DNA from: an uncultured Candidatus Saccharibacteria bacterium | Lineage (GTDB): Bacteria > Patescibacteriota > Minisyncoccia > Phycocordibacterales > UBA9973 | DNA length: 64,000 bases | Direction: 5' to 3' | Assembly: GCA_964563715.1 (NCBI GenBank) | Contig: CAZLXA010000001.1 | Coordinates: 33,613-97,612 of the forward strand | In this document: piece after piece, positions 1 to 64,000 of the stretch | How positions within the stretch are numbered: the first letter of the stretch is position 1 | How the letters are laid out: every line of letters begins with the position of its first letter | Translations under genes and position numbers: made by a program | Notes under the pieces: generated by a model | Seen by the model: the letters and a program-made list of their open reading frames with translations, nothing else | Databases searched by the model: none | Told to the model about the DNA's origin: nothing

Positions 1-685
1 TTTCGCAATCATATTTGTTAAATCGGCTCCACCAATCGCCAGGGTAGTTGTAAGTAATACTCGGCCATTTGAAGCAATAGAAACCCCAGTTCGAGCATCA
101 CCAAAATCAACAATCATTACCGGACTATTATCCCCATAAGGAATTACGGCTCGAGCAATAGCCTGTGCTTCAATTTCAAAAGTTAATGGTACAAGCCCAG
201 CTTTGGAAAACACTGACAAATAACTCTCAAGTGTTGAACTTGCAATCGCTACTACTTCAACTAAAATATTTTGACTATCTTCTTTTATTATATCGTAATC
301 AAAAATTGAATCGATGGCCTTAAGTGGGATGTGTTCTTCAATTTGCAAAAGAATCATATCGCGAATATTTTCTTGACTTGTTTTAGGAACAGACAAAGAA
401 AATAAATACATCTGCTCTTCTGGCAATGAAACCCGAATAAAATGAAGTTTCTCTTTTTCTTTAATATTCTTTAATATTCTAACAAGCTCGTCTTCTTTTT
501 CAATTTTACCTGACACGACAACCCCTTGTGGAATTTTTTCTTTTCCATACCTAGACAAAGAAAGTCCTCTTGAGTTTATGGACAGTTCTCCATATTTAAT
601 AGATTGATCAGAAATATCAATAGCACATGAATCCATGGCTAAGTATGATGGGGTGGGAAAAAAATGATTATATAATTTTTTCATT
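1..685 (-). CDS. PilM/FtsA-like actin-fold ATPase (type IV pilus assembly PilM-like). Partial: the C-terminus lies beyond the window start.
   Basis: Reverse-strand ORF with ATG at 683-685, open to position 1. Translation (MKKLYNHFFPTPSYLAMDSCAIDISDQSIKYGEL ... GDNSPVMIVDFGDARTGVSIASNGRVLLTTTLAIGGADLTNMIAK) has the PilM/FtsA sugar-kinase/actin fold pattern. Not in the ORF track because it is truncated. Confidence 0.5.
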
Positions 686-747
686 ACTATTTTATTATAC
701 CTTGTCATGAGACTTAAATAAAGTTTTCAAACTCATTCAATATGAAA

Positions 748-1344
748 CTAGCGACGCTTTGACAATTTAACTCGTAAAATTTTTAAAATTATCGGAATAA
801 AAGAAATAAAAATTATGAGTAGGGCTATAGGAATAATATATCTATCAGGATTTGTGACCATTCCTCCAAATCCATAACCTATCAAAGTTACAGAAAAAAC
901 CCAAAAAATTCCACCAAAAATATTGTATGAAATAAAAGTTTTATAATCCATCTTTCCAATACCAGCAACAATAGGAGCAAAAGTTCGTATGACGGGAACA
1001 AATCGCGCAATTATAATAGTATGTTTACCATATTTTTCATAAAATTTCTCAGCATCTTGGATTCTTTTCTTTTTAAAGAAAAAACCCGCATCTCGTTCAA
1101 AAAGACGCCTGCCATATTTTTTACCTGACCAGTAACCAACACTATCACCCAAGATTGCTGCGATTGTACAAAAAATTAACAATGTATAAATATCAAAAAC
1201 TCCCTGGGAAGCCAAAATTCCCGCTGTAAACAATAATGAATCCCCAGGAAAAAAGAAACCAAAAAATAACCCTGTTTCCGCAAAGATAACTAGTATAATT
1301 CCTATCAGGCCCACAGTTTCTATAAGTGATGTTGCATCAAGCAT
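748..1344 (-). CDS. DedA/SNARE-associated family membrane protein
   Basis: 198 aa, multiple TM helices. Contains a DedA-type motif (GKKYGRRLFERDAGFFFKKKRIQDAEKFYEKYGKHTIIIARFVPVIRTFAPIVAGI). Confidence 0.65.
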   Translation of the reverse strand: MLDATSLIETVGLIGIILVIFAETGLFFGFFFPGDSLLFTAGILASQGVFDIYTLLIFCTIAAILGDSVGYWSGKKYGRRLFERDAGFFFKKKRIQDAEKFYEKYGKHTIIIARFVPVIRTFAPIVAGIGKMDYKTFISYNIFGGIFWVFSVTLIGYGFGGMVTNPDRYIIPIALLIIFISFIPIILKILRVKLSKRR

Positions 1345-1412
1345 ATTTTTCGGCGAAAGGCCTTGCCTTTAGTGCTCCCAAGGCAAGGCCTTAAGGAGAA
1401 AAATTAATAAAA

Positions 1413-1769
1413 TTACCGAACTTTTGCTCCAGAAGATACTTTTTGCTCTGGGATCAAAAAGACCGGTTTGCCATCCATTCCATCGATGGCCATCAGCATT
1501 CCATTACTTTCAAACTCTTTAATTTTTCTTGGTTCTAGGTTTACAATATATAAAACTTGTTTACCAACTAAAACCTGTGGGTCAGGATAATATTCTTTTA
1601 TACCGGAAACAATTTGTCTTAAAACCTTCCTCCCCTCTGCGTCAATTTCATTGAAATCAACCATACATCGCAAAAGTTTATCAGTCTCCGGCACAACTTC
1701 GACTTCCCTAATCATTCCAACCCTAATATCCATTTTTTTAAACTCTTCGTAAGATACAAATTCTTGCAT
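1413..1769 (-). CDS. tRNA-binding domain protein (CsaA / Myf-domain-like)
   Basis: 118 aa. MIREVEVVPETDKLL...VNLEPRKIKEFESNGMLMA resembles the OB-fold tRNA-binding domain found in CsaA and the MetRS C-terminus. Confidence 0.6.
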   Translation of the reverse strand: MQEFVSYEEFKKMDIRVGMIREVEVVPETDKLLRCMVDFNEIDAEGRKVLRQIVSGIKEYYPDPQVLVGKQVLYIVNLEPRKIKEFESNGMLMAIDGMDGKPVFLIPEQKVSSGAKVR

Positions 1770-1797
1770 ATTTTTAGTATATCATATGAAATTATTA

Positions 1798-2241
1798 TTA
1801 ATTATTCTTTCTATCTAAATACCTTTGCAAAATTAAAGCGGCGGCGGAGTCATCTACGGCATTACTTTTTACCCCGCCTTTTCGGCGGGTCGCCGGAAAG
1901 GCGACTTTGCGCGCATTATTTTCTTTTTTTCCATCATTTCCACGAGCAAACATAGATGTCATAAATTCTTTTTCAAAATAAATCGGTAAATCAAGTTCTC
2001 CCTCAAGATTTCTTTTGAATTCTTCTATGCTTCCCATTATTTTATTTGGCTTCCCTGACAAGTCCGTCGATTCACCTAAAACGATAGCGGAAATTTCTTC
2101 AACTCCACAAATATTGTGAATAGTATCAACAAGCTCAAGATTGTTCCCTATTATTTTATATGGAAAAGCAAATTTGCCTTCTTCATCAGAAAGAGATAAT
2201 CCAACTCTTTTAGCTCCATAATCAATTCCTAAGTATTTCAT
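1798..2241 (-). CDS. ruvX: Holliday junction resolvase-like protein RuvX/YqgF
   Basis: N-terminus MKYLGIDYGAKRVGLSLSD is the classic YqgF/RuvX signature; 147 aa. Confidence 0.85.
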   Translation of the reverse strand: MKYLGIDYGAKRVGLSLSDEEGKFAFPYKIIGNNLELVDTIHNICGVEEISAIVLGESTDLSGKPNKIMGSIEEFKRNLEGELDLPIYFEKEFMTSMFARGNDGKKENNARKVAFPATRRKGGVKSNAVDDSAAALILQRYLDRKNN

Positions 2242-2337
2242 CCCATTAAAAATTTTAACTTATAAATATATTAATTCAACCAATCTCTACCCATTTCTTT
2301 TAATGATTATATAAACTAATCAAAAATTTCTAACGGG
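2242..2337 (-). repeat. Palindromic start-abutting element, copy E (arms CCCGTTAGAAATTTTT / AAAATTTTTAATGGG, followed by the ATG of ruvX)
   Basis: Read on the minus strand, the left arm CCCGTTAGAAA (2327-2337) and the right arm TTTTTAATGGG sit immediately 5' of the ruvX ATG (2239-2241). Arm mismatches are G.U-compatible in this orientation. Confidence 0.5.
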
Positions 2338-2397
2338 ACAGGTATCTAAATATTACCATAATTGCCCTAAAAAGATATTATTGTTATAATTTAAAAT

Positions 2398-2625
2398 ATG
2401 GAAACATTTTTAAAAGATAATATATGGTTATTTATCATTTCAATGGTTTGGGTTTTACCTTGGAAAGGTTATGCCCTCTGGACAGCCTCACAGACTAGAA
2501 ACAAAAGATGGTTTATTGCTCTACTTATTATAAATTCTTTTGCTGTTCTTGATATTTTTTATATCTTTTACATCGCCAAGAAAACACCAGCAAATATAAA
2601 AGAGGCTTTTAAAGCAAAAATCTAA
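2398..2625 (+). CDS. Small membrane protein, hypothetical
   Basis: 75 aa with two predicted TM helices, followed by a rho-independent terminator at 2636-2662. Confidence 0.45.
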   Translation: METFLKDNIWLFIISMVWVLPWKGYALWTASQTRNKRWFIALLIINSFAVLDIFYIFYIAKKTPANIKEAFKAKI

Positions 2626-2635
2626 AACAAAATAA

Positions 2636-2662
2636 AAACAGACCCGTAAGGGTCTGTTTTTA
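2636..2662 (+). terminator. Rho-independent terminator
   Basis: Hairpin ACAGACCCG-TAA-GGGTCTGT followed by a T-run. Confidence 0.6.
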
Positions 2663-2712
2663 TTTTTGTATTCGGACTTGAAAAAAAGGTTAAAATGAAG
2701 TAATGTATACGC

Positions 2713-2798
2713 GGAGGCGTCGCATAGTTGGTCTAGTGCGCCCGTCTTGAAAACGGGTACGCCGCAAGGCGTCGTGAGTTCGAATCTCACCGCCTCCG
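2713..2798 (+). tRNA. tRNA-Ser (anticodon TGA), class II with a long variable arm
   Basis: Cloverleaf: acceptor GGAGGCG/CGCCTCC, anticodon stem-loop CCCGT-CTTGAAA-ACGGG, 16-nt variable arm, T-arm GTGAG-TTCGAAT-CTCAC, discriminator G. CCA is not encoded. Plausible promoter TTGAAA-17-TAATGT upstream and a terminator hairpin at 2806-2834. Confidence 0.85.
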
Positions 2799-2978
2799 CA
2801 AAAAAAGAAAACCCAAATAGGGTTTTTCTTTTTGCGGGCGAGCACGACAACTGCTTGTCGTACATGTGAGATTCGAAGAGCTTTTCATTAAGTATTTTTG
2901 TTTAGCAAAAATACTTTGAAAAGGTGTACTGAACCTGTAAGGTTCGAAACATGTACTCATGGTCCCACCGCCTCCGCA
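2799..2978 (+). repeat. tRNA-Ser-associated downstream segment ending in a direct repeat of the tRNA 3' terminus (CACCGCCTCCGCA at 2966-2978). It also contains an antisense copy of the T-arm.
   Basis: The 13-nt tRNA 3' end is repeated about 170 nt downstream. GTGAGATTCGAA at ~2870 is the reverse complement of the T-arm. No 5' half is present, so this is not a second tRNA. Confidence 0.55.
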
Positions 2979-3087
2979 TAGTAACTAATAATTTTTAAAA
3001 AACACCTCATTTTCTGTTTTAAGAAAAAACCATTCATAGTGCATAACTTTCTTGTTTTCTTTGTCACATTTACGGTAAAATATACTT

Positions 3088-3705
3088 ATGCTTGATAAAA
3101 TTTTACTAAATTGGCAACCCTATAAAATAACCGAAAATGATCTACCCGTGCTAATTACTTATGCTAAACATATGGGTGGTTCTCATTTATCAATTGTTTT
3201 AATTGCCGATTTATTTCTTAGAGGCTCAAAAATTATATTTCTAACCGCTTACCCAATGGCTAAAGATAATTTTTTAAATCAAGTTGGAATCAATAATCCA
3301 AATATTATTTTTGTGGATTCGGTAGAGGGCTTAGAAGAAGCCGCAAATACCCAAGCTATTATAATCGAAAGTGGTAATGCTACTTTATTTTTAAATGCAA
3401 TAAAAAATCTTCCTGATCTAAATGAACGAATCATCTTTATAAAAAATATTGAAATTTTTAGTGAAGAAGTATACGACGCTTGTATAAAATCAAAAAAATT
3501 AATTATCTCGGGTGACATTGATGAATGTGATTTCAAAGATAAAATTCCAAATCAACAATTCAAAACCATCATCGCTTTCAATCAAACCACGACTAAGATT
3601 AATATAGAAATTCCTAAATTAGAAAAATGGGATAGTTTCTTGTCGAGTGAAAATCAAAATGGAATTTTAACTCTAGAAAATAAAGATCATAAATTCACAC
3701 TCTAA
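3088..3705 (+). CDS. Hypothetical protein
   Basis: 205-aa ORF with no recognisable motif. Confidence 0.4.
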   Translation: MLDKILLNWQPYKITENDLPVLITYAKHMGGSHLSIVLIADLFLRGSKIIFLTAYPMAKDNFLNQVGINNPNIIFVDSVEGLEEAANTQAIIIESGNATLFLNAIKNLPDLNERIIFIKNIEIFSEEVYDACIKSKKLIISGDIDECDFKDKIPNQQFKTIIAFNQTTTKINIEIPKLEKWDSFLSSENQNGILTLENKDHKFTL

Positions 3706-3745
3706 AATTAGCAATTTATCTATAATTAATGCTAAAATGTAAATT

Positions 3746-4021
3746 ATGGAATCAATTTTAAAGTCGGATATATTTTTCTTTATTACTTCAATGTCAGTAG
3801 TAGTACTTACACTGTTTTTGTTAGTAGCTTTATTTTATTTTATTAAAATAATGCGTAATTTTTATAAAATATCAGAAATTTTAAAAAATTATACAGAAAA
3901 AACAGAAAATGACTTAAGGGATTTAGGCCAACATGTCCGACAAAGCAAATTGTTTACATTTCTTTTTGGTAAAGAGAAAGTTAAAAAGGAAACAGAAAGA
4001 TCAACAAAGAAATCGATATAA
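3746..4021 (+). CDS. Small membrane protein, hypothetical
   Basis: 91 aa, N-terminal TM helix, charged C-terminus. Confidence 0.4.
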   Translation: MESILKSDIFFFITSMSVVVLTLFLLVALFYFIKIMRNFYKISEILKNYTEKTENDLRDLGQHVRQSKLFTFLFGKEKVKKETERSTKKSI

Positions 4022-4100
4022 GTAGTTTATAAATTATTAATTAATATAAAAGCTCTACAAATTATATTTTGAAAATAATTCGTTTAGCTTTAAAAATACA

Positions 4101-4472
4101 ATGGTTAAAAAAATAGTAGCTAAAAAAGGTTTAGATGCAAAAACAATTATGGGAATTGGTGCAGGGGTAGCTGCGCTTTCTGCTGCTGCTTATGTCTTGT
4201 TTGGCCCAGAAGGTAAAAAGAATCGTAAAATTATTCGTGGCTGGTCAGTTAAAATGAAAGGTGAAATAATTGAAAAGTTTGAAAACGCTAAAGAATTAAC
4301 CGAACCAGTTTATCACAATATTGTTGATGGTATTCAAGCCAAATATGCTAAATTAAAAAACGTTGATCCTGAAGAGCTTCAAAATGTTGTAGCAGAAATT
4401 AAAAAACACTGGAAGGCCCTTCAAAAAGAAGCTGGGGTAAAGAAATCAAAAGTTGTAAAAAAGACTAAATAA
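4101..4472 (+). CDS. YtxH-like membrane protein (DUF948-like)
   Basis: IGAGVAALSAAAYVLFGPEGKKNRKII glycine-zipper helix followed by a coiled-coil tail; terminator at 4482-4505. Confidence 0.5.
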   Translation: MVKKIVAKKGLDAKTIMGIGAGVAALSAAAYVLFGPEGKKNRKIIRGWSVKMKGEIIEKFENAKELTEPVYHNIVDGIQAKYAKLKNVDPEELQNVVAEIKKHWKALQKEAGVKKSKVVKKTK

Positions 4473-4481
4473 TATAAAAAA

Positions 4482-4505
4482 TTCCTCCACTCGGAGGAAT
4501 TTTTT
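4482..4505 (+). terminator. Rho-independent terminator
   Basis: TTCCTCC-ACTC-GGAGGAA hairpin followed by TTTTTT. Confidence 0.65.
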
Positions 4506-4521
4506 ATGCTATGATGATTGG

Positions 4522-5667
4522 ATGGAAAATCTTTACGATCAATCAATAGAATTACACAAAAAGCACGGTGGTAAATTAGAAACAAACAGCAAGGTCCCCT
4601 TGTCAAATAAGGAAGATCTTTCTTTGGCTTATACTCCTGGTGTTGCTGGAGTTTGTTTAGCAATTGCCAAAGACGAAAAATTAGCAAAAGAATACACCCT
4701 CAAGAAAAATACGATTGCTATTGTGACTGACGGCTCGGCTATCTTGGGTCTTGGCAATTTGGGCCCCCTAGCCGCTATCCCGGTCATGGAAGGTAAAGCT
4801 GCGATATTTAAAGAATTCGGTGGTGTTGATGCTTTTCCAATTTGTTTAGATACAAATGATACAGAAGAAATAATAAAAATAGTAAAACAAATTGCTCCAG
4901 TTTTTGGTGGAATCAACTTAGAAGATATTTCGGCTCCTCGTTGTTTTATAATTGAAGAACGATTAAGAAAAGAATTAGATATCCCAGTCATGCACGATGA
5001 TCAATGGGGTGCAGCAACAGTCACTCTAGCCGCCCTTATTAATGCTCTTAAAATAGTCGGCCTTGATAAAACCAAAACAAAAGTTGTTATCTCCGGTGTT
5101 GGCTCGGCTGGAGTGGCCACTGGCCGATTACTTCATGAATATGGAATTACTAATACTATTTTTTGTGATAGTCATGGCATTATAAATTTAAATAGGAGTG
5201 ATTTAACAAAAGAAAAAATTGAATTATTAAATGGTAGTCAGCAAAAAGATTTAGAGGGAAATTTAGAAATTGCTATAAATCAAGCTGATGTTTTCATCGG
5301 TTTATCAAAACCAAATGTTTTAACATCCGCTATGGTTAAAAGTATGACTTCAAAACCAATCATTTTTGCTTTAGCCAATCCTAGCCCTGAAATTAGTCCC
5401 GAACTGGCAATGAGTTCTGGGGTTTACATTATGGCTACTGGTCGTTCTGATTATCCAAACCAGATAAATAATTCTTTGGTTTTCCCTGGGGCCTTTAAAG
5501 CTATGCTTGATCATCAAATTCCACAATTCGAAAATAAAATATTTCTTACTATCGCTGAAGCTCTGGCTAATATGATAGAAAAACCAACTCCCAAGAAGAT
5601 AATCCCAAGTATGTTTGATAAGGGTGTCATGGAAACAGTTTATAAGGCTGTATCTTCACTTAAATAA
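4522..5667 (+). CDS. NAD(P)-dependent malic enzyme (short form)
   Basis: 381 aa; LSLAYTPGVA malic-enzyme signature and Rossmann motif VISGVGSAGVATGRLL. Confidence 0.85.
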   Translation: MENLYDQSIELHKKHGGKLETNSKVPLSNKEDLSLAYTPGVAGVCLAIAKDEKLAKEYTLKKNTIAIVTDGSAILGLGNLGPLAAIPVMEGKAAIFKEFGGVDAFPICLDTNDTEEIIKIVKQIAPVFGGINLEDISAPRCFIIEERLRKELDIPVMHDDQWGAATVTLAALINALKIVGLDKTKTKVVISGVGSAGVATGRLLHEYGITNTIFCDSHGIINLNRSDLTKEKIELLNGSQQKDLEGNLEIAINQADVFIGLSKPNVLTSAMVKSMTSKPIIFALANPSPEISPELAMSSGVYIMATGRSDYPNQINNSLVFPGAFKAMLDHQIPQFENKIFLTIAEALANMIEKPTPKKIIPSMFDKGVMETVYKAVSSLK

Positions 5668-5709
5668 TTTTGCTAAAATTTTGTGGCGGGGTATAATATA
5701 AATATGGAT

Positions 5710-5827
5710 CCCGTTAGAAGTCATACATGTAATCCAAGATAATGGGAGGATATCAAGAAATTAGTTGTTTTTAAAATTATTAATTAATTTATGTACGAGA
5801 ATCTAAAGATTCTCTACTTCTAACGGG
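5710..5827 (+). repeat. Palindromic start-abutting element, copy A (CCCGTTAGAAGT ... ACTTCTAACGGG|ATG)
   Basis: Left arm at 5710-5721 and right arm at 5816-5827, with the ATG of ORF 5828 immediately following. AT-rich loop of ~95 nt. Confidence 0.55.
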
Positions 5828-6304
5828 ATGGATGAAATTAAATTAAATACTATCGAATGGTCAGTGCCAGAATATTCTCATAAAGAACGTGGAAATGATT
5901 GGTTCTGGACAATTGGACTTATTACTATTGTGGCTTGTGGTTTGGCTATTTGGTTACACAATTTTGTTTTTGCTATTTTTCTTTTAATATCTGGATGTTG
6001 TTTAATCATGTTTACATTACGACACCCACAAGAAGTAACATATAAAATAGAAACAAAAGGTTTATCAATGGGCAAAGATTTATATACTTGGAAGAGTTTG
6101 AAGAGTTTTAATATTAAAAATATTGAAACGGAATCTTATGCTAAATTAATGATAGAAACTAGTAAACACTTCCTCCCAGTCTACACAATTCCTGTTCCAA
6201 AAGATTTAGAAATGGAAATTAAACAAACTCTCCTTTTGGTTCTCCCTCGCTCAGAAATAGACGAATCAAAATCCATGGTCTTCATGGAAAAACTAGGATT
6301 CTAA
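5828..6304 (+). CDS. Membrane protein, hypothetical
   Basis: 158 aa, two TM helices; start codon directly abuts palindromic element copy A. Confidence 0.5.
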   Translation: MDEIKLNTIEWSVPEYSHKERGNDWFWTIGLITIVACGLAIWLHNFVFAIFLLISGCCLIMFTLRHPQEVTYKIETKGLSMGKDLYTWKSLKSFNIKNIETESYAKLMIETSKHFLPVYTIPVPKDLEMEIKQTLLLVLPRSEIDESKSMVFMEKLGF

Positions 6305-6313
6305 AAATTATAA

Positions 6314-6507
6314 TGTGATCCCGGCAGGATATCTTCCCCTACGAGGACAGTAGAAATAAACATTCTGTGACTACAAATAATTTCTCGCCGTCGCTCGAAA
6401 TTTTTGCAGTCCGCCCCTCGTGGTTTTGGTTGTTACCAAAACAACACTGCGGTCATCACAAAGCGAAAAAGACTGAAGAAGTTCAGTCTTTTTGAAATCG
6501 CGCTTTG
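6314..6507 (-). repeat. tRNA-Arg-associated downstream segment ending in a 15-nt direct repeat of the tRNA 3' terminus (CCTGCCGGGATCACA, minus sense). It carries the conserved block CTGTCCTCGTAGGGGAAGATATCC.
   Basis: Plus-strand TGTGATCCCGGCAGG occurs at both 6314-6328 and 6506-6520. The intervening ~175 nt is hairpin-rich, including a terminator-like stem that incorporates the tRNA 3' end. Confidence 0.6.
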
Positions 6508-6579
6508 TGATCCCGGCAGGAATCGAACCTGCATCGCAACTTCCGCAAAGTTGCGTCCTATCCATTGAACGACGGGACC
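6508..6579 (-). tRNA. tRNA-Arg (anticodon parsed as GCG)
   Basis: Minus-strand cloverleaf GGTCCCG..GTTC-AATGGATA-GGAC..CAACT-TTGCGGA-AGTTG..GCAGG-TTCGATT-CCTGC-CGGGATC-A. The G34 anticodon is unusual (ACG is expected in most bacteria), so the anticodon call is tentative. Confidence 0.75.
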
Positions 6580-6688
6580 ATATGGTTAAAATCTACACTA
6601 AATAGCTCTCAATCGCAAGTAAATCGTCTTTTAACTATTTATGCTATACTAGTTTTAGTCGAGTTTAATATATTAAAATAATTGTATT

Positions 6689-6976
6689 ATGGAAGAAAAT
6701 AAAAATTGTTGCGAGAAATCATGTGAAAAAAGTGAGTGTTGTGGAATGGGTAAATGCTGTATGTGGAAGAAATGCGGCGGAATGAAATATTTAATTTGGT
6801 TAATTATCATTGTTATCGTCTTTTGTTTGGGTGCCCAATTTGGTGAATTAAAATCTGAAACTCGAGGATATCATAATTATCGCGGTGGAATGATGAATTG
6901 GGATTATAAAGTTGTTAAACCTTTAGTTAATAATGAAACACCAGCCACTCCTCCAGCTCCCGAAGTTGCCCAATAG
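6689..6976 (+). CDS. Small Cys-rich membrane protein, hypothetical
   Basis: 95 aa. N-terminal 30 residues contain 9 Cys (CCEKSCEKSECCGMGKCCMWKKCGG), then one TM helix and a Pro/Thr-rich tail. Confidence 0.5.
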   Translation: MEENKNCCEKSCEKSECCGMGKCCMWKKCGGMKYLIWLIIIVIVFCLGAQFGELKSETRGYHNYRGGMMNWDYKVVKPLVNNETPATPPAPEVAQ

Positions 6977-7021
6977 TCTTGTATAATAAAAAAAGATATC
7001 AGCCATGGCTGATATCTTTTT

Positions 7022-7324
7022 TTATTTACCTTCGGCCCAATTTTTAATTTCTTTATAACTCGCTTCACCACATATTGTTTTTCCACTTTTTTGATTTAAG
7101 AAAAATGGTACTCCCCCACACATCTCATCTCCAACATCCAAATCAGTTAAAATTTTATCATTCTCAAGATTGTGCCACACTTCAATTTTCTTAATATCAA
7201 TTCCTTCACTTATAAGTTTATCAACATGTTCCTCCATAACAATACAATGCGGACACTCTAACCCATAAAAAAATAATAAATCTTTCATAATTTTTATTAT
7301 ACTAATTAATAATAAATAAAACAA
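7022..7324 (-). CDS. Thioredoxin-fold / glutaredoxin-like protein
   Basis: CPHC redox motif (FFYGLECPHCIVMEEHV) and a second Cys pair; start likely at the internal MKDLLFFYG. Confidence 0.55.
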   Translation of the reverse strand: MFYLLLISIIKIMKDLLFFYGLECPHCIVMEEHVDKLISEGIDIKKIEVWHNLENDKILTDLDVGDEMCGGVPFFLNQKSGKTICGEASYKEIKNWAEGK

Positions 7325-7347
7325 AAACCGCCACTTGGGCGGTTTTG
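7324..7347 (-). terminator. Rho-independent terminator downstream of rpsT
   Basis: AAAACCGCC-ACTT-GGGCGGTTTT hairpin immediately after the rpsT stop. Confidence 0.6.
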
Positions 7348-7349
7348 TT

Positions 7350-7604
7350 TTATTTTGTGATTTTTGATAAACGAGCCTTTTTGCGGGACGCTGTATTTTT
7401 CTTAATGACTCCTCTCTTGGCAGCCTTATCTATAACACTGTAAGCATTTGGGAGTAATTTCTTGGCTTCAACTTTATTTTTTTCCTTAACAAATTTTTCA
7501 ATTTTCTTAACTGTTTCTTTTATATTCTTTTTATTACGATCATTCATCGCTTTTTTAACAAGCGATCCTCGTAGAGCTTTTTTAGCTGATTTTGTAATAG
7601 GCAT
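7350..7604 (-). CDS. rpsT: 30S ribosomal protein S20
   Basis: 84 aa, very basic. MPITKSAKKALR...AKRGVIKKNTASRKKARL matches S20. Confidence 0.8.
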   Translation of the reverse strand: MPITKSAKKALRGSLVKKAMNDRNKKNIKETVKKIEKFVKEKNKVEAKKLLPNAYSVIDKAAKRGVIKKNTASRKKARLSKITK

Positions 7605-7863
7605 GGCTAATTTTTGAGGAGGAAACGACTACAAAAATAGCCATCCCGTCCTATAATTTTTGTTATATTAATAATTTTAAATTCAATAAATATTTCTCCG
7701 TATGTTTTCCGAAATACGGGGCCGAATAGGCCAATTCTTATCCCTATAGTATTTCGTCCTTCGTTTAAAATAAATTATAGGACTGGGATAATTTTCAAAT
7801 CTTGCCGAGACACCAGCAAAACTGAATATAGTGATATTAACAGAAAAAACTTGAATTGTACAC

Positions 7864-7933
7864 CCCCACACCTACTTTTTTGTAGTTTTCAACGTAGTCT
7901 TAAAGGACTACAACAAAAAAATAGGTGTGGGGG
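7864..7933. repeat. Long inverted repeat with CCCCCACACCTAC / GTAGGTGTGGGGG termini
   Basis: ~24-bp arms (CCCCCACACCTACTTTTTTGTAGT / ACTACAACAAAAAAATAGGTGTGGGGG) in the 390-bp non-coding rpsT-ruvA spacer. The same terminal motif recurs at 15708-16088. Confidence 0.5.
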
Positions 7934-7993
7934 TAAACCCCTAAGATTTTTTTGGTTATCTACAAATGCTTAAATATTTAGTATACTAGAAGT

Positions 7994-8569
7994 ATGATAG
8001 CAAGAATCGAAGGAATAATAGTTCATATTGACGAAAAATTCATCATTGTTGATGTCTCGGGTGTTGGGTATAAATTATCTGTCACAGGCGAAACTCTGGC
8101 CTCATTAATACTAGGCGAACACACTTCTTTTTGGGTTCATACGGCTGTTCGAGAAAATTCTATCGATCTTTATGGTTTTAAAAATATAAATGAAATGTCT
8201 TTCTTTGAGCTCTTGCTCGATGTCTCAGGTATTGGCCCTCGCTCGGCACTATCTATTTTATCTATTGCCCCTATTGAAACATTGAAACGTGCCATCGCGA
8301 CAGGTGATATGGCTTATTTAAATAAAGTTTCTGGTATCGGTAAAAAAACGGCTGAAAAAATTATTATTGAGCTTCGTGATAAATTACAAGATTATAAAAA
8401 TGATGAAACACCTGGTTTGTTGCGTGATGAAAGTGATATTATTGAAGCTCTTAAGTCGCTTGGCTATTCCCAAAATGAAGCTCGCGAAGCTTTGAATCAA
8501 GTTCCATCGACAACGATCGGTACAAATGCGCGAATCAAAGAAGCCTTACAAGTTTTAGGTAAAAGATAG
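7994..8569 (+). CDS. ruvA: Holliday junction branch migration protein RuvA
   Basis: MIARIEGIIVHIDEKFIIVDVSGVGYKLSV N-terminal OB domain, HhH motifs (GIGPRSALSIL, VSGIGKKTAEKII) and a C-terminal domain. Confidence 0.85.
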   Translation: MIARIEGIIVHIDEKFIIVDVSGVGYKLSVTGETLASLILGEHTSFWVHTAVRENSIDLYGFKNINEMSFFELLLDVSGIGPRSALSILSIAPIETLKRAIATGDMAYLNKVSGIGKKTAEKIIIELRDKLQDYKNDETPGLLRDESDIIEALKSLGYSQNEAREALNQVPSTTIGTNARIKEALQVLGKR

Positions 8570-8616
8570 TATTTCAATTTATCCCAGATCCATAATTTGT
8601 ACTTAGAACCTAATTT

Positions 8617-9567
8617 ATGCCTGAATTACCCGAAGTTACAACTACCGTTAATGGTTTACAAAAAGTCTTACCGGGACTTATTTTTTTAGATGTCTGGACT
8701 GATTTAAATAAAAAAAATCAAAACATCAAACAATTTAAAGAAACAATTAAAAACGATATCTTTTTTAAAGAATTTAAAAAGAAAATAATTGGACAAAAAG
8801 TTATTAAAGTTGAAAGACGAGCAAAAAATATATTAATAAATATCTCAGGTGGACACACAATTTTGATTCATTTAAAAATGACTGGGCACCTTCTTTTTGG
8901 TGAATACAAAAAAGTAGTAAATAATAAAGGGAAAGACGCAAGTAAAATACTTTGGGTGCCAAAAAATGACGGACCATTAAATGACCCCTATAACAGATTT
9001 ATACATGTTGTCTTTACCCTATCAAACAACAAACATTTAGCATTTTGTGATTCTCGTAAGTTTGGCAAGGTCACTATTATTCCTACAGACAAAAAAAATG
9101 AAACTGTTCATTTAAAAAACATCGGTCCGGAACCTCTTGAAAAAACTTTTAGTCAGAAAGAATTTATTAATCGTTTGTTTTTAAAACCTAATTGGAAAAT
9201 TAAAACAATTCTGATGGATCAATCCATCATCGCTGGTATTGGTAATATTTATTCGGATGAAATGCTTTGGGCTTCAAACATACACCCTGAATCAAACCCT
9301 CATAAAATTCCAAAAACCCAATTATCAAAACTTTATTTCGAGATGAAAAAAGTTTTGACTAAAGGTATCGATTTTGGTGGTGATTCTATGTCAGACTATC
9401 GAAATACCGAAGGATTACGAGGTGATTTTCAAAATGAACATAATGTTTATCAGAAAAAAGGCCACAAGTGTGGTAAAAAGGGTTGCAGAGGTGTTATAAT
9501 AAGAAAGGTTATAAATGGTCGCAGTGCCCATTTTTGTAACACTCATCAAAAAATATTTTCGAATTGA
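8617..9567 (+). CDS. mutM: Formamidopyrimidine-DNA glycosylase (Fpg/MutM)
   Basis: MPELPEV N-terminus with catalytic Pro2-Glu3, a H2TH region, and a C-terminal zinc finger CGKKGCRG...HFCNTH. Confidence 0.85.
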   Translation: MPELPEVTTTVNGLQKVLPGLIFLDVWTDLNKKNQNIKQFKETIKNDIFFKEFKKKIIGQKVIKVERRAKNILINISGGHTILIHLKMTGHLLFGEYKKVVNNKGKDASKILWVPKNDGPLNDPYNRFIHVVFTLSNNKHLAFCDSRKFGKVTIIPTDKKNETVHLKNIGPEPLEKTFSQKEFINRLFLKPNWKIKTILMDQSIIAGIGNIYSDEMLWASNIHPESNPHKIPKTQLSKLYFEMKKVLTKGIDFGGDSMSDYRNTEGLRGDFQNEHNVYQKKGHKCGKKGCRGVIIRKVINGRSAHFCNTHQKIFSN

Positions 9568-9574
9568 TACTCGT

Positions 9575-9684
9575 CCCGTTAGAAGTCGTGATTATCGGGA
9601 AAGTAAATAATTTATTATTAAAAATAAGTACAGTGGCTCGATTTTATTAATTAATATTAATAATCACGACCTACTTCTAATGGG
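9575..9684 (+). repeat. Palindromic start-abutting element, copy B (CCCGTTAGAAGTCGTGATT ... AATCACGACCTACTTCTAATGGG|ATG)
   Basis: 19-nt arms with one G.U-compatible mismatch; the ATG of ORF 9685 directly follows GGG. Confidence 0.55.
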
Positions 9685-9897
9685 ATGGCAGAAAAACCAA
9701 AAGAAAAAAAGAAAAAACATAATGGTGGAGAAATGCATTTCGGACTTGAAGTCCTTTTATTTGTTGTGGCGATTTTTATTCTCTGGATTTTAATGGGTGG
9801 AGCAAAAAAGAAAGTTGAGGATAAACCTTTCATTACTCCCCTAACCGATCAAGTAAATCCTGGAATGAAATATGGACCAAATTCTGATAGAAATTAA
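9685..9897 (+). CDS. Small membrane protein, hypothetical
   Basis: 70 aa, Lys-rich N-terminus, one TM helix; start abuts palindromic element copy B. Confidence 0.45.
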   Translation: MAEKPKEKKKKHNGGEMHFGLEVLLFVVAIFILWILMGGAKKKVEDKPFITPLTDQVNPGMKYGPNSDRN

Positions 9898-10376
9898 TTT
9901 CTTAGTATTCTAAATAAAGCCACTCCGCACGCCACTGAAACATTAAGTGATTCTTTTTGGCCATGCATAGGTATTTGAGCAATAGTGTCGCATCTATTTA
10001 AAATACTCTGTCTCAAACCGGTGACTTCTGGGCCCATAATTATTACAGTTTTTTTGCCCTGAGTAGATACTTTACGATAATCAATTGCTTTTTTATCTTG
10101 CTCAATAGCAATAATCATATAACCTTCTTTTTTTAATTTACTAATAACTAGGGCTAAACTTTTTTTATATTCCCATTTTATGAAATTTTCAGCCCCGAGA
10201 GCGCTTTTGGCTATATCTTTTTGAATTCGGCCAAACTTATCTGTTGGCCGGGGGCTAAAACCAGTCAAATATATTTTCGAAATTCCAACAGCATCAGCCG
10301 TCCGAAACATGGCTCCAATATTTATGGCTGAGCGAATATCCGGCAAAATAAGAATGTTTTCTTCTTCATTTTTCAT
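9894..10376 (-). CDS. SpoU/TrmH-family RNA 2'-O-methyltransferase
   Basis: 160-aa SPOUT fold; IGAMFRTADAVGISKIYLTGFSPRP and C-terminal NVSVACGVALFRIL motifs. Confidence 0.7.
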   Translation of the reverse strand: MKNEEENILILPDIRSAINIGAMFRTADAVGISKIYLTGFSPRPTDKFGRIQKDIAKSALGAENFIKWEYKKSLALVISKLKKEGYMIIAIEQDKKAIDYRKVSTQGKKTVIIMGPEVTGLRQSILNRCDTIAQIPMHGQKESLNVSVACGVALFRILRN

Positions 10377-10430
10377 ACCAGCATTCTACCACCAAAAATA
10401 TAAAAAGAAAGCCATTTTATTATATAGATT

Positions 10431-11171
10431 TTATTTTTGAGTGTTTAAAATTATATTTTTTAAATCCTTGGGTGCATGGGTCAGATTTACACAACCCTTT
10501 TTAGTAATTAAGACCATATCTTCAATTCGAACTCCCCCAAAACTCTTTATATAAATTCCGGGTTCAATAGTCACCACACAACCAATTGGTAAAATATCAT
10601 CACTTTTGGGTTTTAAATTTGGCCATTCGTGAATAACAGTTCCCACTCCATACCCTAAACCATGTGGAAATTTCTTAGAGCCAAATTTTTTATTTAAAAA
10701 TACTCTGGCTGTTTTATCTAACATCCATGCCCTTTTTTCACCATCATTAATTTTACCAATGACTTTATTTTGAGCCTCCTGTACAGCTAAATAAATTTTT
10801 TGTTGTTTATTATTTATTTTACCCCAAAAATAAGTCCGTGACATATCCGAACAATAATGGTTGCTGGTGCAACCAAAGTCAAACATTATCGTATCACCTT
10901 TTTTTAATTTTGTTTGACTAGGCTCATGGTGAATATTGGCTGAGTTTTTTCCAAAAGATACAATCGGTGGAAAAGCTAAAATCGGAGCTTTGTATTTAAT
11001 GAAAGATTTCTTGATAAATTTTTCAACTTCAATTTCTCTAATTCCAGTCTTTAAAATTTTTAGTGTATCAACCAAAACCCGCTCACTAATCCTTTGTGCT
11101 TTGATTATATTTTCTAATTCTTTTTTCGTCTTCACCGCTCTCACCTCGTGAATCAATTTTGTTTCTTTCAT
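10431..11171 (-). CDS. M24-family metallopeptidase (Xaa-Pro aminopeptidase/prolidase-like)
   Basis: Pita-bread-fold motifs DFGCTSNHYCSDMSRT, HGLGYGVGTVIHEWP and GGVRIEDMVLIT. Confidence 0.75.
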   Translation of the reverse strand: MKETKLIHEVRAVKTKKELENIIKAQRISERVLVDTLKILKTGIREIEVEKFIKKSFIKYKAPILAFPPIVSFGKNSANIHHEPSQTKLKKGDTIMFDFGCTSNHYCSDMSRTYFWGKINNKQQKIYLAVQEAQNKVIGKINDGEKRAWMLDKTARVFLNKKFGSKKFPHGLGYGVGTVIHEWPNLKPKSDDILPIGCVVTIEPGIYIKSFGGVRIEDMVLITKKGCVNLTHAPKDLKNIILNTQK

Positions 11172-11174
11172 AAA

Positions 11175-11756
11175 TTATATAAATGGATTTTTATCTTCGA
11201 ATGTTAAGCGAATCACTTTGTCTTTCGATATTTTATCAGGATGAAGACCATATTTCATTTCATATATTTCCCCGGCGCCACAAAACTTAGCTTTATTAAA
11301 ATCAAAACCAAGTAATTCTGAAACTCTTATTACCTCTTCTTTATTTTTTCCTTCTATTTCTATATATGGCTCTAAATATGGCCAGGTATCAATATCAATT
11401 TCAACTCCACCCAATATCCAACGTTCTCTTAAAGTCTCTGAATAATTTGTCATTCTAGCTCCTAAACTTTCTAAGAATTCCACTCCCAAATCCATATCAG
11501 AAATATCAAATTCAACTTCTTTTTGTTCCTCTATCGATGAATCAGTTGGTATACATTTATACGCCATAGTAATTTTATCCCCATCATCTCGGACACGAGC
11601 CCATTCCCAAAAATTACGACCCAAAGACTGCAAATCAAAGTTATATCTTTTTTGCTTATACTCGGCCCTTAGAAGCTCGGCTCCTAAATTTTTTAATTTA
11701 ATCCGATACTCGTCCTTATCAATATTCAAATATGTCGCTTCGTATTCTATCGCCAT
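11175..11756 (-). CDS. CYTH-domain protein (class IV adenylate cyclase / triphosphatase-like)
   Basis: N-terminal IEYEATYLNI and C-terminal EIDIDTW..EPYIEIEG acidic triplets are typical of the CYTH tunnel. Confidence 0.55.
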   Translation of the reverse strand: MAIEYEATYLNIDKDEYRIKLKNLGAELLRAEYKQKRYNFDLQSLGRNFWEWARVRDDGDKITMAYKCIPTDSSIEEQKEVEFDISDMDLGVEFLESLGARMTNYSETLRERWILGGVEIDIDTWPYLEPYIEIEGKNKEEVIRVSELLGFDFNKAKFCGAGEIYEMKYGLHPDKISKDKVIRLTFEDKNPFI

Positions 11757-11757
11757 A

Positions 11758-12438
11758 TTATTTTATCTCTTTAATATCCTCGCTAATCATTTTAACTATT
11801 TCTGGAAACTTGGATACATTAAAGTGGCCATTTTTGCTTTTATAAATAATAATTTTAGAATTCTTTAATTTATTTCTATATTTCTCAGCATGAGAAACTG
11901 GAACAACTTCATCATCGGCTGAAAACATAAGGGTTACATCTTTACAGTTCTTTTCAATTAAAGATAAGTCCGATTTTAATTTAAAACCACCAACTAAATC
12001 CTCTTGTGGGCATGTATTATCAAAAGGAGGACAAATCATATAAACCGAAAGTAATTTTTTGGGGAATTTATTTTCTGATAAATATTTAGCTAGAAAAATA
12101 CCACCCAAAGAACCTCCAAGCAATATTGAATTCATCTTCAAATATGGAATATATTTTTCAAAAACTATTTTCCATTCTTTATATTTAGCATTTTCTTGAA
12201 GAGGAAAACGAGGTTTTATTATTTGAAATTTTTTACCCAATTCCTCATTTATATATGTATCGGCCCATTTTGGTTTTTTTAAAAATTTTATTTCTTTATT
12301 TTTCAAGTAATTTAAATAATCCTTCTGCTTCTTAAAAGTCGTTCCACCGTGAATCATTAATATTTGCGTCTTTGTTTTCATATAAGTTTTATAAGTTAAA
12401 TTTTTCCTTAATTTGTTTTGCCGCTGTAGCTGGGTCAA
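11758..12438 (-). CDS. RBBP9/YdeN-like serine hydrolase (alpha/beta fold)
   Basis: LMIHGGTTF, nucleophile elbow GGSLGG, and C-terminal HF. Confidence 0.55.
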   Translation of the reverse strand: MTQLQRQNKLRKNLTYKTYMKTKTQILMIHGGTTFKKQKDYLNYLKNKEIKFLKKPKWADTYINEELGKKFQIIKPRFPLQENAKYKEWKIVFEKYIPYLKMNSILLGGSLGGIFLAKYLSENKFPKKLLSVYMICPPFDNTCPQEDLVGGFKLKSDLSLIEKNCKDVTLMFSADDEVVPVSHAEKYRNKLKNSKIIIYKSKNGHFNVSKFPEIVKMISEDIKEIK

Positions 12439-12949
12439 TATCTGTATTATTAATTCTTAGATAATTTTTTTCTTTTATTTCTCCCTCCAAGGAGTTTGGT
12501 CTATGTTTAACTAGGGTTTCTCTTAATTTTTTATCAGCCCCAGCGCTTCCTCTTTTTGACGGTTTATGTATTAATCGATTCTCTGTTTTGTTTCTTTTTA
12601 TTCTCTCTTCAATGTCAGCTTCGAGTTCAACATAGTATATTTCTGCTCCTTTATCACGAAATATTTTAGTTAGAGACTCCGTGTATTCCCAGTCTTTCTT
12701 GTCATCAAAATACCATACAAAGGTAAAGATTAATCCTTCTAAATCACTTTCTGATACTGCTTTAAATACCTCTTCCCTAATAAGTCTTACTAGTTTTTGT
12801 GCTGTGGGTGTCCCGTAATCAAAGAAAGGATTAACTAGCTCAATCGGCATATGATTATGAAATAACTTAAGGCTTGTTATTTTTTCAAGTTCTTGACCTA
12901 CGGTCATTTTCCCAACAGCTTGTGGCCCAGTAATAAGGATTAATTTCAT
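12389..12949 (-). CDS. P-loop NTPase / small-molecule kinase-like (AAA_33-type)
   Basis: Walker A ITGPQAVGKMT at the N-terminus; 186 aa. Overlaps the downstream ORF by about 50 nt, so the start may be internal. Confidence 0.5.
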   Translation of the reverse strand: MKLILITGPQAVGKMTVGQELEKITSLKLFHNHMPIELVNPFFDYGTPTAQKLVRLIREEVFKAVSESDLEGLIFTFVWYFDDKKDWEYTESLTKIFRDKGAEIYYVELEADIEERIKRNKTENRLIHKPSKRGSAGADKKLRETLVKHRPNSLEGEIKEKNYLRINNTDIDPATAAKQIKEKFNL

Positions 12950-13032
12950 ATTTAAATTATAACATAATTTTATATAATGTTGATTTTATTACGTTAATAT
13001 GGTATTTTGATATGGTTAATGGAAGATAGTTA

Positions 13033-13106
13033 TGCGCCCGTAGCTCAGTTGGTAGAGCAGCTCCCTTTTAAGGAGATGGTCGTAGGTTCGATTCCTACCG
13101 GGCGCA
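13033..13106 (+). tRNA. tRNA-Lys (anticodon TTT)
   Basis: GCGCCCG-TA-GCTC-AGTTGGTA-GAGC-A-GCTCC-CTTTTAA-GGAGA-TGGTC-GTAGG-TTCGATT-CCTAC-CGGGCGC-A. Confidence 0.85.
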
Positions 13107-13271
13107 CACTTATAAAAACCTTAAGAAATTAAGGTTTTTATAAGTGTGCGCCCAAGCAAGCAAACTGCTTTGCTTGCGTGTAGGAATCGAAAGGCTTTTG
13201 TGTCTTTTTAAAAATTCATTTTAAAAAAGTACAAAAGGCATACTGTCCTCGTAGAGGAAGATATCCTACCG
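13107..13271 (+). repeat. tRNA-Lys-associated downstream segment. Contains a terminator hairpin that incorporates the tRNA 3' end, antisense copies of the tRNA T-arm and acceptor, and the conserved block CTGTCCTCGTAGAGGAAGATATCCTACCG (13243-13271).
   Basis: AAGTGTGCGCCC and GTAGGAATCGAA are reverse complements of the tRNA 3' end and T-arm. The final CCTACCG repeats the tRNA T-stem/acceptor junction. The block is about 90% identical to the one after tRNA-Arg. Confidence 0.55.
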
Positions 13272-13298
13272 ATAAGCGTACTCGCGGCCCTACCAACC

Positions 13299-13394
13299 TG
13301 ATAGAAAGTCTTGTAACACAAGACTTTTTTCTGTGCAAAATGGGTTAACCTAGAGGGGAATCGAACTTTTGTGTATTTCTGATATAATTAATTT
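13299..13394 (+). repeat. Direct repeat 1 (terminator hairpin plus leaderless promoter module) flanking the GNAT-NUDIX cassette
   Basis: GATAGAAAGTCTTGTAACACAAGACTTTTTTCTGTGCAAAATGG ... TATTTCTGATATAATT. A second copy lies at 14503-14597 with ~4 mismatches in the first 45 nt. Confidence 0.65.
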
Positions 13395-13982
13395 ATGGAA
13401 TTAAAAACAAAAAGATTAATATTAAGAGAACCCAAGATTAGCGACTGGAAAGATGTTGTTGAGGGAATTGGTGATTATGATGTTGCTAAAATGATGGTCA
13501 GTGTCCCTTACCCTTATGCAAAAAAAGATGCTTTGTGGTTTATAAATTTAAAAACAAAAGAATCTAAAAAGAAAGAGCCGAACTCCTATTTATTTTTTAT
13601 TGAATTAAAATCGGAGAAAAAAGTTATTGGAGCAGTTGAGGTTTTTAAAATTAATAGGTTTCATAGTACAGGAGAAACTGGATCATGGATTAATAAGAAT
13701 TATTGGAGAAAAGGTTACGTAACTGAGGCTAAGATAGCTCTTAACGATTTTGCTTTTAATAAAATTAAACTAAGAAGATTAGATTCTCCTGTTTTTTCCG
13801 ACAATGAAGCATCTAATGCAACACAGAAAAAAATGGGTTATGTATTAGAAGGAACCATGAGAAAAGCTCATAAAAGTAAAGCTACAAGTAAAACCCATGA
13901 TATAAATATGTATGGTCTCTTAAAAGAAGACTGGAAGAAAAAGAGGGTTAAGTTAATTAAAGAAATGAAGAGTAAAAAATAA
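13395..13982 (+). CDS. GNAT-family N-acetyltransferase (RimJ/RimL-like)
   Basis: 195 aa; GNAT motif A region KNYWRKGYVTEAKIALNDFAF. TATAAT lies 6 nt upstream of the ATG, suggesting a leaderless mRNA. Confidence 0.7.
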   Translation: MELKTKRLILREPKISDWKDVVEGIGDYDVAKMMVSVPYPYAKKDALWFINLKTKESKKKEPNSYLFFIELKSEKKVIGAVEVFKINRFHSTGETGSWINKNYWRKGYVTEAKIALNDFAFNKIKLRRLDSPVFSDNEASNATQKKMGYVLEGTMRKAHKSKATSKTHDINMYGLLKEDWKKKRVKLIKEMKSKK

Positions 13983-13986
13983 TTTT

Positions 13987-14394
13987 ATGAAAAACAATTC
14001 TAAATCAAGGATAAGAGTAGCTGGAGTTGTCACTAGAGATGATAAATTACTTCTTTTAAAAGGAAAGGGGTACGAATATTATTGGACACCAGGAGGAAAA
14101 GTTGACGGAGAAGAAAGTAATGAAGAATGTTTAAAAAGAGAACTAAAAGAAGAAATAGGTGTGAATCTAATTTCAGTGAAACTTTTTAAGGAATATGAAG
14201 GTGTATCCTTTTTTAATTCAGAAATAAAACAAAAACAAATCGTGTATTTAATTGAAATAGATGGTTCGATAAAGCCAGACGCAGAAATTGAGAGTTATAT
14301 TTGGATGAGCAAAGAAGATTACGAAAATAAGAAATATAATACACGGACTGACGATAATTTGATTTTAGATTTAATAAAAGAAAATATTTGGTAA
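13987..14394 (+). CDS. NUDIX hydrolase
   Basis: Nudix box GGKVDGEESNEECLKRELKEEIGV (GX5EX7REUXEEXGU). Confidence 0.8.
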   Translation: MKNNSKSRIRVAGVVTRDDKLLLLKGKGYEYYWTPGGKVDGEESNEECLKRELKEEIGVNLISVKLFKEYEGVSFFNSEIKQKQIVYLIEIDGSIKPDAEIESYIWMSKEDYENKKYNTRTDDNLILDLIKENIW

Positions 14395-14502
14395 TTAACT
14401 TTCCCTCTGTAAAGCTTTAATAAAAATTAGCTGATTATATAAACCCTTCATATAACTCTCATTAGATAAAATATTTATAATAATCTCCTGTTCTGGGGAC
14501 CC

Positions 14503-14597
14503 GATAAAAAGTCTTGTAACACAAGACTTTTTTCTGTGGAAAAGTGGCCAACCAAGACAAAAATAGAAACTTATTATATTTCTGTTATAATTTACCT
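14503..14597 (+). repeat. Direct repeat 2 (terminator hairpin plus leaderless promoter module) upstream of rsgA
   Basis: GATAAAAAGTCTTGTAACACAAGACTTTTTTCTGTGGAAAAGTGG ... TATTTCTGTTATAATT; TATAAT at 14586-14591 lies 6 nt before ATG 14598. Confidence 0.65.
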
Positions 14598-15662
14598 ATG
14601 CAATTAGAAGACCTGGGATACAATGATTTTTTTAAAAATAACCGAACAAATTTAGGGTTGGATGGTTTTTCTGTGGCCAGAGTGATAGCTGAACACAAGG
14701 GTTCTTATAAAATCAAAAATGAGGATTATGAATTTTTTGCGAAAGTAACAGGCAAGAAGATTTTCAATGCTTCGTCTCGTGAAGACTACCCGGCTGTTGG
14801 GGATTGGGTAATAATTAAAGAGCAAACTGGAAACTGGGCCATCATAACAGATATCTTGCCAAGACAGAGCTTAATAAAAAGAAAATATAATAATAAAAAT
14901 GGAATTCAGATAATTGGGACAAATATCGATGTAGCTTTTATAGTTGAGTCTGTCGGCCGAGATTTTAATTTAAATCGCTTTGAAAGATATCTGGCTATAG
15001 TTAATGATGGCGGAATTTGGCCGGCTATTATTGTAAATAAAATAGATTTAATATCACAAAAGGAGTTGGATTTTAAATTAAATCAAATAAAAAATCGTTT
15101 TAAAAATGTTGATATTATTCTAACGAGTGTCTTGGCTGATATTGGACTTCGAGAACTCAGGTCTTATATTAAGCCTTCAAAAACATATTGTTTCCTTGGT
15201 TCGTCGGGTGTCGGTAAATCGTCTTTAATAAATAAATTATTAAAAGAAAATGTCATTGAGACAAATGACATAAGCCTCCAGACAGACAGAGGTAAACATA
15301 CAACCACTAGTCGAGAAATGTATTTTTTAAAAAATGGGGGTATAGTTATAGATAATCCTGGCATACGAGAAGTTGGAATGGCTGACACCCAAGTGGGGGT
15401 TGATAATATTTTTGATGAGATTACTAATTTAGCAACAGAATGTAAGTTTATCGATTGTTCTCATACTTCTGAGCCAGGTTGTAATGTTTTAAAAGCCCTA
15501 AATTCCAATAGTTTAAATGCCGAAAAATATGCCAATTATATCAATCTAAAAAAAGAAACAGAGTACTATGAAATGACGGAATCAGAAAGAAAAGAAAAAG
15601 ACTACAAATTTGGAAAATTCCTGAAAAAAGCCAAAAAAGAAATAGAAAAATATAAAAATTAA
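14598..15662 (+). CDS. rsgA: Ribosome small-subunit biogenesis GTPase RsgA (YjeQ/EngC)
   Basis: OB domain, circularly permuted GTPase motifs NKIDL (G4) preceding GSSGVGKSSLINKL (G1), and a C-terminal Zn-binding CKFIDCSHTSEPGC. The ORF track starts at 14544; the leaderless-type start at 14598 is preferred. Confidence 0.8.
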   Translation: MQLEDLGYNDFFKNNRTNLGLDGFSVARVIAEHKGSYKIKNEDYEFFAKVTGKKIFNASSREDYPAVGDWVIIKEQTGNWAIITDILPRQSLIKRKYNNKNGIQIIGTNIDVAFIVESVGRDFNLNRFERYLAIVNDGGIWPAIIVNKIDLISQKELDFKLNQIKNRFKNVDIILTSVLADIGLRELRSYIKPSKTYCFLGSSGVGKSSLINKLLKENVIETNDISLQTDRGKHTTTSREMYFLKNGGIVIDNPGIREVGMADTQVGVDNIFDEITNLATECKFIDCSHTSEPGCNVLKALNSNSLNAEKYANYINLKKETEYYEMTESERKEKDYKFGKFLKKAKKEIEKYKN

Positions 15663-15897
15663 ATTTATATATTCAAAAAACCTTTTATTTGCAACGATAA
15701 AAATATGGGTGTGGGGGTTATCCACTTTTTCATTTGGACTTATTATATTTGTGTTATATAATATATACAAGACAAGACACATTGAAGTTATCTTTCCAAC
15801 ATTCACCCAATGTACTGGGATTTAATTATTGGGAAAGATTTATACATCACAACAAGTTCCTTATACTCACAAATTACAAGTGAGTCAAAAAGCAAAA

Positions 15898-15949
15898 GGC
15901 TTGGAAGCTGGTTCTCAAATTTTTGAGGTTCAACTTCCAAGCCTTTTTT
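15898..15949 (+). terminator. Strong hairpin plus T-run ~240 nt downstream of rsgA (terminator of rsgA or of an unannotated small RNA)
   Basis: GGCTTGGAAG...CTTCCAAGCC followed by TTTTTT. Confidence 0.5.
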
Positions 15950-15955
15950 AATTTA

Positions 15956-16088
15956 CCCCCACACCTACTTTGCTATTGCTTTTATTGTGCCATAAATTTA
16001 AATACTTTGTTTAAGATTATGATTATAAATTAAAACTGGCTAACCAACTTTTAGGGAAAAGCACAATAATAGCAAAGTAGGTGTGGGG
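15956..16088. repeat. Perfect ~34-bp inverted repeat (CCCCCACACCTACTTTGCTATTGCTTTTATTGTGC / GCACAATAATAGCAAAGTAGGTGTGGGG) around a 70-nt AT-rich core; MITE-like or structured RNA
   Basis: Arms at 15956-15990 and 16061-16088. The related half-site GGTGTGGGGG occurs at 15708-15717 and the same termini occur at 7864-7933. Confidence 0.55.
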
Positions 16089-16090
16089 AT

Positions 16091-16726
16091 TTACTTACTA
16101 AGTGAAGAAAGTATAAATTGTTCAAGTGAAATAGTAAAATCACACTCCCCCCGGTGGGCTTTATGATAAATCTCTACCAAAGTACTTAACATTTTTTTTA
16201 AATCATCAATTTTAAAAAATTTATCTTTATTTAAAATCATTGTTTTAATTTTCCAAAATAAAATCCCAGATATTTCCTCTGGTGAGGACCCAGCTTCTAT
16301 TGCTTGTCGATACAAAACCCAAGTTCCAATTTTATCCTTTTTGGCAAAAGCTTCTGCAATATTAAAAACATTTACTTTCGGAGCTTTTTTAGTTGTTGGG
16401 CTGGTAAAATCTTCAATTGTAGCGTATTTTTTATACTTTTTAGTATCAGGGGCTAATAATTTTTCTTCCAAAAAAATAAATGTCGTTTTTGAATCTTTTA
16501 ATATTATCAAATCCTCAATTGAAAAATTTATTTCTCCCTCTTTTATTAACCCATCTACAATAAAGACAAATAATTCCCCAAAAAGACTAACACTTCCGGC
16601 TTGCTCGAAAAACCACTCTTTGGAAAGTTCGTTTGTTGATAAAAAAATTATATTATTAGTTTTATCTAACTTTTTTATATAATCATTCTTTTTTTTTGTA
16701 TCGTTGCCTAAGAGAATATAAATCAT
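16091..16726 (-). CDS. DNA polymerase III delta subunit-like (HolA-like, short)
   Basis: MIYILLGND start and the FNIAEAFAKKDKIGTWVLYRQAIEAGSSPEEISGILFWKIK region resemble HolA domains I and III. At 211 aa it is shorter than typical, so the call is weak. Confidence 0.4.
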   Translation of the reverse strand: MIYILLGNDTKKKNDYIKKLDKTNNIIFLSTNELSKEWFFEQAGSVSLFGELFVFIVDGLIKEGEINFSIEDLIILKDSKTTFIFLEEKLLAPDTKKYKKYATIEDFTSPTTKKAPKVNVFNIAEAFAKKDKIGTWVLYRQAIEAGSSPEEISGILFWKIKTMILNKDKFFKIDDLKKMLSTLVEIYHKAHRGECDFTISLEQFILSSLSK

Positions 16727-17220
16727 ATCCAGTTTTTCACTTTTTTCTTGTAGCTACTATAAACTTCTCCATATTTTTTTTCTAATAGTCTTTCTTCTTT
16801 TCTCAAAAAGAAAATTTTAGTAATAAGATAGGCAATAAAAGTAAATATGACACTAAAAAGTGAATTAATGATTAGAGCAAAACCAAGCGTTAATACAAAA
16901 AGACCCAAATGGGTTGGACTCCGTAAATATTTATATGGTCCAAATTCAAAAAATGATCGTCCTTCTTTTTTATGAACTCTTTCTTGGTAATTAGCCGATG
17001 TTGACTGAGCCCAATAAATTATTATTGAACTTATAAATAACATAAAAAATCCAATATATTGATAAATTGGGTTGGAAAATATTTCTCTTTTCAGTGTCGT
17101 ATCAAAAATAACTCCCAAAATAACTGCAAAAAGGAAAATCAAATAGGAGTGCAGTAAAATAAAATGAACTGTTTCTTTGCGATAATCTACTATTTCTTTT
17201 TTAGGGTTTTCTTTTTCCAT
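16723..17220 (-). CDS. Isoprenylcysteine carboxyl methyltransferase / phospholipid methyltransferase-family membrane protein
   Basis: Four TM helices; conserved C-terminal GPYKYLRSPTHLG...EERLLEKKYGEVYSSYKKKV (ICMT/PEMT motif). Confidence 0.65.
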   Translation of the reverse strand: MEKENPKKEIVDYRKETVHFILLHSYLIFLFAVILGVIFDTTLKREIFSNPIYQYIGFFMLFISSIIIYWAQSTSANYQERVHKKEGRSFFEFGPYKYLRSPTHLGLFVLTLGFALIINSLFSVIFTFIAYLITKIFFLRKEERLLEKKYGEVYSSYKKKVKNWI

Positions 17221-17255
17221 TACTTAATCCTACCACTTGAAATAAATTTTTACCA

Positions 17256-19748
17256 CTATTTTAGATCACCCCAACTCTGGCCAAAAACTACAGAAACAGA
17301 GAGTGGAACCTTCTCCATCCCAGACAAAAATTCATCAGGAATAGCCTCCTGCATAGCTTTTTCAACTATTTTAATGACTTCTTTTAATTTATCATTTTTG
17401 ACCTCATAGACAAGCTCATCATGGACCTGGAGAATAAGCCTAGCCTCGTCTATTAGACCATTTTTGCGTAAAGCTTCGTCAGCTTTTTTCATCCCTATCT
17501 TAATTATATCAGCTGTCGCCGTCCCCTGAATCGGCGCATTGGTGGCCATTCGCTCAGCCATAGCCCTAATAAACGGAATTGGTGACTTTATGCCTGGGAA
17601 ATAGCGTTTCCGACCAAATAGAGTCTTTGTATAACCATATTGTTTGGCAAAATTTTTAATACTTAATAAATACTCTGCAATGCTTGGGAATTGAGCAAAA
17701 TAATTATCATAAAACAATTGAGCTTCTTTGCGGTCAGTCCCCAAATTATCTTTCAAAGCGTTCACCCCCATCCCATATAAAATACCAAAATTAATAACTT
17801 TGGCCCTACGCCTCATATCATGGGTCACCTCTTCTTCTCCCACATTAAAAACTTTCATGGCCACCGCCGAGTGAATATCTTGCCCTTCATTGAAAGCTTT
17901 AATAAAATATGAATCCTGAGATAAAAGTGCTGCCACCCGAAGTTCAATTTGTGAATAATCAAAAGAGGCTAAAACATATCCGGCTTGTGCGACAAATGCT
18001 TTACGGATATTTTTACCTCGTTCTGTTTTTATCGGAATATTTTGTAAATTTGGATTATTTGAAGAAAATCGACCAGTAGTTGTTCCTGCTTGAATGAACT
18101 GAGCGTGCAACCGACCATCGGACCCAACTTGGTTTGGAATCGTATTAATATAGGTTGAAAGAAGTTTTTGTAATTCGCGATGTTTTAAAATTTCACCAAT
18201 AATTGGGTGTAGGTCGCGCAATTTTTCAAGCTCACTTTCTCTGGTTGAGATAGCTCCTCCGGCGCTTTTCTTTATTCCTTTAATTGAAAGACCAAGTTTC
18301 CCAAAAAGTATTTCACTGATTTGTTTTGGAGAATTAATATTAAATTCCTGACCAGCCTGTTGCCAAATATTTTTCTCGAGTATTTCTAAATCTTTATGAT
18401 ACTCATCAGATAATTGTTTTAGATATTTAATATCTACCATTATCCCCCTCTTTTGCATATCATTTATTATTGGAATAATTGGAATTTCAATATTTTCATA
18501 TACATAATTTAATTCTTCTTTTTTAACATCCGCCTCAAGCAATTTAAATGCCTCCGTAAAACTATTACTTCCTTTATAATGAGCAACATCATCGATATCA
18601 GGATTGGTCATTTCAGAATTGAGCAACCAATAAGCAATTTGAGCTTTTATAACCTCTGTCGAATCGGGGTCGGAGAAAGTCCTTTGAGCAATGGTCTGGC
18701 CGAGCCCTTTTTCATTTTCGAGGATGTTGGGCGAGGAGATCAGACGGCGAAGCGAAAAGGAGCTTTCTCCTACCCCTATTTCATCAACATCTAAAACTCT
18801 CAAAAATCTATTTTGTAAACTTTTAAATTCCATCTTTTTAAAGAATTCAGCCACACTATTTTTATCAACTGTTTCTCGCCAATTATTTTCAGGTAAAATA
18901 AATTTAATTGGGGCATCGGGTCTAATTGTCGCTAATGTTTTTGAAAAGATGGCCTCTTCTTCTCCCTCTTTTAATAAATTAAAAACTCGGTCAGTAATTC
19001 CAAGAGTTTTTAACTCGTCCTTAAACGCTAAAGCGTCGGGCGATCCTTCTTTAAAGGATTTAGCTTTCTTAATAGCTTTATAAATATTCTCAACTGTTTG
19101 ATATTTTGATATTAAAACTGTAGCCGTTTTTTCGCCAATGCCCTTAATGCCAATAATATTGTCTGACGGATCACCTCTTAAACCTTTGTAATCGGGTAAA
19201 CTTTTTGGGCTGAAACCAAAACGAGCCTCAACTTTTTGTTGATTGTATAAAATCGTATCATTGATGCCTTTTTTTAGAGTGTAAACTGAAACAAAGTCAC
19301 CATCAACTAATTGTAGTGTGTCCATATCACCTGAAGCAATAATAATATCTAGTTCTTTCTTTTTATCATTTAACTGCGCAACTATAGTTCCCAATAAATC
19401 ATCAGCTTCAAAACCTTCACATTCATACATTGGGACAGAACAAGCTTTAAAAAATTCCCGGGATGAAATTAGTTGAGCAACTAAAGCAACATCTGCTTTT
19501 GCTCGTCCAGCTTTATAATTCTCATAAGCCTCGTGGCGAAAAGTTTTCTTCGGCAAATCAAAACAAGCCACTATATAATCGGGCTTTAGGTCAGTAATAA
19601 TCTTAAATAGCATCGTCGCCAAGCCATATATGGCCCCTGTTGGCTCACCACGCGAATTCATAAACTCAGGCAACGCATGATAAGCCCGATGAATTATAGC
19701 GTGAGAATCAAGGAGTATTAGTCTTTTTTTTATCTGTTTTTTAACCAT
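17256..19748 (-). CDS. polA: DNA polymerase I (5'-3' exonuclease plus polymerase)
   Basis: 830 aa. N-terminal FEN-like domain LILLDSHAIIHRAYHA; polymerase motif A DYSQIELR, motif B RRRAKVINFGILYG and motif C QVHDELV. Confidence 0.9.
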   Translation of the reverse strand: MVKKQIKKRLILLDSHAIIHRAYHALPEFMNSRGEPTGAIYGLATMLFKIITDLKPDYIVACFDLPKKTFRHEAYENYKAGRAKADVALVAQLISSREFFKACSVPMYECEGFEADDLLGTIVAQLNDKKKELDIIIASGDMDTLQLVDGDFVSVYTLKKGINDTILYNQQKVEARFGFSPKSLPDYKGLRGDPSDNIIGIKGIGEKTATVLISKYQTVENIYKAIKKAKSFKEGSPDALAFKDELKTLGITDRVFNLLKEGEEEAIFSKTLATIRPDAPIKFILPENNWRETVDKNSVAEFFKKMEFKSLQNRFLRVLDVDEIGVGESSFSLRRLISSPNILENEKGLGQTIAQRTFSDPDSTEVIKAQIAYWLLNSEMTNPDIDDVAHYKGSNSFTEAFKLLEADVKKEELNYVYENIEIPIIPIINDMQKRGIMVDIKYLKQLSDEYHKDLEILEKNIWQQAGQEFNINSPKQISEILFGKLGLSIKGIKKSAGGAISTRESELEKLRDLHPIIGEILKHRELQKLLSTYINTIPNQVGSDGRLHAQFIQAGTTTGRFSSNNPNLQNIPIKTERGKNIRKAFVAQAGYVLASFDYSQIELRVAALLSQDSYFIKAFNEGQDIHSAVAMKVFNVGEEEVTHDMRRRAKVINFGILYGMGVNALKDNLGTDRKEAQLFYDNYFAQFPSIAEYLLSIKNFAKQYGYTKTLFGRKRYFPGIKSPIPFIRAMAERMATNAPIQGTATADIIKIGMKKADEALRKNGLIDEARLILQVHDELVYEVKNDKLKEVIKIVEKAMQEAIPDEFLSGMEKVPLSVSVVFGQSWGDLK

Positions 19749-19760
19749 TCTTTAATTATA

Positions 19761-20204
19761 TCAGAATTCTAGAGATCTGGTTTCATCATCGATGTGTTTT
19801 AATTTAACCCAAAAAGTGTGTTCCCCAATTGAGTCCATGACCTTCTCTGGCCATTCTAAAATAATTAAATTATTCTGGTCAGATACTAATTCCTCCCAAC
19901 CAAATTTTAATAATTCAAGTGGGTCGTCTAACCTATAAGCATCGATATGAATTAATTTTTTAAATTGCGGGTAGTATTTTGAATCTACTCCAACTTGATA
20001 AATTTTCATAATCACAAAAGTTGGAGAAATAATGACATTTTTTATTTCAAGTAATTTACCAATTTCTTTAGTTAGAGTTGTTTTGCCAGCTCCTAATTCA
20101 CCAGATAGAGCAATAACCCTCGCTTTTTTATTTTTTATTTTTGAGGCTTTATTTAATATCTTTTCTGATATTTCTTTTTTTTGATTTTCCTTAAACTTTA
20201 TCAT
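19761..20204 (-). CDS. tsaE: tRNA t6A37 biosynthesis ATPase TsaE (YjeE)
   Basis: LSGELGAGKTTLTKEIGKLL Walker A of the YjeE family; 147 aa. Confidence 0.8.
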   Translation of the reverse strand: MIKFKENQKKEISEKILNKASKIKNKKARVIALSGELGAGKTTLTKEIGKLLEIKNVIISPTFVIMKIYQVGVDSKYYPQFKKLIHIDAYRLDDPLELLKFGWEELVSDQNNLIILEWPEKVMDSIGEHTFWVKLKHIDDETRSLEF

Positions 20205-20258
20205 CTACCTATATACTAACATACCCCGACTAAAGTCGGGGTATGTTTTATTTTAATT

Positions 20259-23200
20259 TTAAAGATGCGTAACAGTCGAAGTAGTGTGGCGATTAAAATA
20301 TGAGCGGGAAAGAAGAATTAATAACATTATAACTATTATTAAGAGCAACCAACCAATCAAACTCATTCCAAACATTCCGCCAAAGAAAGCTGAGGCTCCA
20401 AGCATATTATTATTTATTCTTGGGTTATTTAAAACATAAGCCATAGCATTTTCTTGAGCCCCATTTGGATTTGTATAAACCAATATGGCCGTTGTGACTA
20501 TTTGAGCCAAGTTTACATCTAGTGTATCAACTCGAGCTTGCAAATAGATAACTCCTTCTTCGTCTGGTCGCAAATCGTTAATTGGAACAGATAGTGTTCG
20601 GTCAATGTGAGAATATGTACCTCGTGAAGTATTTGTAATCGTGAATCCTTGAGGAACATAAACCTGAACCATTGGACGCTCTAAGACTGATGTACTGATG
20701 TTTTTGTAGAAAACAACATAATCAACCATATCTCCGACTCCAATTGTTTGATATTTATTTTCAATTCTAAGTACAACAGGAGACATTGAGCCCATAACGG
20801 TTGTTCCTTGTTCATAAACTACTTCTCGAACTGTTCTGATAGTAGTATTGTTGTTGTAATTATTATTGTAATTAACATAACCTTGAGTCTTGAAGATTTC
20901 GATTGCTCCAACAGATATTCCATTTACTCCTTCGGCGCGAGCTCGGAAGAAATATATAGTATTTGGACTAAGGTTATTAACATATTCAGTTAGATTACTA
21001 TTGCCATTACTTGAACGAGAAGCTGTTCGCATCCCTAGATTTACTGTTGTTCCGTATTCAAAGTAAGTGCTGATATTGTCATTACTATAACTTGAACTGG
21101 TAAGTAAGCCATTAAGCTGAGCTGCATTTTGAGAAATATTTGTCGCCACGGTTGTAACAACATTAGTATTGTACAAATCACTTCCGCCATTGTAATCGAC
21201 ATATATTTTAATTGATTCAGAATCACTACCATTGTTACCTTCTGCTCTTAAAACATAAGTAGTTGTACTATATGGTGTTACATCTTCACTGCCATCGTCA
21301 TCGACATCACCTATATTTGAAATAGATACATCATCGCAATCTGTTGTTCTCCATCTTAAAATAACTTCATCTCCTCGACTAATATATGTATCGGTCGCTG
21401 AATAACTATCAATAGTACACTCATCATCGTTACTAGTATTATCTTCATCAACATAAATTCGAACAGTCGCAGTTTTAGTTTGACCGTTTGAATTGTAAGC
21501 TGTTAGAGTATAAGTTTTGTCACTTGTTGGGTAAACTTTTTCATCGCCATCGTCATTTACATTTCCAAGGACGGTAATTTTTACCTGGGAACAATTATTT
21601 GTCTCCCAAATTAACTTACTATAATCTCCTTCATCAATACTTGTATCACTTGCTTCAAAATTAACAATTTCACAAGTATCATTATTGTAATCATTTACGT
21701 AGACGGTAGTACTTGCAGTATCAACTGTATTACCATATTGATCTTCCGCAGTTAGGACATATGTCTTTGTATTTGTTGGGTAAACAATCTTTGAACCTGT
21801 TGTACTGACACTTCCAATACTTGAAATACTGACATTTGAACAATTACTTGTACTCCAAGAAAGAGTTGAGGAATCGCCCGACTCAATTGAATTTGGGTTA
21901 GCTGTGAAATTATTTATTTTACATAAAGAAGAAGTTGAATTTACATAAATTGTGACACTTCGTGTTTGAACAGCTCCATTATTAGAATTATATGCAGTTA
22001 AAACATAAGTTGTATTTTGAGTTGGCCAAACTTCCTGATTACCTGTTGTAGGAACACTGTAGCCAAGATTTGAAATGGTTACATTTTGACAATTACTTGT
22101 ACTCCAAGAAAGAGTTGAAGAATCACCATTTGCAATTGAAGTTGGGTTTGCTGTAAAATTATTTATTGTACACCCAGAAACAATTATTGTGCTAACTGTG
22201 ACTGTTACTGACCTTGTTTTAACAACACCATTTGAACCGGTGGCAGTTAAAGTATAAGTCGTAGTGACAGTTGGGCTAACACTTTTATTTCCAGAAGTTA
22301 CAACTTCAGCTCCTCCTAAGACTACACTTACACAATTACTTGTGTCCCACGATAAGTTTGAAGACTGACCTGGGTGGATTGTAGTTGGATTAGCTGTGAA
22401 TTTATTTATTGAACAAGTAAGTGGCACAGTATTACCCACAATAACAGTAGTTGTCTTTGTACCACCGAGAGCTCCACTTGCACTGTAAGCTTTGAGTGTA
22501 TATGTTGTGGTTGATGTTGGTGAGACACTTTTTGTTCCATTTGGTCCGTAAGTATTTATAAGAGTTGAACCACTATAAAGTTTAACTGAGGCACAATTAC
22601 TTGTACTCCAATTAAGCGTCGAAGAATTTCCACTTATAATAGTTGTAGGGTTCGCTGTGAAATTATCGATAGAACAATTATTTGGTGCAACACTATTAAC
22701 TGTGACTGTTGTTGTTCTTGTTTGAGTTGTTCCATTAGTACTAACTGCTTTCAATGTATAAGTTGTTGTTGATGTAGGGTTTACAGCCTTTGAGCCGTTA
22801 ACTGACAAAGTTCCAACATAAGGAGTGATCATAACAGCAGTACAATTAATTGTCTCCCAAGACAAAACAGATGTTCCACCATTTTGGATGCTTGAAGGTG
22901 AGGCTTCAAAACTATTTATTTTACAAACAGTTGAGGCTGCCCCGTTTACATTAACAGTTACCGACTTTGTTTGAACACCACCATTTGAACCGGTGGCAGT
23001 TAAGGTATAAGTCGTAGTTTGATTTGGCCAAATTTGTTGAGTGCCAGTTGTTGGTACATTGTAATTAAGTGGAGAAATACTTACATTACTACAATTTGTT
23101 GTCTTCCAGTTTAAAATAGAATATTGTCCAGCATTAATAGTTGTTGGGGAAGCAGTGAAACTATTTATTGAACAATTTAAAACCACAGTGTTAACGGTAA

Positions 23201-24002
23201 CTGTTTTACTATCTGTATCCATTAAAGCTCCGGCGCTATTATAAGCTTTAAGAGTATAAGTCGTTGTTGTTGTGGGTGAGACAGTTTGAGAACCATCAAG
23301 TGAAACATTACTGTTGTTAAGTTTAACAGAAGCACAGCCTGTTGTATTCCATGATAATACAGAAGACGCCCCAGCAGTTATTGATGTTGGATTAGCATTA
23401 AAATTATCAATTGTACAATTTTGTGGGGGTTGAGTATTTCCTACTTTAAAAGCAACTACAACTGTTCCTTGGCTATCCCAACCATTATTTATCGTTCCAA
23501 GAGAAAGTCCACTTGAAGTTGTAATCTGAGCTCCACTTGTAATAGGATTACTTGTTGTTTGATTAGGAAACCACCATGTATCGTTAGGTCCAATACTCAA
23601 AGATTGAGCAGTTGGCAAATGAAGTGTCGTTGTACCGAGATATGTGCCTGAAGGATTAGCTGAAAGGCTACTCTTAAAAGTATGGGTTGTTGAAGAAGTA
23701 CCAAGTGAAGGAGAGACAGTTATATAAACTTTTGTATTAGTTGCAGGCTCATTCCCTGTATTGTGATAATACAATTGGACATTAACAGAATCACCAGAGT
23801 TACCAGAAACACTTGTAAGATTCCAGCAATCATTTGATCCTGTTGGAGGGACACCGACACCGTCATGAATTCCAATACCACTACCAGGACAATCTCCTGG
23901 GTCGGTATTCCAACTCACATAAGCAAACGCACTCGTTGTTCCTAGTAAAAGGAAAACAAAAGCAAAAAAACCAATTATTATTTTTTTCATATTATTTTTC
24001 AT
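20259..24002 (-). CDS. Giant secreted surface protein with ~10 tandem ~90-aa Ig-like/beta-sandwich repeats, an FN3-like module and a C-terminal TM anchor
   Basis: Signal peptide MKKIIIGFFAFVFLLLGTTSAFA. Recurring module C.I..F.A.PT.I..G.SS.LSW.T.NC..V.I (Cys pair per repeat). The C-terminus has GMFGMSLIGWLLLIIVIMLLILL. Confidence 0.6.
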   Translation of the reverse strand: MKNNMKKIIIGFFAFVFLLLGTTSAFAYVSWNTDPGDCPGSGIGIHDGVGVPPTGSNDCWNLTSVSGNSGDSVNVQLYYHNTGNEPATNTKVYITVSPSLGTSSTTHTFKSSLSANPSGTYLGTTTLHLPTAQSLSIGPNDTWWFPNQTTSNPITSGAQITTSSGLSLGTINNGWDSQGTVVVAFKVGNTQPPQNCTIDNFNANPTSITAGASSVLSWNTTGCASVKLNNSNVSLDGSQTVSPTTTTTYTLKAYNSAGALMDTDSKTVTVNTVVLNCSINSFTASPTTINAGQYSILNWKTTNCSNVSISPLNYNVPTTGTQQIWPNQTTTYTLTATGSNGGVQTKSVTVNVNGAASTVCKINSFEASPSSIQNGGTSVLSWETINCTAVMITPYVGTLSVNGSKAVNPTSTTTYTLKAVSTNGTTQTRTTTVTVNSVAPNNCSIDNFTANPTTIISGNSSTLNWSTSNCASVKLYSGSTLINTYGPNGTKSVSPTSTTTYTLKAYSASGALGGTKTTTVIVGNTVPLTCSINKFTANPTTIHPGQSSNLSWDTSNCVSVVLGGAEVVTSGNKSVSPTVTTTYTLTATGSNGVVKTRSVTVTVSTIIVSGCTINNFTANPTSIANGDSSTLSWSTSNCQNVTISNLGYSVPTTGNQEVWPTQNTTYVLTAYNSNNGAVQTRSVTIYVNSTSSLCKINNFTANPNSIESGDSSTLSWSTSNCSNVSISSIGSVSTTGSKIVYPTNTKTYVLTAEDQYGNTVDTASTTVYVNDYNNDTCEIVNFEASDTSIDEGDYSKLIWETNNCSQVKITVLGNVNDDGDEKVYPTSDKTYTLTAYNSNGQTKTATVRIYVDEDNTSNDDECTIDSYSATDTYISRGDEVILRWRTTDCDDVSISNIGDVDDDGSEDVTPYSTTTYVLRAEGNNGSDSESIKIYVDYNGGSDLYNTNVVTTVATNISQNAAQLNGLLTSSSYSNDNISTYFEYGTTVNLGMRTASRSSNGNSNLTEYVNNLSPNTIYFFRARAEGVNGISVGAIEIFKTQGYVNYNNNYNNNTTIRTVREVVYEQGTTVMGSMSPVVLRIENKYQTIGVGDMVDYVVFYKNISTSVLERPMVQVYVPQGFTITNTSRGTYSHIDRTLSVPINDLRPDEEGVIYLQARVDTLDVNLAQIVTTAILVYTNPNGAQENAMAYVLNNPRINNNMLGASAFFGGMFGMSLIGWLLLIIVIMLLILLSRSYFNRHTTSTVTHL

Positions 24003-24205
24003 ACATTTGTCTCGCCTTAGCTATTTGCGTTGGCGGATTATTTATAAATTTCATTTTCCACCCAAATACGACAAGATTCTCTTGGGTGAATTTTTTATTA
24101 AATTATCTTTATATATTAGCATATTTAACCTATTTTGTCAATAGATACTAAATGTGCTTTTTTGCGATTTTAAACCTTCAATGTTTTCGAAGAAACATTC
24201 AAAGC

Positions 24206-24256
24206 TTAAAAAAGCGGAGAATGGCATGATATTTTTATACCATTCTCCTTTTTTTA
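24206..24256. terminator. Bidirectional rho-independent terminator
   Basis: GGAGAATGG...CCATTCTCC hairpin flanked by A-run and T-run, downstream of the 24283-25098 gene. Confidence 0.55.
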
Positions 24257-24282
24257 TTAAATGCAATACAAAGTACAAATTT

Positions 24283-25098
24283 TTACCCTCCTGATTCGTG
24301 AGAACCTGGGGTTTTTCTGCTTCCGCCAGTAGTGGTACCACTACCTTTGTCTACTCCTTTCTTCAAAAGATAAACCACTCCAGTAGTGAGTGCACCAACA
24401 ACAATAACAACCCCTCCAATCTTCGCAACTTTTACACCGTCAAGAACTTTCTTTGTGGTAGTTGTGGTATTGGGAAGATAGACAGTAGCTACACTTGGTT
24501 GTTGGGTAAATAAAACACTTTGTTTATAATTTTGGGTTTCCCCATCTCCCAGTGCCTCTTCTACACCCCTTACATCACTCCCATAGTCTGACTTTACTGG
24601 TTTTTGTTTACCAGGTTCAAACCTAACTAAAGGAATTTTCGGATCTTCTGAGTTGGCGCACTGTATCTTTGCGTACATCCCACCAGTAATATCCCCTACT
24701 TCAAGTGCAGCCCAACCACTTTCGTGCCCCATAATTTCTTTATAAACGAGACGATTATTAACTTTTGTGCCGTTGTAGTAATCGGATTGTTTAAAGTATG
24801 ACCATTCATACTCCACGGTATGATTCATAAGCCATTGCATACCAATAGCATCTGCAGTAACAACGAAACTCCAAACAGCAGGGTCTTTAGAGGTTTTTAA
24901 GATATTATTAGCCAACCTTGCGTATTCTGGCCATAATACATTTCTCATAAATGGGTCTTTGCTTGTCATTACTAACAGCTTGAATCCATCGAGGGTGCGG
25001 TTAGGATCATATTTCATGCACGATTCTACCTGTGCGTTTACCTGCAATCCTGACAAAAGGACTACTAAGAGCAGGATTTTTTGTAACTTATTTTTCAC
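24283..25098 (-). CDS. Secreted protein with C-terminal TM anchor, hypothetical
   Basis: Signal peptide MKNKLQKILLLVVLLSGLQVNA; Thr-rich linker then TM GGVVIVVGALTTGVVYLL. Confidence 0.5.
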   Translation of the reverse strand: MKNKLQKILLLVVLLSGLQVNAQVESCMKYDPNRTLDGFKLLVMTSKDPFMRNVLWPEYARLANNILKTSKDPAVWSFVVTADAIGMQWLMNHTVEYEWSYFKQSDYYNGTKVNNRLVYKEIMGHESGWAALEVGDITGGMYAKIQCANSEDPKIPLVRFEPGKQKPVKSDYGSDVRGVEEALGDGETQNYKQSVLFTQQPSVATVYLPNTTTTTKKVLDGVKVAKIGGVVIVVGALTTGVVYLLKKGVDKGSGTTTGGSRKTPGSHESGG

Positions 25099-25274
25099 TT
25101 ATTTGTTTTTATTTGTTATAGATTAATTGTTTGATTATATTTTTCTCCCAGAGACGTTGAAAATGAGAAAGAAATATAATCAAACTAGAAATCTAACATT
25201 TGACCATATGGTAGCACAATCGTCAACAAAAGTCAAGTCTGTTTTATGACCCTTATAAGTTATAATAAAAAGGT

Positions 25275-26975
25275 ATGACAATATTATTTGACGACGAAAA
25301 GCAACAAAAAAATTTAGAAGACTTAAGAAAACAAGAAGAAGAAGATTTAGTGCAGGTTTTAGCCGAAGCTCGTTACGGAATTCCCCCTATTAACTTATCG
25401 GGAGTCATAATCGACAACAATGCCCTGCGCTCTATTCCTGAAAAAGATGCTATTTCACTTGAAATTGCACCTTTTAAACTAGTTGGAAAGAATATTCATG
25501 TTGCTGTTCGTTCTCCTCAACCAGAAAAATTGGAAAGTTTAAAAACTTATTTTACCGACCATGAATACACTCCATTTTTCTATATGGCCTCCCTTTCAAG
25601 TTTAGAAAGAGCCTGGGAAAGGTATAAAGAAATTTCGTATGCCTCTGAATCCAAAATCGGGGCGGTAACAATTTCCGGAGAAGTATTAAATAAAATGATG
25701 GAGGGGATTAAAAATATGGATGACATTAAAAATGCCATCATTGAAGCTGAAAAAGATAAAACTCACACCACTTCTCATATCCTTGAAATTGTTCTAGCCG
25801 GTGCGATTGCTATTAATGCTTCTGATGTTCACTTTGAGCCTGAAGAAAAAACAGTTCGACTTCGTTTACGCTTAGATGGAGTTTTGCATGAGGTCATGGA
25901 ATTACCACCCTTTGTTCATAAGTTTATTAATTCTCGAATCAAATTAATTTCTGGGCTTAAAATAACCACTTCAGCTGTTGCTCAAGATGGACGCTTTAGT
26001 ATTTTCTTAAATCAAAATGAAATCAGTCTCCGTGTCTCAATTATGCCTGGAGCATATGGTGAATCGATCGTCATGAGAATTTTAAATCCTAAGTCTATTC
26101 GCGTGAAATTAGAAGAAATGGGTATTGAACCAAAGCTTTTTGAAATATTTATGAATGAAATTAAAAAGCCAAATGGTTTAATTCTTCTAACTGGACCAAC
26201 AGGATCTGGTAAAACTACAACCCTCTACTCATTTTTGCAAAGAATATATTCGGATGAAATAAAAATAATTACAATTGAAGACCCGATTGAATATCACCTA
26301 CCAGGAATTTCCCAAACCCAAACCGACGATGAGAAGGGTTATACATTCTTGGAAGGTTTGCGCTCAGCCTTGCGTCAAGACCCTGATGTTATAATGGTTG
26401 GAGAAATACGCGACGCTGAAACTGCCAAAACTGCTGTTGAGTCGGCTTTAACAGGGCACTTAGTCTTCTCGACTCTCCACACTAATAATGCCGCCGGAGT
26501 AATCCCTCGTTTAATCGACCTGGAAGTCAATCCAAAAACTCTGGTCTCGGCTCTGTCTTTATCTATTGCTCAACGATTAATTCGAAAACTTTGTAATGAT
26601 TGTAAAAAAGAAAAAGACATAAGTGAAAAAGAAATTAAAATAATTAAAAATATTTTAGAAGAAGCAAAGACTAATAATAAAGATTTTTCAACTTATGGTA
26701 TTGATGTAAATGCCCCATTTAAAATATTTGAGTCTGTTGGTTGTGATAAATGTAACCATACAGGGTACTATGGTCAGATGGGAATATTTGAGGCAATTTA
26801 TAATGACGCTGAAATTGAAAAAATAATTCCTCAAAATCCAAGTGAAAGAGAAATTAAAAAAATTGCTTCTCATCAAGGAACGCTAAATATGAGAGAAGAT
26901 GGAATAGTTAAAGTCTTAAAAGGAATCACCTCACTCGAAGAAGTCGGTGGTGCTGTTGATTTGATTGAAGAATAA
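25275..26975 (+). CDS. pilB: Type II secretion / type IV pilus assembly ATPase (GspE/PilB family)
   Basis: Walker A LLTGPTGSGKTTTLYS, Asp box, Walker B IMVGEIRD, His box LVFSTLHTN and a tetracysteine motif CNDCKK...CDKCNHTGY. Confidence 0.85.
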   Translation: MTILFDDEKQQKNLEDLRKQEEEDLVQVLAEARYGIPPINLSGVIIDNNALRSIPEKDAISLEIAPFKLVGKNIHVAVRSPQPEKLESLKTYFTDHEYTPFFYMASLSSLERAWERYKEISYASESKIGAVTISGEVLNKMMEGIKNMDDIKNAIIEAEKDKTHTTSHILEIVLAGAIAINASDVHFEPEEKTVRLRLRLDGVLHEVMELPPFVHKFINSRIKLISGLKITTSAVAQDGRFSIFLNQNEISLRVSIMPGAYGESIVMRILNPKSIRVKLEEMGIEPKLFEIFMNEIKKPNGLILLTGPTGSGKTTTLYSFLQRIYSDEIKIITIEDPIEYHLPGISQTQTDDEKGYTFLEGLRSALRQDPDVIMVGEIRDAETAKTAVESALTGHLVFSTLHTNNAAGVIPRLIDLEVNPKTLVSALSLSIAQRLIRKLCNDCKKEKDISEKEIKIIKNILEEAKTNNKDFSTYGIDVNAPFKIFESVGCDKCNHTGYYGQMGIFEAIYNDAEIEKIIPQNPSEREIKKIASHQGTLNMREDGIVKVLKGITSLEEVGGAVDLIEE

Positions 26976-27046
26976 ATCCTAAAAGGTATTAAAAAAACCG
27001 GTCCTATTTAATAGTCCGGTCTTTTTTTATTGATTAACAAAATAAA

Positions 27047-27658
27047 TTATTTTTTTCGTTTTTTTACTTCTATCTCTTTTGTTCCCGACACCGATCTTCC
27101 TTTTGCAATACGTTCAGTTGTTGTTGTATTGTTAGAATAACCCGTATTCCAAAGTAATCTGTTTTTTTCAAAACCCGTGGGAAGCTCAACATTAAACGGA
27201 ATACCATCAACATAAATTGTTGCTTTTTTTTCAAGAAAAAAAGAACTATTGAGTGACTGTTTCCAAACGAAATAAGTATCGTCTCCTTCTTCAAAAAAAC
27301 AAATTTTATAAGTTAAAATGTTATTTTCTGAGGATATTCCTCCTTTCATCAATGCTCCTTTTGTTTTAGCAGGAACAGTGAAACCGTCCAGCTTTGCATT
27401 ATTTACATACTCTCCGTATCCATCTCTTAAGATCCATTTTTCATCAGGGGTAAGTGCTTTTACTTTTATCTCCATTTCATTGTAAAAACTTATAGGATCC
27501 TCATCGGTGATTACAGGAATCTGATTAGTCCAAGGCACAAGAGTCAAATTTAATTCCTGGGCTTGTGTTGGGGGCGCGGCACTTGTTATTTCAACAGTTT
27601 TGCAACTATTAGCAACAACAATAATTAACCCAATAAGGGCAAACATTAACTTTTTCAT
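27047..27658 (-). CDS. Secreted (lipo)protein, hypothetical
   Basis: Signal peptide MKKLMFALIGLIIVVANSC. Confidence 0.45.
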   Translation of the reverse strand: MKKLMFALIGLIIVVANSCKTVEITSAAPPTQAQELNLTLVPWTNQIPVITDEDPISFYNEMEIKVKALTPDEKWILRDGYGEYVNNAKLDGFTVPAKTKGALMKGGISSENNILTYKICFFEEGDDTYFVWKQSLNSSFFLEKKATIYVDGIPFNVELPTGFEKNRLLWNTGYSNNTTTTERIAKGRSVSGTKEIEVKKRKK

Positions 27659-27749
27659 GATTTTTTATTTTAGTATTTATTTTGTTTATTTATTGATTTC
27701 AAATGTTTTTTATGATTATACACCATTAGAACTAAAAAGTCAAGGCAAG

Positions 27750-27787
27750 AAAATACCCCTTCGTATTAAACCGAAGAGGTATTTTTT
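27750..27787. terminator. Orphan bidirectional terminator-like hairpin in the 27659-28038 spacer
   Basis: 14-bp stem AAAATACCCCTTCG / CGAAGAGGTATTTT with flanking T-runs; no adjacent converging gene. Confidence 0.4.
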
Positions 27788-28038
27788 AAAAAAACATAAA
27801 TCTCTAAACAATCCTTTGAGAGCATACACTTACAAAGTAATATATGATTACAGGATAGACCCAGAAAATTAAAAATCACCAAGTCGTCCTACGCACATAT
27901 ATAGAGCACGGGGCCGATTGCTTAGAGATTTATGTCCTCTTAATTAAACCCCTACACCAAACTATTTAGTGTGCGGGTAAAATGCTATAATAAAAACATA
28001 TCAAACGTATAAAAAGAGTATATCATGCTTCAAAAATA

Positions 28039-29034
28039 ATGTCAAGCCCAAATAAAACAATTAAAGACGAGGGGTTTTTAGACCAAACTCTAAGACCAGA
28101 GGTCTGGTCAGAGTATATTGGCCAAGAAAATATTAAAGCAAATCTAAAAATTCTTCTAACCGCCGCCGAAGAACGATCTCACCCGGCTGAACATATTCTT
28201 TTTTATGGTCCACCAGGACTCGGCAAAACAACACTTGCTCATTTGATTGCCAAAGAAACTAGGCGCCAAATAAAAATTACTTCCGGACCAGCAATTGAAA
28301 AAGTTGGAGACCTTGCTTCGATTCTAACTAATCTTGCTCCAGGTGATATTGTTTTCATTGATGAAATTCATCGCTTAAATAAAATGGTGGAAGAAATTTT
28401 ATATCCAGCTATGGAATCTGGTGTTCTTGATATTATTATTGGTAAAGGCCCATCAGCGAGAACGATTCAACTTGAGCTGCCACCTTTTACTTTGATTGCG
28501 GCAACAACTCGAATTGCACTCCTTTCCTCTCCCCTTCGTTCCCGATTCTCAGGTGGAGTTTTTCGTTTAGAATTTTATAGTCATGATGAAATTAAAAAAA
28601 TTCTTTCTCGTTCAGCTAAAATTTTAGGCGTAGAATTAGATAATGAAGCACTCGATGAAATATCCAAAAGAGCTCGTTTTACTCCTCGAACAGCCAATTA
28701 TTTTTTGAAACGCTGTCGTGATTACGCCCAAGTAAACAAAACCCCTCTATCAAAAGAGTCAGTCAAAAAAGCTTTAGCTTTACTTGAAATCGACGAGCTT
28801 GGTTTATCATCATCAGACAGAAGAATTTTAGATATTATTATTTCAAAATTCGGTGGTGGCCCTGTTGGTTTAAAAACCATAGCGGCTGCTACAAGTGAAG
28901 AAGAAGCCACAATTGAAGAAGTGGTTGAACCATATTTAATTCAACTTGGTTTACTTGACCGTACCACTAGAGGACGCGTTGTAACAAAAAAGGGTTATGA
29001 GCATTTGGGGTATGATAAAATAATTACGAATTAA
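28039..29034 (+). CDS. ruvB: Holliday junction DNA helicase RuvB
   Basis: RPEVWSEYIGQE, Walker A GPPGLGKTTLA, Walker B VFIDEIHRL, sensor LIAATTR. Confidence 0.9.
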   Translation: MSSPNKTIKDEGFLDQTLRPEVWSEYIGQENIKANLKILLTAAEERSHPAEHILFYGPPGLGKTTLAHLIAKETRRQIKITSGPAIEKVGDLASILTNLAPGDIVFIDEIHRLNKMVEEILYPAMESGVLDIIIGKGPSARTIQLELPPFTLIAATTRIALLSSPLRSRFSGGVFRLEFYSHDEIKKILSRSAKILGVELDNEALDEISKRARFTPRTANYFLKRCRDYAQVNKTPLSKESVKKALALLEIDELGLSSSDRRILDIIISKFGGGPVGLKTIAAATSEEEATIEEVVEPYLIQLGLLDRTTRGRVVTKKGYEHLGYDKIITN

Positions 29035-29052
29035 TAATTACGAATTACGAAT
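29022..29052. repeat. AATTACGAATT-type repeat spanning the ruvB stop and the ruvC start
   Basis: ATTACGAATTAATAATTACGAATTACGAATG; the TAA stop of ruvB and the ATG of ruvC are embedded in the motif. Confidence 0.6.
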
Positions 29053-29536
29053 GAAAATACTCGCAATTGATCCAGGATTTGAAAGAGTTGGAATAGCAAT
29101 TATTGAAAAAACAAATCTGAATAAAGATATTCTTGTTTATTCGAATTGTTTTAAAACAAAAGCCAATATTATTTTCCCAGAAAGGTTAAAAAATATCGGC
29201 CTGGAATTAGAAAATATTATTAAAAAATATAAACCCAAAGCTCTGGCGATTGAAAAACTTTATTTTACGACCAACCAAAAAACTGTTATGGGTGTTTCCG
29301 AAGCTCGTGGGGTTATGGTCTACATTGCGGCTAAAAATAATCTAGCAGTTTATGAATACACTCCCCCACAAATAAAAGTGGCAGTCACTGGCTACGGTAA
29401 AGCAAGTAAAGAAAATGTTATGTCTATGGTTCCAAAACTAATTGATATTAAGACTAAAATAAGTTCCGATGATGAGTTGGATGCTATTGCTATAGGATTG
29501 ACATGCCTTGCGTGTGAGAAGTTTTCCACAGCCTAA
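29051..29536 (+). CDS. ruvC: Crossover junction endodeoxyribonuclease RuvC
   Basis: MKILAIDPGFERVGIAIIE; RNase H-fold acidic residues; 161 aa. Confidence 0.85.
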   Translation: MKILAIDPGFERVGIAIIEKTNLNKDILVYSNCFKTKANIIFPERLKNIGLELENIIKKYKPKALAIEKLYFTTNQKTVMGVSEARGVMVYIAAKNNLAVYEYTPPQIKVAVTGYGKASKENVMSMVPKLIDIKTKISSDDELDAIAIGLTCLACEKFSTA

Positions 29537-29590
29537 AAACTCTTGCAAAGAAAATAATATTTTGATACAAATAATGCATTATAAATTATC

Positions 29591-29779
29591 ATGTTTATTA
29601 TGAGCTATATTGATGACGAAGAATTAAAAATTGATATCGATGAGGAAGAAGATGAAGACCTTCCTGAAGATATTAGTGACGAAGAAGATTTAAATGGATT
29701 GTTGGATGACGATTTGTTAGACGACGATCTAATTGATGATGATGATTTAAAAATAGTTGATGACACTATAGATGAATAA
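29591..29779 (+). CDS. Highly acidic 62-aa peptide (about 60% Asp/Glu), hypothetical
   Basis: MFIMSYIDDEELKIDIDEEEDEDLPEDISDEEDLNGLLDDDLLDDDLIDDDDLKIVDDTIDE, with its own terminator at 29784-29813. Confidence 0.4.
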   Translation: MFIMSYIDDEELKIDIDEEEDEDLPEDISDEEDLNGLLDDDLLDDDLIDDDDLKIVDDTIDE

Positions 29780-29783
29780 AAAA

Positions 29784-29813
29784 ATCCTCCGATATACTCG
29801 GAGGATTTTTTTA
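29784..29813 (+). terminator. Rho-independent terminator
   Basis: ATCCTCCG-ATATACT-CGGAGGAT followed by a T-run. Confidence 0.65.
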
Positions 29814-29821
29814 TTTTATAT

Positions 29822-31027
29822 TTATCTAGTTTTTATCTTGCAAAACCTTTTTTTACCAATTCTATAAACCCCATTTTCGGCCACCTCATCATGTTTTGAT
29901 ATTTTTTTATTATTATCTAAATTAGTTATTGCTCCGCTCTCAACTAACCTACGAAAATCAGTCTTGGAAGAAATTATTTTATTAGTTAAAAACAAATCAA
30001 CTAGTAAGTCTCCTTTTTTAGCATCAATGTTTAAAACATCTGTCGGGTTTTCCTTTTTTTGAAATGTATTTATAAAACTTTCCTCAGCAATACTTGCTTG
30101 TTTGACCCCATGAATAATTTTAACAATTTCTTTGGCCACAGTTTTCTTGGCTTCAAGTGGATTTTTCTTAGCTAAAATATCATCAATTTCTTTAAGTGGT
30201 AATTTTGTACAATTAACAAACAACACCTTTATCATTTCGTCGGGTTGAGCCATAATTCCCCCATACATTTCTGAGGGTGTAGTATTTAAAAATATTCCTG
30301 TCCCTCGACTCTTTGACATCAATTCCCCGGTCTTTGGGTTTTCCATCAAGTTCACCACAGCTACAAATTTTTCTTTATTTTTTAATTTTCTTAAAAGCGT
30401 CCGTCCCATAAGGGCATTAAATATTTGGTCGGTTCCACAAAGTTCAACATCAACTTCCATCGCGACAGAATCGTAACCTTGCATAAGTGGATATAAAAAT
30501 TCATGAAGAAAAATATGTTTACCCTCTTTAATTCTTTTTTGAAACATATCTCTTTCAATCATTTGAGAAACGGTAATATTTGAAGCCAATTCTAAAACAC
30601 TTTCCATATTCATTTTTGCCAACCACTTACTATTGAAAAGAATTTTTGGTGGATTAACTTTGTCATTAAAGTTCATCAAATTTTTTATTTGCTTCTGCCA
30701 ATCTTTAATATTTTGTAAAACTTCTTTTTTGGTTAATGTGGCGCGGGTACCCTGTTGGCCGGAAGGGTCACCAATTCGAGCAGTGAAGTCACCAAAAAGT
30801 AAAATAACTTCATGACCAAGCATTCGAATTTCTTCGAGTAACATTATATTCTTAGCATGACTTAAATGAAGGGTGTTCGCGGTGGCGTCAAATCCTTGAT
30901 AAATTCTTATTCTCTTGCCAGAAGTTAAGAGTTTTTTTAATTCTTCTTTTGTTGGTAAAGCATTGATTATAATTCCACGATTTAATAAATCGTCAATTTT
31001 TTTCTCATCTGTTACTATTTTACTCAT
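29822..31027 (-). CDS. tyrS: Tyrosyl-tRNA synthetase
   Basis: Class I HIGH-like motif ANTLHLSH, KMSKS-like GELMSKSRG, C-terminal S4 domain; 401 aa. Confidence 0.7.
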   Translation of the reverse strand: MSKIVTDEKKIDDLLNRGIIINALPTKEELKKLLTSGKRIRIYQGFDATANTLHLSHAKNIMLLEEIRMLGHEVILLFGDFTARIGDPSGQQGTRATLTKKEVLQNIKDWQKQIKNLMNFNDKVNPPKILFNSKWLAKMNMESVLELASNITVSQMIERDMFQKRIKEGKHIFLHEFLYPLMQGYDSVAMEVDVELCGTDQIFNALMGRTLLRKLKNKEKFVAVVNLMENPKTGELMSKSRGTGIFLNTTPSEMYGGIMAQPDEMIKVLFVNCTKLPLKEIDDILAKKNPLEAKKTVAKEIVKIIHGVKQASIAEESFINTFQKKENPTDVLNIDAKKGDLLVDLFLTNKIISSKTDFRRLVESGAITNLDNNKKISKHDEVAENGVYRIGKKRFCKIKTR

Positions 31028-31067
31028 ATTCTATACTTTACCATAAAAGTATCATTAAAAGAATATA

Positions 31068-33578
31068 ATGTGTTATTATATATGTATGCGAAAACTAAAA
31101 AAACCTTCATTAAAGAACCTTATTTTAATAATTATCGGCCTTGGCCTTTTATTTACTAGTCTAATAGTCATTTGGATTAGTACTTTACGACTACCTGACT
31201 TTAAGTCATTTACTGACCGTAAAATACAGAGTTCGACTAAAATATACGACCGAACCGGTGAGATTCTCCTTTACGATGTTCATGCTGATATAAAAAGAAC
31301 AATTATTCCTTATGAAGAAATAGGAACAAATATTTTAAATGCCACTGTGGCTATTGAAGATTCAGAATTTTATCAACACCATGGTATTAGACTTAAATCA
31401 ATCATCCGAGCTACTTTTTGGGCAAAATTAACTGGTAAAAAATTGCAGGGTGGTTCAACTATTACTCAACAATTAATTAAAAATACTCTTCTGACGCCTG
31501 AGGTTTCTATTTCGCGTAAAATGAAAGAGTGGATATTGGCAGTCAAACTTGAAAAAATTATGAGTAAAGATGATATTTTGGCTCTTTATTTAAATGAGGC
31601 TCCTTATGGAGGAAATATTTATGGAGTTGAAGAAGCCAGTAAAGCTTTCTTTGGTAAAAAACCAAAAGATGCGACTCTAGCCGAAGCCGCTTACCTTGCT
31701 TCTATTCCTAATGGTCCAACATACTATTCTCCTTATCGAAAAAATAAAGATAAATTGGATGAAAGAAAAAATATTGTCTTAAAGAGAATGCTTGATTTAG
31801 GATTTATCACTGAGAGCGAACACTTAAAAGCAAAAAGTGAAGTGGTGGCCTTTTTACCCGAACAACCAATGCATATAGCGGCTCCTCATTTTGTTTTTTT
31901 TATAAAAGAATATTTAGAAAATCGTTATGGAGCTGATACTCTTGAGGGTGGGGGTCTAAAAATAATTACAACTCTCGATTACGAATTACAAAAAAAGGCG
32001 GAGGAAATAACTTTAAAAAATGCTCTTGAAAATGAAAAAAGTTGGAATGGTAAAAATGCTTCTGTCGTAGTCCTTGATCCCAAAAATGGTCAAATCTTAT
32101 CAATGGTTGGATCCCGAGATTATTTTGATAAAACGATAGATGGAAATTTCAATGTTGCGACGGCTGGACGACAGCCAGGGTCTTCTTTCAAGCCAATAGT
32201 GTATGCTCTTGCTTTCGAAAAAGGTTATACTGAAAAAACTGTTTTATTTGATGTAAAAACTGAATTTAACGCTTCTTGTAATCCAAACGGTCTTTCAAAC
32301 GATAGTAAATGCTATAGTCCAGATAATTATGATAATGCTTTCAGGGGGCCACTATCACTTCGTGATGGGCTCGCACAATCTATAAACATCATAGCGGTTA
32401 AACTTTTGTATTTAGTTGGTATTTCCGATTCGATTAAAATGGCAAGGAACTTGGGAATCACAACTCTTTTAAATGACCCAAATCGTTATGGGTTGACTCT
32501 AGTAATCGGAGGAGGAGAAACAACTTTACTTGATATGACTTCTGTTTATGGAGTCTTTGCTAATCGTGGGATAAGAAATCAATATACTGGCATATTGTCG
32601 GTTGAAGATGGAGTTGGAAATATTCTTGAAAAATTTGAAGAGGCTCCTCAACAAATTCTAAAACCAAATACGACAAATATTCTTTCTAGTATTTTATCTG
32701 ACAATGAGGCTCGAACCCCAACTTTTGGGGCCAACTCCGTGCTTAAAATACCTGGCCGGGAGGTAGCAGTAAAAACTGGTACCACAAACAACAATAAAGA
32801 TGCTTGGACGATTGGATATACGCCCTCTATAGCAGTGGGGGTCTGGGTTGGGAACAATGATAACATTCCGATGAAAAAAGGTGGGGCGGCGCTTGCTGGG
32901 CCCATTTGGAACGGGGTTATGACTGAAGCACTAAAGACAACACCTGCTGAATTTTTTGAAAAACCCGAACCTATCGACGAAACTCTTCCTCCACTTATTC
33001 GTGGACTCTGGCAAGGTGGAGAAACTTTTAGTATTGATACCGTCTCAGGAGGGTTAGCCACTGAATTTACTCCTTCTGAATTAAAAAAAGAAATATCAAT
33101 TACCAATGTTCACTCGATTTTATACTGGATTGATAAAAATAATCCATTAACACTAAAAACAACAAACTCAAATAGTGACTCACAATTTGAAAATTGGGAA
33201 TATGGAGTAAAAAAATGGTGGGAAGCCAATAAATATAAATACCCAATTATAACTTCGGCTAATAAACCAAGTTATTATGATAATGTTCATACTGAATCAT
33301 CAAAGCCAGTTTTTAATATTACTGGTATGAAAAATACGCCTTATCAAAAAAATGAAAACATAACTATTCTAATTAATCCAACAAGTCAAAATGTTATTAA
33401 AAAAATAGATGTTTTTATTAACAGTAAATACATAACCTCTTTAAAGACTTATCCATTTTCTACTTCTATCAGTTTAAAAAATGTTGAGGATTTGAATAGT
33501 GAAAATATTATAAGAATTATTGGAACCGATGTTTGGGGAAATATTGGTGAACAAACAATTCCTTTTAGTACTATTTAA
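31068..33578 (+). CDS. Class A penicillin-binding protein (PBP1A: glycosyltransferase plus transpeptidase)
   Basis: N-terminal TM; GT51 motifs EDSEFYQHHG and GGSTITQQL; transpeptidase motifs SSFKP (SxxK), SND and KTGTT; ~150-aa C-terminal extension. Confidence 0.9.
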   Translation: MCYYICMRKLKKPSLKNLILIIIGLGLLFTSLIVIWISTLRLPDFKSFTDRKIQSSTKIYDRTGEILLYDVHADIKRTIIPYEEIGTNILNATVAIEDSEFYQHHGIRLKSIIRATFWAKLTGKKLQGGSTITQQLIKNTLLTPEVSISRKMKEWILAVKLEKIMSKDDILALYLNEAPYGGNIYGVEEASKAFFGKKPKDATLAEAAYLASIPNGPTYYSPYRKNKDKLDERKNIVLKRMLDLGFITESEHLKAKSEVVAFLPEQPMHIAAPHFVFFIKEYLENRYGADTLEGGGLKIITTLDYELQKKAEEITLKNALENEKSWNGKNASVVVLDPKNGQILSMVGSRDYFDKTIDGNFNVATAGRQPGSSFKPIVYALAFEKGYTEKTVLFDVKTEFNASCNPNGLSNDSKCYSPDNYDNAFRGPLSLRDGLAQSINIIAVKLLYLVGISDSIKMARNLGITTLLNDPNRYGLTLVIGGGETTLLDMTSVYGVFANRGIRNQYTGILSVEDGVGNILEKFEEAPQQILKPNTTNILSSILSDNEARTPTFGANSVLKIPGREVAVKTGTTNNNKDAWTIGYTPSIAVGVWVGNNDNIPMKKGGAALAGPIWNGVMTEALKTTPAEFFEKPEPIDETLPPLIRGLWQGGETFSIDTVSGGLATEFTPSELKKEISITNVHSILYWIDKNNPLTLKTTNSNSDSQFENWEYGVKKWWEANKYKYPIITSANKPSYYDNVHTESSKPVFNITGMKNTPYQKNENITILINPTSQNVIKKIDVFINSKYITSLKTYPFSTSISLKNVEDLNSENIIRIIGTDVWGNIGEQTIPFSTI

Positions 33579-33834
33579 TATCTAAAAAAATATTGTCGGG
33601 AGAAATAATTTTTAATTTATTTAAAATATTGTTTTTGTGCATCATAATCTCGCTACGAAACATTGGAGACCCGGATATATATATAATACCGTTTTTTATT
33701 TTTATTGAATCTTTCGCAACTGGATGATGAATTTCACCGGAAATTATTTCTACAATAATTTCTTTTATTACTTCTTTTTGATAAATTAATTTTTTAAATT
33801 TATCTAGAAAATTTGTAATATGATTATAATCCAT
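33571..33834 (-). CDS. DUF721-like small protein downstream of dnaN
   Basis: 87-aa ORF placed immediately after dnaN in the dnaA-dnaN operon. Confidence 0.4.
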   Translation of the reverse strand: MDYNHITNFLDKFKKLIYQKEVIKEIIVEIISGEIHHPVAKDSIKIKNGIIYISGSPMFRSEIMMHKNNILNKLKIISPDNIFLDIK

Positions 33835-33850
33835 GTTTTTTTGAATTATA

Positions 33851-33887
33851 ATTATTAATTCGTAATTATTAATTCGTAATTATTTTT
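33851..33887. repeat. AATTCGTAATT-type repeat at the dnaN stop
   Basis: ATTATTAATTCGTAATTATTAATTCGTAATTATTTTT. Confidence 0.6.
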
Positions 33888-34983
33888 ACCTATTCATTGG
33901 CATGACCAAATACATAAAAGATGAGTCTCCAATTCCTTTTATAATCATTGGCCGGTTGTTGCCATTTAACTCAATACTTAAACTATCACCAGAAATAGAC
34001 TGAAAACAATCTAAAATATATTTATAATTAAAATTTGCAGAAACTGGTTCTCCAGATAAAGCGCCCGAAATAAGGGTAGTATTCTCTCCAATATCTGTAT
34101 TTTTTGATTCTATTTCGAATATTTTTTCATTAGGTTTAACAGTCAAAACCACTTGATTAAACTTATCAGAAAAAATATTTGAAATTTTCAGAGATGAAAT
34201 AAAATCTTGTTTTAAAACAACAGATTTTGTTGTTGGGTTTTTAGGAATAATTTGTTTGTAGTCAGGGAAACTCCCGTCTACAACCCTTGAAGTTAAATAA
34301 ATATTTGAAGCAGTAAATGATATTTGGTTTTTTTGAAGAGTAATATTAACGTCGTCATCAAAACCATCAAACACTTTAATTATCTCAACAACATTTTTAA
34401 AGGGAATTAATATTCCGCCAAAAGATAATTTTTGTTTTATTTTTATTTTTTTCTCAGCTAATCTGAAAGAGTCGGTTGAAACAAAAACCAACATATCGTC
34501 TTCTGGGTAAATATATACGCTTCCGATTTCAGGTTTTATTTCCGAAACAGAAGCACTATAATAAACCGATTTAACCCCTTCAATAAATTTTTTACTAGAA
34601 ATAAGTAATGTCTCCCCTTCAACAATTGGGATAGTTGGAAAATCTTCATGAGAAATACTTTTTAATAAAATAGTACTTGTATTTGTTTTAACCAATAAAT
34701 TACCATTAATCAACTCAAATTTAACCAATAAGTCTCCTTGTAAAACAGAAAACAAAGAGGATAAAATATCACCTCTCACGGCCACCACCCCTTCTTTCTC
34801 GATTTTTGCTGGTATTTCTATTTCAATACCAATATTTAAATTAGTGGCCCTTAGTTTCAATGATTTACCTGTTGCTACCCACAAAACCGAACCTAAAACA
34901 GGTAATGTTAAATTCTTTCCAGTTATCCTTTCGACTGATTGGAGTGCTTTTTTTATTTTATCGATTGAACATTCTATTTTCAT
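33886..34983 (-). CDS. dnaN: DNA polymerase III beta sliding clamp
   Basis: 365 aa in three-domain clamp architecture, positioned immediately downstream of dnaA. Confidence 0.85.
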   Translation of the reverse strand: MKIECSIDKIKKALQSVERITGKNLTLPVLGSVLWVATGKSLKLRATNLNIGIEIEIPAKIEKEGVVAVRGDILSSLFSVLQGDLLVKFELINGNLLVKTNTSTILLKSISHEDFPTIPIVEGETLLISSKKFIEGVKSVYYSASVSEIKPEIGSVYIYPEDDMLVFVSTDSFRLAEKKIKIKQKLSFGGILIPFKNVVEIIKVFDGFDDDVNITLQKNQISFTASNIYLTSRVVDGSFPDYKQIIPKNPTTKSVVLKQDFISSLKISNIFSDKFNQVVLTVKPNEKIFEIESKNTDIGENTTLISGALSGEPVSANFNYKYILDCFQSISGDSLSIELNGNNRPMIIKGIGDSSFMYLVMPMNR

Positions 34984-35190
34984 ATATGTTATTAATTATC
35001 TTATAAATACTTATTACTACTATTAGACCTGTTAATATGTGGATTACGATATGACTCAATTAAACTAACGACATTTTTATTTTTATTTTTTAAAAATTTT
35101 ATTTATTTTGTGAATTACTTTTAATTTTTTAATAAATGATTATTTTTCCACATTTATTATTTTTATAAACATAACTTTTCCACAGGTTTA
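34984..35190. promoter_or_regulatory. Candidate oriC segment (dnaA-dnaN spacer) with DnaA-box-like 9-mers and an AT-rich unwinding stretch
   Basis: TGTGGATTA at 35038-35046; TTTTCCACA at 35144-35152 and 35176-35184 (TTATCCACA consensus, 1 mismatch each); A/T tract at 35080-35140. Confidence 0.55.
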
Positions 35191-36555
35191 TTATTTAAAC
35201 ATAATTCTAATTTTTTCTATCTCTTGTAAAAGTGAAGGGTCTGTCTTTAAATCACTTTTAATTTTTAAATGAGAGTGAATGACGGTCGTATGGTCTCTAT
35301 CCCCCAGTTTTTGTCCTATTAGTGGATAAGAAATATTAAAATCTTCACGGAGTAAATACATTGCTACCTGACGAGCCTTAACTATTTCTTTTCTTCTGGT
35401 TTTCTCATAAATTACTTCTTCAGCTAGGCCGTATTGATCTGCGACAATTTTAACAATATCCTTAATTGCCACGGTCTTTTTTGGTCTAATATTATTTCTA
35501 ATTAGGGTTTTTATTTCAGCCAGGGTTAATGATTTGTTTTTTAGTTGAGATTGGCAAATAACAGTATTTAGACTACCCTCAAGTTCACGGATGTTCCCTT
35601 CTAGTGATTCAGCTAGATAAGAAACTATCTCTGGTTCAATAATACAATTTGTTGATTCAAACTTAGCTTTAATAATTGCGACCCGAGACTCATAATCTGG
35701 TTCAATAATTTGAACTGTCATCCCAGAGGCAAAACGAGACTGGAGTCTGTCTTCTAAGCCTTGAATAAAGTTTGGGTGTTTATCGGAAGAGAAAATTATT
35801 TGTTTGTTATTTTCATACAAAGTATTAAATAAATGGAATAATTCTTCTTGTGTTTTATCTTTACCGGAAATAAATTGGATATCATCCATTATGATTACAT
35901 CGTATTTTCTATATTTTTCCTTGAAAGCATTAGGGTTTTTATTTTGGATTGAATTAATATAATCAATTGTAAATCTTTCCAAGCTAACATAATAAACTTT
36001 TTTTAGTGGGTGTTTTATTTTTATAGTATTGCCTATGGCTTGGATCATGTGGGTCTTCCCTAGCCCTGTTCCCCCGTAGACAAAAAATGGATTATAGTTT
36101 TGACCGGGGTTAGTGATGATGGCTTGGGCAACAGCGTAAGCAAGTTCGTTAAAAGGCCCAACAATAAATGAATTAAAGTTATATTTTGGGTTTAAATTAT
36201 CATCTTTATTTATATATAAATCGTTTAACGGTAATTCTTTGTTGATATTAACCACAGTTTTTGGTATAGCGTTTTCATTGCCCTTATTATTTGAATCGTT
36301 TTTTAGTTCTTGTTTATGAATAATGTATTCAACATTACGAACACTTTCTTCATTTCCAATTAAAGTTTTTAGAATTAGTTTATGAAATTTATTATAAAGC
36401 CAGTCTTTGACAAATTCATTTGGAACGCCAACAATAATAATTCCAGCGTCTTCCTTTATTATGGTGGTGTTTTTAAACCAAGTAGTAAAATTAGCCTTTG
36501 AAATGCTTAGTTCGATTTCCGATAAACACTTGCTCCAGAGCTCTTTTGTATTCAT
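35191..36555 (-). CDS. dnaA: Chromosomal replication initiator DnaA
   Basis: AAA+ core with Walker A GGTGLGKTH, Walker B IIMDDIQF and sensor motifs; C-terminal DNA-binding domain VKARQVAMYLLRE. Confidence 0.9.
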   Translation of the reverse strand: MNTKELWSKCLSEIELSISKANFTTWFKNTTIIKEDAGIIIVGVPNEFVKDWLYNKFHKLILKTLIGNEESVRNVEYIIHKQELKNDSNNKGNENAIPKTVVNINKELPLNDLYINKDDNLNPKYNFNSFIVGPFNELAYAVAQAIITNPGQNYNPFFVYGGTGLGKTHMIQAIGNTIKIKHPLKKVYYVSLERFTIDYINSIQNKNPNAFKEKYRKYDVIIMDDIQFISGKDKTQEELFHLFNTLYENNKQIIFSSDKHPNFIQGLEDRLQSRFASGMTVQIIEPDYESRVAIIKAKFESTNCIIEPEIVSYLAESLEGNIRELEGSLNTVICQSQLKNKSLTLAEIKTLIRNNIRPKKTVAIKDIVKIVADQYGLAEEVIYEKTRRKEIVKARQVAMYLLREDFNISYPLIGQKLGDRDHTTVIHSHLKIKSDLKTDPSLLQEIEKIRIMFK

Positions 36556-36672
36556 CCCGTTTAGAAGCAGGTTGCGGTCAATTTTGTGATTAACCTAAAC
36601 TACTTTTATTAATATAAATAATAACTTTTTATAAAAATCCTGTTAATTTTCGCGACCGCGGCTTCTAACGGG
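36556..36672 (-). repeat. Palindromic start-abutting element, copy D, in the dnaA-rpmH spacer. On the minus strand it reads CCCGTTAGAAG ... CTTCTAAACGGG|ATG(dnaA).
   Basis: Arms at 36662-36672 and 36556-36567; the dnaA start codon (rc of 36553-36555) directly follows. A DnaA-box-like TGTGGATAT lies at 36746-36754. Confidence 0.55.
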
Positions 36673-36804
36673 ATTCATAGTCGTTATTATACATTGTTTT
36701 TTAAAACTGCCACAATGAAATATCTTAATTAACATGTTAATATCGTGTGGATATGTTTATTACTTACCGTTGCATTTTTGTCAATTATAGTATATATTTT
36801 CAAT

Positions 36805-36945
36805 ATGTCTCAAACATATCAACCCAACAAAAGAAAAAGAGCCAAAACACACGGCTTCCTTGTCAGAACCAAAACACAAAATGGTAGAAAGGTAAATACT
36901 GCTCGCCGCCGAAAGGGCCGAGCAAATGTCTCAATTAAAAAATAA
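36805..36945 (+). CDS. rpmH: 50S ribosomal protein L34
   Basis: [46 protein letters not shown]. The track ORF 36745-36945 includes this; true start at ATG 36805. Confidence 0.9.
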
Positions 36946-36946
36946 C

Positions 36947-37279
36947 ATGATCCCAAAGAAAAAGCGGGTGACAAAAAAAGTCTTTGATATCCTAATGAAG
37001 GAAGGAAAAACTTTTTCCACCGGGCTTTTTTTATTTTACTTTAAAAAAGGCGAAATAGCTCAATATACTTTTGTTGCTCCCAAAAAAGCCTTTAAAAACG
37101 CGGTATTAAGAAATAAATATCGGAGGATTGGCTACAATATCTTAAGAAAAAAGCCCCTAAATAAAGGCATTGGGATTTTTATCTATAAAAAACAAGCCTT
37201 AAATGCTAAAAACGAAGAAATCGAGCAAAATATTGACTATTTATTAAAAAAAATGGCTTTATATTATAAAACGTTGTAA
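36947..37279 (+). CDS. rnpA: Ribonuclease P protein component
   Basis: Basic 111 aa (MIPKKKRVTKKVFDILMKEGK...) directly after rpmH. The track ORF starts at 36926 and overlaps rpmH; ATG 36947 is preferred. Confidence 0.7.
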   Translation: MIPKKKRVTKKVFDILMKEGKTFSTGLFLFYFKKGEIAQYTFVAPKKAFKNAVLRNKYRRIGYNILRKKPLNKGIGIFIYKKQALNAKNEEIEQNIDYLLKKMALYYKTL

Positions 37280-37288
37280 AATACTTGT

Positions 37289-37364
37289 CCCGTTAGAAGA
37301 CTAAAGCTTTATTTATTATTAGTTAAAATAAGTATAAATTTCAAGATTTAATACTTCTAACGGG
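37289..37364 (+). repeat. Palindromic start-abutting element, copy C (CCCGTTAGAAG ... CTTCTAACGGG|ATG of yidD)
   Basis: Arms at 37289-37299 and 37354-37364; ATG at 37365. Confidence 0.55.
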
Positions 37365-37568
37365 ATGAAGAAAATAATAATTTATTTAATTAATTTATAT
37401 CAAAAAACACCACTAAAATCTCATTCTTCTTGTGTTTTTTTGCCAACCTGCTCAGAGTACACCAAAGAAGCTGTTGTAAAATATGGCTCTATAAAGGGTT
37501 TATTTATAGGGTTTAGACGCATATTGCGTTGTCATCCCTGGCAAAAGAATCACTACGACCCACTATAA
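37365..37568 (+). CDS. yidD: Membrane protein insertion efficiency factor YidD
   Basis: 67 aa with the conserved CRF.PTCSEY-type motif (SCVFLPTCSEYTKEAVVKYG), positioned between rnpA and yidC. Confidence 0.8.
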   Translation: MKKIIIYLINLYQKTPLKSHSSCVFLPTCSEYTKEAVVKYGSIKGLFIGFRRILRCHPWQKNHYDPL

Positions 37569-37634
37569 AATTATTTTTGGAAGTCCGACTTCCAAAAATT
37601 TTGAAATTTAGGGTTTTTAAGATACAATAGAACA

Positions 37635-38381
37635 ATGTCAGCTTTATGGAATAGTATTTTCTACCAACCAATATATAATATTTTAATTTTTATTATAGAC
37701 AACATCACTTTTGGGGATGTTGGTTTTGCTATTATTATCGTTACTATTATTGTTAAATTAATCCTCTCCCCCCTAACCCGCAAATCTATTAAAAGCCAGA
37801 TTTTAATGAAAAGGATGGAGCCAGAGCTTAAGCAGATTAAAAAAGATTTTCCCAACAAAGAAGAACAAGCCAAAAAAACATTTGAAATTTATAAAAAATA
37901 TGGAACAAACCCATTTTCTGGTTGTTTAGTTGTTTTACTACAACTACCAGTTATTTTTGCTTTGTATTATGTTTTTTATAAGCCATTCGCAGTTGATATG
38001 AGTTTAATATATAGCTTCATTCAAGCTCCAGCGACCCTACACACCAATTTCTTGGGTCTAATAGAAATGGGTAGCCAAAGTATTTTTCTGGGCTTAATGG
38101 CCGGCGTGACCCAGTTTATCCAAGGCTATTTGTCAACTCCAATGAAAACGAAAGATAAAATTGAAATTGTTGGGAAAAATAATGTTGATGAACCAAAAAC
38201 TTTTCAAGAACAGCTTTCAGATAGTATGCAAATGAATGTTAGATATGTTTTACCTATCTTTATTGCTTTTATTGCTTGGAAGATATCGGCGGCGGTTGCA
38301 TTATATTGGATTGTGAGTAATATATTTACTATCGCCCAAGAGTGGTATATACGTCGAAAATTGTCCAATAATGTCATTTAA
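37635..38381 (+). CDS. yidC: Membrane protein insertase YidC (short Gram-positive/CPR-type)
   Basis: 248 aa, 5 TM helices; conserved IYQPIYNIL and LSPLTRKS..Q..M..M.P....IKKD region. Confidence 0.8.
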   Translation: MSALWNSIFYQPIYNILIFIIDNITFGDVGFAIIIVTIIVKLILSPLTRKSIKSQILMKRMEPELKQIKKDFPNKEEQAKKTFEIYKKYGTNPFSGCLVVLLQLPVIFALYYVFYKPFAVDMSLIYSFIQAPATLHTNFLGLIEMGSQSIFLGLMAGVTQFIQGYLSTPMKTKDKIEIVGKNNVDEPKTFQEQLSDSMQMNVRYVLPIFIAFIAWKISAAVALYWIVSNIFTIAQEWYIRRKLSNNVI

Positions 38382-38386
38382 ACTGT

Positions 38387-38851
38387 ATGCATAAAGATAA
38401 AATAAAAGAAGCCATAGAGCAAATATTTAAACATACTGCCTGCACCATCACGAAGTGTGATTTTTCTGAAGAAGGAAATATTCTTTGGTGTAGTATTGAA
38501 ACACCTGATTCTCATTTTATTATTGGCCGAGATGGTGAAACACTGAGGTCACTAAATCATATTGTTCAGAGAATTGTTGAGAAAGGAATTGTTGAAGAAG
38601 AAAAAGGGCCAAGTTTATTTATTGATGTGAACGGTTATCAAAAAAAGCGTTTTGAAAATTTAAAAAATATTGCTCACATGATGGCTGAAAGGGCTCGTTA
38701 TTTTAAAAGTAATATTGAAGTAGACCCTATGCCCTCTTATGAAAGACGCATTATTCATATGTTTTTAGAAGGAGATAAAAACATTAAAACTGAATCAGAA
38801 GGTTATGGGCCAAATCGAAGAGTGGTGATTAAGTATGTTGAGAATAATTAA
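38387..38851 (+). CDS. khpB: Jag/KhpB RNA-binding protein (KH plus R3H domains)
   Basis: C-terminal R3H motif MPSYERRIIHMFLEGDKNIKTESEGYGPNRRVVIKY, downstream of yidC. Confidence 0.8.
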   Translation: MHKDKIKEAIEQIFKHTACTITKCDFSEEGNILWCSIETPDSHFIIGRDGETLRSLNHIVQRIVEKGIVEEEKGPSLFIDVNGYQKKRFENLKNIAHMMAERARYFKSNIEVDPMPSYERRIIHMFLEGDKNIKTESEGYGPNRRVVIKYVENN

Positions 38852-38852
38852 A

Positions 38853-38951
38853 AATTACGAATTACGAATTACGAATTAAAAAAATACTTGAAACGAAGTT
38901 TCAAGTATTTTTTGTTTCACATCCGTAATTCGTAATTATTAATTCGTAATT
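38853..38951. repeat. Inverted pair of AATTACGAATT-type repeats around a bidirectional terminator hairpin (38878-38914)
   Basis: AAATTACGAATTACGAATTACGAATT ... hairpin ATACTTGAAAC-GAA-GTTTCAAGTAT ... CCGTAATTCGTAATTATTAATTCGTAATTAAT. Confidence 0.65.
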
Positions 38952-40452
38952 AATTTAGGTCCAAACTCCACAATGTTGAGTCTTTTTTATTAGTGAAGAA
39001 TAAGGTATTTTCTGTTTTATCTAAGAATAGATAAGTTCCGTCAACTGGTGTTTCGGTTGTTGAATTAGCCAATGTTGTTTTATTACCAGTCCCAGTATTT
39101 ATTTTTACAAAATAATCATCAAAAGAAACAATTCCTTGATACCAAATATCTGGATATTGATTTCCAGTTATAACACTTGGGATGGCACAATAAATACTAA
39201 TACGGTCAGATGACCAAACACATTTTTCTGGCAAACCATAAGTATCTAAATCTTTGGTGGTATTTGTACTTATATTATAAACACCAAGGCGAGGGCCAGT
39301 TGGGGTCGAAGTGTTATATAAAACCATAGAACCATTTGGGTTAATCATTGTTGTTAGGCCATCTATCCCCCCAAGAATTTTAGTCGTAGTTTTGTTTATT
39401 TGATTTAATGAAAACATACTGCCCTCAACACTATAAGATGGTTTGGTTGTTAAATATATTTTACCAACACTATCCCACTCAGAGAGCCATTCAGTAAAAG
39501 GAGAAGTAAATACTATATCCCTTTTTGTCTCCCCAAATATTCCAACTGTTCCTGTGACGCCACTACTATTTTCTGTTAGATAAAAATATTTTGTTTTATC
39601 AGGAGAAACACTAATGTTTGAAATATTTTGCGGCAAGAATTCTCCTTTTGGTGCACCAAGCGAAGCTACAAAACTACTAATAAGATTATCACTTGAAAGA
39701 TATCTGTAAATAACTGTCTCACCTCCCCTATTAAATAAAGCTTCATAGATACTTGGGATAGTTGAATTAGAAATTTTGTCTTTGTTCTTGGTGTCTAAAA
39801 ACATTTTATAAATGTGACCATTCATTCTCTCAACATAACGGATAGAAGGAGCAGTTTCGAACTGACTTTTTTCTGGACTATCACCAACTTTTGTAGTTTT
39901 TAAGAAAAAAGGAGCAGTTTCAGTATCGATTTGACCTGTTTCTGTAAGATTATTTAATTTTTGAAAATCTTTGATTGCTTGGATTGATTTTTTGCCTAAA
40001 TTTCCATCGGCCACAAGTGGTGGATTAAGAGAAAGACTTTGATTTAAAAAGATTTGAATATCTTTTTTCCCTTCTTTAGTTGTTGAATCTATGACTGTTG
40101 TAATTTCTGTGGGGGCTGGAGTTTCGGTTGTTGTTTCTATTGGTCTTGTATCTTCTAAAAAGGTGGCACCAGCGATAGCAAAGTCGGTAATCTTAGTGAA
40201 ACGTGAATATGTTGATATTATGTTGCCAGGCTCTTGGTTAACAATATTACCGTCACCATTTGTATTATTTGGGTCGAGTTCCCCGTTGTTATTAATACCA
40301 CCAGTACCAAAAGGATTAAAACTTTGATACCAAGGACTTGTGCCATCTGGACTCGTTGTTTTGTCTTTATTAATCCAAAAATAAACTCCGAGGATAATTA
40401 TTCCGGTGGTGATAAAAACTGTTATAAAAAGAATGATTGTTTTTTTTGACAT
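38950..40452 (-). CDS. Membrane-anchored protein with a peptidoglycan-binding (PG_binding_1-like) domain and a C-terminal beta-rich domain; first gene (3'-most) of the T4SS-like locus
   Basis: TM IILFITVFITTGIIILGVYFW, Pro/Thr linker, LVADGNLGKKSIQAIKDFQKLNNLTETGQIDTETA. The track ORF extends to 40542, but the internal start MSKKT (40452) avoids an 86-nt overlap with the upstream gene. Confidence 0.55.
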   Translation of the reverse strand: MSKKTIILFITVFITTGIIILGVYFWINKDKTTSPDGTSPWYQSFNPFGTGGINNNGELDPNNTNGDGNIVNQEPGNIISTYSRFTKITDFAIAGATFLEDTRPIETTTETPAPTEITTVIDSTTKEGKKDIQIFLNQSLSLNPPLVADGNLGKKSIQAIKDFQKLNNLTETGQIDTETAPFFLKTTKVGDSPEKSQFETAPSIRYVERMNGHIYKMFLDTKNKDKISNSTIPSIYEALFNRGGETVIYRYLSSDNLISSFVASLGAPKGEFLPQNISNISVSPDKTKYFYLTENSSGVTGTVGIFGETKRDIVFTSPFTEWLSEWDSVGKIYLTTKPSYSVEGSMFSLNQINKTTTKILGGIDGLTTMINPNGSMVLYNTSTPTGPRLGVYNISTNTTKDLDTYGLPEKCVWSSDRISIYCAIPSVITGNQYPDIWYQGIVSFDDYFVKINTGTGNKTTLANSTTETPVDGTYLFLDKTENTLFFTNKKDSTLWSLDLN

Positions 40453-40456
40453 AAAA

Positions 40457-42115
40457 TTATAGTGAACAATATTTTGGCTCAGGGCAATTTGGATACTTAC
40501 AAGTTTGTTTTCCTCCACCGTACTCAAAATGCCAAGCCTCAAAATTTAACCTTTGAAAACCCGCCTTATCTAATATTTTTTCTATTTCCCCAGAAGCACG
40601 CGTATTTTTGCAGTTATTTACTTTTTTACCATCAAAATAAAAATAAAAATCAACAGCGGAACCAACCCCATGATTACTTAATGCAGGGTATGCATATTTC
40701 TCTCCTAAACCACCAGGATTTTTGTATATGGAATTACACATTACCCTAATTTGATCTTTTGCTGGCCTATAAACAGAGACAACCTTAAAAGAATAATTTC
40801 TATTTGGTATTGAACCCTGAGCAATAAGGGAATCAATCGCGGGTTTTATTTTTTTTAACCCTAATATTACATTACTAGCAGCTGTACAATTTAAACAACC
40901 AGAATTTTTTTCTACATTCGGTATCTTATCAAAATTTTGAGCCAACGATGGAGACATTACACCCGGAGGAGTGCCTGTATAGTCTTTACCATTATTTGTA
41001 TTAGTGCATAATGCCTTGCAAGTTGTTATATCTGTACATAATTTAGTTGTTCCATTACCACCTCCTGTAGATTTGATTTCTTGCACATCCATTCTTATGA
41101 CCTCTTCTTCTATAGCAGCGCTGACTTGATCAATACGGACTCCCCCATTTAATAAGTCCGGATTGATGGTATTTAGTAATGCATATGAGCCGAGAGCAAT
41201 TAAAAGTCCCAAGATGGCAGCCATTATTTTACTTTTGGCTTCCGTTTTCCCAAAAATTGATTCATCTCCCATGTATTGAATTCCACCGAGGACAATCATA
41301 ATTACAGCTAGAGCTCCACAAAGCCCGATAGCAATCAAAAATATAGTATTAAAATATTCACCAATATTATCTGGAGCAAATTTGAAGTTACCAATCGGTG
41401 CGAGAAGTTCATATACTTCATTACCCCCCGTGCCATTATTTTCTGGGTCAATATCTTGTGGGTCAACTGCGAGTTTGAATCTTTGAGAACTAACAGCTTC
41501 ACCCGCTGGGTTACGAACAGTAATGCTTCCATCAATTGCTCCCATAGGGACTGCAACAGTAAGGGTGTTATCAGTTTTTATTGCGGTAGACATATCTGCA
41601 CTTTTTATTCCAAAAAAGACAGCTGAAGTATTTCCAAGGTTAGCTCCTTTTATTGTTATGTTTTCCCCTATCTTAGCTTCAAGGGGAGAAACACTTGTAA
41701 TTGTCGGCTTGTTTATATCAACAATCATTCCCTCTGGAGTTACATTCACTGATTTTTTAATTTGAGGAGTGGTATTTAAAGTAAAATTAAAAGTATATGT
41801 AATACCCCCAGTTAAAACATTCCCTGAATAATAAACCGAAGCGTGGTCTATGACCGTAATATTTCGTGCAGGGACTACTATATTCTGAAGTTGTAAACCT
41901 TCTACTGTAATCGATGTATTGTCTGGAGTGTATGTAGTTTTTATGTTGAATTTATAACCGAAGAGCTTCCCATCATCACTTTGGGTAGGGATAGGGGTAG
42001 CGATTGTCATAGATGGTGTAGGTCCTACAGCCTCGACTTTTTGTATTTTACTAACAGAAAAAAACGGAGTTAAAATTAATGTTATTAAAAAAAGGTATAC
42101 AAATAATTTTTTCAT
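40457..42115 (-). CDS. Secreted IPT/TIG domain, double-TM pilin-like (VirB2/TrbC-like) segment, and C-terminal M15 (VanY-like) peptidoglycan peptidase in one fusion protein
   Basis: Signal peptide. IPT-like PTITSVSPLEAKIGENITIKGANLG...SITVRNPAGE. Two TM helices IFLIAIGLCGALAVIMIVLGGIQYM / IMAAILGLLIALGSYALL. M15 motifs SNHGVGSAVD (SxHxxGxAxD) and EAWHFEY (ExxH). Confidence 0.6.
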   Translation of the reverse strand: MKKLFVYLFLITLILTPFFSVSKIQKVEAVGPTPSMTIATPIPTQSDDGKLFGYKFNIKTTYTPDNTSITVEGLQLQNIVVPARNITVIDHASVYYSGNVLTGGITYTFNFTLNTTPQIKKSVNVTPEGMIVDINKPTITSVSPLEAKIGENITIKGANLGNTSAVFFGIKSADMSTAIKTDNTLTVAVPMGAIDGSITVRNPAGEAVSSQRFKLAVDPQDIDPENNGTGGNEVYELLAPIGNFKFAPDNIGEYFNTIFLIAIGLCGALAVIMIVLGGIQYMGDESIFGKTEAKSKIMAAILGLLIALGSYALLNTINPDLLNGGVRIDQVSAAIEEEVIRMDVQEIKSTGGGNGTTKLCTDITTCKALCTNTNNGKDYTGTPPGVMSPSLAQNFDKIPNVEKNSGCLNCTAASNVILGLKKIKPAIDSLIAQGSIPNRNYSFKVVSVYRPAKDQIRVMCNSIYKNPGGLGEKYAYPALSNHGVGSAVDFYFYFDGKKVNNCKNTRASGEIEKILDKAGFQRLNFEAWHFEYGGGKQTCKYPNCPEPKYCSL

Positions 42116-42116
42116 A

Positions 42117-43112
42117 TTATAAATTTAATTTTAATTGATTATTAATTTTTTGAAATAATTCATTCATATTTTGTATAACTAAACTTATTGTTGCATATCC
42201 CCCACGTGATGTTGGTCGGACTGTGAGTTCGTTTTTCTTTGAGGGGGTTTGAATATTATTACCATTTATTTTCCAATTATAAGTAAAATTAGTTTCATTG
42301 TTTTTTAAAGTTAAAAAGTATGGTTCAGCAATGAGAGTTACTTCATCTTCAAACATATCAGCTTCTTTTTCTAAAGCTTGATTATAAAGTATTCCTTCAG
42401 TTGGGGATTTTTTATAAAAAACTATTTTAGGACTGTAAGTTGGAATTTGTATTGTTTTTTCAGCCGTATAGCGTCCATCAACAGAAGAAGCAGCAACGGT
42501 AATTTCATTTTTTGTATCAAACATACTGTTTTTAAAAATATATGAATTTTTATTATAGCCGGACGCATCTAAAACTGCACTATTATTGTTTTTCCAATTA
42601 TAAGTAATACTTCCACTACCGGATTTTATAGTATCGGTATTTGGAATTGCTACAGCCTTAATTAAGGAACCACTAGATGGAAGAGATTTACCCTTATAAA
42701 AAGGTGGAGTATAACCATTGACTGATTCCCACATAATTTCGATTTCCGAAGGAGTGATAGCGATTCTTTTATTGATTGTCGTCATTGAACCTACCGGAGT
42801 AATAGTGATATCAAAAATATTAGCCGTATTAGGTCCGGAAGCTTTAAATGAATAACTTGTTTTTCCAATTCCAGAGAGGACAGTATTACCAGATGTTTTC
42901 CAAACTATAATTGCTTTATTTAAATCAGTCGCATAACTAGTCAAAGTTATTGTTACATCTTCATATGGAGCAGGATTATTTGGATTAACCTCAACACTCA
43001 ATTCATTATCTTGAACTTCGATTTGCATCTCAGCTAAAGAATTATACGGCCAATTTAAGATGGTCAAAACAAAAATCAAAACTAGAAAAAATTTTATTTT
43101 TATTAATTTCAC
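42117..43112 (-). CDS. Secreted beta-rich protein, hypothetical
   Basis: Signal peptide MKLIKIKFFLVLIFVLTILNWPYNSLA; 331 aa. Confidence 0.45.
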   Translation of the reverse strand: MKLIKIKFFLVLIFVLTILNWPYNSLAEMQIEVQDNELSVEVNPNNPAPYEDVTITLTSYATDLNKAIIVWKTSGNTVLSGIGKTSYSFKASGPNTANIFDITITPVGSMTTINKRIAITPSEIEIMWESVNGYTPPFYKGKSLPSSGSLIKAVAIPNTDTIKSGSGSITYNWKNNNSAVLDASGYNKNSYIFKNSMFDTKNEITVAASSVDGRYTAEKTIQIPTYSPKIVFYKKSPTEGILYNQALEKEADMFEDEVTLIAEPYFLTLKNNETNFTYNWKINGNNIQTPSKKNELTVRPTSRGGYATISLVIQNMNELFQKINNQLKLNL

Positions 43113-43155
43113 TATGTTTATTATATAATAACTTTCACCTCATAACAACAGGCCT

Positions 43156-44991
43156 TTAACCGTTGTTTGCGGCCAATAATTCCCCTTTGGCTTTTTTAAT
43201 CGCTAAAATTTGTGACGGGTCGGAAGTAATGATTTGATCTTCAGTATAGGAGGCAATAGTCTTAATAGCCACATGCTTTAAGCCAGCAAAGAATATTCCC
43301 TCGCCAACATTAGCTTCGAGTAATAAATATTTTTCTTCCTCAGTCAAATTAAATGTTTTTTGTAAAACATCAACGGTTGAAGGAGATTGTTTTAATAGTA
43401 ACTGAATAGAAGAATTGGTCACGATCGGTATACCATAAGCACTTTTCATGAAGTCACCAACATCTTGAGTAATTGTCGCTAAGCCTAAATAATATTTTCG
43501 GCCTCTTTTTGCAATAGAGTAAAGAAAAGATGCTGTATCTTCGGATTTCATCATCCACCAAGCTTCATCAACAACAAGTAAGCGTTTCTTGATATTTTTA
43601 CGAACGGCATTCCAAATATAATGAGTAATGATATACATAGCAATTGGTTTTAATTCATCTTCCATGTCGCGAACTGAAAATACAATAAACTTACGATTAA
43701 TATCAATATTTGAAGGTTGGTTGAGGAATGAAGACCATGAACCATGAGTATATTTGGTTAGTCTTTGCATTAATGATTCACTTCCCTCCATCCCAGAGAG
43801 AATAACTTCAAAGTCCGATAACATTGGCGGTTCAATATTTCTAAAATCAGAATCAGCGGTAATATCTTTAAGAGCATAAGTTTCAGTAATAGCTGTATCA
43901 ATAATAGAATCCTCTTCAGGAGTTAAGCCTCCCAACATAATTCTAAATAATCCAACTAAGCTAATAGTATTAGAGCGTAAAACATCGGCTGGGGTTTCAT
44001 CGCCTGTTGGAATTGGTAAATCAAATGGATTAATGTGATGGTCCGATGATAGAGCAATATTAAAACATCTTCCACCAATAGCTTCGGCTAAATATTCATA
44101 TTCTCGTTCAGGGTCAATAACAATAACTTCAGTATCAAACATCAAAGTTCGAATAATTTCTAATTTTGTGGCATATGATTTACCAGCTCCGGATGTGGCG
44201 AAAGTAATAGAATTGTAATTTGGAAGTGAAAATCGGTCAAATAAAATAAGACTTGAGTTGTGACGATTTACTCCATAAAGAATTCCTTTATCTTCTGTTA
44301 AGTCAAAAGAAACGAATGGAAAAATACTTGAAAGTGGTTCAGTGTTTAATTTTTGATGAATGCCTAAAATGTCTGTTCCAAGTGGAATGACGCTTTTAAA
44401 GCCTTCATTTTGTTGAAATAGAGCTGGTTTTAGATAAATTAATTTTGATTCGAGTAACGATTTAATTTCATTTTCAATTTTAAATAAATCATTATCATCA
44501 TTAGCATAAACTGTAATATAAAGACCAACATCAAACATTTTTTCTTGGGCTTGCATTAAATTGTCTCGCAAATCCTCTAAATCTTTATAGGCCGTGTCTA
44601 GCATTGGATCACGAACAAGACCTTTTGATTCACGGATAGCAATTTGACTTTGGACTTCAGCCACTTTTTTCTGGAAAGACCTCAATATTTCAGCCGTTTC
44701 AATTGGGTGGATAAAAATAGAAACATCGAAAACTTTATCCAAATTGATAATTGGTGAAAACCAATTATCAGAAAGATAGCGAGGATATGAAATAACAAAA
44801 AATGTTCGGACGATTTTATCTCCCAAGTTAAGTGATTTAGGTGTTATCTGTAAAGCAGACGGAGCAATGATGTCTTGGAGTTCTAGAGTTGCCGCTTTAT
44901 AGACTTCATTCGGCAAAATTGGCATCATGCCACTTCTATTATTAGTGTCATTTGTTTTCCCTTTTCCAAATAATGATGAAAGTATACTCAT
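43156..44991 (-). CDS. VirB4/TrbE/CagE-family T4SS ATPase, C-terminal (ATPase) part
   Basis: Walker A FATSGAGKSYA, Walker B LLVVDEAWWMM (DEAW hallmark), and the DPEREY motif. Confidence 0.75.
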   Translation of the reverse strand: MSILSSLFGKGKTNDTNNRSGMMPILPNEVYKAATLELQDIIAPSALQITPKSLNLGDKIVRTFFVISYPRYLSDNWFSPIINLDKVFDVSIFIHPIETAEILRSFQKKVAEVQSQIAIRESKGLVRDPMLDTAYKDLEDLRDNLMQAQEKMFDVGLYITVYANDDNDLFKIENEIKSLLESKLIYLKPALFQQNEGFKSVIPLGTDILGIHQKLNTEPLSSIFPFVSFDLTEDKGILYGVNRHNSSLILFDRFSLPNYNSITFATSGAGKSYATKLEIIRTLMFDTEVIVIDPEREYEYLAEAIGGRCFNIALSSDHHINPFDLPIPTGDETPADVLRSNTISLVGLFRIMLGGLTPEEDSIIDTAITETYALKDITADSDFRNIEPPMLSDFEVILSGMEGSESLMQRLTKYTHGSWSSFLNQPSNIDINRKFIVFSVRDMEDELKPIAMYIITHYIWNAVRKNIKKRLLVVDEAWWMMKSEDTASFLYSIAKRGRKYYLGLATITQDVGDFMKSAYGIPIVTNSSIQLLLKQSPSTVDVLQKTFNLTEEEKYLLLEANVGEGIFFAGLKHVAIKTIASYTEDQIITSDPSQILAIKKAKGELLAANNG

Positions 44992-45638
44992 TTTAGTTTT
45001 ATACCCTGACTAATATCCCCAGGATTGAATGTTTTATAAAAAAGTTCGACAACTTGGTCAGTAGTTAATTCTGTTGTTCTGATGCCGACTCGTCCTAGAC
45101 CACTGATGATAACTCCAACCCGTTGGTCTAATTGAGTTCTTTTTTCTTCAAATGAAGCTAAATCCATTGCTTTTTTAGTATTTTCAATTTGTTTTTTTTG
45201 CGATCCCCCACCAAGCAAACTATCAACCATACCATCACTTGATTTAATAATTGTTGGACTGTAAGGCACAACAATAAAAAATGTTTTGGTCATAATATTA
45301 ACTTCATCAGTAAAAGATTTAATAAAATCAATATATTCTTTGGTTTGAATTTTTAGAAGTGGTTCAACTTGGGCTTTGAGTCTTTCTTCGAGCGATAAAA
45401 GATAATGTCTAATATCTAAACGGCGAGACTGCATACATATTTGAGTTGGAAAATCGAGTCCATTAATGAAATTTTGAAATTCATTAATAATGGCGGCTTG
45501 TTCATCGGAGGATTTTAAAGATAAATTTAAAGATGAAGCAAGTAATACCGCCCGAAGACCACCGTCTTTTAAAACGATGATACCATTTCGCACTTCTTTA
45601 ATTGGAACGAATTCTTGTGAACTTTTTGCACTAATCAT
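44988..45638 (-). CDS. VirB4-family N-terminal domain encoded as a separate ORF (ATGA stop/start overlap with the ATPase part)
   Basis: IKEVRNGIIVLKDGGLRAVLLASSLNLSLKSSDEQAAIINEFQNFIN resembles the N-terminal region of Gram-positive-type VirB4 homologues; 216 + 611 aa add up to full VirB4 length. Confidence 0.55.
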   Translation of the reverse strand: MISAKSSQEFVPIKEVRNGIIVLKDGGLRAVLLASSLNLSLKSSDEQAAIINEFQNFINGLDFPTQICMQSRRLDIRHYLLSLEERLKAQVEPLLKIQTKEYIDFIKSFTDEVNIMTKTFFIVVPYSPTIIKSSDGMVDSLLGGGSQKKQIENTKKAMDLASFEEKRTQLDQRVGVIISGLGRVGIRTTELTTDQVVELFYKTFNPGDISQGIKLK

Positions 45639-45646
45639 ATGTATAA

Positions 45647-45788
45647 TTAATTACGAATTACGAATTAATGATTACGAATTAAAAACTAATAACATTATAT
45701 CATAATTATGAACACTTTCACCCCTCTTTTTGTTTCTTAGTTTTAAACCCGTCTTTCATTCGTAATCCGTAATTATTAATTCGTAATT
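45647..45788. repeat. Inverted pair of AATTACGAATT-type repeats between VirB4-N and the PrgI-like gene
   Basis: AATTAATTACGAATTACGAATTAATGATTACGAATT (45647-45682) and CATTCGTAATCCGTAATTATTAATTCGTAATT (45757-45788). Confidence 0.65.
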
Positions 45789-45800
45789 GACCAAAACAAG

Positions 45801-46208
45801 TTACTGATTGTTTTGGTCCTTAACATCTAAATTCCAAGACAAATCTTTTAGTTTATTTTCTGTCGTCATTGGGACGATTGAAACAAGAGGCATAGTTATT
45901 TCCTCTTCTTTTTTAACCTCAGGTTTTGCTAATCTTTGTTTCCAGATATAAAGCTTATTTGAAACAAAATAATTTAGTCCAGCCTGGAGGTAGAAAATAA
46001 AAGGTTTTTCATTTATTTTATAAAAAACTAAAGCAAGAGATAGCCCAACTACAGGGAGTATAAAAATAATAGCAAGCCATAAAGGCAGAGCTTTATATAA
46101 AACAAAAGAGGCACCAGCACCGCCTGCTAAATAAGCGAATTGGCGAAAGGTAAAAGGGCCAAATAATTTGTCCTCGATATCAATAAATTGTGGGACTTTA
46201 AATTGCAT
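45801..46208 (-). CDS. PrgI/TcpE/VirB3-like small two-TM T4SS membrane protein
   Basis: MQFKVPQFIDIEDKLFGPFTFRQFAYLAGGAGASFVLYKALPLWLAIIFILPVVGLSLALVFYKINEKP; located immediately upstream of VirB4, as in Gram-positive T4SS operons. Confidence 0.6.
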   Translation of the reverse strand: MQFKVPQFIDIEDKLFGPFTFRQFAYLAGGAGASFVLYKALPLWLAIIFILPVVGLSLALVFYKINEKPFIFYLQAGLNYFVSNKLYIWKQRLAKPEVKKEEEITMPLVSIVPMTTENKLKDLSWNLDVKDQNNQ

Positions 46209-46216
46209 TTGAGAAT

Positions 46217-46247
46217 AATTACGAATTACGAATTAATAATTACGAAT
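46217..46247. repeat. AATTACGAATT-type repeat
   Basis: TAATTACGAATTACGAATTAATAATTACGAATG. Confidence 0.6.
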
Positions 46248-46256
46248 GTGGGATGC

Positions 46257-46607
46257 TTATGATTTTGAAGTTTTTTGAATTGCTCCAATTATTCTTAATA
46301 TTTCTTCACAATCAAATATAAGTGTATCAGATTGTTGCTTGTTTAGAAAACCACTATCTGTTAAAAGGTGTAGCCAGTAAAGAGTCTCCCTTGCTTCTTT
46401 ATAAGAAATACTTATTTTTGAGATAAAATCATTTTTTGATTGTGCCCCAATTGCTTCTTCTATGTTTGCACCAATTGATGTTCCAGAACGAATTAATTGC
46501 TTTGAAAGAATGAATTCTTTTTTGTCTTTAGTTAGTTCCTGATATATTGTTATAATTTTAAGACTAAAATTATAACTTTTTTCCTTAATGATATTATCTG
46601 ATTTCAT
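46257..46607 (-). CDS. Four-helix-bundle protein (TIGR02436 family; the 23S rRNA intervening-sequence protein family)
   Basis: LIRSGTSIGANIEEAIGAQSKNDFISKISISYKEARETLYWLHLL is the family signature. Confidence 0.8.
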   Translation of the reverse strand: MKSDNIIKEKSYNFSLKIITIYQELTKDKKEFILSKQLIRSGTSIGANIEEAIGAQSKNDFISKISISYKEARETLYWLHLLTDSGFLNKQQSDTLIFDCEEILRIIGAIQKTSKS

Positions 46608-46639
46608 TCGTAATTCGTAATTATTAATTCGTAATTACC
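46606..46639. repeat. AATTCGTAATT-type repeat that includes the start codon of the four-helix-bundle gene
   Basis: CATTCGTAATTCGTAATTATTAATTCGTAATTACC. Confidence 0.6.
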
Positions 46640-47334
46640 TAAAACTCCTCTCGATAAGGGTCAATTTTTGGTTTACTATGATCTGTGACAGAGTGTCCGC
46701 TTGAAGTTGAAGCTTTCATTTTATCTTCAAAAACATTTTTGGGAATGTATTTTAATTCCTCATCTTGTTTAATAGGAGCTAGCTCTTGTTTTGGTATCTC
46801 ATTCGTAATTCCTAATTCTTCATTCCTAATTATCTTTCCTTGTTCCTCATTCTTAATTCTTAATTCGTCATTCGTAATTGTCCTCGCGTATGGTGGCAAT
46901 GGCACTTCGTCATCCTTGATGATGAATTCTTTATTGTTTGTTGTAGGTGATTCATTGTCTGTAGCTGGAATACCAATTTCTGTATTACTGCTGTTTAAAA
47001 ATTCAACATTTAATTCAAAAGTATTAACAAGATCATCTTTAATATCTTTTAAAATAGTAACATCTAGATCATCTAATATTTTATTAAATGTTTCTTCATT
47101 AAGTTTTAAATCTTTTTTAAGGGTTAAAACATAATCTTCTAGATGGATAATACTAAGTAGGACTAGTGTTGTTTCTGTTGCTAGGGTTTCGGTTTGCTCT
47201 TCATTAAGAGAATATTTAGTAGAAATATTTTTTAATATATCAATCCATTGCATAGAGTAAAAAACAACCTGAGCTTCTTTAGGTAGCCTCTGAAAATATT
47301 TTGATATATTTTGTTTTAATAATTCTTTCTCCAT
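46639..47334 (-). CDS. Hypothetical protein whose C-terminal coding sequence is built from degenerate copies of the intergenic TTCGTAATT repeat
   Basis: 231 aa. Nucleotides 46800-46880 (CATTCGTAATTCCTAATTCTTCATTCCTAATT...TTAATTCGTCATTCGTAATT) encode ITNDELRIKNEEQGKIIRNEELGITNE. Confidence 0.45.
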   Translation of the reverse strand: MEKELLKQNISKYFQRLPKEAQVVFYSMQWIDILKNISTKYSLNEEQTETLATETTLVLLSIIHLEDYVLTLKKDLKLNEETFNKILDDLDVTILKDIKDDLVNTFELNVEFLNSSNTEIGIPATDNESPTTNNKEFIIKDDEVPLPPYARTITNDELRIKNEEQGKIIRNEELGITNEIPKQELAPIKQDEELKYIPKNVFEDKMKASTSSGHSVTDHSKPKIDPYREEF

Positions 47335-47353
47335 TTATTTTTTTACTTTATTT

Positions 47354-50300
47354 TTAATGATGAACACCATCGTTCCCGTGTCCTACTTTTTTTGTATCTC
47401 CACCACTATGCGATTCTGGGAGTTCAATTTTCATATCTTTTACTGCATCCTTAAATGTACTTTTTAGATCTGTTAAGAAATCACCTTCTATTTTTACAGT
47501 ACCGTGACTCAATCCTGAGCTTTTAAGTATTCCACCTCGCACACCAGTGGCAACTGCTGCAATTAAACCAACTGGTATTTTTGTAAATACACTCGCTCTT
47601 TTGTCTACAGAAGCTTCTGAAAGTTTTCTTAGATCCCATGTTCCTGTATTTGCTTTTGAAAATACTCGAGTAAAAGCATTAATACCAGCTGAAGCTTTAT
47701 TGATTTCATCATCAAATTTATCAATTGCTTTTGATTTAGCAAGATCTTTTACTTCTTTCTTTTGTTCCAAGCTTAAATCTTTAAGTTTACCTGTATTTGA
47801 GTCTACTACATTTAGTTTTGGATCAACTGCAAGGTTTCTAGGATCATTTCTATAGGCTCTCTCCGCATCATCTAAGTGTTTTGAGTAGTTTTCTTTTCCA
47901 ACATTATCCTGAACAATTTTTTGTTGTTCCCCCGAAAGCTCACTCCACTTAAAGCCCTTAAATCCAGCTTTTTCAATATCTGCATCTGTGTGAGCTCTAC
48001 TTCTGTCTACTTCATTTGTTTTATTTTGTGCAACATTTAGTTTGGAACCCAGTGCAGTAAATGGATTAAGTGTGGTAGATTTTATACCTGCCCCAGCTGC
48101 ATAATTTTTCCAGTCAGGTTTAGCCCCAGATCTTTGGTTTGGAGGAGTTGAATTCCATTTTTCTAAATCTTTGTTAAATTGAATTTTTGTATTACTACGT
48201 TTTGTTGCCCCGTCTGTTTTGGATAGTGCAGATAACCCTCCACCTATTACTTTTCTTCCAATCAATGCTCCACCTAATGCTGCACCCCCAAGGGCTATAC
48301 CACCAGCTGCGGCGAGTCCATTTGTAATTGATTGGCCCATTTTTCCAGACATATCTTTTGCTATATCTTTGGCTTTCATTAAGAGAACCATGATAAATAT
48401 AAATGGAACGATAACAGAAATAACAAAAGTCATACCATCATTAACATCATTTGCTTTTACCAAACTTAATCCTTTTTCTAGGAAAGCAATAATTAAATAC
48501 ATAAAGAATATAAATATTGGAGCCAAAAATGCCAGTTTGAGGGTTTCTGGCCACCATTTTTTCCAACCAACCATTTCCATGTCTTGTAAAGATGGAACCG
48601 TGTAACTAAAAAAGACAAAAGGCGAGAAGATCATAGCAAACCATAAACCTATAACTCTAGTAACAAATATCAATCCCACAGATAAAAATACGATTATTCC
48701 AACAATATTTACAGCTGTTGCAAGTAAAGTAATTAGGATAAATGCACCAACGCCTAAGCTCCCTTGTGTATCTTCTGCTGTACTTGTTTGATTTGTGACT
48801 TTATCTTTTATTACAACTGCTTTTGTCCCATTAATAATAAGATTTTGAGGATTTACTTTATTAACAATAGCAGCCGAAAGGGGGATCTCTCCATTTGGTC
48901 CAATTTTTAGGCCGGCTGTCCCAGCGGTACTATTCTGGGTAATTTTTATTGAATCTGAGTTATAAAAAACACGGGCTAAGATATTTGAAGCATCAATAAT
49001 TACTTGGGTGGTAAATAAACTAAAATTAATAAGGAGCCCAATGATAATTACATTGATAATCATTTCTTTAGTTTTAACACTATGAAGATTTAAAATAGTT
49101 CCGAAGGCAATATAAAGTAGTATGAAAATAAAGAACATATTACAAAAATCTCGAACAATACCCCAGCCTTCTACCACGAAAGGAGTCCGATATGATTCAT
49201 CTTGCACAGAGTAATGAAAAGTAAAATCAAGAAAAGTTCCAGCCAGGGCAAATACATAGGATGTTGGAACAAAAAAGACATAATAAAACATTTGAGCCAT
49301 ACAACCAGCAAAAGAGCCATCGATTGGATGAGCAAAAACACACAAAGGAAGTTGGTCAGAACCAGTTGGTGTCCCTGCAGTAGTTTGCATTGTCGTTTTT
49401 GAAAGACAATCACTTACTACTATTCCAGAACCACTTGATTCTTCGTTTTGAGCCCTTGCATCTCTAACATTTTTACACGAGTCTTCGGTTGGAAAATTTG
49501 CAGAATGTTCTACTGAACCATTTGTGTTTGTTAGATCAAAATAATAAACCGTTGTTGTTGAAGAAGAACCCGCGGTTTGATCTGTTCCAGTTGCTGTTCC
49601 TAGGCTCCATGATGTTTCATCACAATCTCCTCCTAACCCTTTACACTTAAAAATAAAATGATCTGATTCATCTGTTTTATTAGAGGTGTAGTGAGTAATT
49701 ATTTGTCCAGTTGAACTTGTTCTGATATAGAAATCAACAATGATATCACAATCTCCTCCAGAACAAGATGTTTCACCAGTAGTTAAAGCAAAAGATAAAT
49801 TATCTGAATTTATTGTGCTACGAGGAATTGATAAAACTGTTGTATTGGTTGTTCCACTGGCTTGGATATTTAGTTCAGAAAGTAATTGCCCTTGACATCC
49901 AGTGGTGTTTATATATAGAGTTGCATTGTCTGGTCTTATTGGTTTGGTTGATGTGGGGGGGGTGAATAAAACATTTGTTATTTTACAGTCAGTCTGAGCT
50001 GGAAGTTCAGTTCCGGTAGTACTTTTTAAAAGCCATGGGTCTGTACACCCAGTAGTCTTACATTCATAAGCCAAAGATTCATCAGATTGAGATGTGGTTA
50101 AAATACTAGTGCCTGCGTCATTTAAAATTTCAAGTTTAATTCTTATTTGATTACAATCACCACGCTCACAGGTTTTTTCACCAGTATGAAAAGTAAATGA
50201 AAAATTATCTTCTGCTATTCTTTGGACTGGAAGCTCTGGAGAACCAAAAGCTACAGATGGCCCAGGAAAAGCTAAGATATTAACTCTAGCTAACTTTCCA

Positions 50301-50515
50301 ACACAACCAGTTGTTCCGACACTGTAGATAACTTCTTCTGGTTTTGGGGTATTGGTTGAATCTGGAAGAGGCTTAGGGCTAGTAAAAGATTCAGTTAAAA
50401 TTACACAATTCGCTGCTTCAGCTTTTTCAATTTTCGAACCATCATTAACACTAAAAGGCGCAAACAGTTGCACAATGATTGTCAGTATTAATATGTATGG
50501 CAAAAATTTTTTCAT
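47354..50515 (-). CDS. Large polytopic membrane protein, VirB6/TrbL-like core with a duplicated Cys-rich N-terminal ectodomain and Gly-rich C-terminal region
   Basis: Signal peptide; two ~150-aa Cys-containing repeats (TGC.G.L...N...; GD CD); at least 6 TM helices between residues ~400 and 700; GLAAAGGIALGGAALGGALIG. Confidence 0.5.
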   Translation of the reverse strand: MKKFLPYILILTIIVQLFAPFSVNDGSKIEKAEAANCVILTESFTSPKPLPDSTNTPKPEEVIYSVGTTGCVGKLARVNILAFPGPSVAFGSPELPVQRIAEDNFSFTFHTGEKTCERGDCNQIRIKLEILNDAGTSILTTSQSDESLAYECKTTGCTDPWLLKSTTGTELPAQTDCKITNVLFTPPTSTKPIRPDNATLYINTTGCQGQLLSELNIQASGTTNTTVLSIPRSTINSDNLSFALTTGETSCSGGDCDIIVDFYIRTSSTGQIITHYTSNKTDESDHFIFKCKGLGGDCDETSWSLGTATGTDQTAGSSSTTTVYYFDLTNTNGSVEHSANFPTEDSCKNVRDARAQNEESSGSGIVVSDCLSKTTMQTTAGTPTGSDQLPLCVFAHPIDGSFAGCMAQMFYYVFFVPTSYVFALAGTFLDFTFHYSVQDESYRTPFVVEGWGIVRDFCNMFFIFILLYIAFGTILNLHSVKTKEMIINVIIIGLLINFSLFTTQVIIDASNILARVFYNSDSIKITQNSTAGTAGLKIGPNGEIPLSAAIVNKVNPQNLIINGTKAVVIKDKVTNQTSTAEDTQGSLGVGAFILITLLATAVNIVGIIVFLSVGLIFVTRVIGLWFAMIFSPFVFFSYTVPSLQDMEMVGWKKWWPETLKLAFLAPIFIFFMYLIIAFLEKGLSLVKANDVNDGMTFVISVIVPFIFIMVLLMKAKDIAKDMSGKMGQSITNGLAAAGGIALGGAALGGALIGRKVIGGGLSALSKTDGATKRSNTKIQFNKDLEKWNSTPPNQRSGAKPDWKNYAAGAGIKSTTLNPFTALGSKLNVAQNKTNEVDRSRAHTDADIEKAGFKGFKWSELSGEQQKIVQDNVGKENYSKHLDDAERAYRNDPRNLAVDPKLNVVDSNTGKLKDLSLEQKKEVKDLAKSKAIDKFDDEINKASAGINAFTRVFSKANTGTWDLRKLSEASVDKRASVFTKIPVGLIAAVATGVRGGILKSSGLSHGTVKIEGDFLTDLKSTFKDAVKDMKIELPESHSGGDTKKVGHGNDGVHH

Positions 50516-50539
50516 CCTAATTTATTTTTCTCTCCACCC

Positions 50540-50573
50540 AATTCGTAATTTGTAATTATTAATTCGTAATTAC
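50540..50573. repeat. AATTCGTAATT-type repeat ~30 nt upstream of the VirB6-like gene start
   Basis: AATTCGTAATTTGTAATTATTAATTCGTAATTAC. Confidence 0.6.
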
Positions 50574-50579
50574 TCTCAC

Positions 50580-52907
50580 TTACCACAACTCCAATACCCT
50601 CTCTACTCCATCTAAGTATACTCCCTCTTTCCATTTACAACCTGCCCTTAGGGCAGCTTTAACCTTATCACTTCCTGCTCCACCAGAGGAGTAACCATAA
50701 AGATTACTGTTAATGGCAGCACACTTAAATGGTCTATCATTTAAAGAGTCACAGTCATCTCCTTCTTTTCCCCACACTGTTACCCCTTCTGGTCTTGCAG
50801 TAAAAGCATCTGTTACGAGTTTTCCACCGTATAAATACCCGGAAATATACTTACAGCCTTCACCCCCCCAATGATCTTCACCATTTATTGTCACTGTTCC
50901 AACCCCTCCTTCTAGAAGATTGTAATTTAAATATGGATTTTCGTTTCCAAAAGGAACGGAGCCAACTACTGCGGGTCTATACCATGGATTTCCATTTTGA
51001 ACCCAACCTCCATCCCCTCCTTTTGCTTTTACCTCTGCAACTTCTTTGTAGCAAGTATTAATTAATCCATCGGTTTGTGCAATAAAATTTTTATATTGGT
51101 CGATTTCACTATAGACAGTAATGATGTCTTCTTCCGTTTTAAGAGTGGAAGATATCAAATAAAACTTACGAAGAAGTTCAGCGAGTTTTGCTTTTTCTGT
51201 GTCTGTGAAAACAAGAGGGTTTTGTTCAATTAATAAACATTTATTTTCTGGTATCTCAATTTCTATTGGTGGCTCGGGAATCGTAGTATCATCATCTGGA
51301 ATAATAATTTCATCATCGCCAGGCGGAGGAAGTGAACCAGAAACAGTTAGGGTTGTCCAGCCACTACAATTATTTTCTTCATTTGATTCTTCGACTGTCC
51401 CGACATCAGAAATAGATTTTTTATCTGCACAAGCTCTAATTTTATAAACACCGGCTGAAGAGAAAGTATATGAGACAGATGTAACATTACTTTTCTGAGC
51501 AGTTAGAGTTGGAACAACAGCAGTTATTTCAACCCCGTTTGTGGTATTAATATCTCCAGTTAAAGCGACAGCTTTTTTGATTAAAGATATTTTATTAAGA
51601 ATTTTAACAAATATGTTTTTAATATTTAATTTTGAAACAGTTGTATTATCGCCATCTTCAACATCAATATTACTATCTTTAATAATTTGGAAAAAACTGA
51701 CGAAATTAAATCCAGTTGAACCATCCCCAATGTTTGTAATAATTGTTGTTAAGTTTACTGGGACATTTATTGACGCTGTTGTTGGTGTGACACTACTTGC
51801 AGTTAAATCAGGAGTTCCATCTTCTTCATTTCCACCCGCACCCAGTTTTTCCGAATAATGTTCTGGGTCATAGGAAAGAGGATTCGTCGCATCACCATCG
51901 GTATGACACTCTGGGTCAGAAGTATCTATTAAACCGTCATTATCATTATCAAGAGTGTCACTACATTGGCGAGTGTTGCCTCCCTCGCCTGGGAATACTG
52001 CTTCAGAATAGTGGTTTGGAACATAATCTTTATTTAAATCTCCATCAATGTGACATCCTGAATCTGAAGCATCTATCAATCCATCATTATCATTATCTAG
52101 TGTATCTTCACATTGTCTTTTATAATCTCCTCCCCCAGGAAATGTTGTTTCTGAATAATGTTCAGGGTCGTATGAGTCTGGATTGGTAGGGTCACCATCA
52201 GTATGACACTCTGGGTCAGAAGTATCTGTTAAACCATCATTATCATTATCAAGAGTGTCACTACATTGTCTTTTATAATCTCCTCCTCCCCCAGGAAATG
52301 TTGTTTCTGAATAATGTTCAGGGTCGTATGAGTCTGGATTGGTAGGGTCACCATCAGTATGACACTCTGGGTCAGAGGTATCTATTAAACCGTCATTATC
52401 ATTATCAAGAGTGTCACTACATTGGCGAGTGAAATCACCATTTCCACCATTTCCACCTCCATTATTACCATTCGTACCAAAGACACCGCCTATTAAATTA
52501 AAGAAAGAATTCCAAAAAGTATTTGCTCCATTATTATTTGTAATTATTTCTCCTAGTTCTCCGCCTCCCATATCATTTCCAGCAAAGCCAAAAATTTCAT
52601 CCCCTTGTTTTGACTTAACGACGATTGGATTATTGTCGGCATTTGTTCCAAACCTTGTAACATTGTCGCCTTTTTCTAAGTCTTCCCCTGCTTGAGCAAG
52701 TGTTCGGACAGAGTTTTCATCAATTTTACTAATATTTTTTTCATTTTCTGAAGTAATTAATGGGGCAAAAATTCTAGCAATACTATTTGAAGTTTTTACT
52801 CCAAACATGTCGCGATTTTTGAATAATAAATAACTAACAACCACTAGGAAAATAATAACAATGATTGTTATGATGAGGGCTTTACTTTTTCGCGGTTTAT
52901 TTTCCAT
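50580..52907 (-). CDS. Membrane-anchored secreted protein with four tandem ~48-aa thrombospondin-type-3-like Ca-binding repeats (DTLDNDNDGLIDTSDPECHTDGDPTNPDSYDPEHYSE)
   Basis: N-terminal TM; repeats are near-identical at the DNA level (51880-52440); C-terminal Cys-containing globular domain. Confidence 0.55.
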   Translation of the reverse strand: MENKPRKSKALIITIIVIIFLVVVSYLLFKNRDMFGVKTSNSIARIFAPLITSENEKNISKIDENSVRTLAQAGEDLEKGDNVTRFGTNADNNPIVVKSKQGDEIFGFAGNDMGGGELGEIITNNNGANTFWNSFFNLIGGVFGTNGNNGGGNGGNGDFTRQCSDTLDNDNDGLIDTSDPECHTDGDPTNPDSYDPEHYSETTFPGGGGDYKRQCSDTLDNDNDGLTDTSDPECHTDGDPTNPDSYDPEHYSETTFPGGGDYKRQCEDTLDNDNDGLIDASDSGCHIDGDLNKDYVPNHYSEAVFPGEGGNTRQCSDTLDNDNDGLIDTSDPECHTDGDATNPLSYDPEHYSEKLGAGGNEEDGTPDLTASSVTPTTASINVPVNLTTIITNIGDGSTGFNFVSFFQIIKDSNIDVEDGDNTTVSKLNIKNIFVKILNKISLIKKAVALTGDINTTNGVEITAVVPTLTAQKSNVTSVSYTFSSAGVYKIRACADKKSISDVGTVEESNEENNCSGWTTLTVSGSLPPPGDDEIIIPDDDTTIPEPPIEIEIPENKCLLIEQNPLVFTDTEKAKLAELLRKFYLISSTLKTEEDIITVYSEIDQYKNFIAQTDGLINTCYKEVAEVKAKGGDGGWVQNGNPWYRPAVVGSVPFGNENPYLNYNLLEGGVGTVTINGEDHWGGEGCKYISGYLYGGKLVTDAFTARPEGVTVWGKEGDDCDSLNDRPFKCAAINSNLYGYSSGGAGSDKVKAALRAGCKWKEGVYLDGVERVLELW

Positions 52908-52919
52908 GATAATTTTTTA

Positions 52920-55900
52920 TTAATTAGTTATTGTTTTTTCGAGCACCCAAGTACAGTCGTAGATTAGATATGGATCAGGGGATGGATCTGTTCCATTATT
53001 TGGTTGGTAATGTGAATATTGAGAACAGGCTGTTTTTCTTTGTGATTCTGTTGCTCCGGCTAGTTTAGCTGTATTGTCTTGCTCTTTACAACTTTTAATC
53101 GAAGAGCCGTATATAACTTTTGATGTTTGGTAATTAGGATTTGATTCACAGTGAGCCTCGATAATGGTTGTCTTCTGACAATCAGGATCTTTGCGGTCGA
53201 TTAAGCCATCTAAATCATCATCAAGATTATTATTACATCTCTCACCAACTGAGTCATTCATTATATCTGATTCATCATAATATAGAATATCTTCTTCTTC
53301 TAAACACTCCGCATATTCTGTTTTATATTCGGCCTCGGTCATAATATCTTTTTCACAAGCAATTCGTTTGGCTAAACAGTATTCCCCTAAATCATCTTGA
53401 TTTACTTCAGATGAGACATTGATTCTATTCATACAATCATCACTTTCTGCCAAACATTTTCTTTTTGTTTCTTCTTCTAATATTTTAACTAAATTTGCAT
53501 CACGACGGTCCTGTGCCGTTTTGATAATGATACTAACTTGTTTTTTAATTGCTTCTAATTTACCAATATTGGCTTTAGCTTGTGAAATATCACTACGATA
53601 TTGATTCATAACCGCTGTAATATCTTCATCGTATGCTACGATATCTCTTGTTAAGCTTAAACCTTCTTCTGCCATCGGAATATATGATGAATTTAGAGTT
53701 CTAGTTGTTGAGTCTTCTGTTTCATTATATTCTCTAGTCATATTAGAAAAATATGTAGTATTCATCATTTTATCAAATACTTCATAGAAATTATTAAACA
53801 TGTAATTATTAACCATGTATAAATAATTATCAACCCAAGTTTGAATTTTACCCTCCTCGTTATTATTATGAATTTCATTTCCAGTATTTAAACCTAGGGG
53901 CCAACCATAATAAAGATGTGGTTTATTTTTGTCATCTTCTTGGCCTTTTGCCAGCCAGCTCCAAACCTTTGGATTGTCTTTAAATATATTTTTCCAGGCC
54001 TCATATTCTTTATCTCCAGGTCTGGAAATTGTGAATTTAGTACTATCTCTTTCTAAAAACCCACCCTGGTTGTATGTTCCCACCATTGTTCCAACCCAAT
54101 CAGTATATAGACTTTCGTTATCTCCAACATTTGATTTGTAATTTGGATTTGGTCCTGGAATACAGTAATCAAGTTCTCCGAGTTTTGGCATGACATTGGG
54201 TAAAAATTGTAATGATTCTGTGGCCGCGACAATATAATCTTTTTGGACTTGAATTACTCCTCTTTTCTTTATAGGATTTGCTTGGTCTTTTTTCCAGTTT
54301 TGCCATTCACTGCCATTCCAAAAAGCTCGATCACCCAAAGCCCAGCCATTGTAACCATTTAATATTATTTTTGTTTTACCTGGATTTGCGACAGTGTAAT
54401 AAACATTTGAAGTTTGATTTACATTATTATCTAAATCTGACCCATTGTTTTGGCTGCTATAATTTACAGGAGCCAAATCAGGATATAAACTTTGATTTGT
54501 ATTTGTTAAATTGATATTTTCATTAGCATTCCAAGTTCCTAATTTTACAGGATTATCATATATATATGTATTACCAAGATCTCGAGTTAAATCAAAACCA
54601 CTTGAATATGCTCCATTATTATTATAAACACTTGATCCACCAAGACTGCCGTTTGTTGAATTGGTCCAATCCATGTTTTGTTCGTCATATATGTATTGTT
54701 CTGAAGACAAACCAGAAAGACCATTACTTTGAAGCTTTGAAAGTAAAATTGAAAAAACAGCGTTTAGGGACTCATTTATTGTGTCAGCTAATTCAAGCTG
54801 GCGCACCGGAGAGGTGATGTAAGCACTCATTTGATCTTTAATTAAACTTCCAGGAGTAACGATTTCCTTATCAACACAAACATCAAAACCCGAATCTGTT
54901 TTGTTTTTCTGATAAACATTATATTGTAAAACAGTAATTGCGTCTTGGCCTGGCATTTCTCCTAAATCTGGATCAATATATGGTTCACTATATATCTGTA
55001 CAACACCAGGTAGTTTCCCCATTCTATCTGGTGTACCTGCGGCTAATTCACTATATGGTACATCATTTGTTTTAGCAACACCGTTTTTATCAAATATTTG
55101 ATACATTGTACATCTTTTTTGACTCAAAAAACCATTATTTTGCAAAACCTCGGCTTTGGTGTTGGTTGTTTGACTGTTAATATCGTCAGCTAAATATTGA
55201 CTTGCTCTCATTGTAAAACCAAGAGGGTTATTTTGGTCTCTTTGTGTGAAGGCCAACCAGCCATCCCAACCCCCGGTTGAAAAATCATTTGAAAATGCAA
55301 TGTTTGCATCTTGGGCTCTCTGCATAGTGGTTCTTTCATCGTTGACGGTGTAATATGAATTTGGGTCTGTTATAAAAAATGATAAATCAGAAGTTAAATT
55401 ATTCAAGGCATTCGTTCCACTATTAAAAAGTCCTCCAGAGCGGTAGCCCCTGATGACTGATTGAGAGAAGGCTGTTCCATATGGATATGCACTATTTTGA
55501 TTGGTTAATTGATCGATGCCCGTTTCAAGGACATTTCTTTCTATACCGGTAGTTAGTGAGGTAATATTTTGGACATAGAGTGGATTACCACTAAAACCGG
55601 TATTAATCCAGCTTACAGCACTGCGTGTAAGGGCGGTCAGTTGATTTTTAGCAAGTGTTGTTGCTATGCCATTAAAACACCCTTCTAAATTATCTTTTGC
55701 TTGAGTTGCAGCCATTTCTTGAGTTTTGAGCCTTAGAGCTTCCCCGTCTTTGGTTTCTGTGATTTCCTTACAGTCAATCCCTTTATCTACACCAGTAGTT
55801 CCATCGTTGATTTCTGGGGTCACACCAGCAGCGGTAATAATAATTTTTTCACCCGCTACACACTGTTTTTTAGCCTGGTCTAGTATTACTTGTAATGCTT

Positions 55901-56177
55901 TGTTGGTTATTTTCTTTTTCCCAATTCTGTCCATCAAAACTGAAACTCTATTAACAACCCCTGTACAACCAACAACTTGCATCGCAACATCGGAATTAAC
56001 TACATCAGTAATTTTAAATTTGTATTTATCGTAAGTTTTACCACTTTTATTTGGTTTTTCCCAATCAATTTGGCTAGCGGCATTGACCGTTGTTGGTAAA
56101 ATAATTTGTAGAAAAGAAAAAACAAAGGTAAAAATTATAACCCCGCTAATTATTTTTGTTATAATTTGTTTTTTCAT
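52920..56177 (-). CDS. Very large secreted protein (1085 aa), hypothetical; one TSP3-like DDDLDGLIDRKDPDC motif near the C-terminus
   Basis: Signal peptide MKKQIITKIISGVIIFTFVFSFLQIILPTTVNA; Asn/Ser/Thr/Gly/Tyr-rich. Confidence 0.5.
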   Translation of the reverse strand: MKKQIITKIISGVIIFTFVFSFLQIILPTTVNAASQIDWEKPNKSGKTYDKYKFKITDVVNSDVAMQVVGCTGVVNRVSVLMDRIGKKKITNKALQVILDQAKKQCVAGEKIIITAAGVTPEINDGTTGVDKGIDCKEITETKDGEALRLKTQEMAATQAKDNLEGCFNGIATTLAKNQLTALTRSAVSWINTGFSGNPLYVQNITSLTTGIERNVLETGIDQLTNQNSAYPYGTAFSQSVIRGYRSGGLFNSGTNALNNLTSDLSFFITDPNSYYTVNDERTTMQRAQDANIAFSNDFSTGGWDGWLAFTQRDQNNPLGFTMRASQYLADDINSQTTNTKAEVLQNNGFLSQKRCTMYQIFDKNGVAKTNDVPYSELAAGTPDRMGKLPGVVQIYSEPYIDPDLGEMPGQDAITVLQYNVYQKNKTDSGFDVCVDKEIVTPGSLIKDQMSAYITSPVRQLELADTINESLNAVFSILLSKLQSNGLSGLSSEQYIYDEQNMDWTNSTNGSLGGSSVYNNNGAYSSGFDLTRDLGNTYIYDNPVKLGTWNANENINLTNTNQSLYPDLAPVNYSSQNNGSDLDNNVNQTSNVYYTVANPGKTKIILNGYNGWALGDRAFWNGSEWQNWKKDQANPIKKRGVIQVQKDYIVAATESLQFLPNVMPKLGELDYCIPGPNPNYKSNVGDNESLYTDWVGTMVGTYNQGGFLERDSTKFTISRPGDKEYEAWKNIFKDNPKVWSWLAKGQEDDKNKPHLYYGWPLGLNTGNEIHNNNEEGKIQTWVDNYLYMVNNYMFNNFYEVFDKMMNTTYFSNMTREYNETEDSTTRTLNSSYIPMAEEGLSLTRDIVAYDEDITAVMNQYRSDISQAKANIGKLEAIKKQVSIIIKTAQDRRDANLVKILEEETKRKCLAESDDCMNRINVSSEVNQDDLGEYCLAKRIACEKDIMTEAEYKTEYAECLEEEDILYYDESDIMNDSVGERCNNNLDDDLDGLIDRKDPDCQKTTIIEAHCESNPNYQTSKVIYGSSIKSCKEQDNTAKLAGATESQRKTACSQYSHYQPNNGTDPSPDPYLIYDCTWVLEKTITN

Positions 56178-56210
56178 AATTTAGCTATTTTAATTATATC
56201 ACTTTTATGT

Positions 56211-57137
56211 TTATTGTAAAATATTTGAAAGCTTTTCTAAGTCGAGAGCGATTGCATCGGTATATTTTTTATAATTAAGAACTGAACTCATACCAAGAAT
56301 TGGGTCGTTGAGCATTTTAACTAGTCCTTCAATCGATTGTGCGGTCTTTTCGTAATTATTAGCCAAAGCTAAATGAGTAGAAACCAAAGAACCCGGTACT
56401 GGAATACCAATTAGCTCACTACCAAAGGAACGATAAGCGACTGCGATTGTTTTAGCGGCGTATAAAGCTTGAGGGTCTTGAGAGCTTAAGCCTTGGGCAA
56501 TGATGACTAATTCACTTCCAATATCGGCATTTTCATATTTAGTAATTAAATTAGACAAATCATTATAGTATTTATCTTTTGTGTCCAATGATTCATTTTG
56601 GACAATATTCATATCAATTTTAGTGTAAATATCTGGAATAGGGGTCGCTTCAACCCTCTGACCAACAGCCTGAGCTACAGAGTCAATAGATTCTTGGTTT
56701 ATTTCTCCTGTTTGTTGTAGGGAAATGATGGTGGCAAAGAATTCTCGAGATAAAAGTTCATTGTCAGATATTTGCTTTGAGTCGTCACCTATAGAAATAA
56801 GGCCACTTTGTTCAAGGGATTTTTTCTTATTTGTGATAAATTCTCTATTTTTATCACCATTTTTCTTTGGATCAAGCCCCCAAAGGTATTCTTCCCAGTC
56901 AGCAATACCGTTTTCATTACTGTCTTTTTGAATAAGACCACCAACAGTCATTGTAATTTGCTCCCCCTCCCCCTTATTTGCTTTTTTATTTTTGAAAAAT
57001 GAAACAATTTCTTTGATTCCGAAAAAAAGCGCTATAAAAATAACAATAATTAAAATGACAGCTATAAATTTTTTGCTCGGAAGATATTTTTTAAGATTAT
57101 TCATGTTATCACAGACTTTTTTCTGTTCCCTTTTCAC
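56211..57137 (-). CDS. N-terminally membrane-anchored protein, hypothetical; last (5'-most) gene of the co-directional block
   Basis: TM FIAVILIIVIFIALFFGI; 308 aa. Confidence 0.45.
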   Translation of the reverse strand: MKREQKKVCDNMNNLKKYLPSKKFIAVILIIVIFIALFFGIKEIVSFFKNKKANKGEGEQITMTVGGLIQKDSNENGIADWEEYLWGLDPKKNGDKNREFITNKKKSLEQSGLISIGDDSKQISDNELLSREFFATIISLQQTGEINQESIDSVAQAVGQRVEATPIPDIYTKIDMNIVQNESLDTKDKYYNDLSNLITKYENADIGSELVIIAQGLSSQDPQALYAAKTIAVAYRSFGSELIGIPVPGSLVSTHLALANNYEKTAQSIEGLVKMLNDPILGMSSVLNYKKYTDAIALDLEKLSNILQ

Positions 57138-57183
57138 TTCTCCCTATTTCCTATTAAATTATACAACTTATTATTTAAATAAC

Positions 57184-58116
57184 CTAAATATCTGTGGATA
57201 AGTTTCTAGATAATTCAAGCCAAGTTTCAATTTTTAAATCTTCAGCTCGAGTTTTTGGGTCTATTTTTAATTTTTCAAAAGTTTTTTCGATATTTTGAGC
57301 ATTGATATCTATCTCTTCAAGATTTTTTCGAAGAACTTTTCTTTTATGAGCAAAACCAGCTCTAACAATTTTAAAATAATTTTCCTCTTCTTTTTTTGTT
57401 TGGAAATTATTCTTTGAAATATGAATTATTTCTATAATTGCTGAATCTACTTTTGGCTCAGGTGAAAAAAATCTTTTCCCCACCTTCATAATATATTTTG
57501 GAGTACCGTAGGCTTTAACACTAAGTGATAAAATACTCTCTTTACCATCACGCGCCACAATTCTTTTGGCGACTTCTTTTTGAACCAAAATAATCATTCT
57601 TTCGGGTTGAATATCAGTTGAAAGAAATTTTTTAAAAATTGCGCCAGTAATATTATATGGAATATTGGCAATTATTTTATACTTACCTTTTCGAAGTCCA
57701 TAATTTTTTATTTCGAAACTTAGAATATCATCATTTATAATTTCAAGTGACCCCTTTTTAATTTCATTCGAAAATTTTTCTTTCAGAAAATCAAAAAGTT
57801 CACGATCTTTTTCAATAGCTAAAACTTTTTTAGCTTCCACTAATAATTTTGTAGTGAGTGCGCCTTTACCTGGTCCGATCTCAAGAATAATATCATTGTG
57901 ATTAATTTCTCCAGCTGTCGCCATCATCATCAAAGCTGGTTCAGATTTTAGAAAATTTTGCCCTAAAGACTTTTTTGGTTTAAAATATTTAGTCTCGGGC
58001 GAAGAGTTTTCTGGTGAAAACTCTTTTAGCCCTAAAGATTTCTTTGGTTTAAAAGAAGAATTTTTTTGAGTGAAATTATTTTCAATTTTAAATATTTTTT
58101 TTATTCGTTGCATCAT
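57184..58116 (-). CDS. rsmA: 16S rRNA (adenine1518/1519-N6)-dimethyltransferase RsmA/KsgA
   Basis: LGQNFL motif, SAM-binding EIGPGKGALT, NIPYNIT motif. A ~55-aa N-terminal extension contains an internal duplication (FKPKKSLG twice). Confidence 0.85.
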   Translation of the reverse strand: MMQRIKKIFKIENNFTQKNSSFKPKKSLGLKEFSPENSSPETKYFKPKKSLGQNFLKSEPALMMMATAGEINHNDIILEIGPGKGALTTKLLVEAKKVLAIEKDRELFDFLKEKFSNEIKKGSLEIINDDILSFEIKNYGLRKGKYKIIANIPYNITGAIFKKFLSTDIQPERMIILVQKEVAKRIVARDGKESILSLSVKAYGTPKYIMKVGKRFFSPEPKVDSAIIEIIHISKNNFQTKKEEENYFKIVRAGFAHKRKVLRKNLEEIDINAQNIEKTFEKLKIDPKTRAEDLKIETWLELSRNLSTDI

Positions 58117-58227
58117 ATAAACATCTTAACATATTTTTATGGAGTATTTTTATAAATTTAATCATTTTTTCAGTAGAAAATTAGTGTACCCTTTTAGAAG
58201 AGCTATTAGAGCGGACAACGAACTTAA

Positions 58228-61200
58228 TTATAGATAAACAATTTTTTCCCCGCCTGCTCCCTCTTGAGGGCGGGCAGGGCCATTTGAAGAATGAGCCTGT
58301 TCGAAAATTGTTAGATGTGCCGGGATATCGTAAATAAATTCGCTAGGAGTATTTACTTGTTTCATTCCGTATATTGTCCGCAAGGTTGCATAAGATAAAA
58401 ATAATTTTTTGCGAGCTCGAGTGACAGCCACATAAAATAATCTTCTTTCTTCCTCGGTGTCTTCTTTTTTCTTCATCCTATCTTTAATATGTGGAAATAA
58501 ATCTTGCTCAAGCCCAGTGATGAAAACATATTTAAATTCAAGGCCTTTTGAGGCATGAACAGTCATTAGCCTGACCCCCTTACTTTTATTTTCATGCAGA
58601 AGTGTGTCCTGGTCGCTCGAAAGTGATGCGTCTTCCAAAAGTTTTTCTATCCCCTCTTCTTGCGGCAAGTTATCATATTTAATAGCTAAAGTTACCAACT
58701 CCATCATATTTTCCAAACGTTCTTGCTCATCAGTTGTTCCGTGTTGAAGCTCATTTTTTATCCCACTTTTTTCTATGACATATTTAATGGACTCTGATGG
58801 CTTGTGGGTATCTATATATAATTTTATATCATCCAATATTTTATAGAAATTATTTATTTTACCTTGGGTGCCACTTGGTAGTTCGTGTTGTTGTCCTGCA
58901 AAAAGTTTTGCGATTGTAACTTTTCCAATTCCTCGAACAGGAATATTTATAATTCTTTTTATATCGGACAAACTTTCTTTATTATAAGCAGCCCGAACAT
59001 ATGAAAGTAAATCTTTAATTTCTTTTCTATCAAAAAATTTTACACCGAGAACTTGATACGGAATTTGTTTATCAAGAAGAGCCTCTTCGAGAACTCTCGA
59101 TTGAAAATTAGCTCTATAAAGAATCGCAATATCTTCGGGTTTATTTTCTCTTAACAATTCATCTATTTTTGAAGCCACGAAACCTGCTTCATTTTGTTCG
59201 TCGTAAGCTTCACATATATTTATTTCTTCACCGGCAACATTTTCGGTAAATAATATTTTCGGCACGCGATAAACATTTTTTTCAATGACACTATTTGCAG
59301 CTTCTATAATATTTTTAGTTGAACGGTAGTTTTGTTCAAGCATCACGATTTTAGCGCTCGGAAAATCTTTTTCAAAATGGAGCATATTTTTAATGCTCGC
59401 TCCTCGCCATGTATATATACAATTGTGAGTGACGATATTGTTGGCGATAAAATTGTGTGTCTTTTCTATATCAAGATCAAAAACTTTTTCCCCAGTAGTT
59501 TTGATTCGCGAAATTTTTAGAACAACATCATAACCCCTTTCTGCAAAAAGTGCCATACCCGGCATAATCGAGCTCGCTGGTATTTGTGAAAGTGAATTGT
59601 TTTCTTTTTTGTTTTCCTTATCCCCTCCCAGTCGGGCTTTAAAAATTAAATTAGCATCTTCAAAAAGAGAGGCAATTTGAGTTGCAAGCAAACATGTTTC
59701 TCCGTAATCAGCTCGAACAGTTTCGAATCTCCAATTTTCTGTATTTTTCTTAGCCTCGCGGACTGAAAGCCCTAGAGATTTAAGTTTATTTTTGCCAATA
59801 TCATCATTGCCAAAAATTGAAATAAGATGCATTGGATTTTTACCCCGTCTATCTGCGCACAAAGTAATGTTTATATTTCTTCGATTTGAATTGTGCGTTT
59901 GGGGGAAGTGGTGTGGATATTCTTGTGATAATCCAAGATCAGCAAGTATTTTTAGGGCTTGTTTTTCAGTGTCTAAGGAAGAGAAAATTTCTTTAAGAGC
60001 AATTTTGTCATGGACATATCCATTTAAACTTATACCTTTCCGAGGAGTAAAAGGAATAGTTGGTATTTGATATTTTAGAGAAAATATATATTCTTGTATT
60101 CTAGCTTTTTGTTCTGTTTCATGGGTCGCAATAACCCAGGTGGCATCAGCATGCTCTTGATTGGATCGTTGAATAAAACCAGCGATAGATTTTTTTTGTC
60201 CTTTTGTATAAACTGAAGTTGTTCCAATTCTCCAACCAATATTTTTTTTATACATTAGATAATTTAAATATAATTGTTGTGTAGCCCCTAGACGATACCC
60301 GGCAAAATGAGTATGGTCAGGAGTGCTGACCAAGGTATTTCCATTTTTTGTTTTAATTTTAATTAGGTCACCTTTATATAGGATCTCTCTTTTTTTAATC
60401 ACCCTAGCTTCACGAAAATCACCACTTCCATAATTTGATAAAATTAAATCACCCTTTTTGATATTTTCTATCGGCCTGATGCTATTATCGGCCATTTTTA
60501 TTTCTGTCCCCCTCCTTAGGCATTGATCTGTATCACCAACAACACAAATATTTTCCGCCTTCCCAACAAGTAACTTTGTCATCTCGTACTGAACTTCATT
60601 TGTATCTTGGTACTCATCTATGTGAAGATATCTCCACCTGTCTTGATATTTTTGTTTCACTTCAGGATATTTTTTCAAAATTAAAACAGTTTCAAGTAAG
60701 AGGTCATCAAAATCTAAAGCCTTTTCTTTTTTTAATTGGTTTTCGTACCCTCGCCAAATAGTTTCGACTATACTGCCAAAAGAATTGTTGACACTAGCGC
60801 TGAAAGTTTCAATTGTTATAAAATCACCTTTTGATTTTGAAATGATGGATTTAATTTTTCGAGGCTCGTGTTGCTTGGGGTCTATATCATGCTCTTTCAT
60901 AATACTTTTAATAATACTTATAGCTCCGGCTTCATCCATGATTGTAAAATATTTATTTAAGCCAATAAGATGAGAATTTTCTTTTATGATGTGGACACCA
61001 AGAGAATGGAAAGTTGAAATGAAAGGAATACTTTCATTGTAAACCGAATTATTATTCATTTTTATATTGCCATGAACTGGTTCGGATAGCATCCCTAAAA
61101 CTCGATCTCGCATTTCTTTGGCGGCCTTATTAGTAAAAGTAACCGCTAAAATAGACCGAGGATCGATACCCTCGTGAACTAAATGGATAATTCGATGAGT

Positions 61201-61314
61201 AATTGTTTTTGTTTTTCCCGCCCCCGCTCCTGCTACAATTAAAAGAGGCCCCTCTGTATATAAAACAGCTTCTTTTTGTTTATCGTTTAAAGAATCAAGA
61301 TATTGCATAAACAA
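58228..61314 (-). CDS. UvrD/PcrA-family ATP-dependent DNA helicase interrupted by an intein
   Basis: Motif I AGAGAGKTKTITHR, motif Ia, motif II HIDEYQDTN. Motif III is split as VVGDTDQ | intein | CIYTWRGA. Downstream motifs IV-VI: YRSTKNIIEAAN, GLEF, VAVTRARKKL. Confidence 0.85.
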   Translation of the reverse strand: MFMQYLDSLNDKQKEAVLYTEGPLLIVAGAGAGKTKTITHRIIHLVHEGIDPRSILAVTFTNKAAKEMRDRVLGMLSEPVHGNIKMNNNSVYNESIPFISTFHSLGVHIIKENSHLIGLNKYFTIMDEAGAISIIKSIMKEHDIDPKQHEPRKIKSIISKSKGDFITIETFSASVNNSFGSIVETIWRGYENQLKKEKALDFDDLLLETVLILKKYPEVKQKYQDRWRYLHIDEYQDTNEVQYEMTKLLVGKAENICVVGDTDQCLRRGTEIKMADNSIRPIENIKKGDLILSNYGSGDFREARVIKKREILYKGDLIKIKTKNGNTLVSTPDHTHFAGYRLGATQQLYLNYLMYKKNIGWRIGTTSVYTKGQKKSIAGFIQRSNQEHADATWVIATHETEQKARIQEYIFSLKYQIPTIPFTPRKGISLNGYVHDKIALKEIFSSLDTEKQALKILADLGLSQEYPHHFPQTHNSNRRNINITLCADRRGKNPMHLISIFGNDDIGKNKLKSLGLSVREAKKNTENWRFETVRADYGETCLLATQIASLFEDANLIFKARLGGDKENKKENNSLSQIPASSIMPGMALFAERGYDVVLKISRIKTTGEKVFDLDIEKTHNFIANNIVTHNCIYTWRGASIKNMLHFEKDFPSAKIVMLEQNYRSTKNIIEAANSVIEKNVYRVPKILFTENVAGEEINICEAYDEQNEAGFVASKIDELLRENKPEDIAILYRANFQSRVLEEALLDKQIPYQVLGVKFFDRKEIKDLLSYVRAAYNKESLSDIKRIINIPVRGIGKVTIAKLFAGQQHELPSGTQGKINNFYKILDDIKLYIDTHKPSESIKYVIEKSGIKNELQHGTTDEQERLENMMELVTLAIKYDNLPQEEGIEKLLEDASLSSDQDTLLHENKSKGVRLMTVHASKGLEFKYVFITGLEQDLFPHIKDRMKKKEDTEEERRLFYVAVTRARKKLFLSYATLRTIYGMKQVNTPSEFIYDIPAHLTIFEQAHSSNGPARPQEGAGGEKIVYL
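59422..60522 (-). other. Intein (367 aa) inserted in helicase motif III of the UvrD/PcrA gene
   Basis: Begins with Cys (CLRRGTEIKMADN, Hint block A), ends with HN (IVTHN), and is followed by a +1 Cys (CIYTWRGA). The central region has a degenerate LAGLIDADG-like SIAGFIQRS. Confidence 0.8.
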
Positions 61315-61374
61315 ATCTTAACATAAAAATATCCCTCACCATATTATAGATGAGGGATATTTCATGTCTTAATA

Positions 61375-61680
61375 TTATATTCCAGCTTTTTCAAAATCCT
61401 CGGTTAAATCGGCTCGCAAATCCTCGGATTCTTCTTTGACTATTTCTCCTAAATTTTCTATTTTTTCATTTAAAAATTTAAAAATGACATCGCCCCCTTG
61501 GCCGGAATCCACTAATTTTTCGTATTGAGTTAAATCTTCTTCTGAAAGCATAGGTAAGACCCTAACTAGTACTGATTGAAATACAAGTTTAGCTAGCCGA
61601 TCTACCATCTCGGCACTTTTTTCAGGGGATAATTTTTCTAATTCAAACAAATCTATTAAATCTTCTTTTATTGTTTTCAT
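61375..61680 (-). CDS. Small acidic protein, hypothetical
   Basis: 101 aa, Glu/Asp-rich helical. Confidence 0.4.
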   Translation of the reverse strand: MKTIKEDLIDLFELEKLSPEKSAEMVDRLAKLVFQSVLVRVLPMLSEEDLTQYEKLVDSGQGGDVIFKFLNEKIENLGEIVKEESEDLRADLTEDFEKAGI

Positions 61681-61698
61681 ATGATATATGATTATTAA

Positions 61699-63903
61699 TT
61701 ATAATGTTACTTTATCCAATCCAATTTTAGGATCAGATGCAGCTTTCTCTAAAGCTCTTTCAATATATTGTGAAATATTTTCAGCTGGTTTAATTAAGGT
61801 TGCTTCGTAAGGGTCACTAATACCGGTAATTTTTTGTAAATTGTGGACATATTCGACAAGGGGTTTATATATATCGCTAACTTCATCACCACTTATTTGG
61901 GTAATAGTCGACGCATCAATTGTTTTTATATTATACCATTGATTTATGGCTTCATCGTTTGGGAAAACTCGATCGATATTATATTCTGATATTCTTTCTA
62001 CTTGTTCGCGCATATCGGGGGTTAGTTTAATTTCAGAAATGTTGTCAGTATTTTTATCAATTATATTTTCTCCACTGCTTGAACTTTGATCAAGACCGGT
62101 TGTTGTATTACTACCTTCTGTTTCAATTATAAATCCTGTTTCGGGGTCTATTCCAACTTGAGGTAAATTCTCTGCTGTTGTTAAATCAACCCCTGGCTCA
62201 ACTCGTGTTTGTATTTCACTTGCTTCTGAAGAATCAATATTTGAAGAATTATCTGAATCAAACATTTTTCCTTCATATTTCCCGACAACATCAGTACTTC
62301 CTTTTTCCTCGATTAAAATGTGGTCTTCGCCGGTTTTTATATCATGAATAGAAAGATTTCCATTTTCATCAAAACCTAAAGTTGAACCTTTTATTAACAT
62401 AGCACTCTCTCTACCTATCGTATCTTCCGGATTATACAAGCCCAATTTAATAGCCATTTGAGTTGGATCAGCTTTGGCAAAATCTTCTAAATGGGCAGGT
62501 ATCTTATCTGGATAATCCGTATTTATTTTTGCCTGTAGTTCTTTAATTGTTTCAATTGCTCCTTTTGAACTGAATTCAGTTTTAATTTCTTCAAATTTAT
62601 TTTGATCTGAGTTTGATACTCCGGTTTTATCTTCTAAAACGGCTGCACCTGCTTCCGTGTTTTCATTTTGTGAGGCTGTAGTGTCAGATTCTTTGACTAC
62701 GCTTGTTGTATCTGGCATAGCGGTTTTGACCTCGGTTGAATCAGATATAATTTCTTCAGTTTGTTTTTCTGGGATTGAATCATTACTTGGGGTAATTTTT
62801 TCATTTTCATCAGCTTTTATTTCTTCTTCTGTTTTTTCAATAGCTGCTTGATTTTCTATTTTTAAATCATGTACATATCCTGAGGCCTCCAAAACAGCAA
62901 TACTTCCTCCTATCGCAGTGGCTCCACCTAATACTTTTCTCAAAAGGCGAGTATTTTCTGCTTGTTTTAATATTTGTTTTGTATCTTTTTCAATTCGGGC
63001 TAAATCCTCAGACAAAGTAGCTATATTTAAGGGCCTATTTTTAATTTCATCTAATTTTATTTTTATTTTTTCTTCAGAAAATCTTTTTTGAACTAATTGT
63101 GAGGAGATATAACCAAAAGCAGCGGAACCTCCTACGGCTGCACCAGCAATAACTCCACCCCCGAAGATAGCCACTCCAGCTGATATTGCCACCATACTTA
63201 GGCTGACAATTTTTTGGATCTTCTTTCTTTTTTCAGGATCCATATTATTTGTTAATTCCATAGCTGTACCGAATCCTAATCCAATGAGTAATTTGTTTGC
63301 TGTTCTTCCACTAGTCAAAGCTGAAGCTGTTCCCAATCCCATACCAGCCGCTTTTTCAACTGAAAAAGTTGAGATGCCGGCAATTAAAGCGATACTGGCA
63401 GTCATTTTTAACATTTTTTTCCCGTAACCAGACCATCCACCTTCGTTCCCCCAATTATCCCAATTCTCAATTCCTTTACTTATCCCAGATTTTATTCTTG
63501 GTGAAAGAGGACCGTTTTTTATTTCAAGTTTCCTTTTTTCTTCATTATGTTTAAATATTAAATTTTGTATTTCTTCCTTGCTTGTCCCTTTTTCTAACTC
63601 AGATTTTATGAAAAGCTCCCAAGCTTTTTCCTCTTCTTCAGTATAAACTTCAATTTTTTGTTTTTCTTTTCGGCGGAAAAGACCGAGAAGATTTTCTTTC
63701 AAGTTTTTTAATTTATTTTCTTTTTCTTTCGGATCTTCAATTTTTGGTGCTGGTGAAACAGTCTTTATTTTTAATTTTTCAAGGGCTAATTTATTTTCTT
63801 CTAATCTTTTTTCAATTTTATTCAATTCCTTTTGACTATTTTGAATTCCTGGATTATTTATTAATATTTCTTTCTTTTTTTCATCACCAGAAATAATATC
63901 CAT
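61699..63903 (-). CDS. Large coiled-coil protein with a central Gly-rich multi-TM region, hypothetical. The reading frame stays open upstream of the first Met to the window edge (64000).
   Basis: 734 aa from M63903. The frame continues without a stop through 63904-64000 (…YSESQAQEIAVL|MDIISGDEKKK), so the real start may lie outside the window. Confidence 0.5.
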   Translation of the reverse strand: MDIISGDEKKKEILINNPGIQNSQKELNKIEKRLEENKLALEKLKIKTVSPAPKIEDPKEKENKLKNLKENLLGLFRRKEKQKIEVYTEEEEKAWELFIKSELEKGTSKEEIQNLIFKHNEEKRKLEIKNGPLSPRIKSGISKGIENWDNWGNEGGWSGYGKKMLKMTASIALIAGISTFSVEKAAGMGLGTASALTSGRTANKLLIGLGFGTAMELTNNMDPEKRKKIQKIVSLSMVAISAGVAIFGGGVIAGAAVGGSAAFGYISSQLVQKRFSEEKIKIKLDEIKNRPLNIATLSEDLARIEKDTKQILKQAENTRLLRKVLGGATAIGGSIAVLEASGYVHDLKIENQAAIEKTEEEIKADENEKITPSNDSIPEKQTEEIISDSTEVKTAMPDTTSVVKESDTTASQNENTEAGAAVLEDKTGVSNSDQNKFEEIKTEFSSKGAIETIKELQAKINTDYPDKIPAHLEDFAKADPTQMAIKLGLYNPEDTIGRESAMLIKGSTLGFDENGNLSIHDIKTGEDHILIEEKGSTDVVGKYEGKMFDSDNSSNIDSSEASEIQTRVEPGVDLTTAENLPQVGIDPETGFIIETEGSNTTTGLDQSSSSGENIIDKNTDNISEIKLTPDMREQVERISEYNIDRVFPNDEAINQWYNIKTIDASTITQISGDEVSDIYKPLVEYVHNLQKITGISDPYEATLIKPAENISQYIERALEKAASDPKIGLDKVTL

Positions 63904-64000
63904 GAGTACGGCGATCTCTTGAGCCTGACTCTCAGAATATCCTTGATTGATTAGAGCAATTTTTATCTCATTAATATTTTTTTCATCTCTAAGTATTTTT

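Follow-up and report, generated by a model that had tools for sequence, protein, structure and literature searches.

Twelve co-directional ORFs on the minus strand occupy ~18 kb (38950-57137) of the 64-kb stretch of DNA analysed here (the window), between jag, yidC, rnpA and dnaA on one side and rsmA and uvrD on the other. The ORFs, coordinates and jag and rsmA flanks of what the first-pass annotation had described as a type IV secretion system (T4SS)-like locus were all verified. GC content of the locus is close to that of the flanking DNA, and no direct repeats flank the locus. Its features are listed in Table 1.

Table 1. Features of the T4SS locus in window coordinates, in order from rsmA to jag
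Feature	Position	Strand	Evidence
Bitopic membrane protein, 308-aa ORF, conserved, opens the cluster	56211..57137	-	orthologue alignment, TM prediction
1085-aa secreted or anchored surface protein, conserved orphan family	52920..56177	-	
775-aa variable surface protein, accessory not core	50580..52907	-	NF033662, CARDB
Solo (AATTCGT)n repeat arm, ~25 nt upstream of VirB6 start codon	50540..50571	.	
Extended VirB6/TrbL, 1053 aa	47354..50515	-	transitive homology to TrbL-positive protein
231-aa soluble protein	46639..47334	-	conserved between VirB6 and PrgI in relatives
Inserted cassette, four-helix-bundle gene (46257-46607)	46216..46637	-	PF05635, TIGR02436
PrgI/VirB3-like small membrane protein	45801..46208	-	PF12666
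"Empty" inverted-repeat hairpin, (AATTCGT)n family, 162-nt PrgI-TrsD spacer	45649..45788	.	RNA fold
TrsD-like protein, 216 aa, stand-alone VirB4 N-domain homologue	44988..45638	-	VirB4_plasma, TrsD profiles
VirB4 ATPase, 611 aa, MPF_FATA / CD1110 type	43156..44991	-	NF045971, P-loop_TraG
331-aa bitopic protein, directly downstream of virB4	42117..43112	-	AF2, Foldseek
Pilin-hydrolase fusion, 552 aa	40457..42115	-	TIG, T4SS_pilin, VanY/M15 matches
500-aa bitopic protein, last cluster gene	38950..40452	-	PG_binding_1, orthologue start
Inverted (AATTCGT)n arms around bidirectional terminator-like hairpin, jag / cluster end	38853..38951	.	RNA fold

The membrane core: VirB4, TrsD, PrgI and VirB6

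The 611-aa protein, proposed earlier as a VirB4-family ATPase, scores 374 bits against NCBIfam NF045971 (CD1110 family), above the family cut-off of 325, and 83.5 bits against Pfam P-loop_TraG. It carries Walker A (FATSGAGKS, aa 264-272) and DEAW (aa 475-478) motifs. GTDB genomes hold at least 592 relatives of this VirB4, the best 80 of which (75-94% identity) served as our comparison set. These relatives point to a Paceibacteria/Nomurabacteria-like genome and not to the Saccharibacteria affiliation given initially.

The 216-aa ORF upstream overlaps virB4 by 4 nt (ATGA). Its product hits VirB4_plasma over the N-terminal region of that model (E=5.9e-9) and, below cut-off, TrsD NF041427 (E=6.9e-6), while the orthologue in a further relative, L081, bears PF26593 TraC-like. 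The first-pass annotation had read the two overlapping ORFs as a split VirB4. Since TrsD-like protein and VirB4 are separate genes in all 80 loci of the best 80 relatives, the split is not a frameshift but an ancestral TrsD plus VirB4 arrangement. A TrsD homologue is the commonest virB4 partner gene in Patescibacteria (PMC12102498). The PrgI/VirB3-like assignment also held, at 36.9 bits against PF12666 (cut-off 27), and the gene lies directly upstream of TrsD/VirB4 in 76 of the best 80 relatives.

The 1053-aa protein gave no direct Pfam match. However, its residues 406-723 align with aa 44-342 of P0090 (BLASTP E=3e-41), a protein whose own Pfam TrbL match (aa 99-329, above cut-off) falls within the aligned region, and several homologues carry the name type IV secretion system protein. 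By this transitive homology we assign the protein to VirB6/TrbL, as first suggested. A signal peptide is followed by a Cys-rich ectodomain (~aa 24-400) that is duplicated, as had been noted (33% identity, E=5e-14), by the polytopic TrbL core with six TM segments (aa 406-723, 48347-49300) and by a hydrophilic C-terminal domain (aa 724-1053). Conservation is confined to the core; the N-terminal ectodomain is swapped even between close relatives. Extended VirB6 proteins, reviewed in PMC12857230, likewise have large hydrophilic domains added to a polytopic TrbL/VirB6 core. What sets the present protein apart is that its N-terminal addition is this duplicated, replaceable ectodomain and its C-terminal ~330 aa a charged cytoplasmic tail.

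A pilin module fused to a peptidoglycan peptidase

The 552-aa protein comprises a signal peptide, a TIG ectodomain (aa 137-200; 28.3 bits), a T4SS_pilin hairpin (aa 249-317, 41165-41371) with TM segments at 258-276 and 297-315, and a C-terminal M15 (VanY-like) peptidoglycan peptidase (aa 438-532, 40520-40804). The T4SS_pilin (22.1 bits, cut-off 26.6) and VanY (18.7 bits, cut-off 25) scores are under threshold; zinc-ligand motifs SNHGVGSAVD and EAWHFE are present. T4SS_pilin matches recur in 27 of 29 orthologues and TrbC/VirB2 matches in eight of the 29, and the module is recognised in 80 of the 100 nearest cluster representatives. The earlier description as an IPT/double-TM/M15 fusion was thus correct as to TIG, the two TM segments and a weak VanY/M15 domain, but overlooked that the double-TM part is, on these profile matches, a VirB2-like T4SS-pilin hairpin.

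Surface and companion proteins

Downstream of virB4, the 331-aa protein was modelled with AF2 (pLDDT 85.2) as an N-terminal TM helix followed by three tandem Ig-like beta-sandwich domains. Foldseek returned generic Ig-domain arrays and not an NTF2/VirB8 fold. No VirB8-like (NTF2) protein was found in the locus, where structure modelling, among the 331-, 308- and 231-aa proteins, covered the first. The 331-aa gene is present in 76 of the best 80 relatives and in L081, and none of 120 homologues carries a Pfam domain.

The 500-aa protein was listed as a 530-aa ORF beginning at an upstream TTG, but M1 of the 500-aa form is invariant. Behind a TM anchor lie PG_binding_1 (39916-40065; 32.8 bits), which bears out the PG-binding-domain protein of the first reading but is optional (4 of 29 orthologues), and a conserved C-terminal domain of ~310 aa. 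The latter is possibly a TolB-like beta-propeller; PD40 hints occur in 3 of 29 orthologues, and the TolB match of the protein itself is not significant (E=0.27). A 390-aa gene in L081 is homologous.

Three secreted giants, one with four thrombospondin-type-3 Ca-binding repeats, had been proposed. Accessory proteins are indeed present, but only those of 775 and 1085 aa are true giants. The four repeats are real (aa 163-334, 51813-52430, in the 775-aa protein), but they match the acidic double-disulfide repeat NF033662 (91.4 bits over four stretches, cut-off 41) and not Pfam TSP_3 at E<=0.01. This protein also has an N-terminal TM anchor and a CARDB domain (25.8 bits), and was found in only 11 of the best 80 relatives. 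The 1085-aa protein contains 18 Cys and a single acidic double-disulfide motif, C-terminal at aa 981.

The 308-aa ORF likely starts at the ATG at 57104, giving 297 aa; the consensus start of 29 orthologues is MxxxxxLPSK. Its product has one TM segment, a helical ectodomain and an acidic, TSP3-like DxNxNGIxDWEE motif; D72, D80 and W81 are invariant across the 29. A PDB profile search gave no match, the L081 orthologue shows a faint TSP3_bac match, and relatives keep the gene in position. In the 231-aa protein, which has no TM segment and no Pfam or NCBIfam match, conservation covers the N-terminal ~110 aa, and the C-terminal half is of low complexity, with degenerate heptamer repeats running in frame (46800-46879); its homologue in L081, encoded by a 197-aa gene, occupies the corresponding place (E=1.7e-13). 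Homology searches with the 1085-, 308-, 231- and 500-aa proteins yielded no identifiable function.

An inserted cassette and heptamer repeats

The four-helix-bundle protein was correctly identified from the start: it belongs to the 23S rRNA IVS protein family (PF05635, 98 bits; TIGR02436, 108 bits). It does not behave as a component of the system. Its gene occurs in only 5 of the best 80 relatives, in three of them (L079, L031, L064) at the 231/PrgI site, and 33-nt inverted-repeat arms belonging to the (AATTCGT)n family (46216-46248, 46605-46637) form its exact borders. This pattern marks it as a sporadic inserted cassette and not a T4SS part. The AATTCGTAATT family is strongly non-random (31 matches against 5.5 expected). 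Contrary to the initial impression that it punctuates almost every gene boundary, it lies at only 5 of 12, and also outside the locus, at ruvB/ruvC and beside dnaN. The hairpin at the cluster end folds at -38 kcal/mol (z=-9.1), that in the PrgI-TrsD spacer at -35.4 kcal/mol (z=-5.6).

Gene order and inheritance

Ten genes keep a constant order across dozens of Paceibacteria/Nomurabacteria genomes. Nearly all full-flank loci of the best 80 genomes read uvrD-rsmA-308-1085-(775)-1053-(231)-PrgI-TrsD-VirB4-331-552-530 / jag-yidC-rnpA / dnaA, and a more distant relative with only 68% VirB4 identity has the identical order, so that the co-location with VirB4 assumed at the outset is general. The 331-, 500-, 231-, 1085- and 308-aa proteins are five further conserved companions in fixed order. 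VirB4 identity averages above that of DnaA (78.6% versus 65.3%; higher in 49 of 49 genomes), in loci picked by VirB4 similarity, which favours VirB4. Identity among the surface proteins is down to 27-43% and extends over only part of each. Very strong purifying selection apparently maintains the VirB6/VirB3/VirB4 channel core.

No relaxase, T4CP, VirB11 or integrase was found in the locus or in the 10 largest ORFs elsewhere in the window, a scan that outside the locus covered ORFs from ~310 aa upwards; within this scope the absences noted earlier stand. A decayed integrative conjugative element or plasmid-derived island, near the origin by chance, would account for VirB4, TrsD and PrgI being nearest to Gram-positive conjugative components (CD1110 family, pGO1 TrsD, Mycoplasma ICE). 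This reading is strongly disfavoured, and we give it next to no weight: insertion context and gene order are the same in dozens of genomes whose VirB4 identities range over 68-94%, VirB4 exceeds DnaA in conservation, flanking direct repeats and GC deviation are absent, and neither integrase nor relaxase was found in the locus or the 10 largest outside ORFs. In a published phylogeny, moreover, 99% of patescibacterial VirB4 are closest to a same-class homologue (PMC12102498). Together, the comparisons indicate a vertically inherited core system and not a mobile element.

Comparison with known systems

The first-pass annotation had regarded the domain fusions and giant accessory proteins as not described for canonical systems. 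This overstated the novelty: the system, with its pilins, was published in 2023-2025 (PMC10633639, PMC12102498, PMC12857230) and is therefore not new. For Patescibacteria T4SS, the dnaA/rnpA/ksgA neighbourhood, the same repertoire and the missing relaxase have been reported (Quiñonero-Coronel 2025, PMC12102498). The Paceibacteria arrangement described there shares with our locus VirB4 with adjacent TrsD, PrgI/VirB3, VirB6, a PF18895 VirB2-like pilin near virB4, the absent relaxase and the adjoining dnaA/rnpA/ksgA, and there are no system-level differences. VirB1-type hydrolases are linked to virB4 specifically in Paceibacteria, and a hydrolase is present here too. The text of that study does not describe fusion of a pilin module to exchangeable peptidoglycan enzymes, nor does it cover the 331-aa protein with its Ig-like domains or the 1085-, 308-, 231- and 500-aa families; in its synteny figure, these families would be among the unannotated genes drawn in "grey".

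Most genes of the Southlakia epibionticum ML1 T4SS (SEML1_0006-0019), SEML1_0012 excepted, are essential for epibiotic growth by Tn-seq (Wang 2023, PMC10633639). Southlakia belongs to a different class, Saccharimonadia, yet its core order (VirB6-like, PrgI, small protein, VirB4, cell-wall hydrolases) equals that of our locus, and both clusters have a PF18895-type pilin and lack a recognisable coupling protein or relaxase. Southlakia has an array of six small separate pilins, separate peptidase and lysozyme genes and an NTF2-like protein, whereas here a single pilin module is fused to a hydrolase and no NTF2-like protein was detected. The comparison with Southlakia covered the core, pilin, hydrolase and NTF2-like components.

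MPF_FATA systems (pGO1/pSK41 Trs, pCF10 Prg/Pcf, C. difficile CTn CD1110 family) share with the locus a CD1110-type VirB4, PrgI/VirB3, a polytopic VirB6 analogue, a membrane-anchored multidomain peptidoglycan hydrolase (PrgK/CwlT role) and the absence of an outer-membrane core; pGO1 also has a stand-alone TrsD upstream of its VirB4 gene. Unlike the locus, they encode relaxase, VirD4/TcpA coupling protein and VirB8-like NTF2 proteins, are plasmid- or ICE-borne and have no VirB2-like pilins. The locus is chromosomal and vertically inherited, contains a pilin module, and has no DNA-processing genes that we could find in 64 kb.

A model for the apparatus

We consider it very probable that this is an origin-proximal chromosomal Patescibacteria T4SS, descended from the MPF_FATA class of single-membrane bacterial conjugation machinery with loss of the DNA-processing half, and inherited vertically as a core feature of the genome. 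VirB4, the TrsD-like protein, PrgI/VirB3 and extended VirB6/TrbL supply the membrane core, in which VirB4/TrsD would dock via PrgI onto VirB6. The VirB6 platform may then recruit the pilin hairpin, which carries the peptidase at its extracellular C-terminus, and so bring the wall-cutting domain to the machine, where it would open peptidoglycan of the cell itself or of the host. Bitopic proteins with Ig-like and beta-propeller-like domains could bridge the wall in place of the missing VirB8 scaffold, and host contact would be made by fast-evolving ectodomains (VirB6 and pilin N-termini, 1085-, 775- and 308-aa proteins).

The large extracellular domains at both ends of the pilin-like module, the numerous fast-evolving surface proteins and the lack of a coupling protein in the locus and the 10 largest outside ORFs would also suit a decorated pilus or adhesion plaque with wall-remodelling enzymes that translocates nothing. 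VirB4 powers pilus biogenesis in established T4SS biology and would here be the assembly motor. We hold this to be improbable, because the full VirB6/VirB3/VirB4 channel core is retained under apparently very strong purifying selection. Adhesion in Patescibacteria is already served by type IV pili (PMC12206443), and the window also encodes a PilB-type ATPase.

Since neither a coupling protein nor a relaxase was found nearby, the proposed T4SS probably does not carry relaxase-piloted DNA, though T4CP homologues lie far from virB4 in many Patescibacteria (PMC12102498) and this genome could have a coupling-protein gene at another site. Import of host DNA, nucleotides or other macromolecules, as by archaeal Ced or Helicobacter ComB, in place of effector export, is a less favoured possibility that we rate as doubtful. 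Patescibacteria lack nucleotide biosynthesis, the locus showed no recognisable candidates for exported effectors, and another uptake route has been postulated since ComEC-dependent competence is not essential in Southlakia (PMC12102498, PMC12857230). However, the CedB model gave only 29 bits (cut-off 700), owing to generic P-loop similarity; CedA-like or ComB-specific parts were not identified, the cluster has no DNA-binding or nuclease component, and sequence gives no indication of transport direction. Analogy with the homologous cluster of Southlakia, which epibiotic growth requires, makes proteins or host-derived macromolecules the most likely cargo carried over the contact zone; for this organism we infer expression and assembly of the machine as well as its substrate.

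The core reading of a non-conjugative contact/secretion apparatus of a CPR bacterium is upheld by a VirB4 above cut-off and conserved neighbours. The locus is a Patescibacteria-type chromosomal T4SS, real and biologically important, to which our analysis makes a modest new addition: the pilin module usually comes fused to peptidoglycan-enzyme domains that can replace one another.

Locus layout and genomic context

The twelve ORFs of the cluster are co-directional and separated by gaps of 1–64 nt, apart from one 162-nt spacer and one 4-nt overlap. The cluster is flanked by dnaA, rnpA, yidC and jag on one side and by rsmA/ksgA and uvrD on the other (see table), which bears out its first-pass placement between jag and ksgA. 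Paceibacteria T4SSs have been reported near dnaA, dnaN, rnpA, ksgA and rpmH (PMC12102498), and the chromosomal site found here, near dnaA, rnpA and ksgA, follows this pattern. The GC content of the locus (0.31–0.37) is the same as that of the remainder of the window. A promoter and terminator scan gave counts no different from those of shuffled sequences, and an Rfam scan returned only three tRNAs, every one outside the locus. The flanking uvrD gene codes for a UvrD/PcrA helicase that carries an intein (Intein_splicing at aa 276–631, with a Hom_end Hint domain); most uvrD genes of relatives, which are largely truncated by the limits of the fetched loci, align over only about 20% of it.

Coordinates of the locus, its flanks and other features (window positions)
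Feature	Position	Strand	Remark
dnaA	35191-36555		flank, jag side
rnpA, yidC	between dnaA and jag		flank, jag side
jag	38387-38851	plus	flank
T4SS-like locus	38950-57137	minus	twelve genes
IVS-like cassette	46216-46637		four-helix-bundle gene bracketed by 33-nt arms
231-aa ORF	46639-47334	minus	degenerate heptamer copies in frame at 46800-46879
775-aa ORF	50580-52907	minus	acidic motifs
1085-aa ORF	52920-56177	minus	acidic motifs
308-aa ORF	56211-57137	minus	acidic motifs
rsmA/ksgA	57184-58116		opposite flank
uvrD	58228-61314		intein-containing; flank beyond rsmA/ksgA
1247-aa ORF	20259-24002		no Pfam match
PilB/GspE-type T2SSE ATPase	25275-26975		MshEN domain; 12 kb from the T4SS
734-aa ORF	61699-63903		no Pfam match
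25-nt (AATTCGT)n-based unit	29020-29053; 33857-33881; 38853-38951; 45649-45788; 50540-50571		"empty" hairpins or solo arms

The core secretion components

The 611-aa protein is a VirB4-family ATPase, as first annotated. It scored 374 bits against NCBIfam NF045971 (VirB4-like conjugal transfer ATPase, CD1110 family; cut-off 325), matched Pfam P-loop_TraG and AAA_10, and has intact Walker A (aa 264–272) and DEAW Walker B (aa 475–478) motifs. The 216-aa ORF, which overlaps virB4 by 4 nt, matched the N-terminal part of VirB4 models as well as TrsD, below the curated cut-off; its orthologue in L081, the locus of a more distant relative, matched Pfam PF26593 (TraC-like). The first-pass annotation had described this pair as a VirB4 split into two overlapping ORFs. 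In 80 of 80 related loci, however, they are distinct genes, typically 214 and 613 aa long. This rules out a frameshifted VirB4 and means that the split is no oddity but an ancestral TrsD plus VirB4 arrangement, familiar from pGO1-type plasmids. In Patescibacteria, TrsD is the most abundant T4SS partner (PMC12102498). The 135-aa protein likewise proved to be PrgI/VirB3, matching PF12666 at 36.9 bits (cut-off 27).

Neither the 1053-aa protein nor any of its 28 orthologues gave a direct Pfam match, TrbL included. When its membrane core was used in a database search, the homologues carried Pfam TrbL or TrbL_3 and were named "type IV secretion system protein". Residues 406–723 align with residues 44–342 of one database protein, P0090 (E = 3e-41), and the aligned region overlaps P0090's own above-cut-off TrbL match at 99–329. 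By this transitive homology, the 1053-aa protein is an extended VirB6. It has an N-terminal Cys-rich ectodomain in duplicate (33% identity, E = 5e-14), so that both halves of the first-pass description, a VirB6/TrbL-like polytopic protein with a duplicated Cys-rich ectodomain, are upheld. The ectodomain is swapped out between relatives, and a charged C-terminal tail follows the core.

A pilin module fused to interchangeable peptidoglycan enzymes

The 552-aa protein, first read as an IPT/double-TM/M15 fusion, indeed combines a signal peptide, a TIG domain, two TM helices and an M15 domain. The VanY/M15 profile match is weak, but the protein has the LAS-type zinc motifs SNHGVGSAVD and EAWHFE; a membrane-anchored peptidoglycan hydrolase, the role of VirB1, PrgK or CwlT, is thus found in the locus. 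The TM helices matched Pfam T4SS_pilin (PF18895) at 22.1 bits, just below the cut-off of 26.6. Among 29 orthologues, 27 matched T4SS_pilin and eight matched TrbC/VirB2 (PF04956). The domain that follows the hairpin differs between these orthologues: NlpC/P60 in seven, M15 types in 3 + 3, YkuD, Amidase_5 and CHAP in two each, and SLT and 3D in one each. Their N-terminal ectodomain is also variable (TIG or FN3-like). In L081 the pilin is a plain 220-aa protein with no hydrolase.

When the 126-aa hairpin module was searched exhaustively, 14,499 cluster representatives were returned at E ≤ 1e-3. In a domain survey of 100 of the 150 nearest representatives, T4SS_pilin was found in 80 and TrbC/VirB2 in seven, and about two thirds bore a peptidoglycan-active domain (VanY, 37; YkuD, 10; SLT, 7 + 2; NlpC/P60, 7; amidases, 2). 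Two database proteins, P0397 and P0431, carry four pilin hairpin modules within a single polypeptide of about 615 aa and are fused pilin arrays. From the usual VirB2-type hairpin topology we infer that both domains added to the pilin hairpin are extracellular. The searchable text of a recent survey reports VirB1 homologues associated with virB4 in Paceibacteria, as well as VirB2-like pilins, and mentions no fusion (PMC12102498). The pilin–peptidoglycan-enzyme fusion adds to what is known of the components; it does not make a new system.

Other proteins of the locus

The 331-aa protein is encoded directly downstream of virB4 and was the best positional candidate for a VirB8-like NTF2-fold scaffold (PrgL/TcpC/TraM type). 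Its confident AF2 model (pLDDT 85) shows one TM helix followed by three Ig-like beta-sandwiches. Since Foldseek returned only generic Ig-domain arrays with this model, the 331-aa protein is not VirB8/NTF2.

The last gene starts from the ATG at 40452 and codes for 500 aa; M1 of this form is invariant in the orthologues. The product has a TM anchor, a PG_binding_1 domain and a conserved C-terminal region of about 310 aa with faint PD40/TolB hints. The PG-binding domain noted at first pass is therefore real, and it occurs in only four of 29 orthologues. For the conserved part of the 1085-aa protein (aa 140–720, modelled from an 80-sequence alignment), a moderate model was obtained (pLDDT 70.8, pTM 0.40) that consists of long helices and small beta domains. 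Profile searches with the 1053-, 331-, 1085-, 500- and 308-aa families against PDB sequences gave no significant match.

In the 775-aa protein, a TM anchor is combined with four acidic double-disulfide repeats and a CARDB domain. The repeats had been taken for thrombospondin type 3, an identity we reject: no match to TSP_3 or TSP3_bac was found at E ≤ 0.01, and NF033662 fits instead (91.4 bits, four copies). Acidic Cys-flanked or DxDxDG-type motifs recur in three proteins, as DSNENGIADWEE in the 308-aa protein, as a single CxxxLDDDLDGLIDxxDPDC in the 1085-aa protein and in four copies in the 775-aa protein. Their common occurrence suggests a shared calcium-binding or disulfide-stabilised surface module.

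Conservation, synteny and absence of transfer genes

At least 592 VirB4 relatives were found among GTDB species genomes. The best 80 of these belong to Paceibacteria/Nomurabacteria/Parcubacteria MAGs, all Patescibacteria, with 75–94% identity, and include RAAC4_OD1_1. In nearly all loci with full flanks the gene order is uvrD-rsmA-308-1085-(775)-1053-(231)-PrgI-TrsD-VirB4-331-552-530, the last being the gene with the 500-aa form, followed by jag-yidC-rnpA and dnaA. L081, in which VirB4 is 68% and VirB6 31% identical, shows the same order and has homologues of all ten core genes. In this Paceibacteria lineage the ten make up an invariant core, and five of them lack annotation. The 775-aa gene (11/80 loci) and the four-helix-bundle gene (5/80 loci) are accessory.

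Across the loci, which were picked by VirB4 similarity, median identity was 78.6% for VirB4 versus 65.3% for DnaA, and VirB4 was the higher of the two in all 49 genomes having both genes. TrsD (59%) and PrgI (53%) also exceeded YidC (46%). The surface proteins, in contrast, reached 27–43% over a fraction of their length. The cytoplasmic core is thus strongly conserved, VirB4 more so than DnaA, while every extracellular part is fast-evolving, a pattern in keeping with a core machine under strong selection and vertical inheritance whose exposed parts diversify fast.

The locus genes and the ten largest other ORFs of the 64-kb window (those of about 310 aa or more) include no relaxase, coupling protein or integrase, in agreement with the absence of such genes noted earlier. 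These ten ORFs either have no assigned identity or are housekeeping genes, with products such as malic enzyme, Fpg, RsgA, PolA, a PilB-type ATPase, RuvB, a class I tRNA synthetase, PBP1 and DnaN. The PilB/GspE-type ATPase is a type IV pilus motor, not VirB11. An origin as an ICE or plasmid remnant would call for an integrase, element boundaries and a patchy distribution; instead, position and order are fixed in dozens of genomes. On synteny, the conserved core with its fast surface and the absence of mobility genes from the ORFs scanned, we reject such an origin. The locus shares a peptidoglycan hydrolase with the conjugative T4SSs and ICEs of monoderms, but not their relaxase and coupling protein. 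It also differs from the archaeal Ced DNA-import system: the CedB model scored only 29 bits here against a cut-off of 700, and no CedA-like proteins were recognised.

A dispersed heptamer repeat and an IVS-like cassette

The first-pass annotation had placed a repeat at almost every gene boundary of the locus. The repeat, AATTCGTAATT, belongs to a heptamer-based unit, AATTCGTAATTATTAATTCGTAATT, of which nine copies were found within 3 mismatches, with none expected by chance. It occurs at only five of the 12 locus boundaries and also at ruvC and near dnaN, and the family is carried by related genomes as well. The heptamer repeat is a genome-wide dispersed element, not a T4SS feature. Inverted pairs of copies fold into strong hairpins (z = -9.1 and -5.6). 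One such pair surrounds a terminator-like hairpin located between the end of the cluster and jag, a second is in the spacer separating PrgI from TrsD, and a third brackets the four-helix-bundle gene exactly. Repeat arms run directly into the start codons of ruvC and of the four-helix-bundle gene (5' arm into ATG), and sense-orientation copies are often immediate 5' leaders (ruvC, the VirB6-like gene, a small ORF after dnaN). RNA processing, a leader role and MITE-like mobility are all possible functions. In the 231-aa protein, degenerate in-frame copies encode low-complexity stretches resembling RIKNEE / IRNEELGITNE; its gene may have absorbed the repeat.

The 116-aa product of the bracketed gene is a four-helix-bundle "23S rRNA intervening sequence protein". 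Its first-pass identity as a four-helix-bundle protein therefore stands, while its standing as a T4SS component does not. In the loci that have it, the gene lies between the 231-aa and PrgI genes (L079, L031, L064), downstream of PrgI (L055) or elsewhere (L041). Together with its arms it looks like an IVS-like mobile cassette inserted in an operon spacer.

Discussion

Components, order and conservation support the T4SS-like reading of this locus and confirm the original observation. Its novelty was overstated, as the system is already published (PMC10633639, PMC12102498, PMC12857230). Southlakia epibionticum has an essential T4SS (Wang et al. 2023, PMC10633639) that resembles the conjugative systems of Gram-positive bacteria, except that it has pilins and that neither a coupling protein nor a relaxase could be recognised in it; the tables of that study give the order VirB6-like, PrgI, small protein, VirB4, plus PF18895 pilins. 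In a survey of 3,035 genomes by Quiñonero-Coronel et al. (2025, PMC12102498), the VirB4 proteins of Patescibacteria formed a monophyletic clade within MPF_FATA; TrsD, PrgI/VirB3, VirB6 and VirB2-like pilins were widely distributed, whereas VirB8 homologues were very few and relaxases almost absent. A 2025 review gives the same picture (PMC12857230), and a search for papers from 2026 found no mechanistic advance. The traits of this MPF_FATA-derived clade recur here: VirB4, a separate TrsD-like gene, PrgI/VirB3, VirB6/TrbL, a VirB2-like pilin, no associated relaxase or coupling protein among the ORFs scanned, and the dnaA/rnpA/ksgA position. Given the 2023 and 2025 papers, we conclude that the locus is a correct rediscovery of a published system, a clean and complete Paceibacteria example that adds little at the system level. 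What remains of interest are the conserved partners that lack annotation and the cassette-like pilin–hydrolase fusions.

Established T4SS biology, applied to the gene content, order, conservation and lack of transfer genes among the scanned ORFs observed directly here, would have VirB4 (with TrsD) tethered to a VirB6 platform through PrgI/VirB3. Docked at VirB6, the pilin hairpin would deliver the wall-cutting enzyme there. The wall would be bridged by the bitopic proteins with Ig-like and propeller-like domains, while the variable ectodomains and the 1085-, 775- and 308-aa proteins would contact the host. Such a machine may import host macromolecules or export effectors; a role in adhesion only is less likely.

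A bolder idea, which we consider improbable, is that the pilin module is more than a membrane anchor. Either as a polymer or inserted at the tip of the T4SS conduit, it would present exchangeable wall-cutting cassettes (M15, NlpC/P60, YkuD, SLT, amidase) along with variable binding domains (TIG, FN3) on the cell exterior. A host-specific "drill", made up of this module, the hypervariable ectodomain of VirB6 and the orphan 1085-aa protein, would breach host peptidoglycan and set host range. If true, the drill would be a structurally new kind of decorated T4SS pilus, and swapping of its pilin cassettes would be driven by an arms race with hosts.

Few machines have been shown to be essential to the epibiotic life of these ultrasmall bacteria, and the Patescibacteria T4SS is one of them; a requirement for epibiotic growth is known only for Southlakia (PMC10633639). 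The swappable peptidoglycan enzymes, usually fused to the pilin module, are concrete candidates for host-contact and wall-breaching functions.

Follow-up and report, generated by a model that had tools for sequence, protein, structure and literature searches.

In the 64,000-nucleotide stretch of DNA analysed here (the window), a gene embedded in a type IV secretion system (T4SS) operon encodes a protein that joins a two-helix hairpin of pilin-like type to a putative zinc peptidase, and a large Paceibacteria family has this pilin-enzyme fusion as its fixed architecture. The protein is probably a VirB2-like subunit of a chromosomal, oriC-proximal T4SS of the monoderm type in an ultrasmall bacterium of the Paceibacteria (CPR), and the carrier of two exchangeable ectodomains; judging from its sequence, its most likely function would be that of a surface-exposed peptidoglycan-processing subunit docked to the T4SS, in which the VirB1 function is placed within a VirB2-like protein. 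The T4SS is among the most conserved machines of the CPR/Patescibacteria; it is essential in the one species tested, and its role has been described as 'completely unknown' (PMC11665869).

The fusion protein can be divided into five modules: a signal peptide, a variable head that includes an IPT/TIG domain, the two-helix hairpin, a linker, and a predicted M15B zinc peptidase domain (Table 1). Hydropathy analysis identified exactly three hydrophobic segments, the N-terminal signal peptide and the segments at aa ~254-279 and ~296-314; given that the two central segments are separate helices, this region is a hairpin rather than the simple signal-anchor that had been considered as an alternative in a preliminary description of this DNA. 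The signal peptide placed by that description ahead of the head is apparent from both hydropathy and the AlphaFold model, and according to the -3/-1 rule a signal-peptidase-type cleavage site would be located near aa 29, between VEA and VG. The three modules then proposed were also recovered by AlphaFold, with pLDDT values of ~90 for the TIG domain, ~75 for the helices at residues 251-282 and 287-317, and 90-97 for the tail; residues 328-354 were modelled at pLDDT <50.

Table 1. Modules and motifs of the fusion gene, and neighbouring genes, with their positions in the window
Feature	Position	Strand	Remarks
Fusion ORF, 552 aa	40457..42115	-	ATG start
Signal peptide, aa 1-29	42029..42115	-	MKK plus hydrophobic core; hydropathy (aa 1-23); AF2 helix 2-19
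Head cassette, aa 30-234	41414..42028	-	Strain-variable; predicted extracytoplasmic
IPT/TIG beta-sandwich within head, aa 135-215	41471..41713	-	Pfam, NCBIfam, pLDDT, Foldseek
Pilin-like core, aa 235-337	41105..41413	-	Conserved among homologues
TM helix 1, aa ~254-279	41279..41356	-	Kyte-Doolittle peak 3.05; AF2 helix 251-282
Short loop QYMGDESIFGKTEAKS, aa 280-295	41231..41278	-	Near-invariant; predicted cytoplasmic
TM helix 2, aa ~296-314	41174..41230	-	Hydropathy; AF2 helix 287-317; predicted in-to-out
Flexible linker, aa 338-354	41054..41104	-	Core/tail recombination boundary
Tail cassette, Cys-rich M15B (VanY/LdcB-type) domain, aa 355-552	40460..41053	-	Predicted extracytoplasmic
R450 (YRP motif)	40766..40768	-	Aligns with GYRS arginine of YodJ; conserved in VanX/VanY-type enzymes
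SxHxxGxAxD motif, S480-D489	40649..40678	-	H482 and D489, putative Zn ligands
ExxH motif	40529..40540	-	E526, putative catalytic base; H529, putative third Zn ligand
PGB, TM-anchored, PG_binding_1 domain	38950..40452	-	Pfam 32.8 bits (cut-off 23); probable start ATG 40452
p331, 331-aa secreted or anchored protein	42117..43112	-	Directly upstream of fusion gene, 1-nt gap
VirB4-type ATPase, 611 aa, CD1110 / MPF-FATA type	43156..44991	-	NF045971, 374 bits (cut-off 325)
Separate N-terminal VirB4/TraC-like domain protein, 216 aa	44988..45638	-	NCBIfam N-terminal VirB4 families
PrgI/VirB3-like 2-TM protein, 135 aa	45801..46208	-	Pfam PrgI, 36.9 bits (cut-off 27)
Large polytopic protein, 1053 aa	47354..50515	-	Synteny; repeated Cys-containing ectodomain
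PBP1A	31068-33578		Own peptidoglycan synthesis by this genome

The hairpin core, common to all the best 120 homologues, includes in this order the motif YxLLAPIG, helix 1, the loop QYMGDESIFGKTEAKS, helix 2 and the motif LLNTINPDLL; the near-invariant columns of the loop are Q280, Y281, M282, G283, E285, S286, F288, G289, K290, T291, A293 and K294. Given the signal peptide upstream, helix 1 would run out-to-in, and from this topology the loop is predicted to be cytoplasmic. A signal peptide followed by two hydrophobic helices and a short polar loop is the layout of the pilin families, and this is the only gene of the window that encodes a pilin-core protein. Small stand-alone pilins have ~80-150 aa; this protein has 552 aa, of which the hairpin takes ~100, and its close relatives have 300-620 aa, the tail-less forms (e.g. 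P0134, 167 aa) being rare.

With the query alone, the Pfam family T4SS_pilin (PF18895) was matched at aa 249-308 (E=1.7e-4, 22.1 bits against a cut-off of 26.6), and the isolated core scored 25.6 bits, slightly below the 26.6-bit cut-off. The query alone is under the Pfam cut-offs for both T4SS_pilin and VanY, and therefore these assignments rest on family profiles. When 45 diverse orthologous hairpin cores were analyzed, all of them matched PF18895 (best E 2.3e-11), and 43 matched NF045849 over nearly full length (best E 4.8e-8); these profile matches argue firmly that the hairpin belongs to the pilin-like families PF18895 and NF045849 of CPR and monoderm bacteria. Direct homology to classical VirB2/TrbC is weakly supported: the query reached PF04956 (VirB2/TrbC) with E=0.17, and 26 of the 45 cores did so at E<=0.01 (best 1.3e-4); an hhalign comparison with nine annotated VirB2/TrbC proteins set the hairpins in register over 57 columns with 32% identity and E 0.009, at a probability of only 4.5%; and a search of the PDB with the hairpin sequence matched no pilin. 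Of the VirB2/TrbC-type double-TM segment initially proposed, what holds is a two-helix pilin-like hairpin, seen by hydropathy, AF2 and PF18895, the classical part of the name being the weak one. The better fit to the pilin-like family of Mycoplasma ICEs than to classical VirB2 suggests that the hairpin is native to monoderm T4SSs and was not borrowed from a diderm system.

In the head, TIG (aa 137-200) was the only one of the three Pfam matches that exceeded its cut-off with the query alone (E=1.7e-6, 28.3 bits against 20.9), and the IPT/TIG domain was also matched by the NCBIfam profile CoaZ_rpt_PGGG (32.9 bits, cut-off 30). The best Foldseek matches of the full model were the IPT/TIG domains of SGBP-B, CGTase and EBF3 (E ~1e-4); the domain combines a score above a curated profile threshold with an Ig-like beta-sandwich fold. 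This fold had been attributed to the whole N-terminal third of the protein; it was recovered for aa 135-215 only, and residues 30-134 are beta-rich and were modelled at pLDDT <50.

The tail can be identified by profile and motif conservation as an M15B (VanY/LdcB-type) zinc peptidase domain, with all the catalytic residues conserved. The query alone matched VanY (PF02557) at aa 438-532 with E=1.5e-3 and 18.7-21.7 bits, against a cut-off of 25; a profile of its 72 VanY-tailed relatives, searched against the PDB sequences, reached YodJ at 2.7e-14, VanY at 4.1e-14 and LdcB at 7.6e-10, and PF02557 is precomputed on 63 of these relatives. The M15 assignment of the preliminary description, sub-threshold for the query by itself (18.7 against 25 bits), was therefore borne out by the family profile, and the motifs SNHGVGSAVD (S480-D489) and EAWHFEY (E526-A-W-H529-FEY) were found as it had quoted them. 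The SxHxxGxAxD and ExxH motifs align with their counterparts in YodJ and VanY; the M15B set is present with H482, D489 and H529 as Zn ligands, E526 as the glutamate and R450 as the arginine, and R450, S480, H482, G485, A487, D489, E526, W528 and H529 are conserved in at least 90% of the 72 relatives. A separate model of the tail, which contains 10 cysteines, gave a pLDDT of 87.5 and a pTM of 0.83, and its best 50 Foldseek matches were all LAS/M15 proteins (VanX at 3e-5, LdcB, VanXYc, VanY, phage L-Ala-D-Glu peptidases and Hedgehog-N). In comparison with LdcB, DacB, YodJ and VanY (PDB 4ox3, 4ox5, 4mph, 5hnm; profile E 2.7e-14 to 1e-9), the tail has the same fold, Zn ligands, catalytic Glu and Arg; however, it falls into a divergent sub-clade that has an additional Cys-rich subdomain on the N-terminal side and is extended C-terminally by a further Cys-rich stretch, and the TM-scores are only 0.45-0.52.

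The gene order PrgI / TraC-N / VirB4 / p331 / fusion gene / PGB is found in the window, in the syntenic loci L004-L009, and in 80 species-level Paceibacteria genomes, where the fusion gene has a fixed slot in the oriC-proximal T4SS operon. The VirB4-type ATPase also matched P-loop_TraG (Pfam, 1.6e-23), and the counterparts of the 216-aa protein in L004-L009 are annotated as TraC-like (PF26593). The p331 protein, for which no significant Pfam or NCBIfam match was obtained, is encoded directly upstream of the fusion gene in L004-L009 and in all those of the 80 loci that reach far enough upstream; PGB follows directly downstream, after a 4-nt gap, and is so placed in nearly all loci. The 1053-aa polytopic protein gave no Pfam match and could be an extended VirB6, as deduced only from its position and hydrophobic core. 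The ectodomain repeats of this protein are weakly similar to a common head class. That the peptidase may act as the VirB1 analogue of a T4SS, as was proposed, agrees with the location of the gene within the T4SS operon and with the presence of SLT and NlpC/P60 domains in the orthologous slot elsewhere; in classical MPF-T loci, virB1 directly adjoins virB2.

Hairpin relatives are encoded in 397 species-level genomes, and the close relatives form 290 clusters at 50% identity. The C-terminal enzyme encoded in the T4SS slot belongs to one of at least 10 classes, including VanY, YkuD, NlpC/P60 and several SLT/lysozyme types, and ~30% of the tail classes have no functional assignment. The 80 loci comprise 18 VanY, 8 YkuD, 7 NlpC/P60, 23 SLT/lysozyme-type, 7 HxH, 5 unkA and 12 unclassified tails, and tail-less forms are almost absent. 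The fusion had been regarded as unusual, with a frameshift artefact named as a finding that would refute it, but the same architecture is present in 80 of the 80 loci and is kept in the full-length relatives P0002, P0006 and P0010, and the identical 552-aa ORF was recovered from three independent SRA assemblies. A housekeeping peptidoglycan carboxypeptidase that lies beside the T4SS by chance is what the NCBI name of the relatives, 'D-alanyl-D-alanine carboxypeptidase family protein', would imply; such a role would require a conserved enzyme class, but the class varies, the slot is as conserved as the architecture, and the hairpin is from T4SS pilin-like families. We give virtually no credence to this reading or to an assembly or frameshift artefact; both are effectively refuted by the three assemblies, the synteny of the 80 loci and the cassette comparison with locus L010.

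Both the head and the enzyme tail are cassettes that can be exchanged independently of each other, with the conserved hairpin between them. Between the query locus and L010, protein identity is 100% for PrgI, 97% for p331, 92% for PGB and 93/96 for the core; at the DNA level the flanks are 97.0% and 97.5% identical and the core 91.6%, with unrelated head and tail. The DNA identity to L010 ends near codon 7 of the fusion gene, the homology to both L010 and L011 ends at aa ~337, and from the fusion stop codon onward the nucleotide identity to L010 is 97.5% despite a VanY-to-YkuD swap. In P0002 only the head was swapped: core and tail are 99% identical to the query, and the head is unrelated. The 44 head clusters pair freely with the tail classes, and of the 89 pairs whose cores share at least 90% identity, 58 differ in tail class.

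An architecture in which a constant carrier gives way abruptly to a variable enzyme at the C-terminus, with enzyme classes that overlap those of known peptidoglycan-targeting effectors, could represent a polymorphic-toxin-like antibacterial effector, whose N-terminal part would be only a delivery handle and whose enzyme would be released to kill competitors. However, the defining feature of such systems, a co-varying immunity gene next to the tails, was absent: the PGB gene begins 4 nt after the stop and is 97.5% identical to that of L010 across the VanY-to-YkuD swap, and in L004-L009 and the 80 loci all the tail classes have the same neighbour. In addition, the head varies as well, and the gene has a constant place in a T4SS structural operon; a toxin of this kind is, in consequence, very improbable.

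For the T4SS subunit that we favor, we infer a topology, a docking to the T4SS, an enzymatic activity of the tail and a choice of wall substrate that together would operate as follows. The N-terminus would be taken across the membrane by the signal peptide and the conserved helices would insert as a hairpin with the short near-invariant loop in the cytoplasm; head and M15B tail would therefore both come to lie beyond the cell membrane, at the level of the wall. The hairpin would dock to the T4SS membrane complex (PrgI/VirB3, split VirB4, VirB6-like) in the manner of pilin-family subunits, the tail would process peptidoglycan stem peptides, as a VanY/LdcB-type carboxypeptidase or endopeptidase, where the machine crosses the wall, and the head would probably be a binding or targeting module. 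Exported ends fit the hydropathy, the two long helices of the AlphaFold model, the 10 cysteines of the tail, and the fact that the substrates are found only outside the membrane. Enzymes of the VanY/LdcB type mostly act as carboxypeptidases, which trim stem peptides and do not open holes, and YkuD domains are transpeptidases; therefore, simple 'hole-punching' misfits some tail classes.

Since the enzyme would be tethered beside the wall of its own cell, and the genome encodes its own PBP1A, own-wall action is sterically the simplest. The protein could then be a VirB1 analogue for the producer's wall only, with the hairpin as a T4SS-docked anchor that stays in the membrane and the enzyme remodelling the peptidoglycan of the cell for T4SS assembly; cassette diversity would represent selectively neutral replacement by non-orthologous domains, or escape from phages whose receptors are the exposed domains. 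TagX, which shows the same design of two TM helices and a VanY-superfamily enzyme, acts on the producer's own wall (PMC5061870), the Gram-positive VirB1 analogues are membrane-anchored with varied domains (SLT, CHAP, NlpC/P60, LytM; PMC12857230, PMC12102498), and the lack of an accompanying immunity gene is also in line with a self-directed enzyme. In contrast, the chemistry of the own wall should stay constant between loci whose flanks are 97% identical, but both the class of the enzyme and the head were replaced there, and near-identical cores carry different tail classes in most of the pairs mentioned above (58/89); moreover, an ordinary anchor has no need of a strongly conserved pilin-family hairpin with a near-invariant loop. 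A role confined to the own wall seems to us rather unlikely. Given that the ectodomains are replaced between such flanks and that the enzyme chemistry changes, we lean to an interface with another cell; the swapping of both ends between near-identical strains suggests that this T4SS works on a cell wall, possibly that of the host. To a role that faces the wall of a host or partner, rather than pure own-wall housekeeping, we assign a chance approaching even.

A further step would be an 'armed' pilus or conduit: a polymerising pilin extracted by VirB4, in which every subunit bears an exchangeable partner-binding head and a wall enzyme, so that a filament or short tube coated with heads and tails attaches to the host, breaches its wall and opens or edits it, cassette swapping tuning the host range or evading host inhibitors. 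In conjugative pilins (F- and T-pilus structures) both hairpin termini are outward-facing, as predicted here, so the ectodomains could decorate the surface of a filament. The membership of the hairpin in PF18895 and NF045849, its presence in a single protein of the T4SS locus of the window, and a hypervariability typical of host-interaction proteins are consistent with such a pilus; likewise, tandem poly-hairpin proteins suggest that hairpins may pack side by side. The tail repertoire (amidase/NlpC, lysozyme/SLT, M15, YkuD) mirrors that of peptidoglycan-targeting antibacterial effectors, and Tlde1a, a T6SS effector, has an LD-transpeptidase fold (PMC9638812). Reviews have raised a possible pilus in CPR T4SSs, the pilus-like conduit being a speculation (PMC12857230). 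On the other hand, a lattice of conjugative type would leave very little room for two ~200-aa domains on each subunit, according to a rough geometric estimate, filaments of these organisms have never been seen so far, the immunity gene is absent, and the homology to polymerising VirB2 is unproven (hhalign 4.5%; no PDB match). We regard an enzyme-coated filament as unlikely; if true, cassette recombination would set or shift the host range and evade host counter-measures, and the gene would be a host-specificity determinant of an essential CPR secretion system.

A published survey reported that VirB1 is absent from most VirB2-containing genomes, and did not report pilin-enzyme fusions (PMC12102498). 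The conclusion that VirB1 is mostly missing needs revision, given that a large Paceibacteria clade has a wall enzyme built into a VirB2-like protein. The fusion ties the CPR T4SS physically to peptidoglycan, and the external parts of the protein are exchanged as cassettes within very short evolutionary times, which points to a cell-cell interface.

As regards known systems, the VirB1-type hydrolases (VirB1 of A. tumefaciens, and PrgK, TraG-pIP501 and Orf14) likewise represent a dedicated wall enzyme in a T4SS locus, and the sister genomes carry SLT and NlpC/P60/CHAP-type domains in the orthologous slot. The Gram-positive members PrgK, TraG-pIP501 and Orf14 are membrane-anchored (PMC12857230, PMC12102498). 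VirB1-type enzymes are, however, soluble or held by one anchor, and fusion to a hairpin of a pilin family occurs in none of them; their chemistry is that of transglycosylases/muramidases or CHAP/NlpC enzymes, whereas the query tail is an M15B peptidase by family profile and fold, and the YkuD transpeptidase tails of other copies do not correspond to a known VirB1 chemistry either. TagX, encoded in the T6SS cluster of Acinetobacter and essential to the biogenesis of that system, likewise places a VanY-superfamily zinc peptidase behind two predicted TM helices (PMC5061870); unlike the fusion gene, it belongs to a diderm T6SS, its TM segments are not of a pilin family, it lacks a variable head, and cassette exchange has not been reported for it. 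Polymorphic toxins and Tlde1a resemble the fusion family in that recombining C-terminal enzymes of overlapping repertoire are attached, with sharp boundaries, to a conserved carrier; in contrast, the fusion gene has no cognate immunity gene, its carrier is of structural T4SS type, and its N-terminal head also recombines. The Mbov_0395-family pilin-like conjugal transfer protein of Mycoplasma ICEs (NF045849) comes from a T4SS of the monoderm (MPF-FATA) type, with a VirB4 family that the VirB4 of the window matches as well, but it is a stand-alone hairpin of ~80 aa from wall-less bacteria, without enzyme or head. The T4SS_pilin proteins (PF18895) of the CPR are of the same hairpin family as the fusion gene and are likewise encoded beside the CPR-type VirB4; in Ca. 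Southlakia epibionticum the VirB2-like pilin array is essential (PMC12102498, PMC12857230). For CPR pilins, differences among copies or strains have been proposed to serve adaptation to hosts (PMC12102498, PMC12857230). These proteins are small and stand-alone and vary as multi-gene arrays, whereas the fusion gene is single in each locus, flanks the hairpin with a head and an enzyme of ~200 aa each, and varies by cassette replacement.

The ORF and both M15 motifs quoted in the preliminary description are present (S480-NHGVGSAV-D489 and E526-AWH529-FEY), and the hydropathy profile of the protein includes three hydrophobic segments: an N-terminal signal peptide, with a VEA/VG site near residue 29, and two helices at residues ~254-279 and 296-314. 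These two helices, together with the separate signal peptide, rule out that the central segment is a simple signal-anchor. A frameshift or assembly artefact is ruled out by the presence of an identical ORF in three assemblies and by the architecture being kept in 80 genomes; the fusion to a pilin-like module, previously considered unusual, is instead the rule. When the single sequence was compared with Pfam, only TIG exceeded the curated cut-off (28.3 vs 20.9 bits), and T4SS_pilin (22.1 bits, cut-off 26.6) and VanY (18.7 bits, cut-off 25) scored below theirs; therefore, each module was tested at the family level.

For the tail (aa 355-552), a profile made from 72 VanY-tailed relatives matched the solved M15B enzymes YodJ (4ox3, E=2.7e-14), VanY (5hnm, 4e-14) and LdcB (4ox5, 7.6e-10) among the PDB sequences, which upholds the M15 assignment at the level of the family. 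Residues R450, S480, H482, G485, A487, D489, E526, W528 and H529 are conserved in at least 90% of the VanY-tailed relatives and correspond to the zinc-ligand and catalytic set of the M15B family. The AlphaFold model of the tail alone reached a pLDDT of 87.5 and a pTM of 0.83, and its Foldseek matches were all LAS/M15 proteins, i.e. VanX, LdcB, VanXYc, VanY, phage L-Ala-D-Glu peptidases and Hedgehog-N. The tail carries 10 cysteines, a number that would fit an extracytoplasmic location.

The central hairpin (core, aa 235-337) had been described as being of the VirB2/TrbC type. All 45 non-redundant cores matched PF18895 (best E 2.3e-11), and 43 of them matched NF045849, a family named after the pilin-like conjugal-transfer protein Mbov_0395 of Mycoplasma ICEs, along almost its full length (best E 4.8e-8); on the strength of these matches, the hairpin is securely placed in the CPR/monoderm pilin-like families. 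TrbC/VirB2 PF04956 was matched at E<=0.01 by 26/45 cores, and hhalign placed the hairpins in register with a VirB2/TrbC profile made from nine annotated plasmid proteins, but at a probability of only 4.5%; no solved pilin was matched when the core profile was compared with PDB sequences. The two-helix hairpin thus stands, and its kinship with classical VirB2 is plausible but unproven. The claim of an IPT-like N-terminal third holds for residues 135-215 of the head, a confident IPT/TIG domain according to Pfam, NCBIfam, the AlphaFold model and Foldseek; residues 30-134 were modelled with a pLDDT below 50 and received no domain assignment. With a signal peptide ahead of the two TM helices, head and tail would both lie outside the membrane, and the short near-invariant loop QYMGDESIFGKTEAKS would be on the cytoplasmic side. 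Conjugative pilins also have both termini outside the membrane, in agreement with this predicted topology.

Coordinates of the features discussed (positions in the window, unless another locus is named)
Feature	Position	Strand	Length	Remarks
Fusion gene	40457..42115	-	552 aa	
PG_binding_1 protein gene (PGB), mechanical ORF call	38950..40542	-		TTG at 40542
Split VirB4: TraC-like N-domain protein and CD1110-type ATPase, separate genes	43156..45638	-	216 aa and 611 aa	Upstream of fusion gene; genes overlap 4 nt; VirB4 NF045971 374 bits vs 325-bit cut-off
PrgI/VirB3				Upstream of fusion gene
'23S rRNA-intervening-sequence protein'	46257..46607	-		Four-helix bundle, PF05635, 98 bits
Polytopic protein, VirB6 position	47354..50515	-	1053 aa	Upstream of fusion gene
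Secreted or anchored protein with CARDB domain	50580..52907	-	775 aa	Between VirB6-like gene and 1085-aa protein gene
1085-aa protein	52920..56177		1085 aa	No Pfam match
UvrD/PcrA-type helicase, intein-interrupted	58228..61314	-	1028 aa	
ORF near PilB/GspE-type ATPase	20262..24020	-	1253 aa	No Pfam match
PilB/GspE-type T2SSE ATPase	25269..26972	+		387 bits
Region with a second hairpin-core ORF, locus L081	6917..9346			
Region with a second hairpin-core ORF, locus L077	5902..7394			

The operon is tightly packed: the fusion gene starts 1 nt past the stop of the gene encoding a 331-aa protein (p331), and the gene for PGB, a TM-anchored protein, begins 4 nt past the stop of the fusion gene. As called mechanically, PGB would share 86 nt with the 3' end of the fusion gene; judging by homologous loci and by orthologues of 500 aa, it probably begins instead with the ATG at 40452. 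The T4SS locus is chromosomal and adjoins oriC, because jag, yidC, yidD, rnpA, rpmH, dnaA, dnaN and PBP1A are on its other side; this position has already been described for Patescibacteria T4SSs (PMC12102498). The large ORFs in the window yielded neither a relaxase nor a coupling protein. VirB4 is split likewise in all the syntenic loci examined. The PF05635 gene lies within the T4SS cluster, flanked by PrgI and the VirB6-like region, and occupies the same place in two other loci (L008, L009); it is absent at three more (L004, L006, L007). The 775-aa protein carries four tandem ~45-aa repeats (RQCSDTLDNDNDGLIDTSDPECHTDGDPTNPDSYDPEHYSE), whose acidic DxDxDG-type motifs are suggestive of calcium binding. 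In the VirB6-position protein, the N-terminal ectodomain includes two Cys-bearing repeats, both weakly similar to the commonest head class (pairwise E ~1e-3 with the head of homologue P0002), and hence the external parts of this protein and the heads of the pilin-enzyme proteins may share a domain type.

Elsewhere in the window, the intein of the helicase was recognized by Pfam Intein_splicing at aa 276-631 (46 bits vs a 35.8-bit cut-off), with the junctions ...GDTDQ/CLRRG... and ...VTHN/CIYTW.... Given the PilB/GspE-type ATPase, type IV pilus genes are present within ~15-20 kb of the T4SS locus.

The ~100-aa core is common to all of the 120 best homologues, in which the N-terminal part varies from 40 to 457 aa and the C-terminal module from 155 to 250 aa. 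The tails belong to unrelated classes: VanY, YkuD L,D-transpeptidase, NlpC/P60, several SLT/lysozyme-type groups, an H-x7-D...HxH group, and unknowns. Each of five homologues, no two of them from the same tail class, is encoded at exactly the operon position of the fusion gene studied here. Relatives were detected in 397 genomes in a scan of species-representative genomes, and where titles were informative these were mostly Paceibacteria, Nomurabacteria or Parcubacteria. Whether CPR homologues keep the fusion had been raised at the outset; in 80 fetched loci it is kept, and the order PrgI / TraC-N / VirB4 / p331 / fusion / PGB is invariant wherever the contig reaches far enough. These loci include 18 VanY, 23 SLT-type, 8 YkuD, 7 NlpC/P60, 7 HxH, 5 unkA and 12 unclassified tails, and tail-less forms are nearly absent. 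The HxH and unkA classes had no match among PDB sequences; for HxH, motifs alone point to a putative LAS-type enzyme. An exhaustive profile search placed the wider hairpin superfamily at 32,862 representative clusters, and the close sub-family at 290 clusters, nearly all of 300-620 aa with an embedded hairpin.

Superfamily members outside the window (P0121, P0124, P0126, P0128, P0122, P0123) include polypeptides in which 4-17 pilin-like hairpins are strung together in tandem, 10-17 of them in P0121 and P0124; P0121 has 1775 aa, 17 hairpins and ~34 TM helices, and P0123 combines two hairpins with an SLT3-like tail. Such covalent concatenation implies a side-by-side packing of the hairpins.

The comparison with locus L010, whose tail is of the YkuD class, points to recent exchange. 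Protein identity is 100% for PrgI, ~95% for VirB4, 97% for p331, 92% for PGB and 93/96 for the core, and head and tail are unrelated. In DNA sequence, identity amounts to 97.0% in the upstream flank until ~codon 7, to 91.6% in the core, and to 97.5% in the downstream flank, starting at the stop codon; no similarity was detectable over aa ~8-234 or ~338-552. Locus L011 (NlpC tail) shows the same pattern. In P0002, core and tail are 99% identical to those of the protein in the window and the head is unrelated. Furthermore, in a set of 191 proteins, a single head cluster is associated with up to 10 tail classes, and among the 89 pairs whose cores share at least 90% identity, 58 have tails of different classes. 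Because of the exchanges at L010 and L011, the head-only difference of P0002 and the free pairing of heads and tails, we regard head and tail as two cassettes that recombine independently of each other while their carrier is conserved. In the L010 and L011 comparison, the exchanged cassettes came with no inserted immunity gene, and the lack of such a co-varying gene rules out membership in the classical polymorphic toxins.

A second hairpin-core ORF lies close to the first in 2/80 loci: L081 has a YkuD-tailed copy, then the PGB gene, then an SLT-tailed copy, and L077 has a short 202-aa copy directly after the first. Occasional duplication could be a source of donor cassettes; in the window, neither a second hairpin-core ORF nor silent or donor cassettes were found. 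The fusion is real and its parts had been read correctly; the hypervariable cassettes at both ends are a population-level behaviour, not visible from a single sequence.

In a 2025 survey of Patescibacteria T4SSs, VirB2-like proteins near virB4 were counted by PF18895, and its authors stated that most such genomes are without VirB1, so that pilus biogenesis would seem independent of it (PMC12102498). Pilin-enzyme fusions are absent from the text and the available supplementary files of the survey (PMC12102498), and are also unmentioned in the sole other paper citing PF18895. Database labels of the relatives are 'D-alanyl-D-alanine carboxypeptidase family protein' or 'VirB2 component (pilin)', and the domain co-occurrence is already on record as precomputed Pfam; in the literature searched, we found no description of the pilin-enzyme co-occurrence, the fixed slot or the two-cassette exchange.

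The analysis shows directly that the hairpin is of the pilin family, that the tail is a domain modelled with confidence whose M15B catalytic site is intact, that the gene is a constant member of the T4SS operon, and that the cassettes turn over. As a general model, we consider it likely that the protein is a T4SS-docked VirB2-like subunit with a built-in wall-processing enzyme: the hairpin would dock it to the T4SS membrane complex, the head and tail ectodomains would operate in the wall zone, and the tail would process peptidoglycan stem peptides where the T4SS crosses a wall. That the protein instead forms a polymerised, enzyme-coated pilus seems unlikely. The wall processed by the docked subunit could be that of the cell itself, where the enzyme is tethered and for which the genome has its own PBP1A. 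We lean modestly towards the wall of a partner, given that wall chemistry should be the same in strains whose flanks are 97% identical, whereas both the class of enzyme and the head are exchanged, as is typical of proteins at cell-cell interfaces; in addition, the tail repertoire resembles effectors that target peptidoglycan, e.g. the LD-transpeptidase-fold effector Tlde1a (PMC9638812). The hypervariable cassettes at both ends make the unexplained T4SS of CPR bacteria easier to approach experimentally.

The most fitting description is of a protein that unites a T4SS subunit of the pilin family with a T4SS wall enzyme. If the tail processes stem peptides, the VirB2-like subunit would carry a VirB1 function of its own; in classical systems, virB1 and virB2 are adjacent in 9/9 loci fetched. 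Two TM helices and a VanY-superfamily peptidase are also combined in TagX, as in the hairpin and tail of the fusion protein, and TagX is essential for T6SS biogenesis (PMC5061870).
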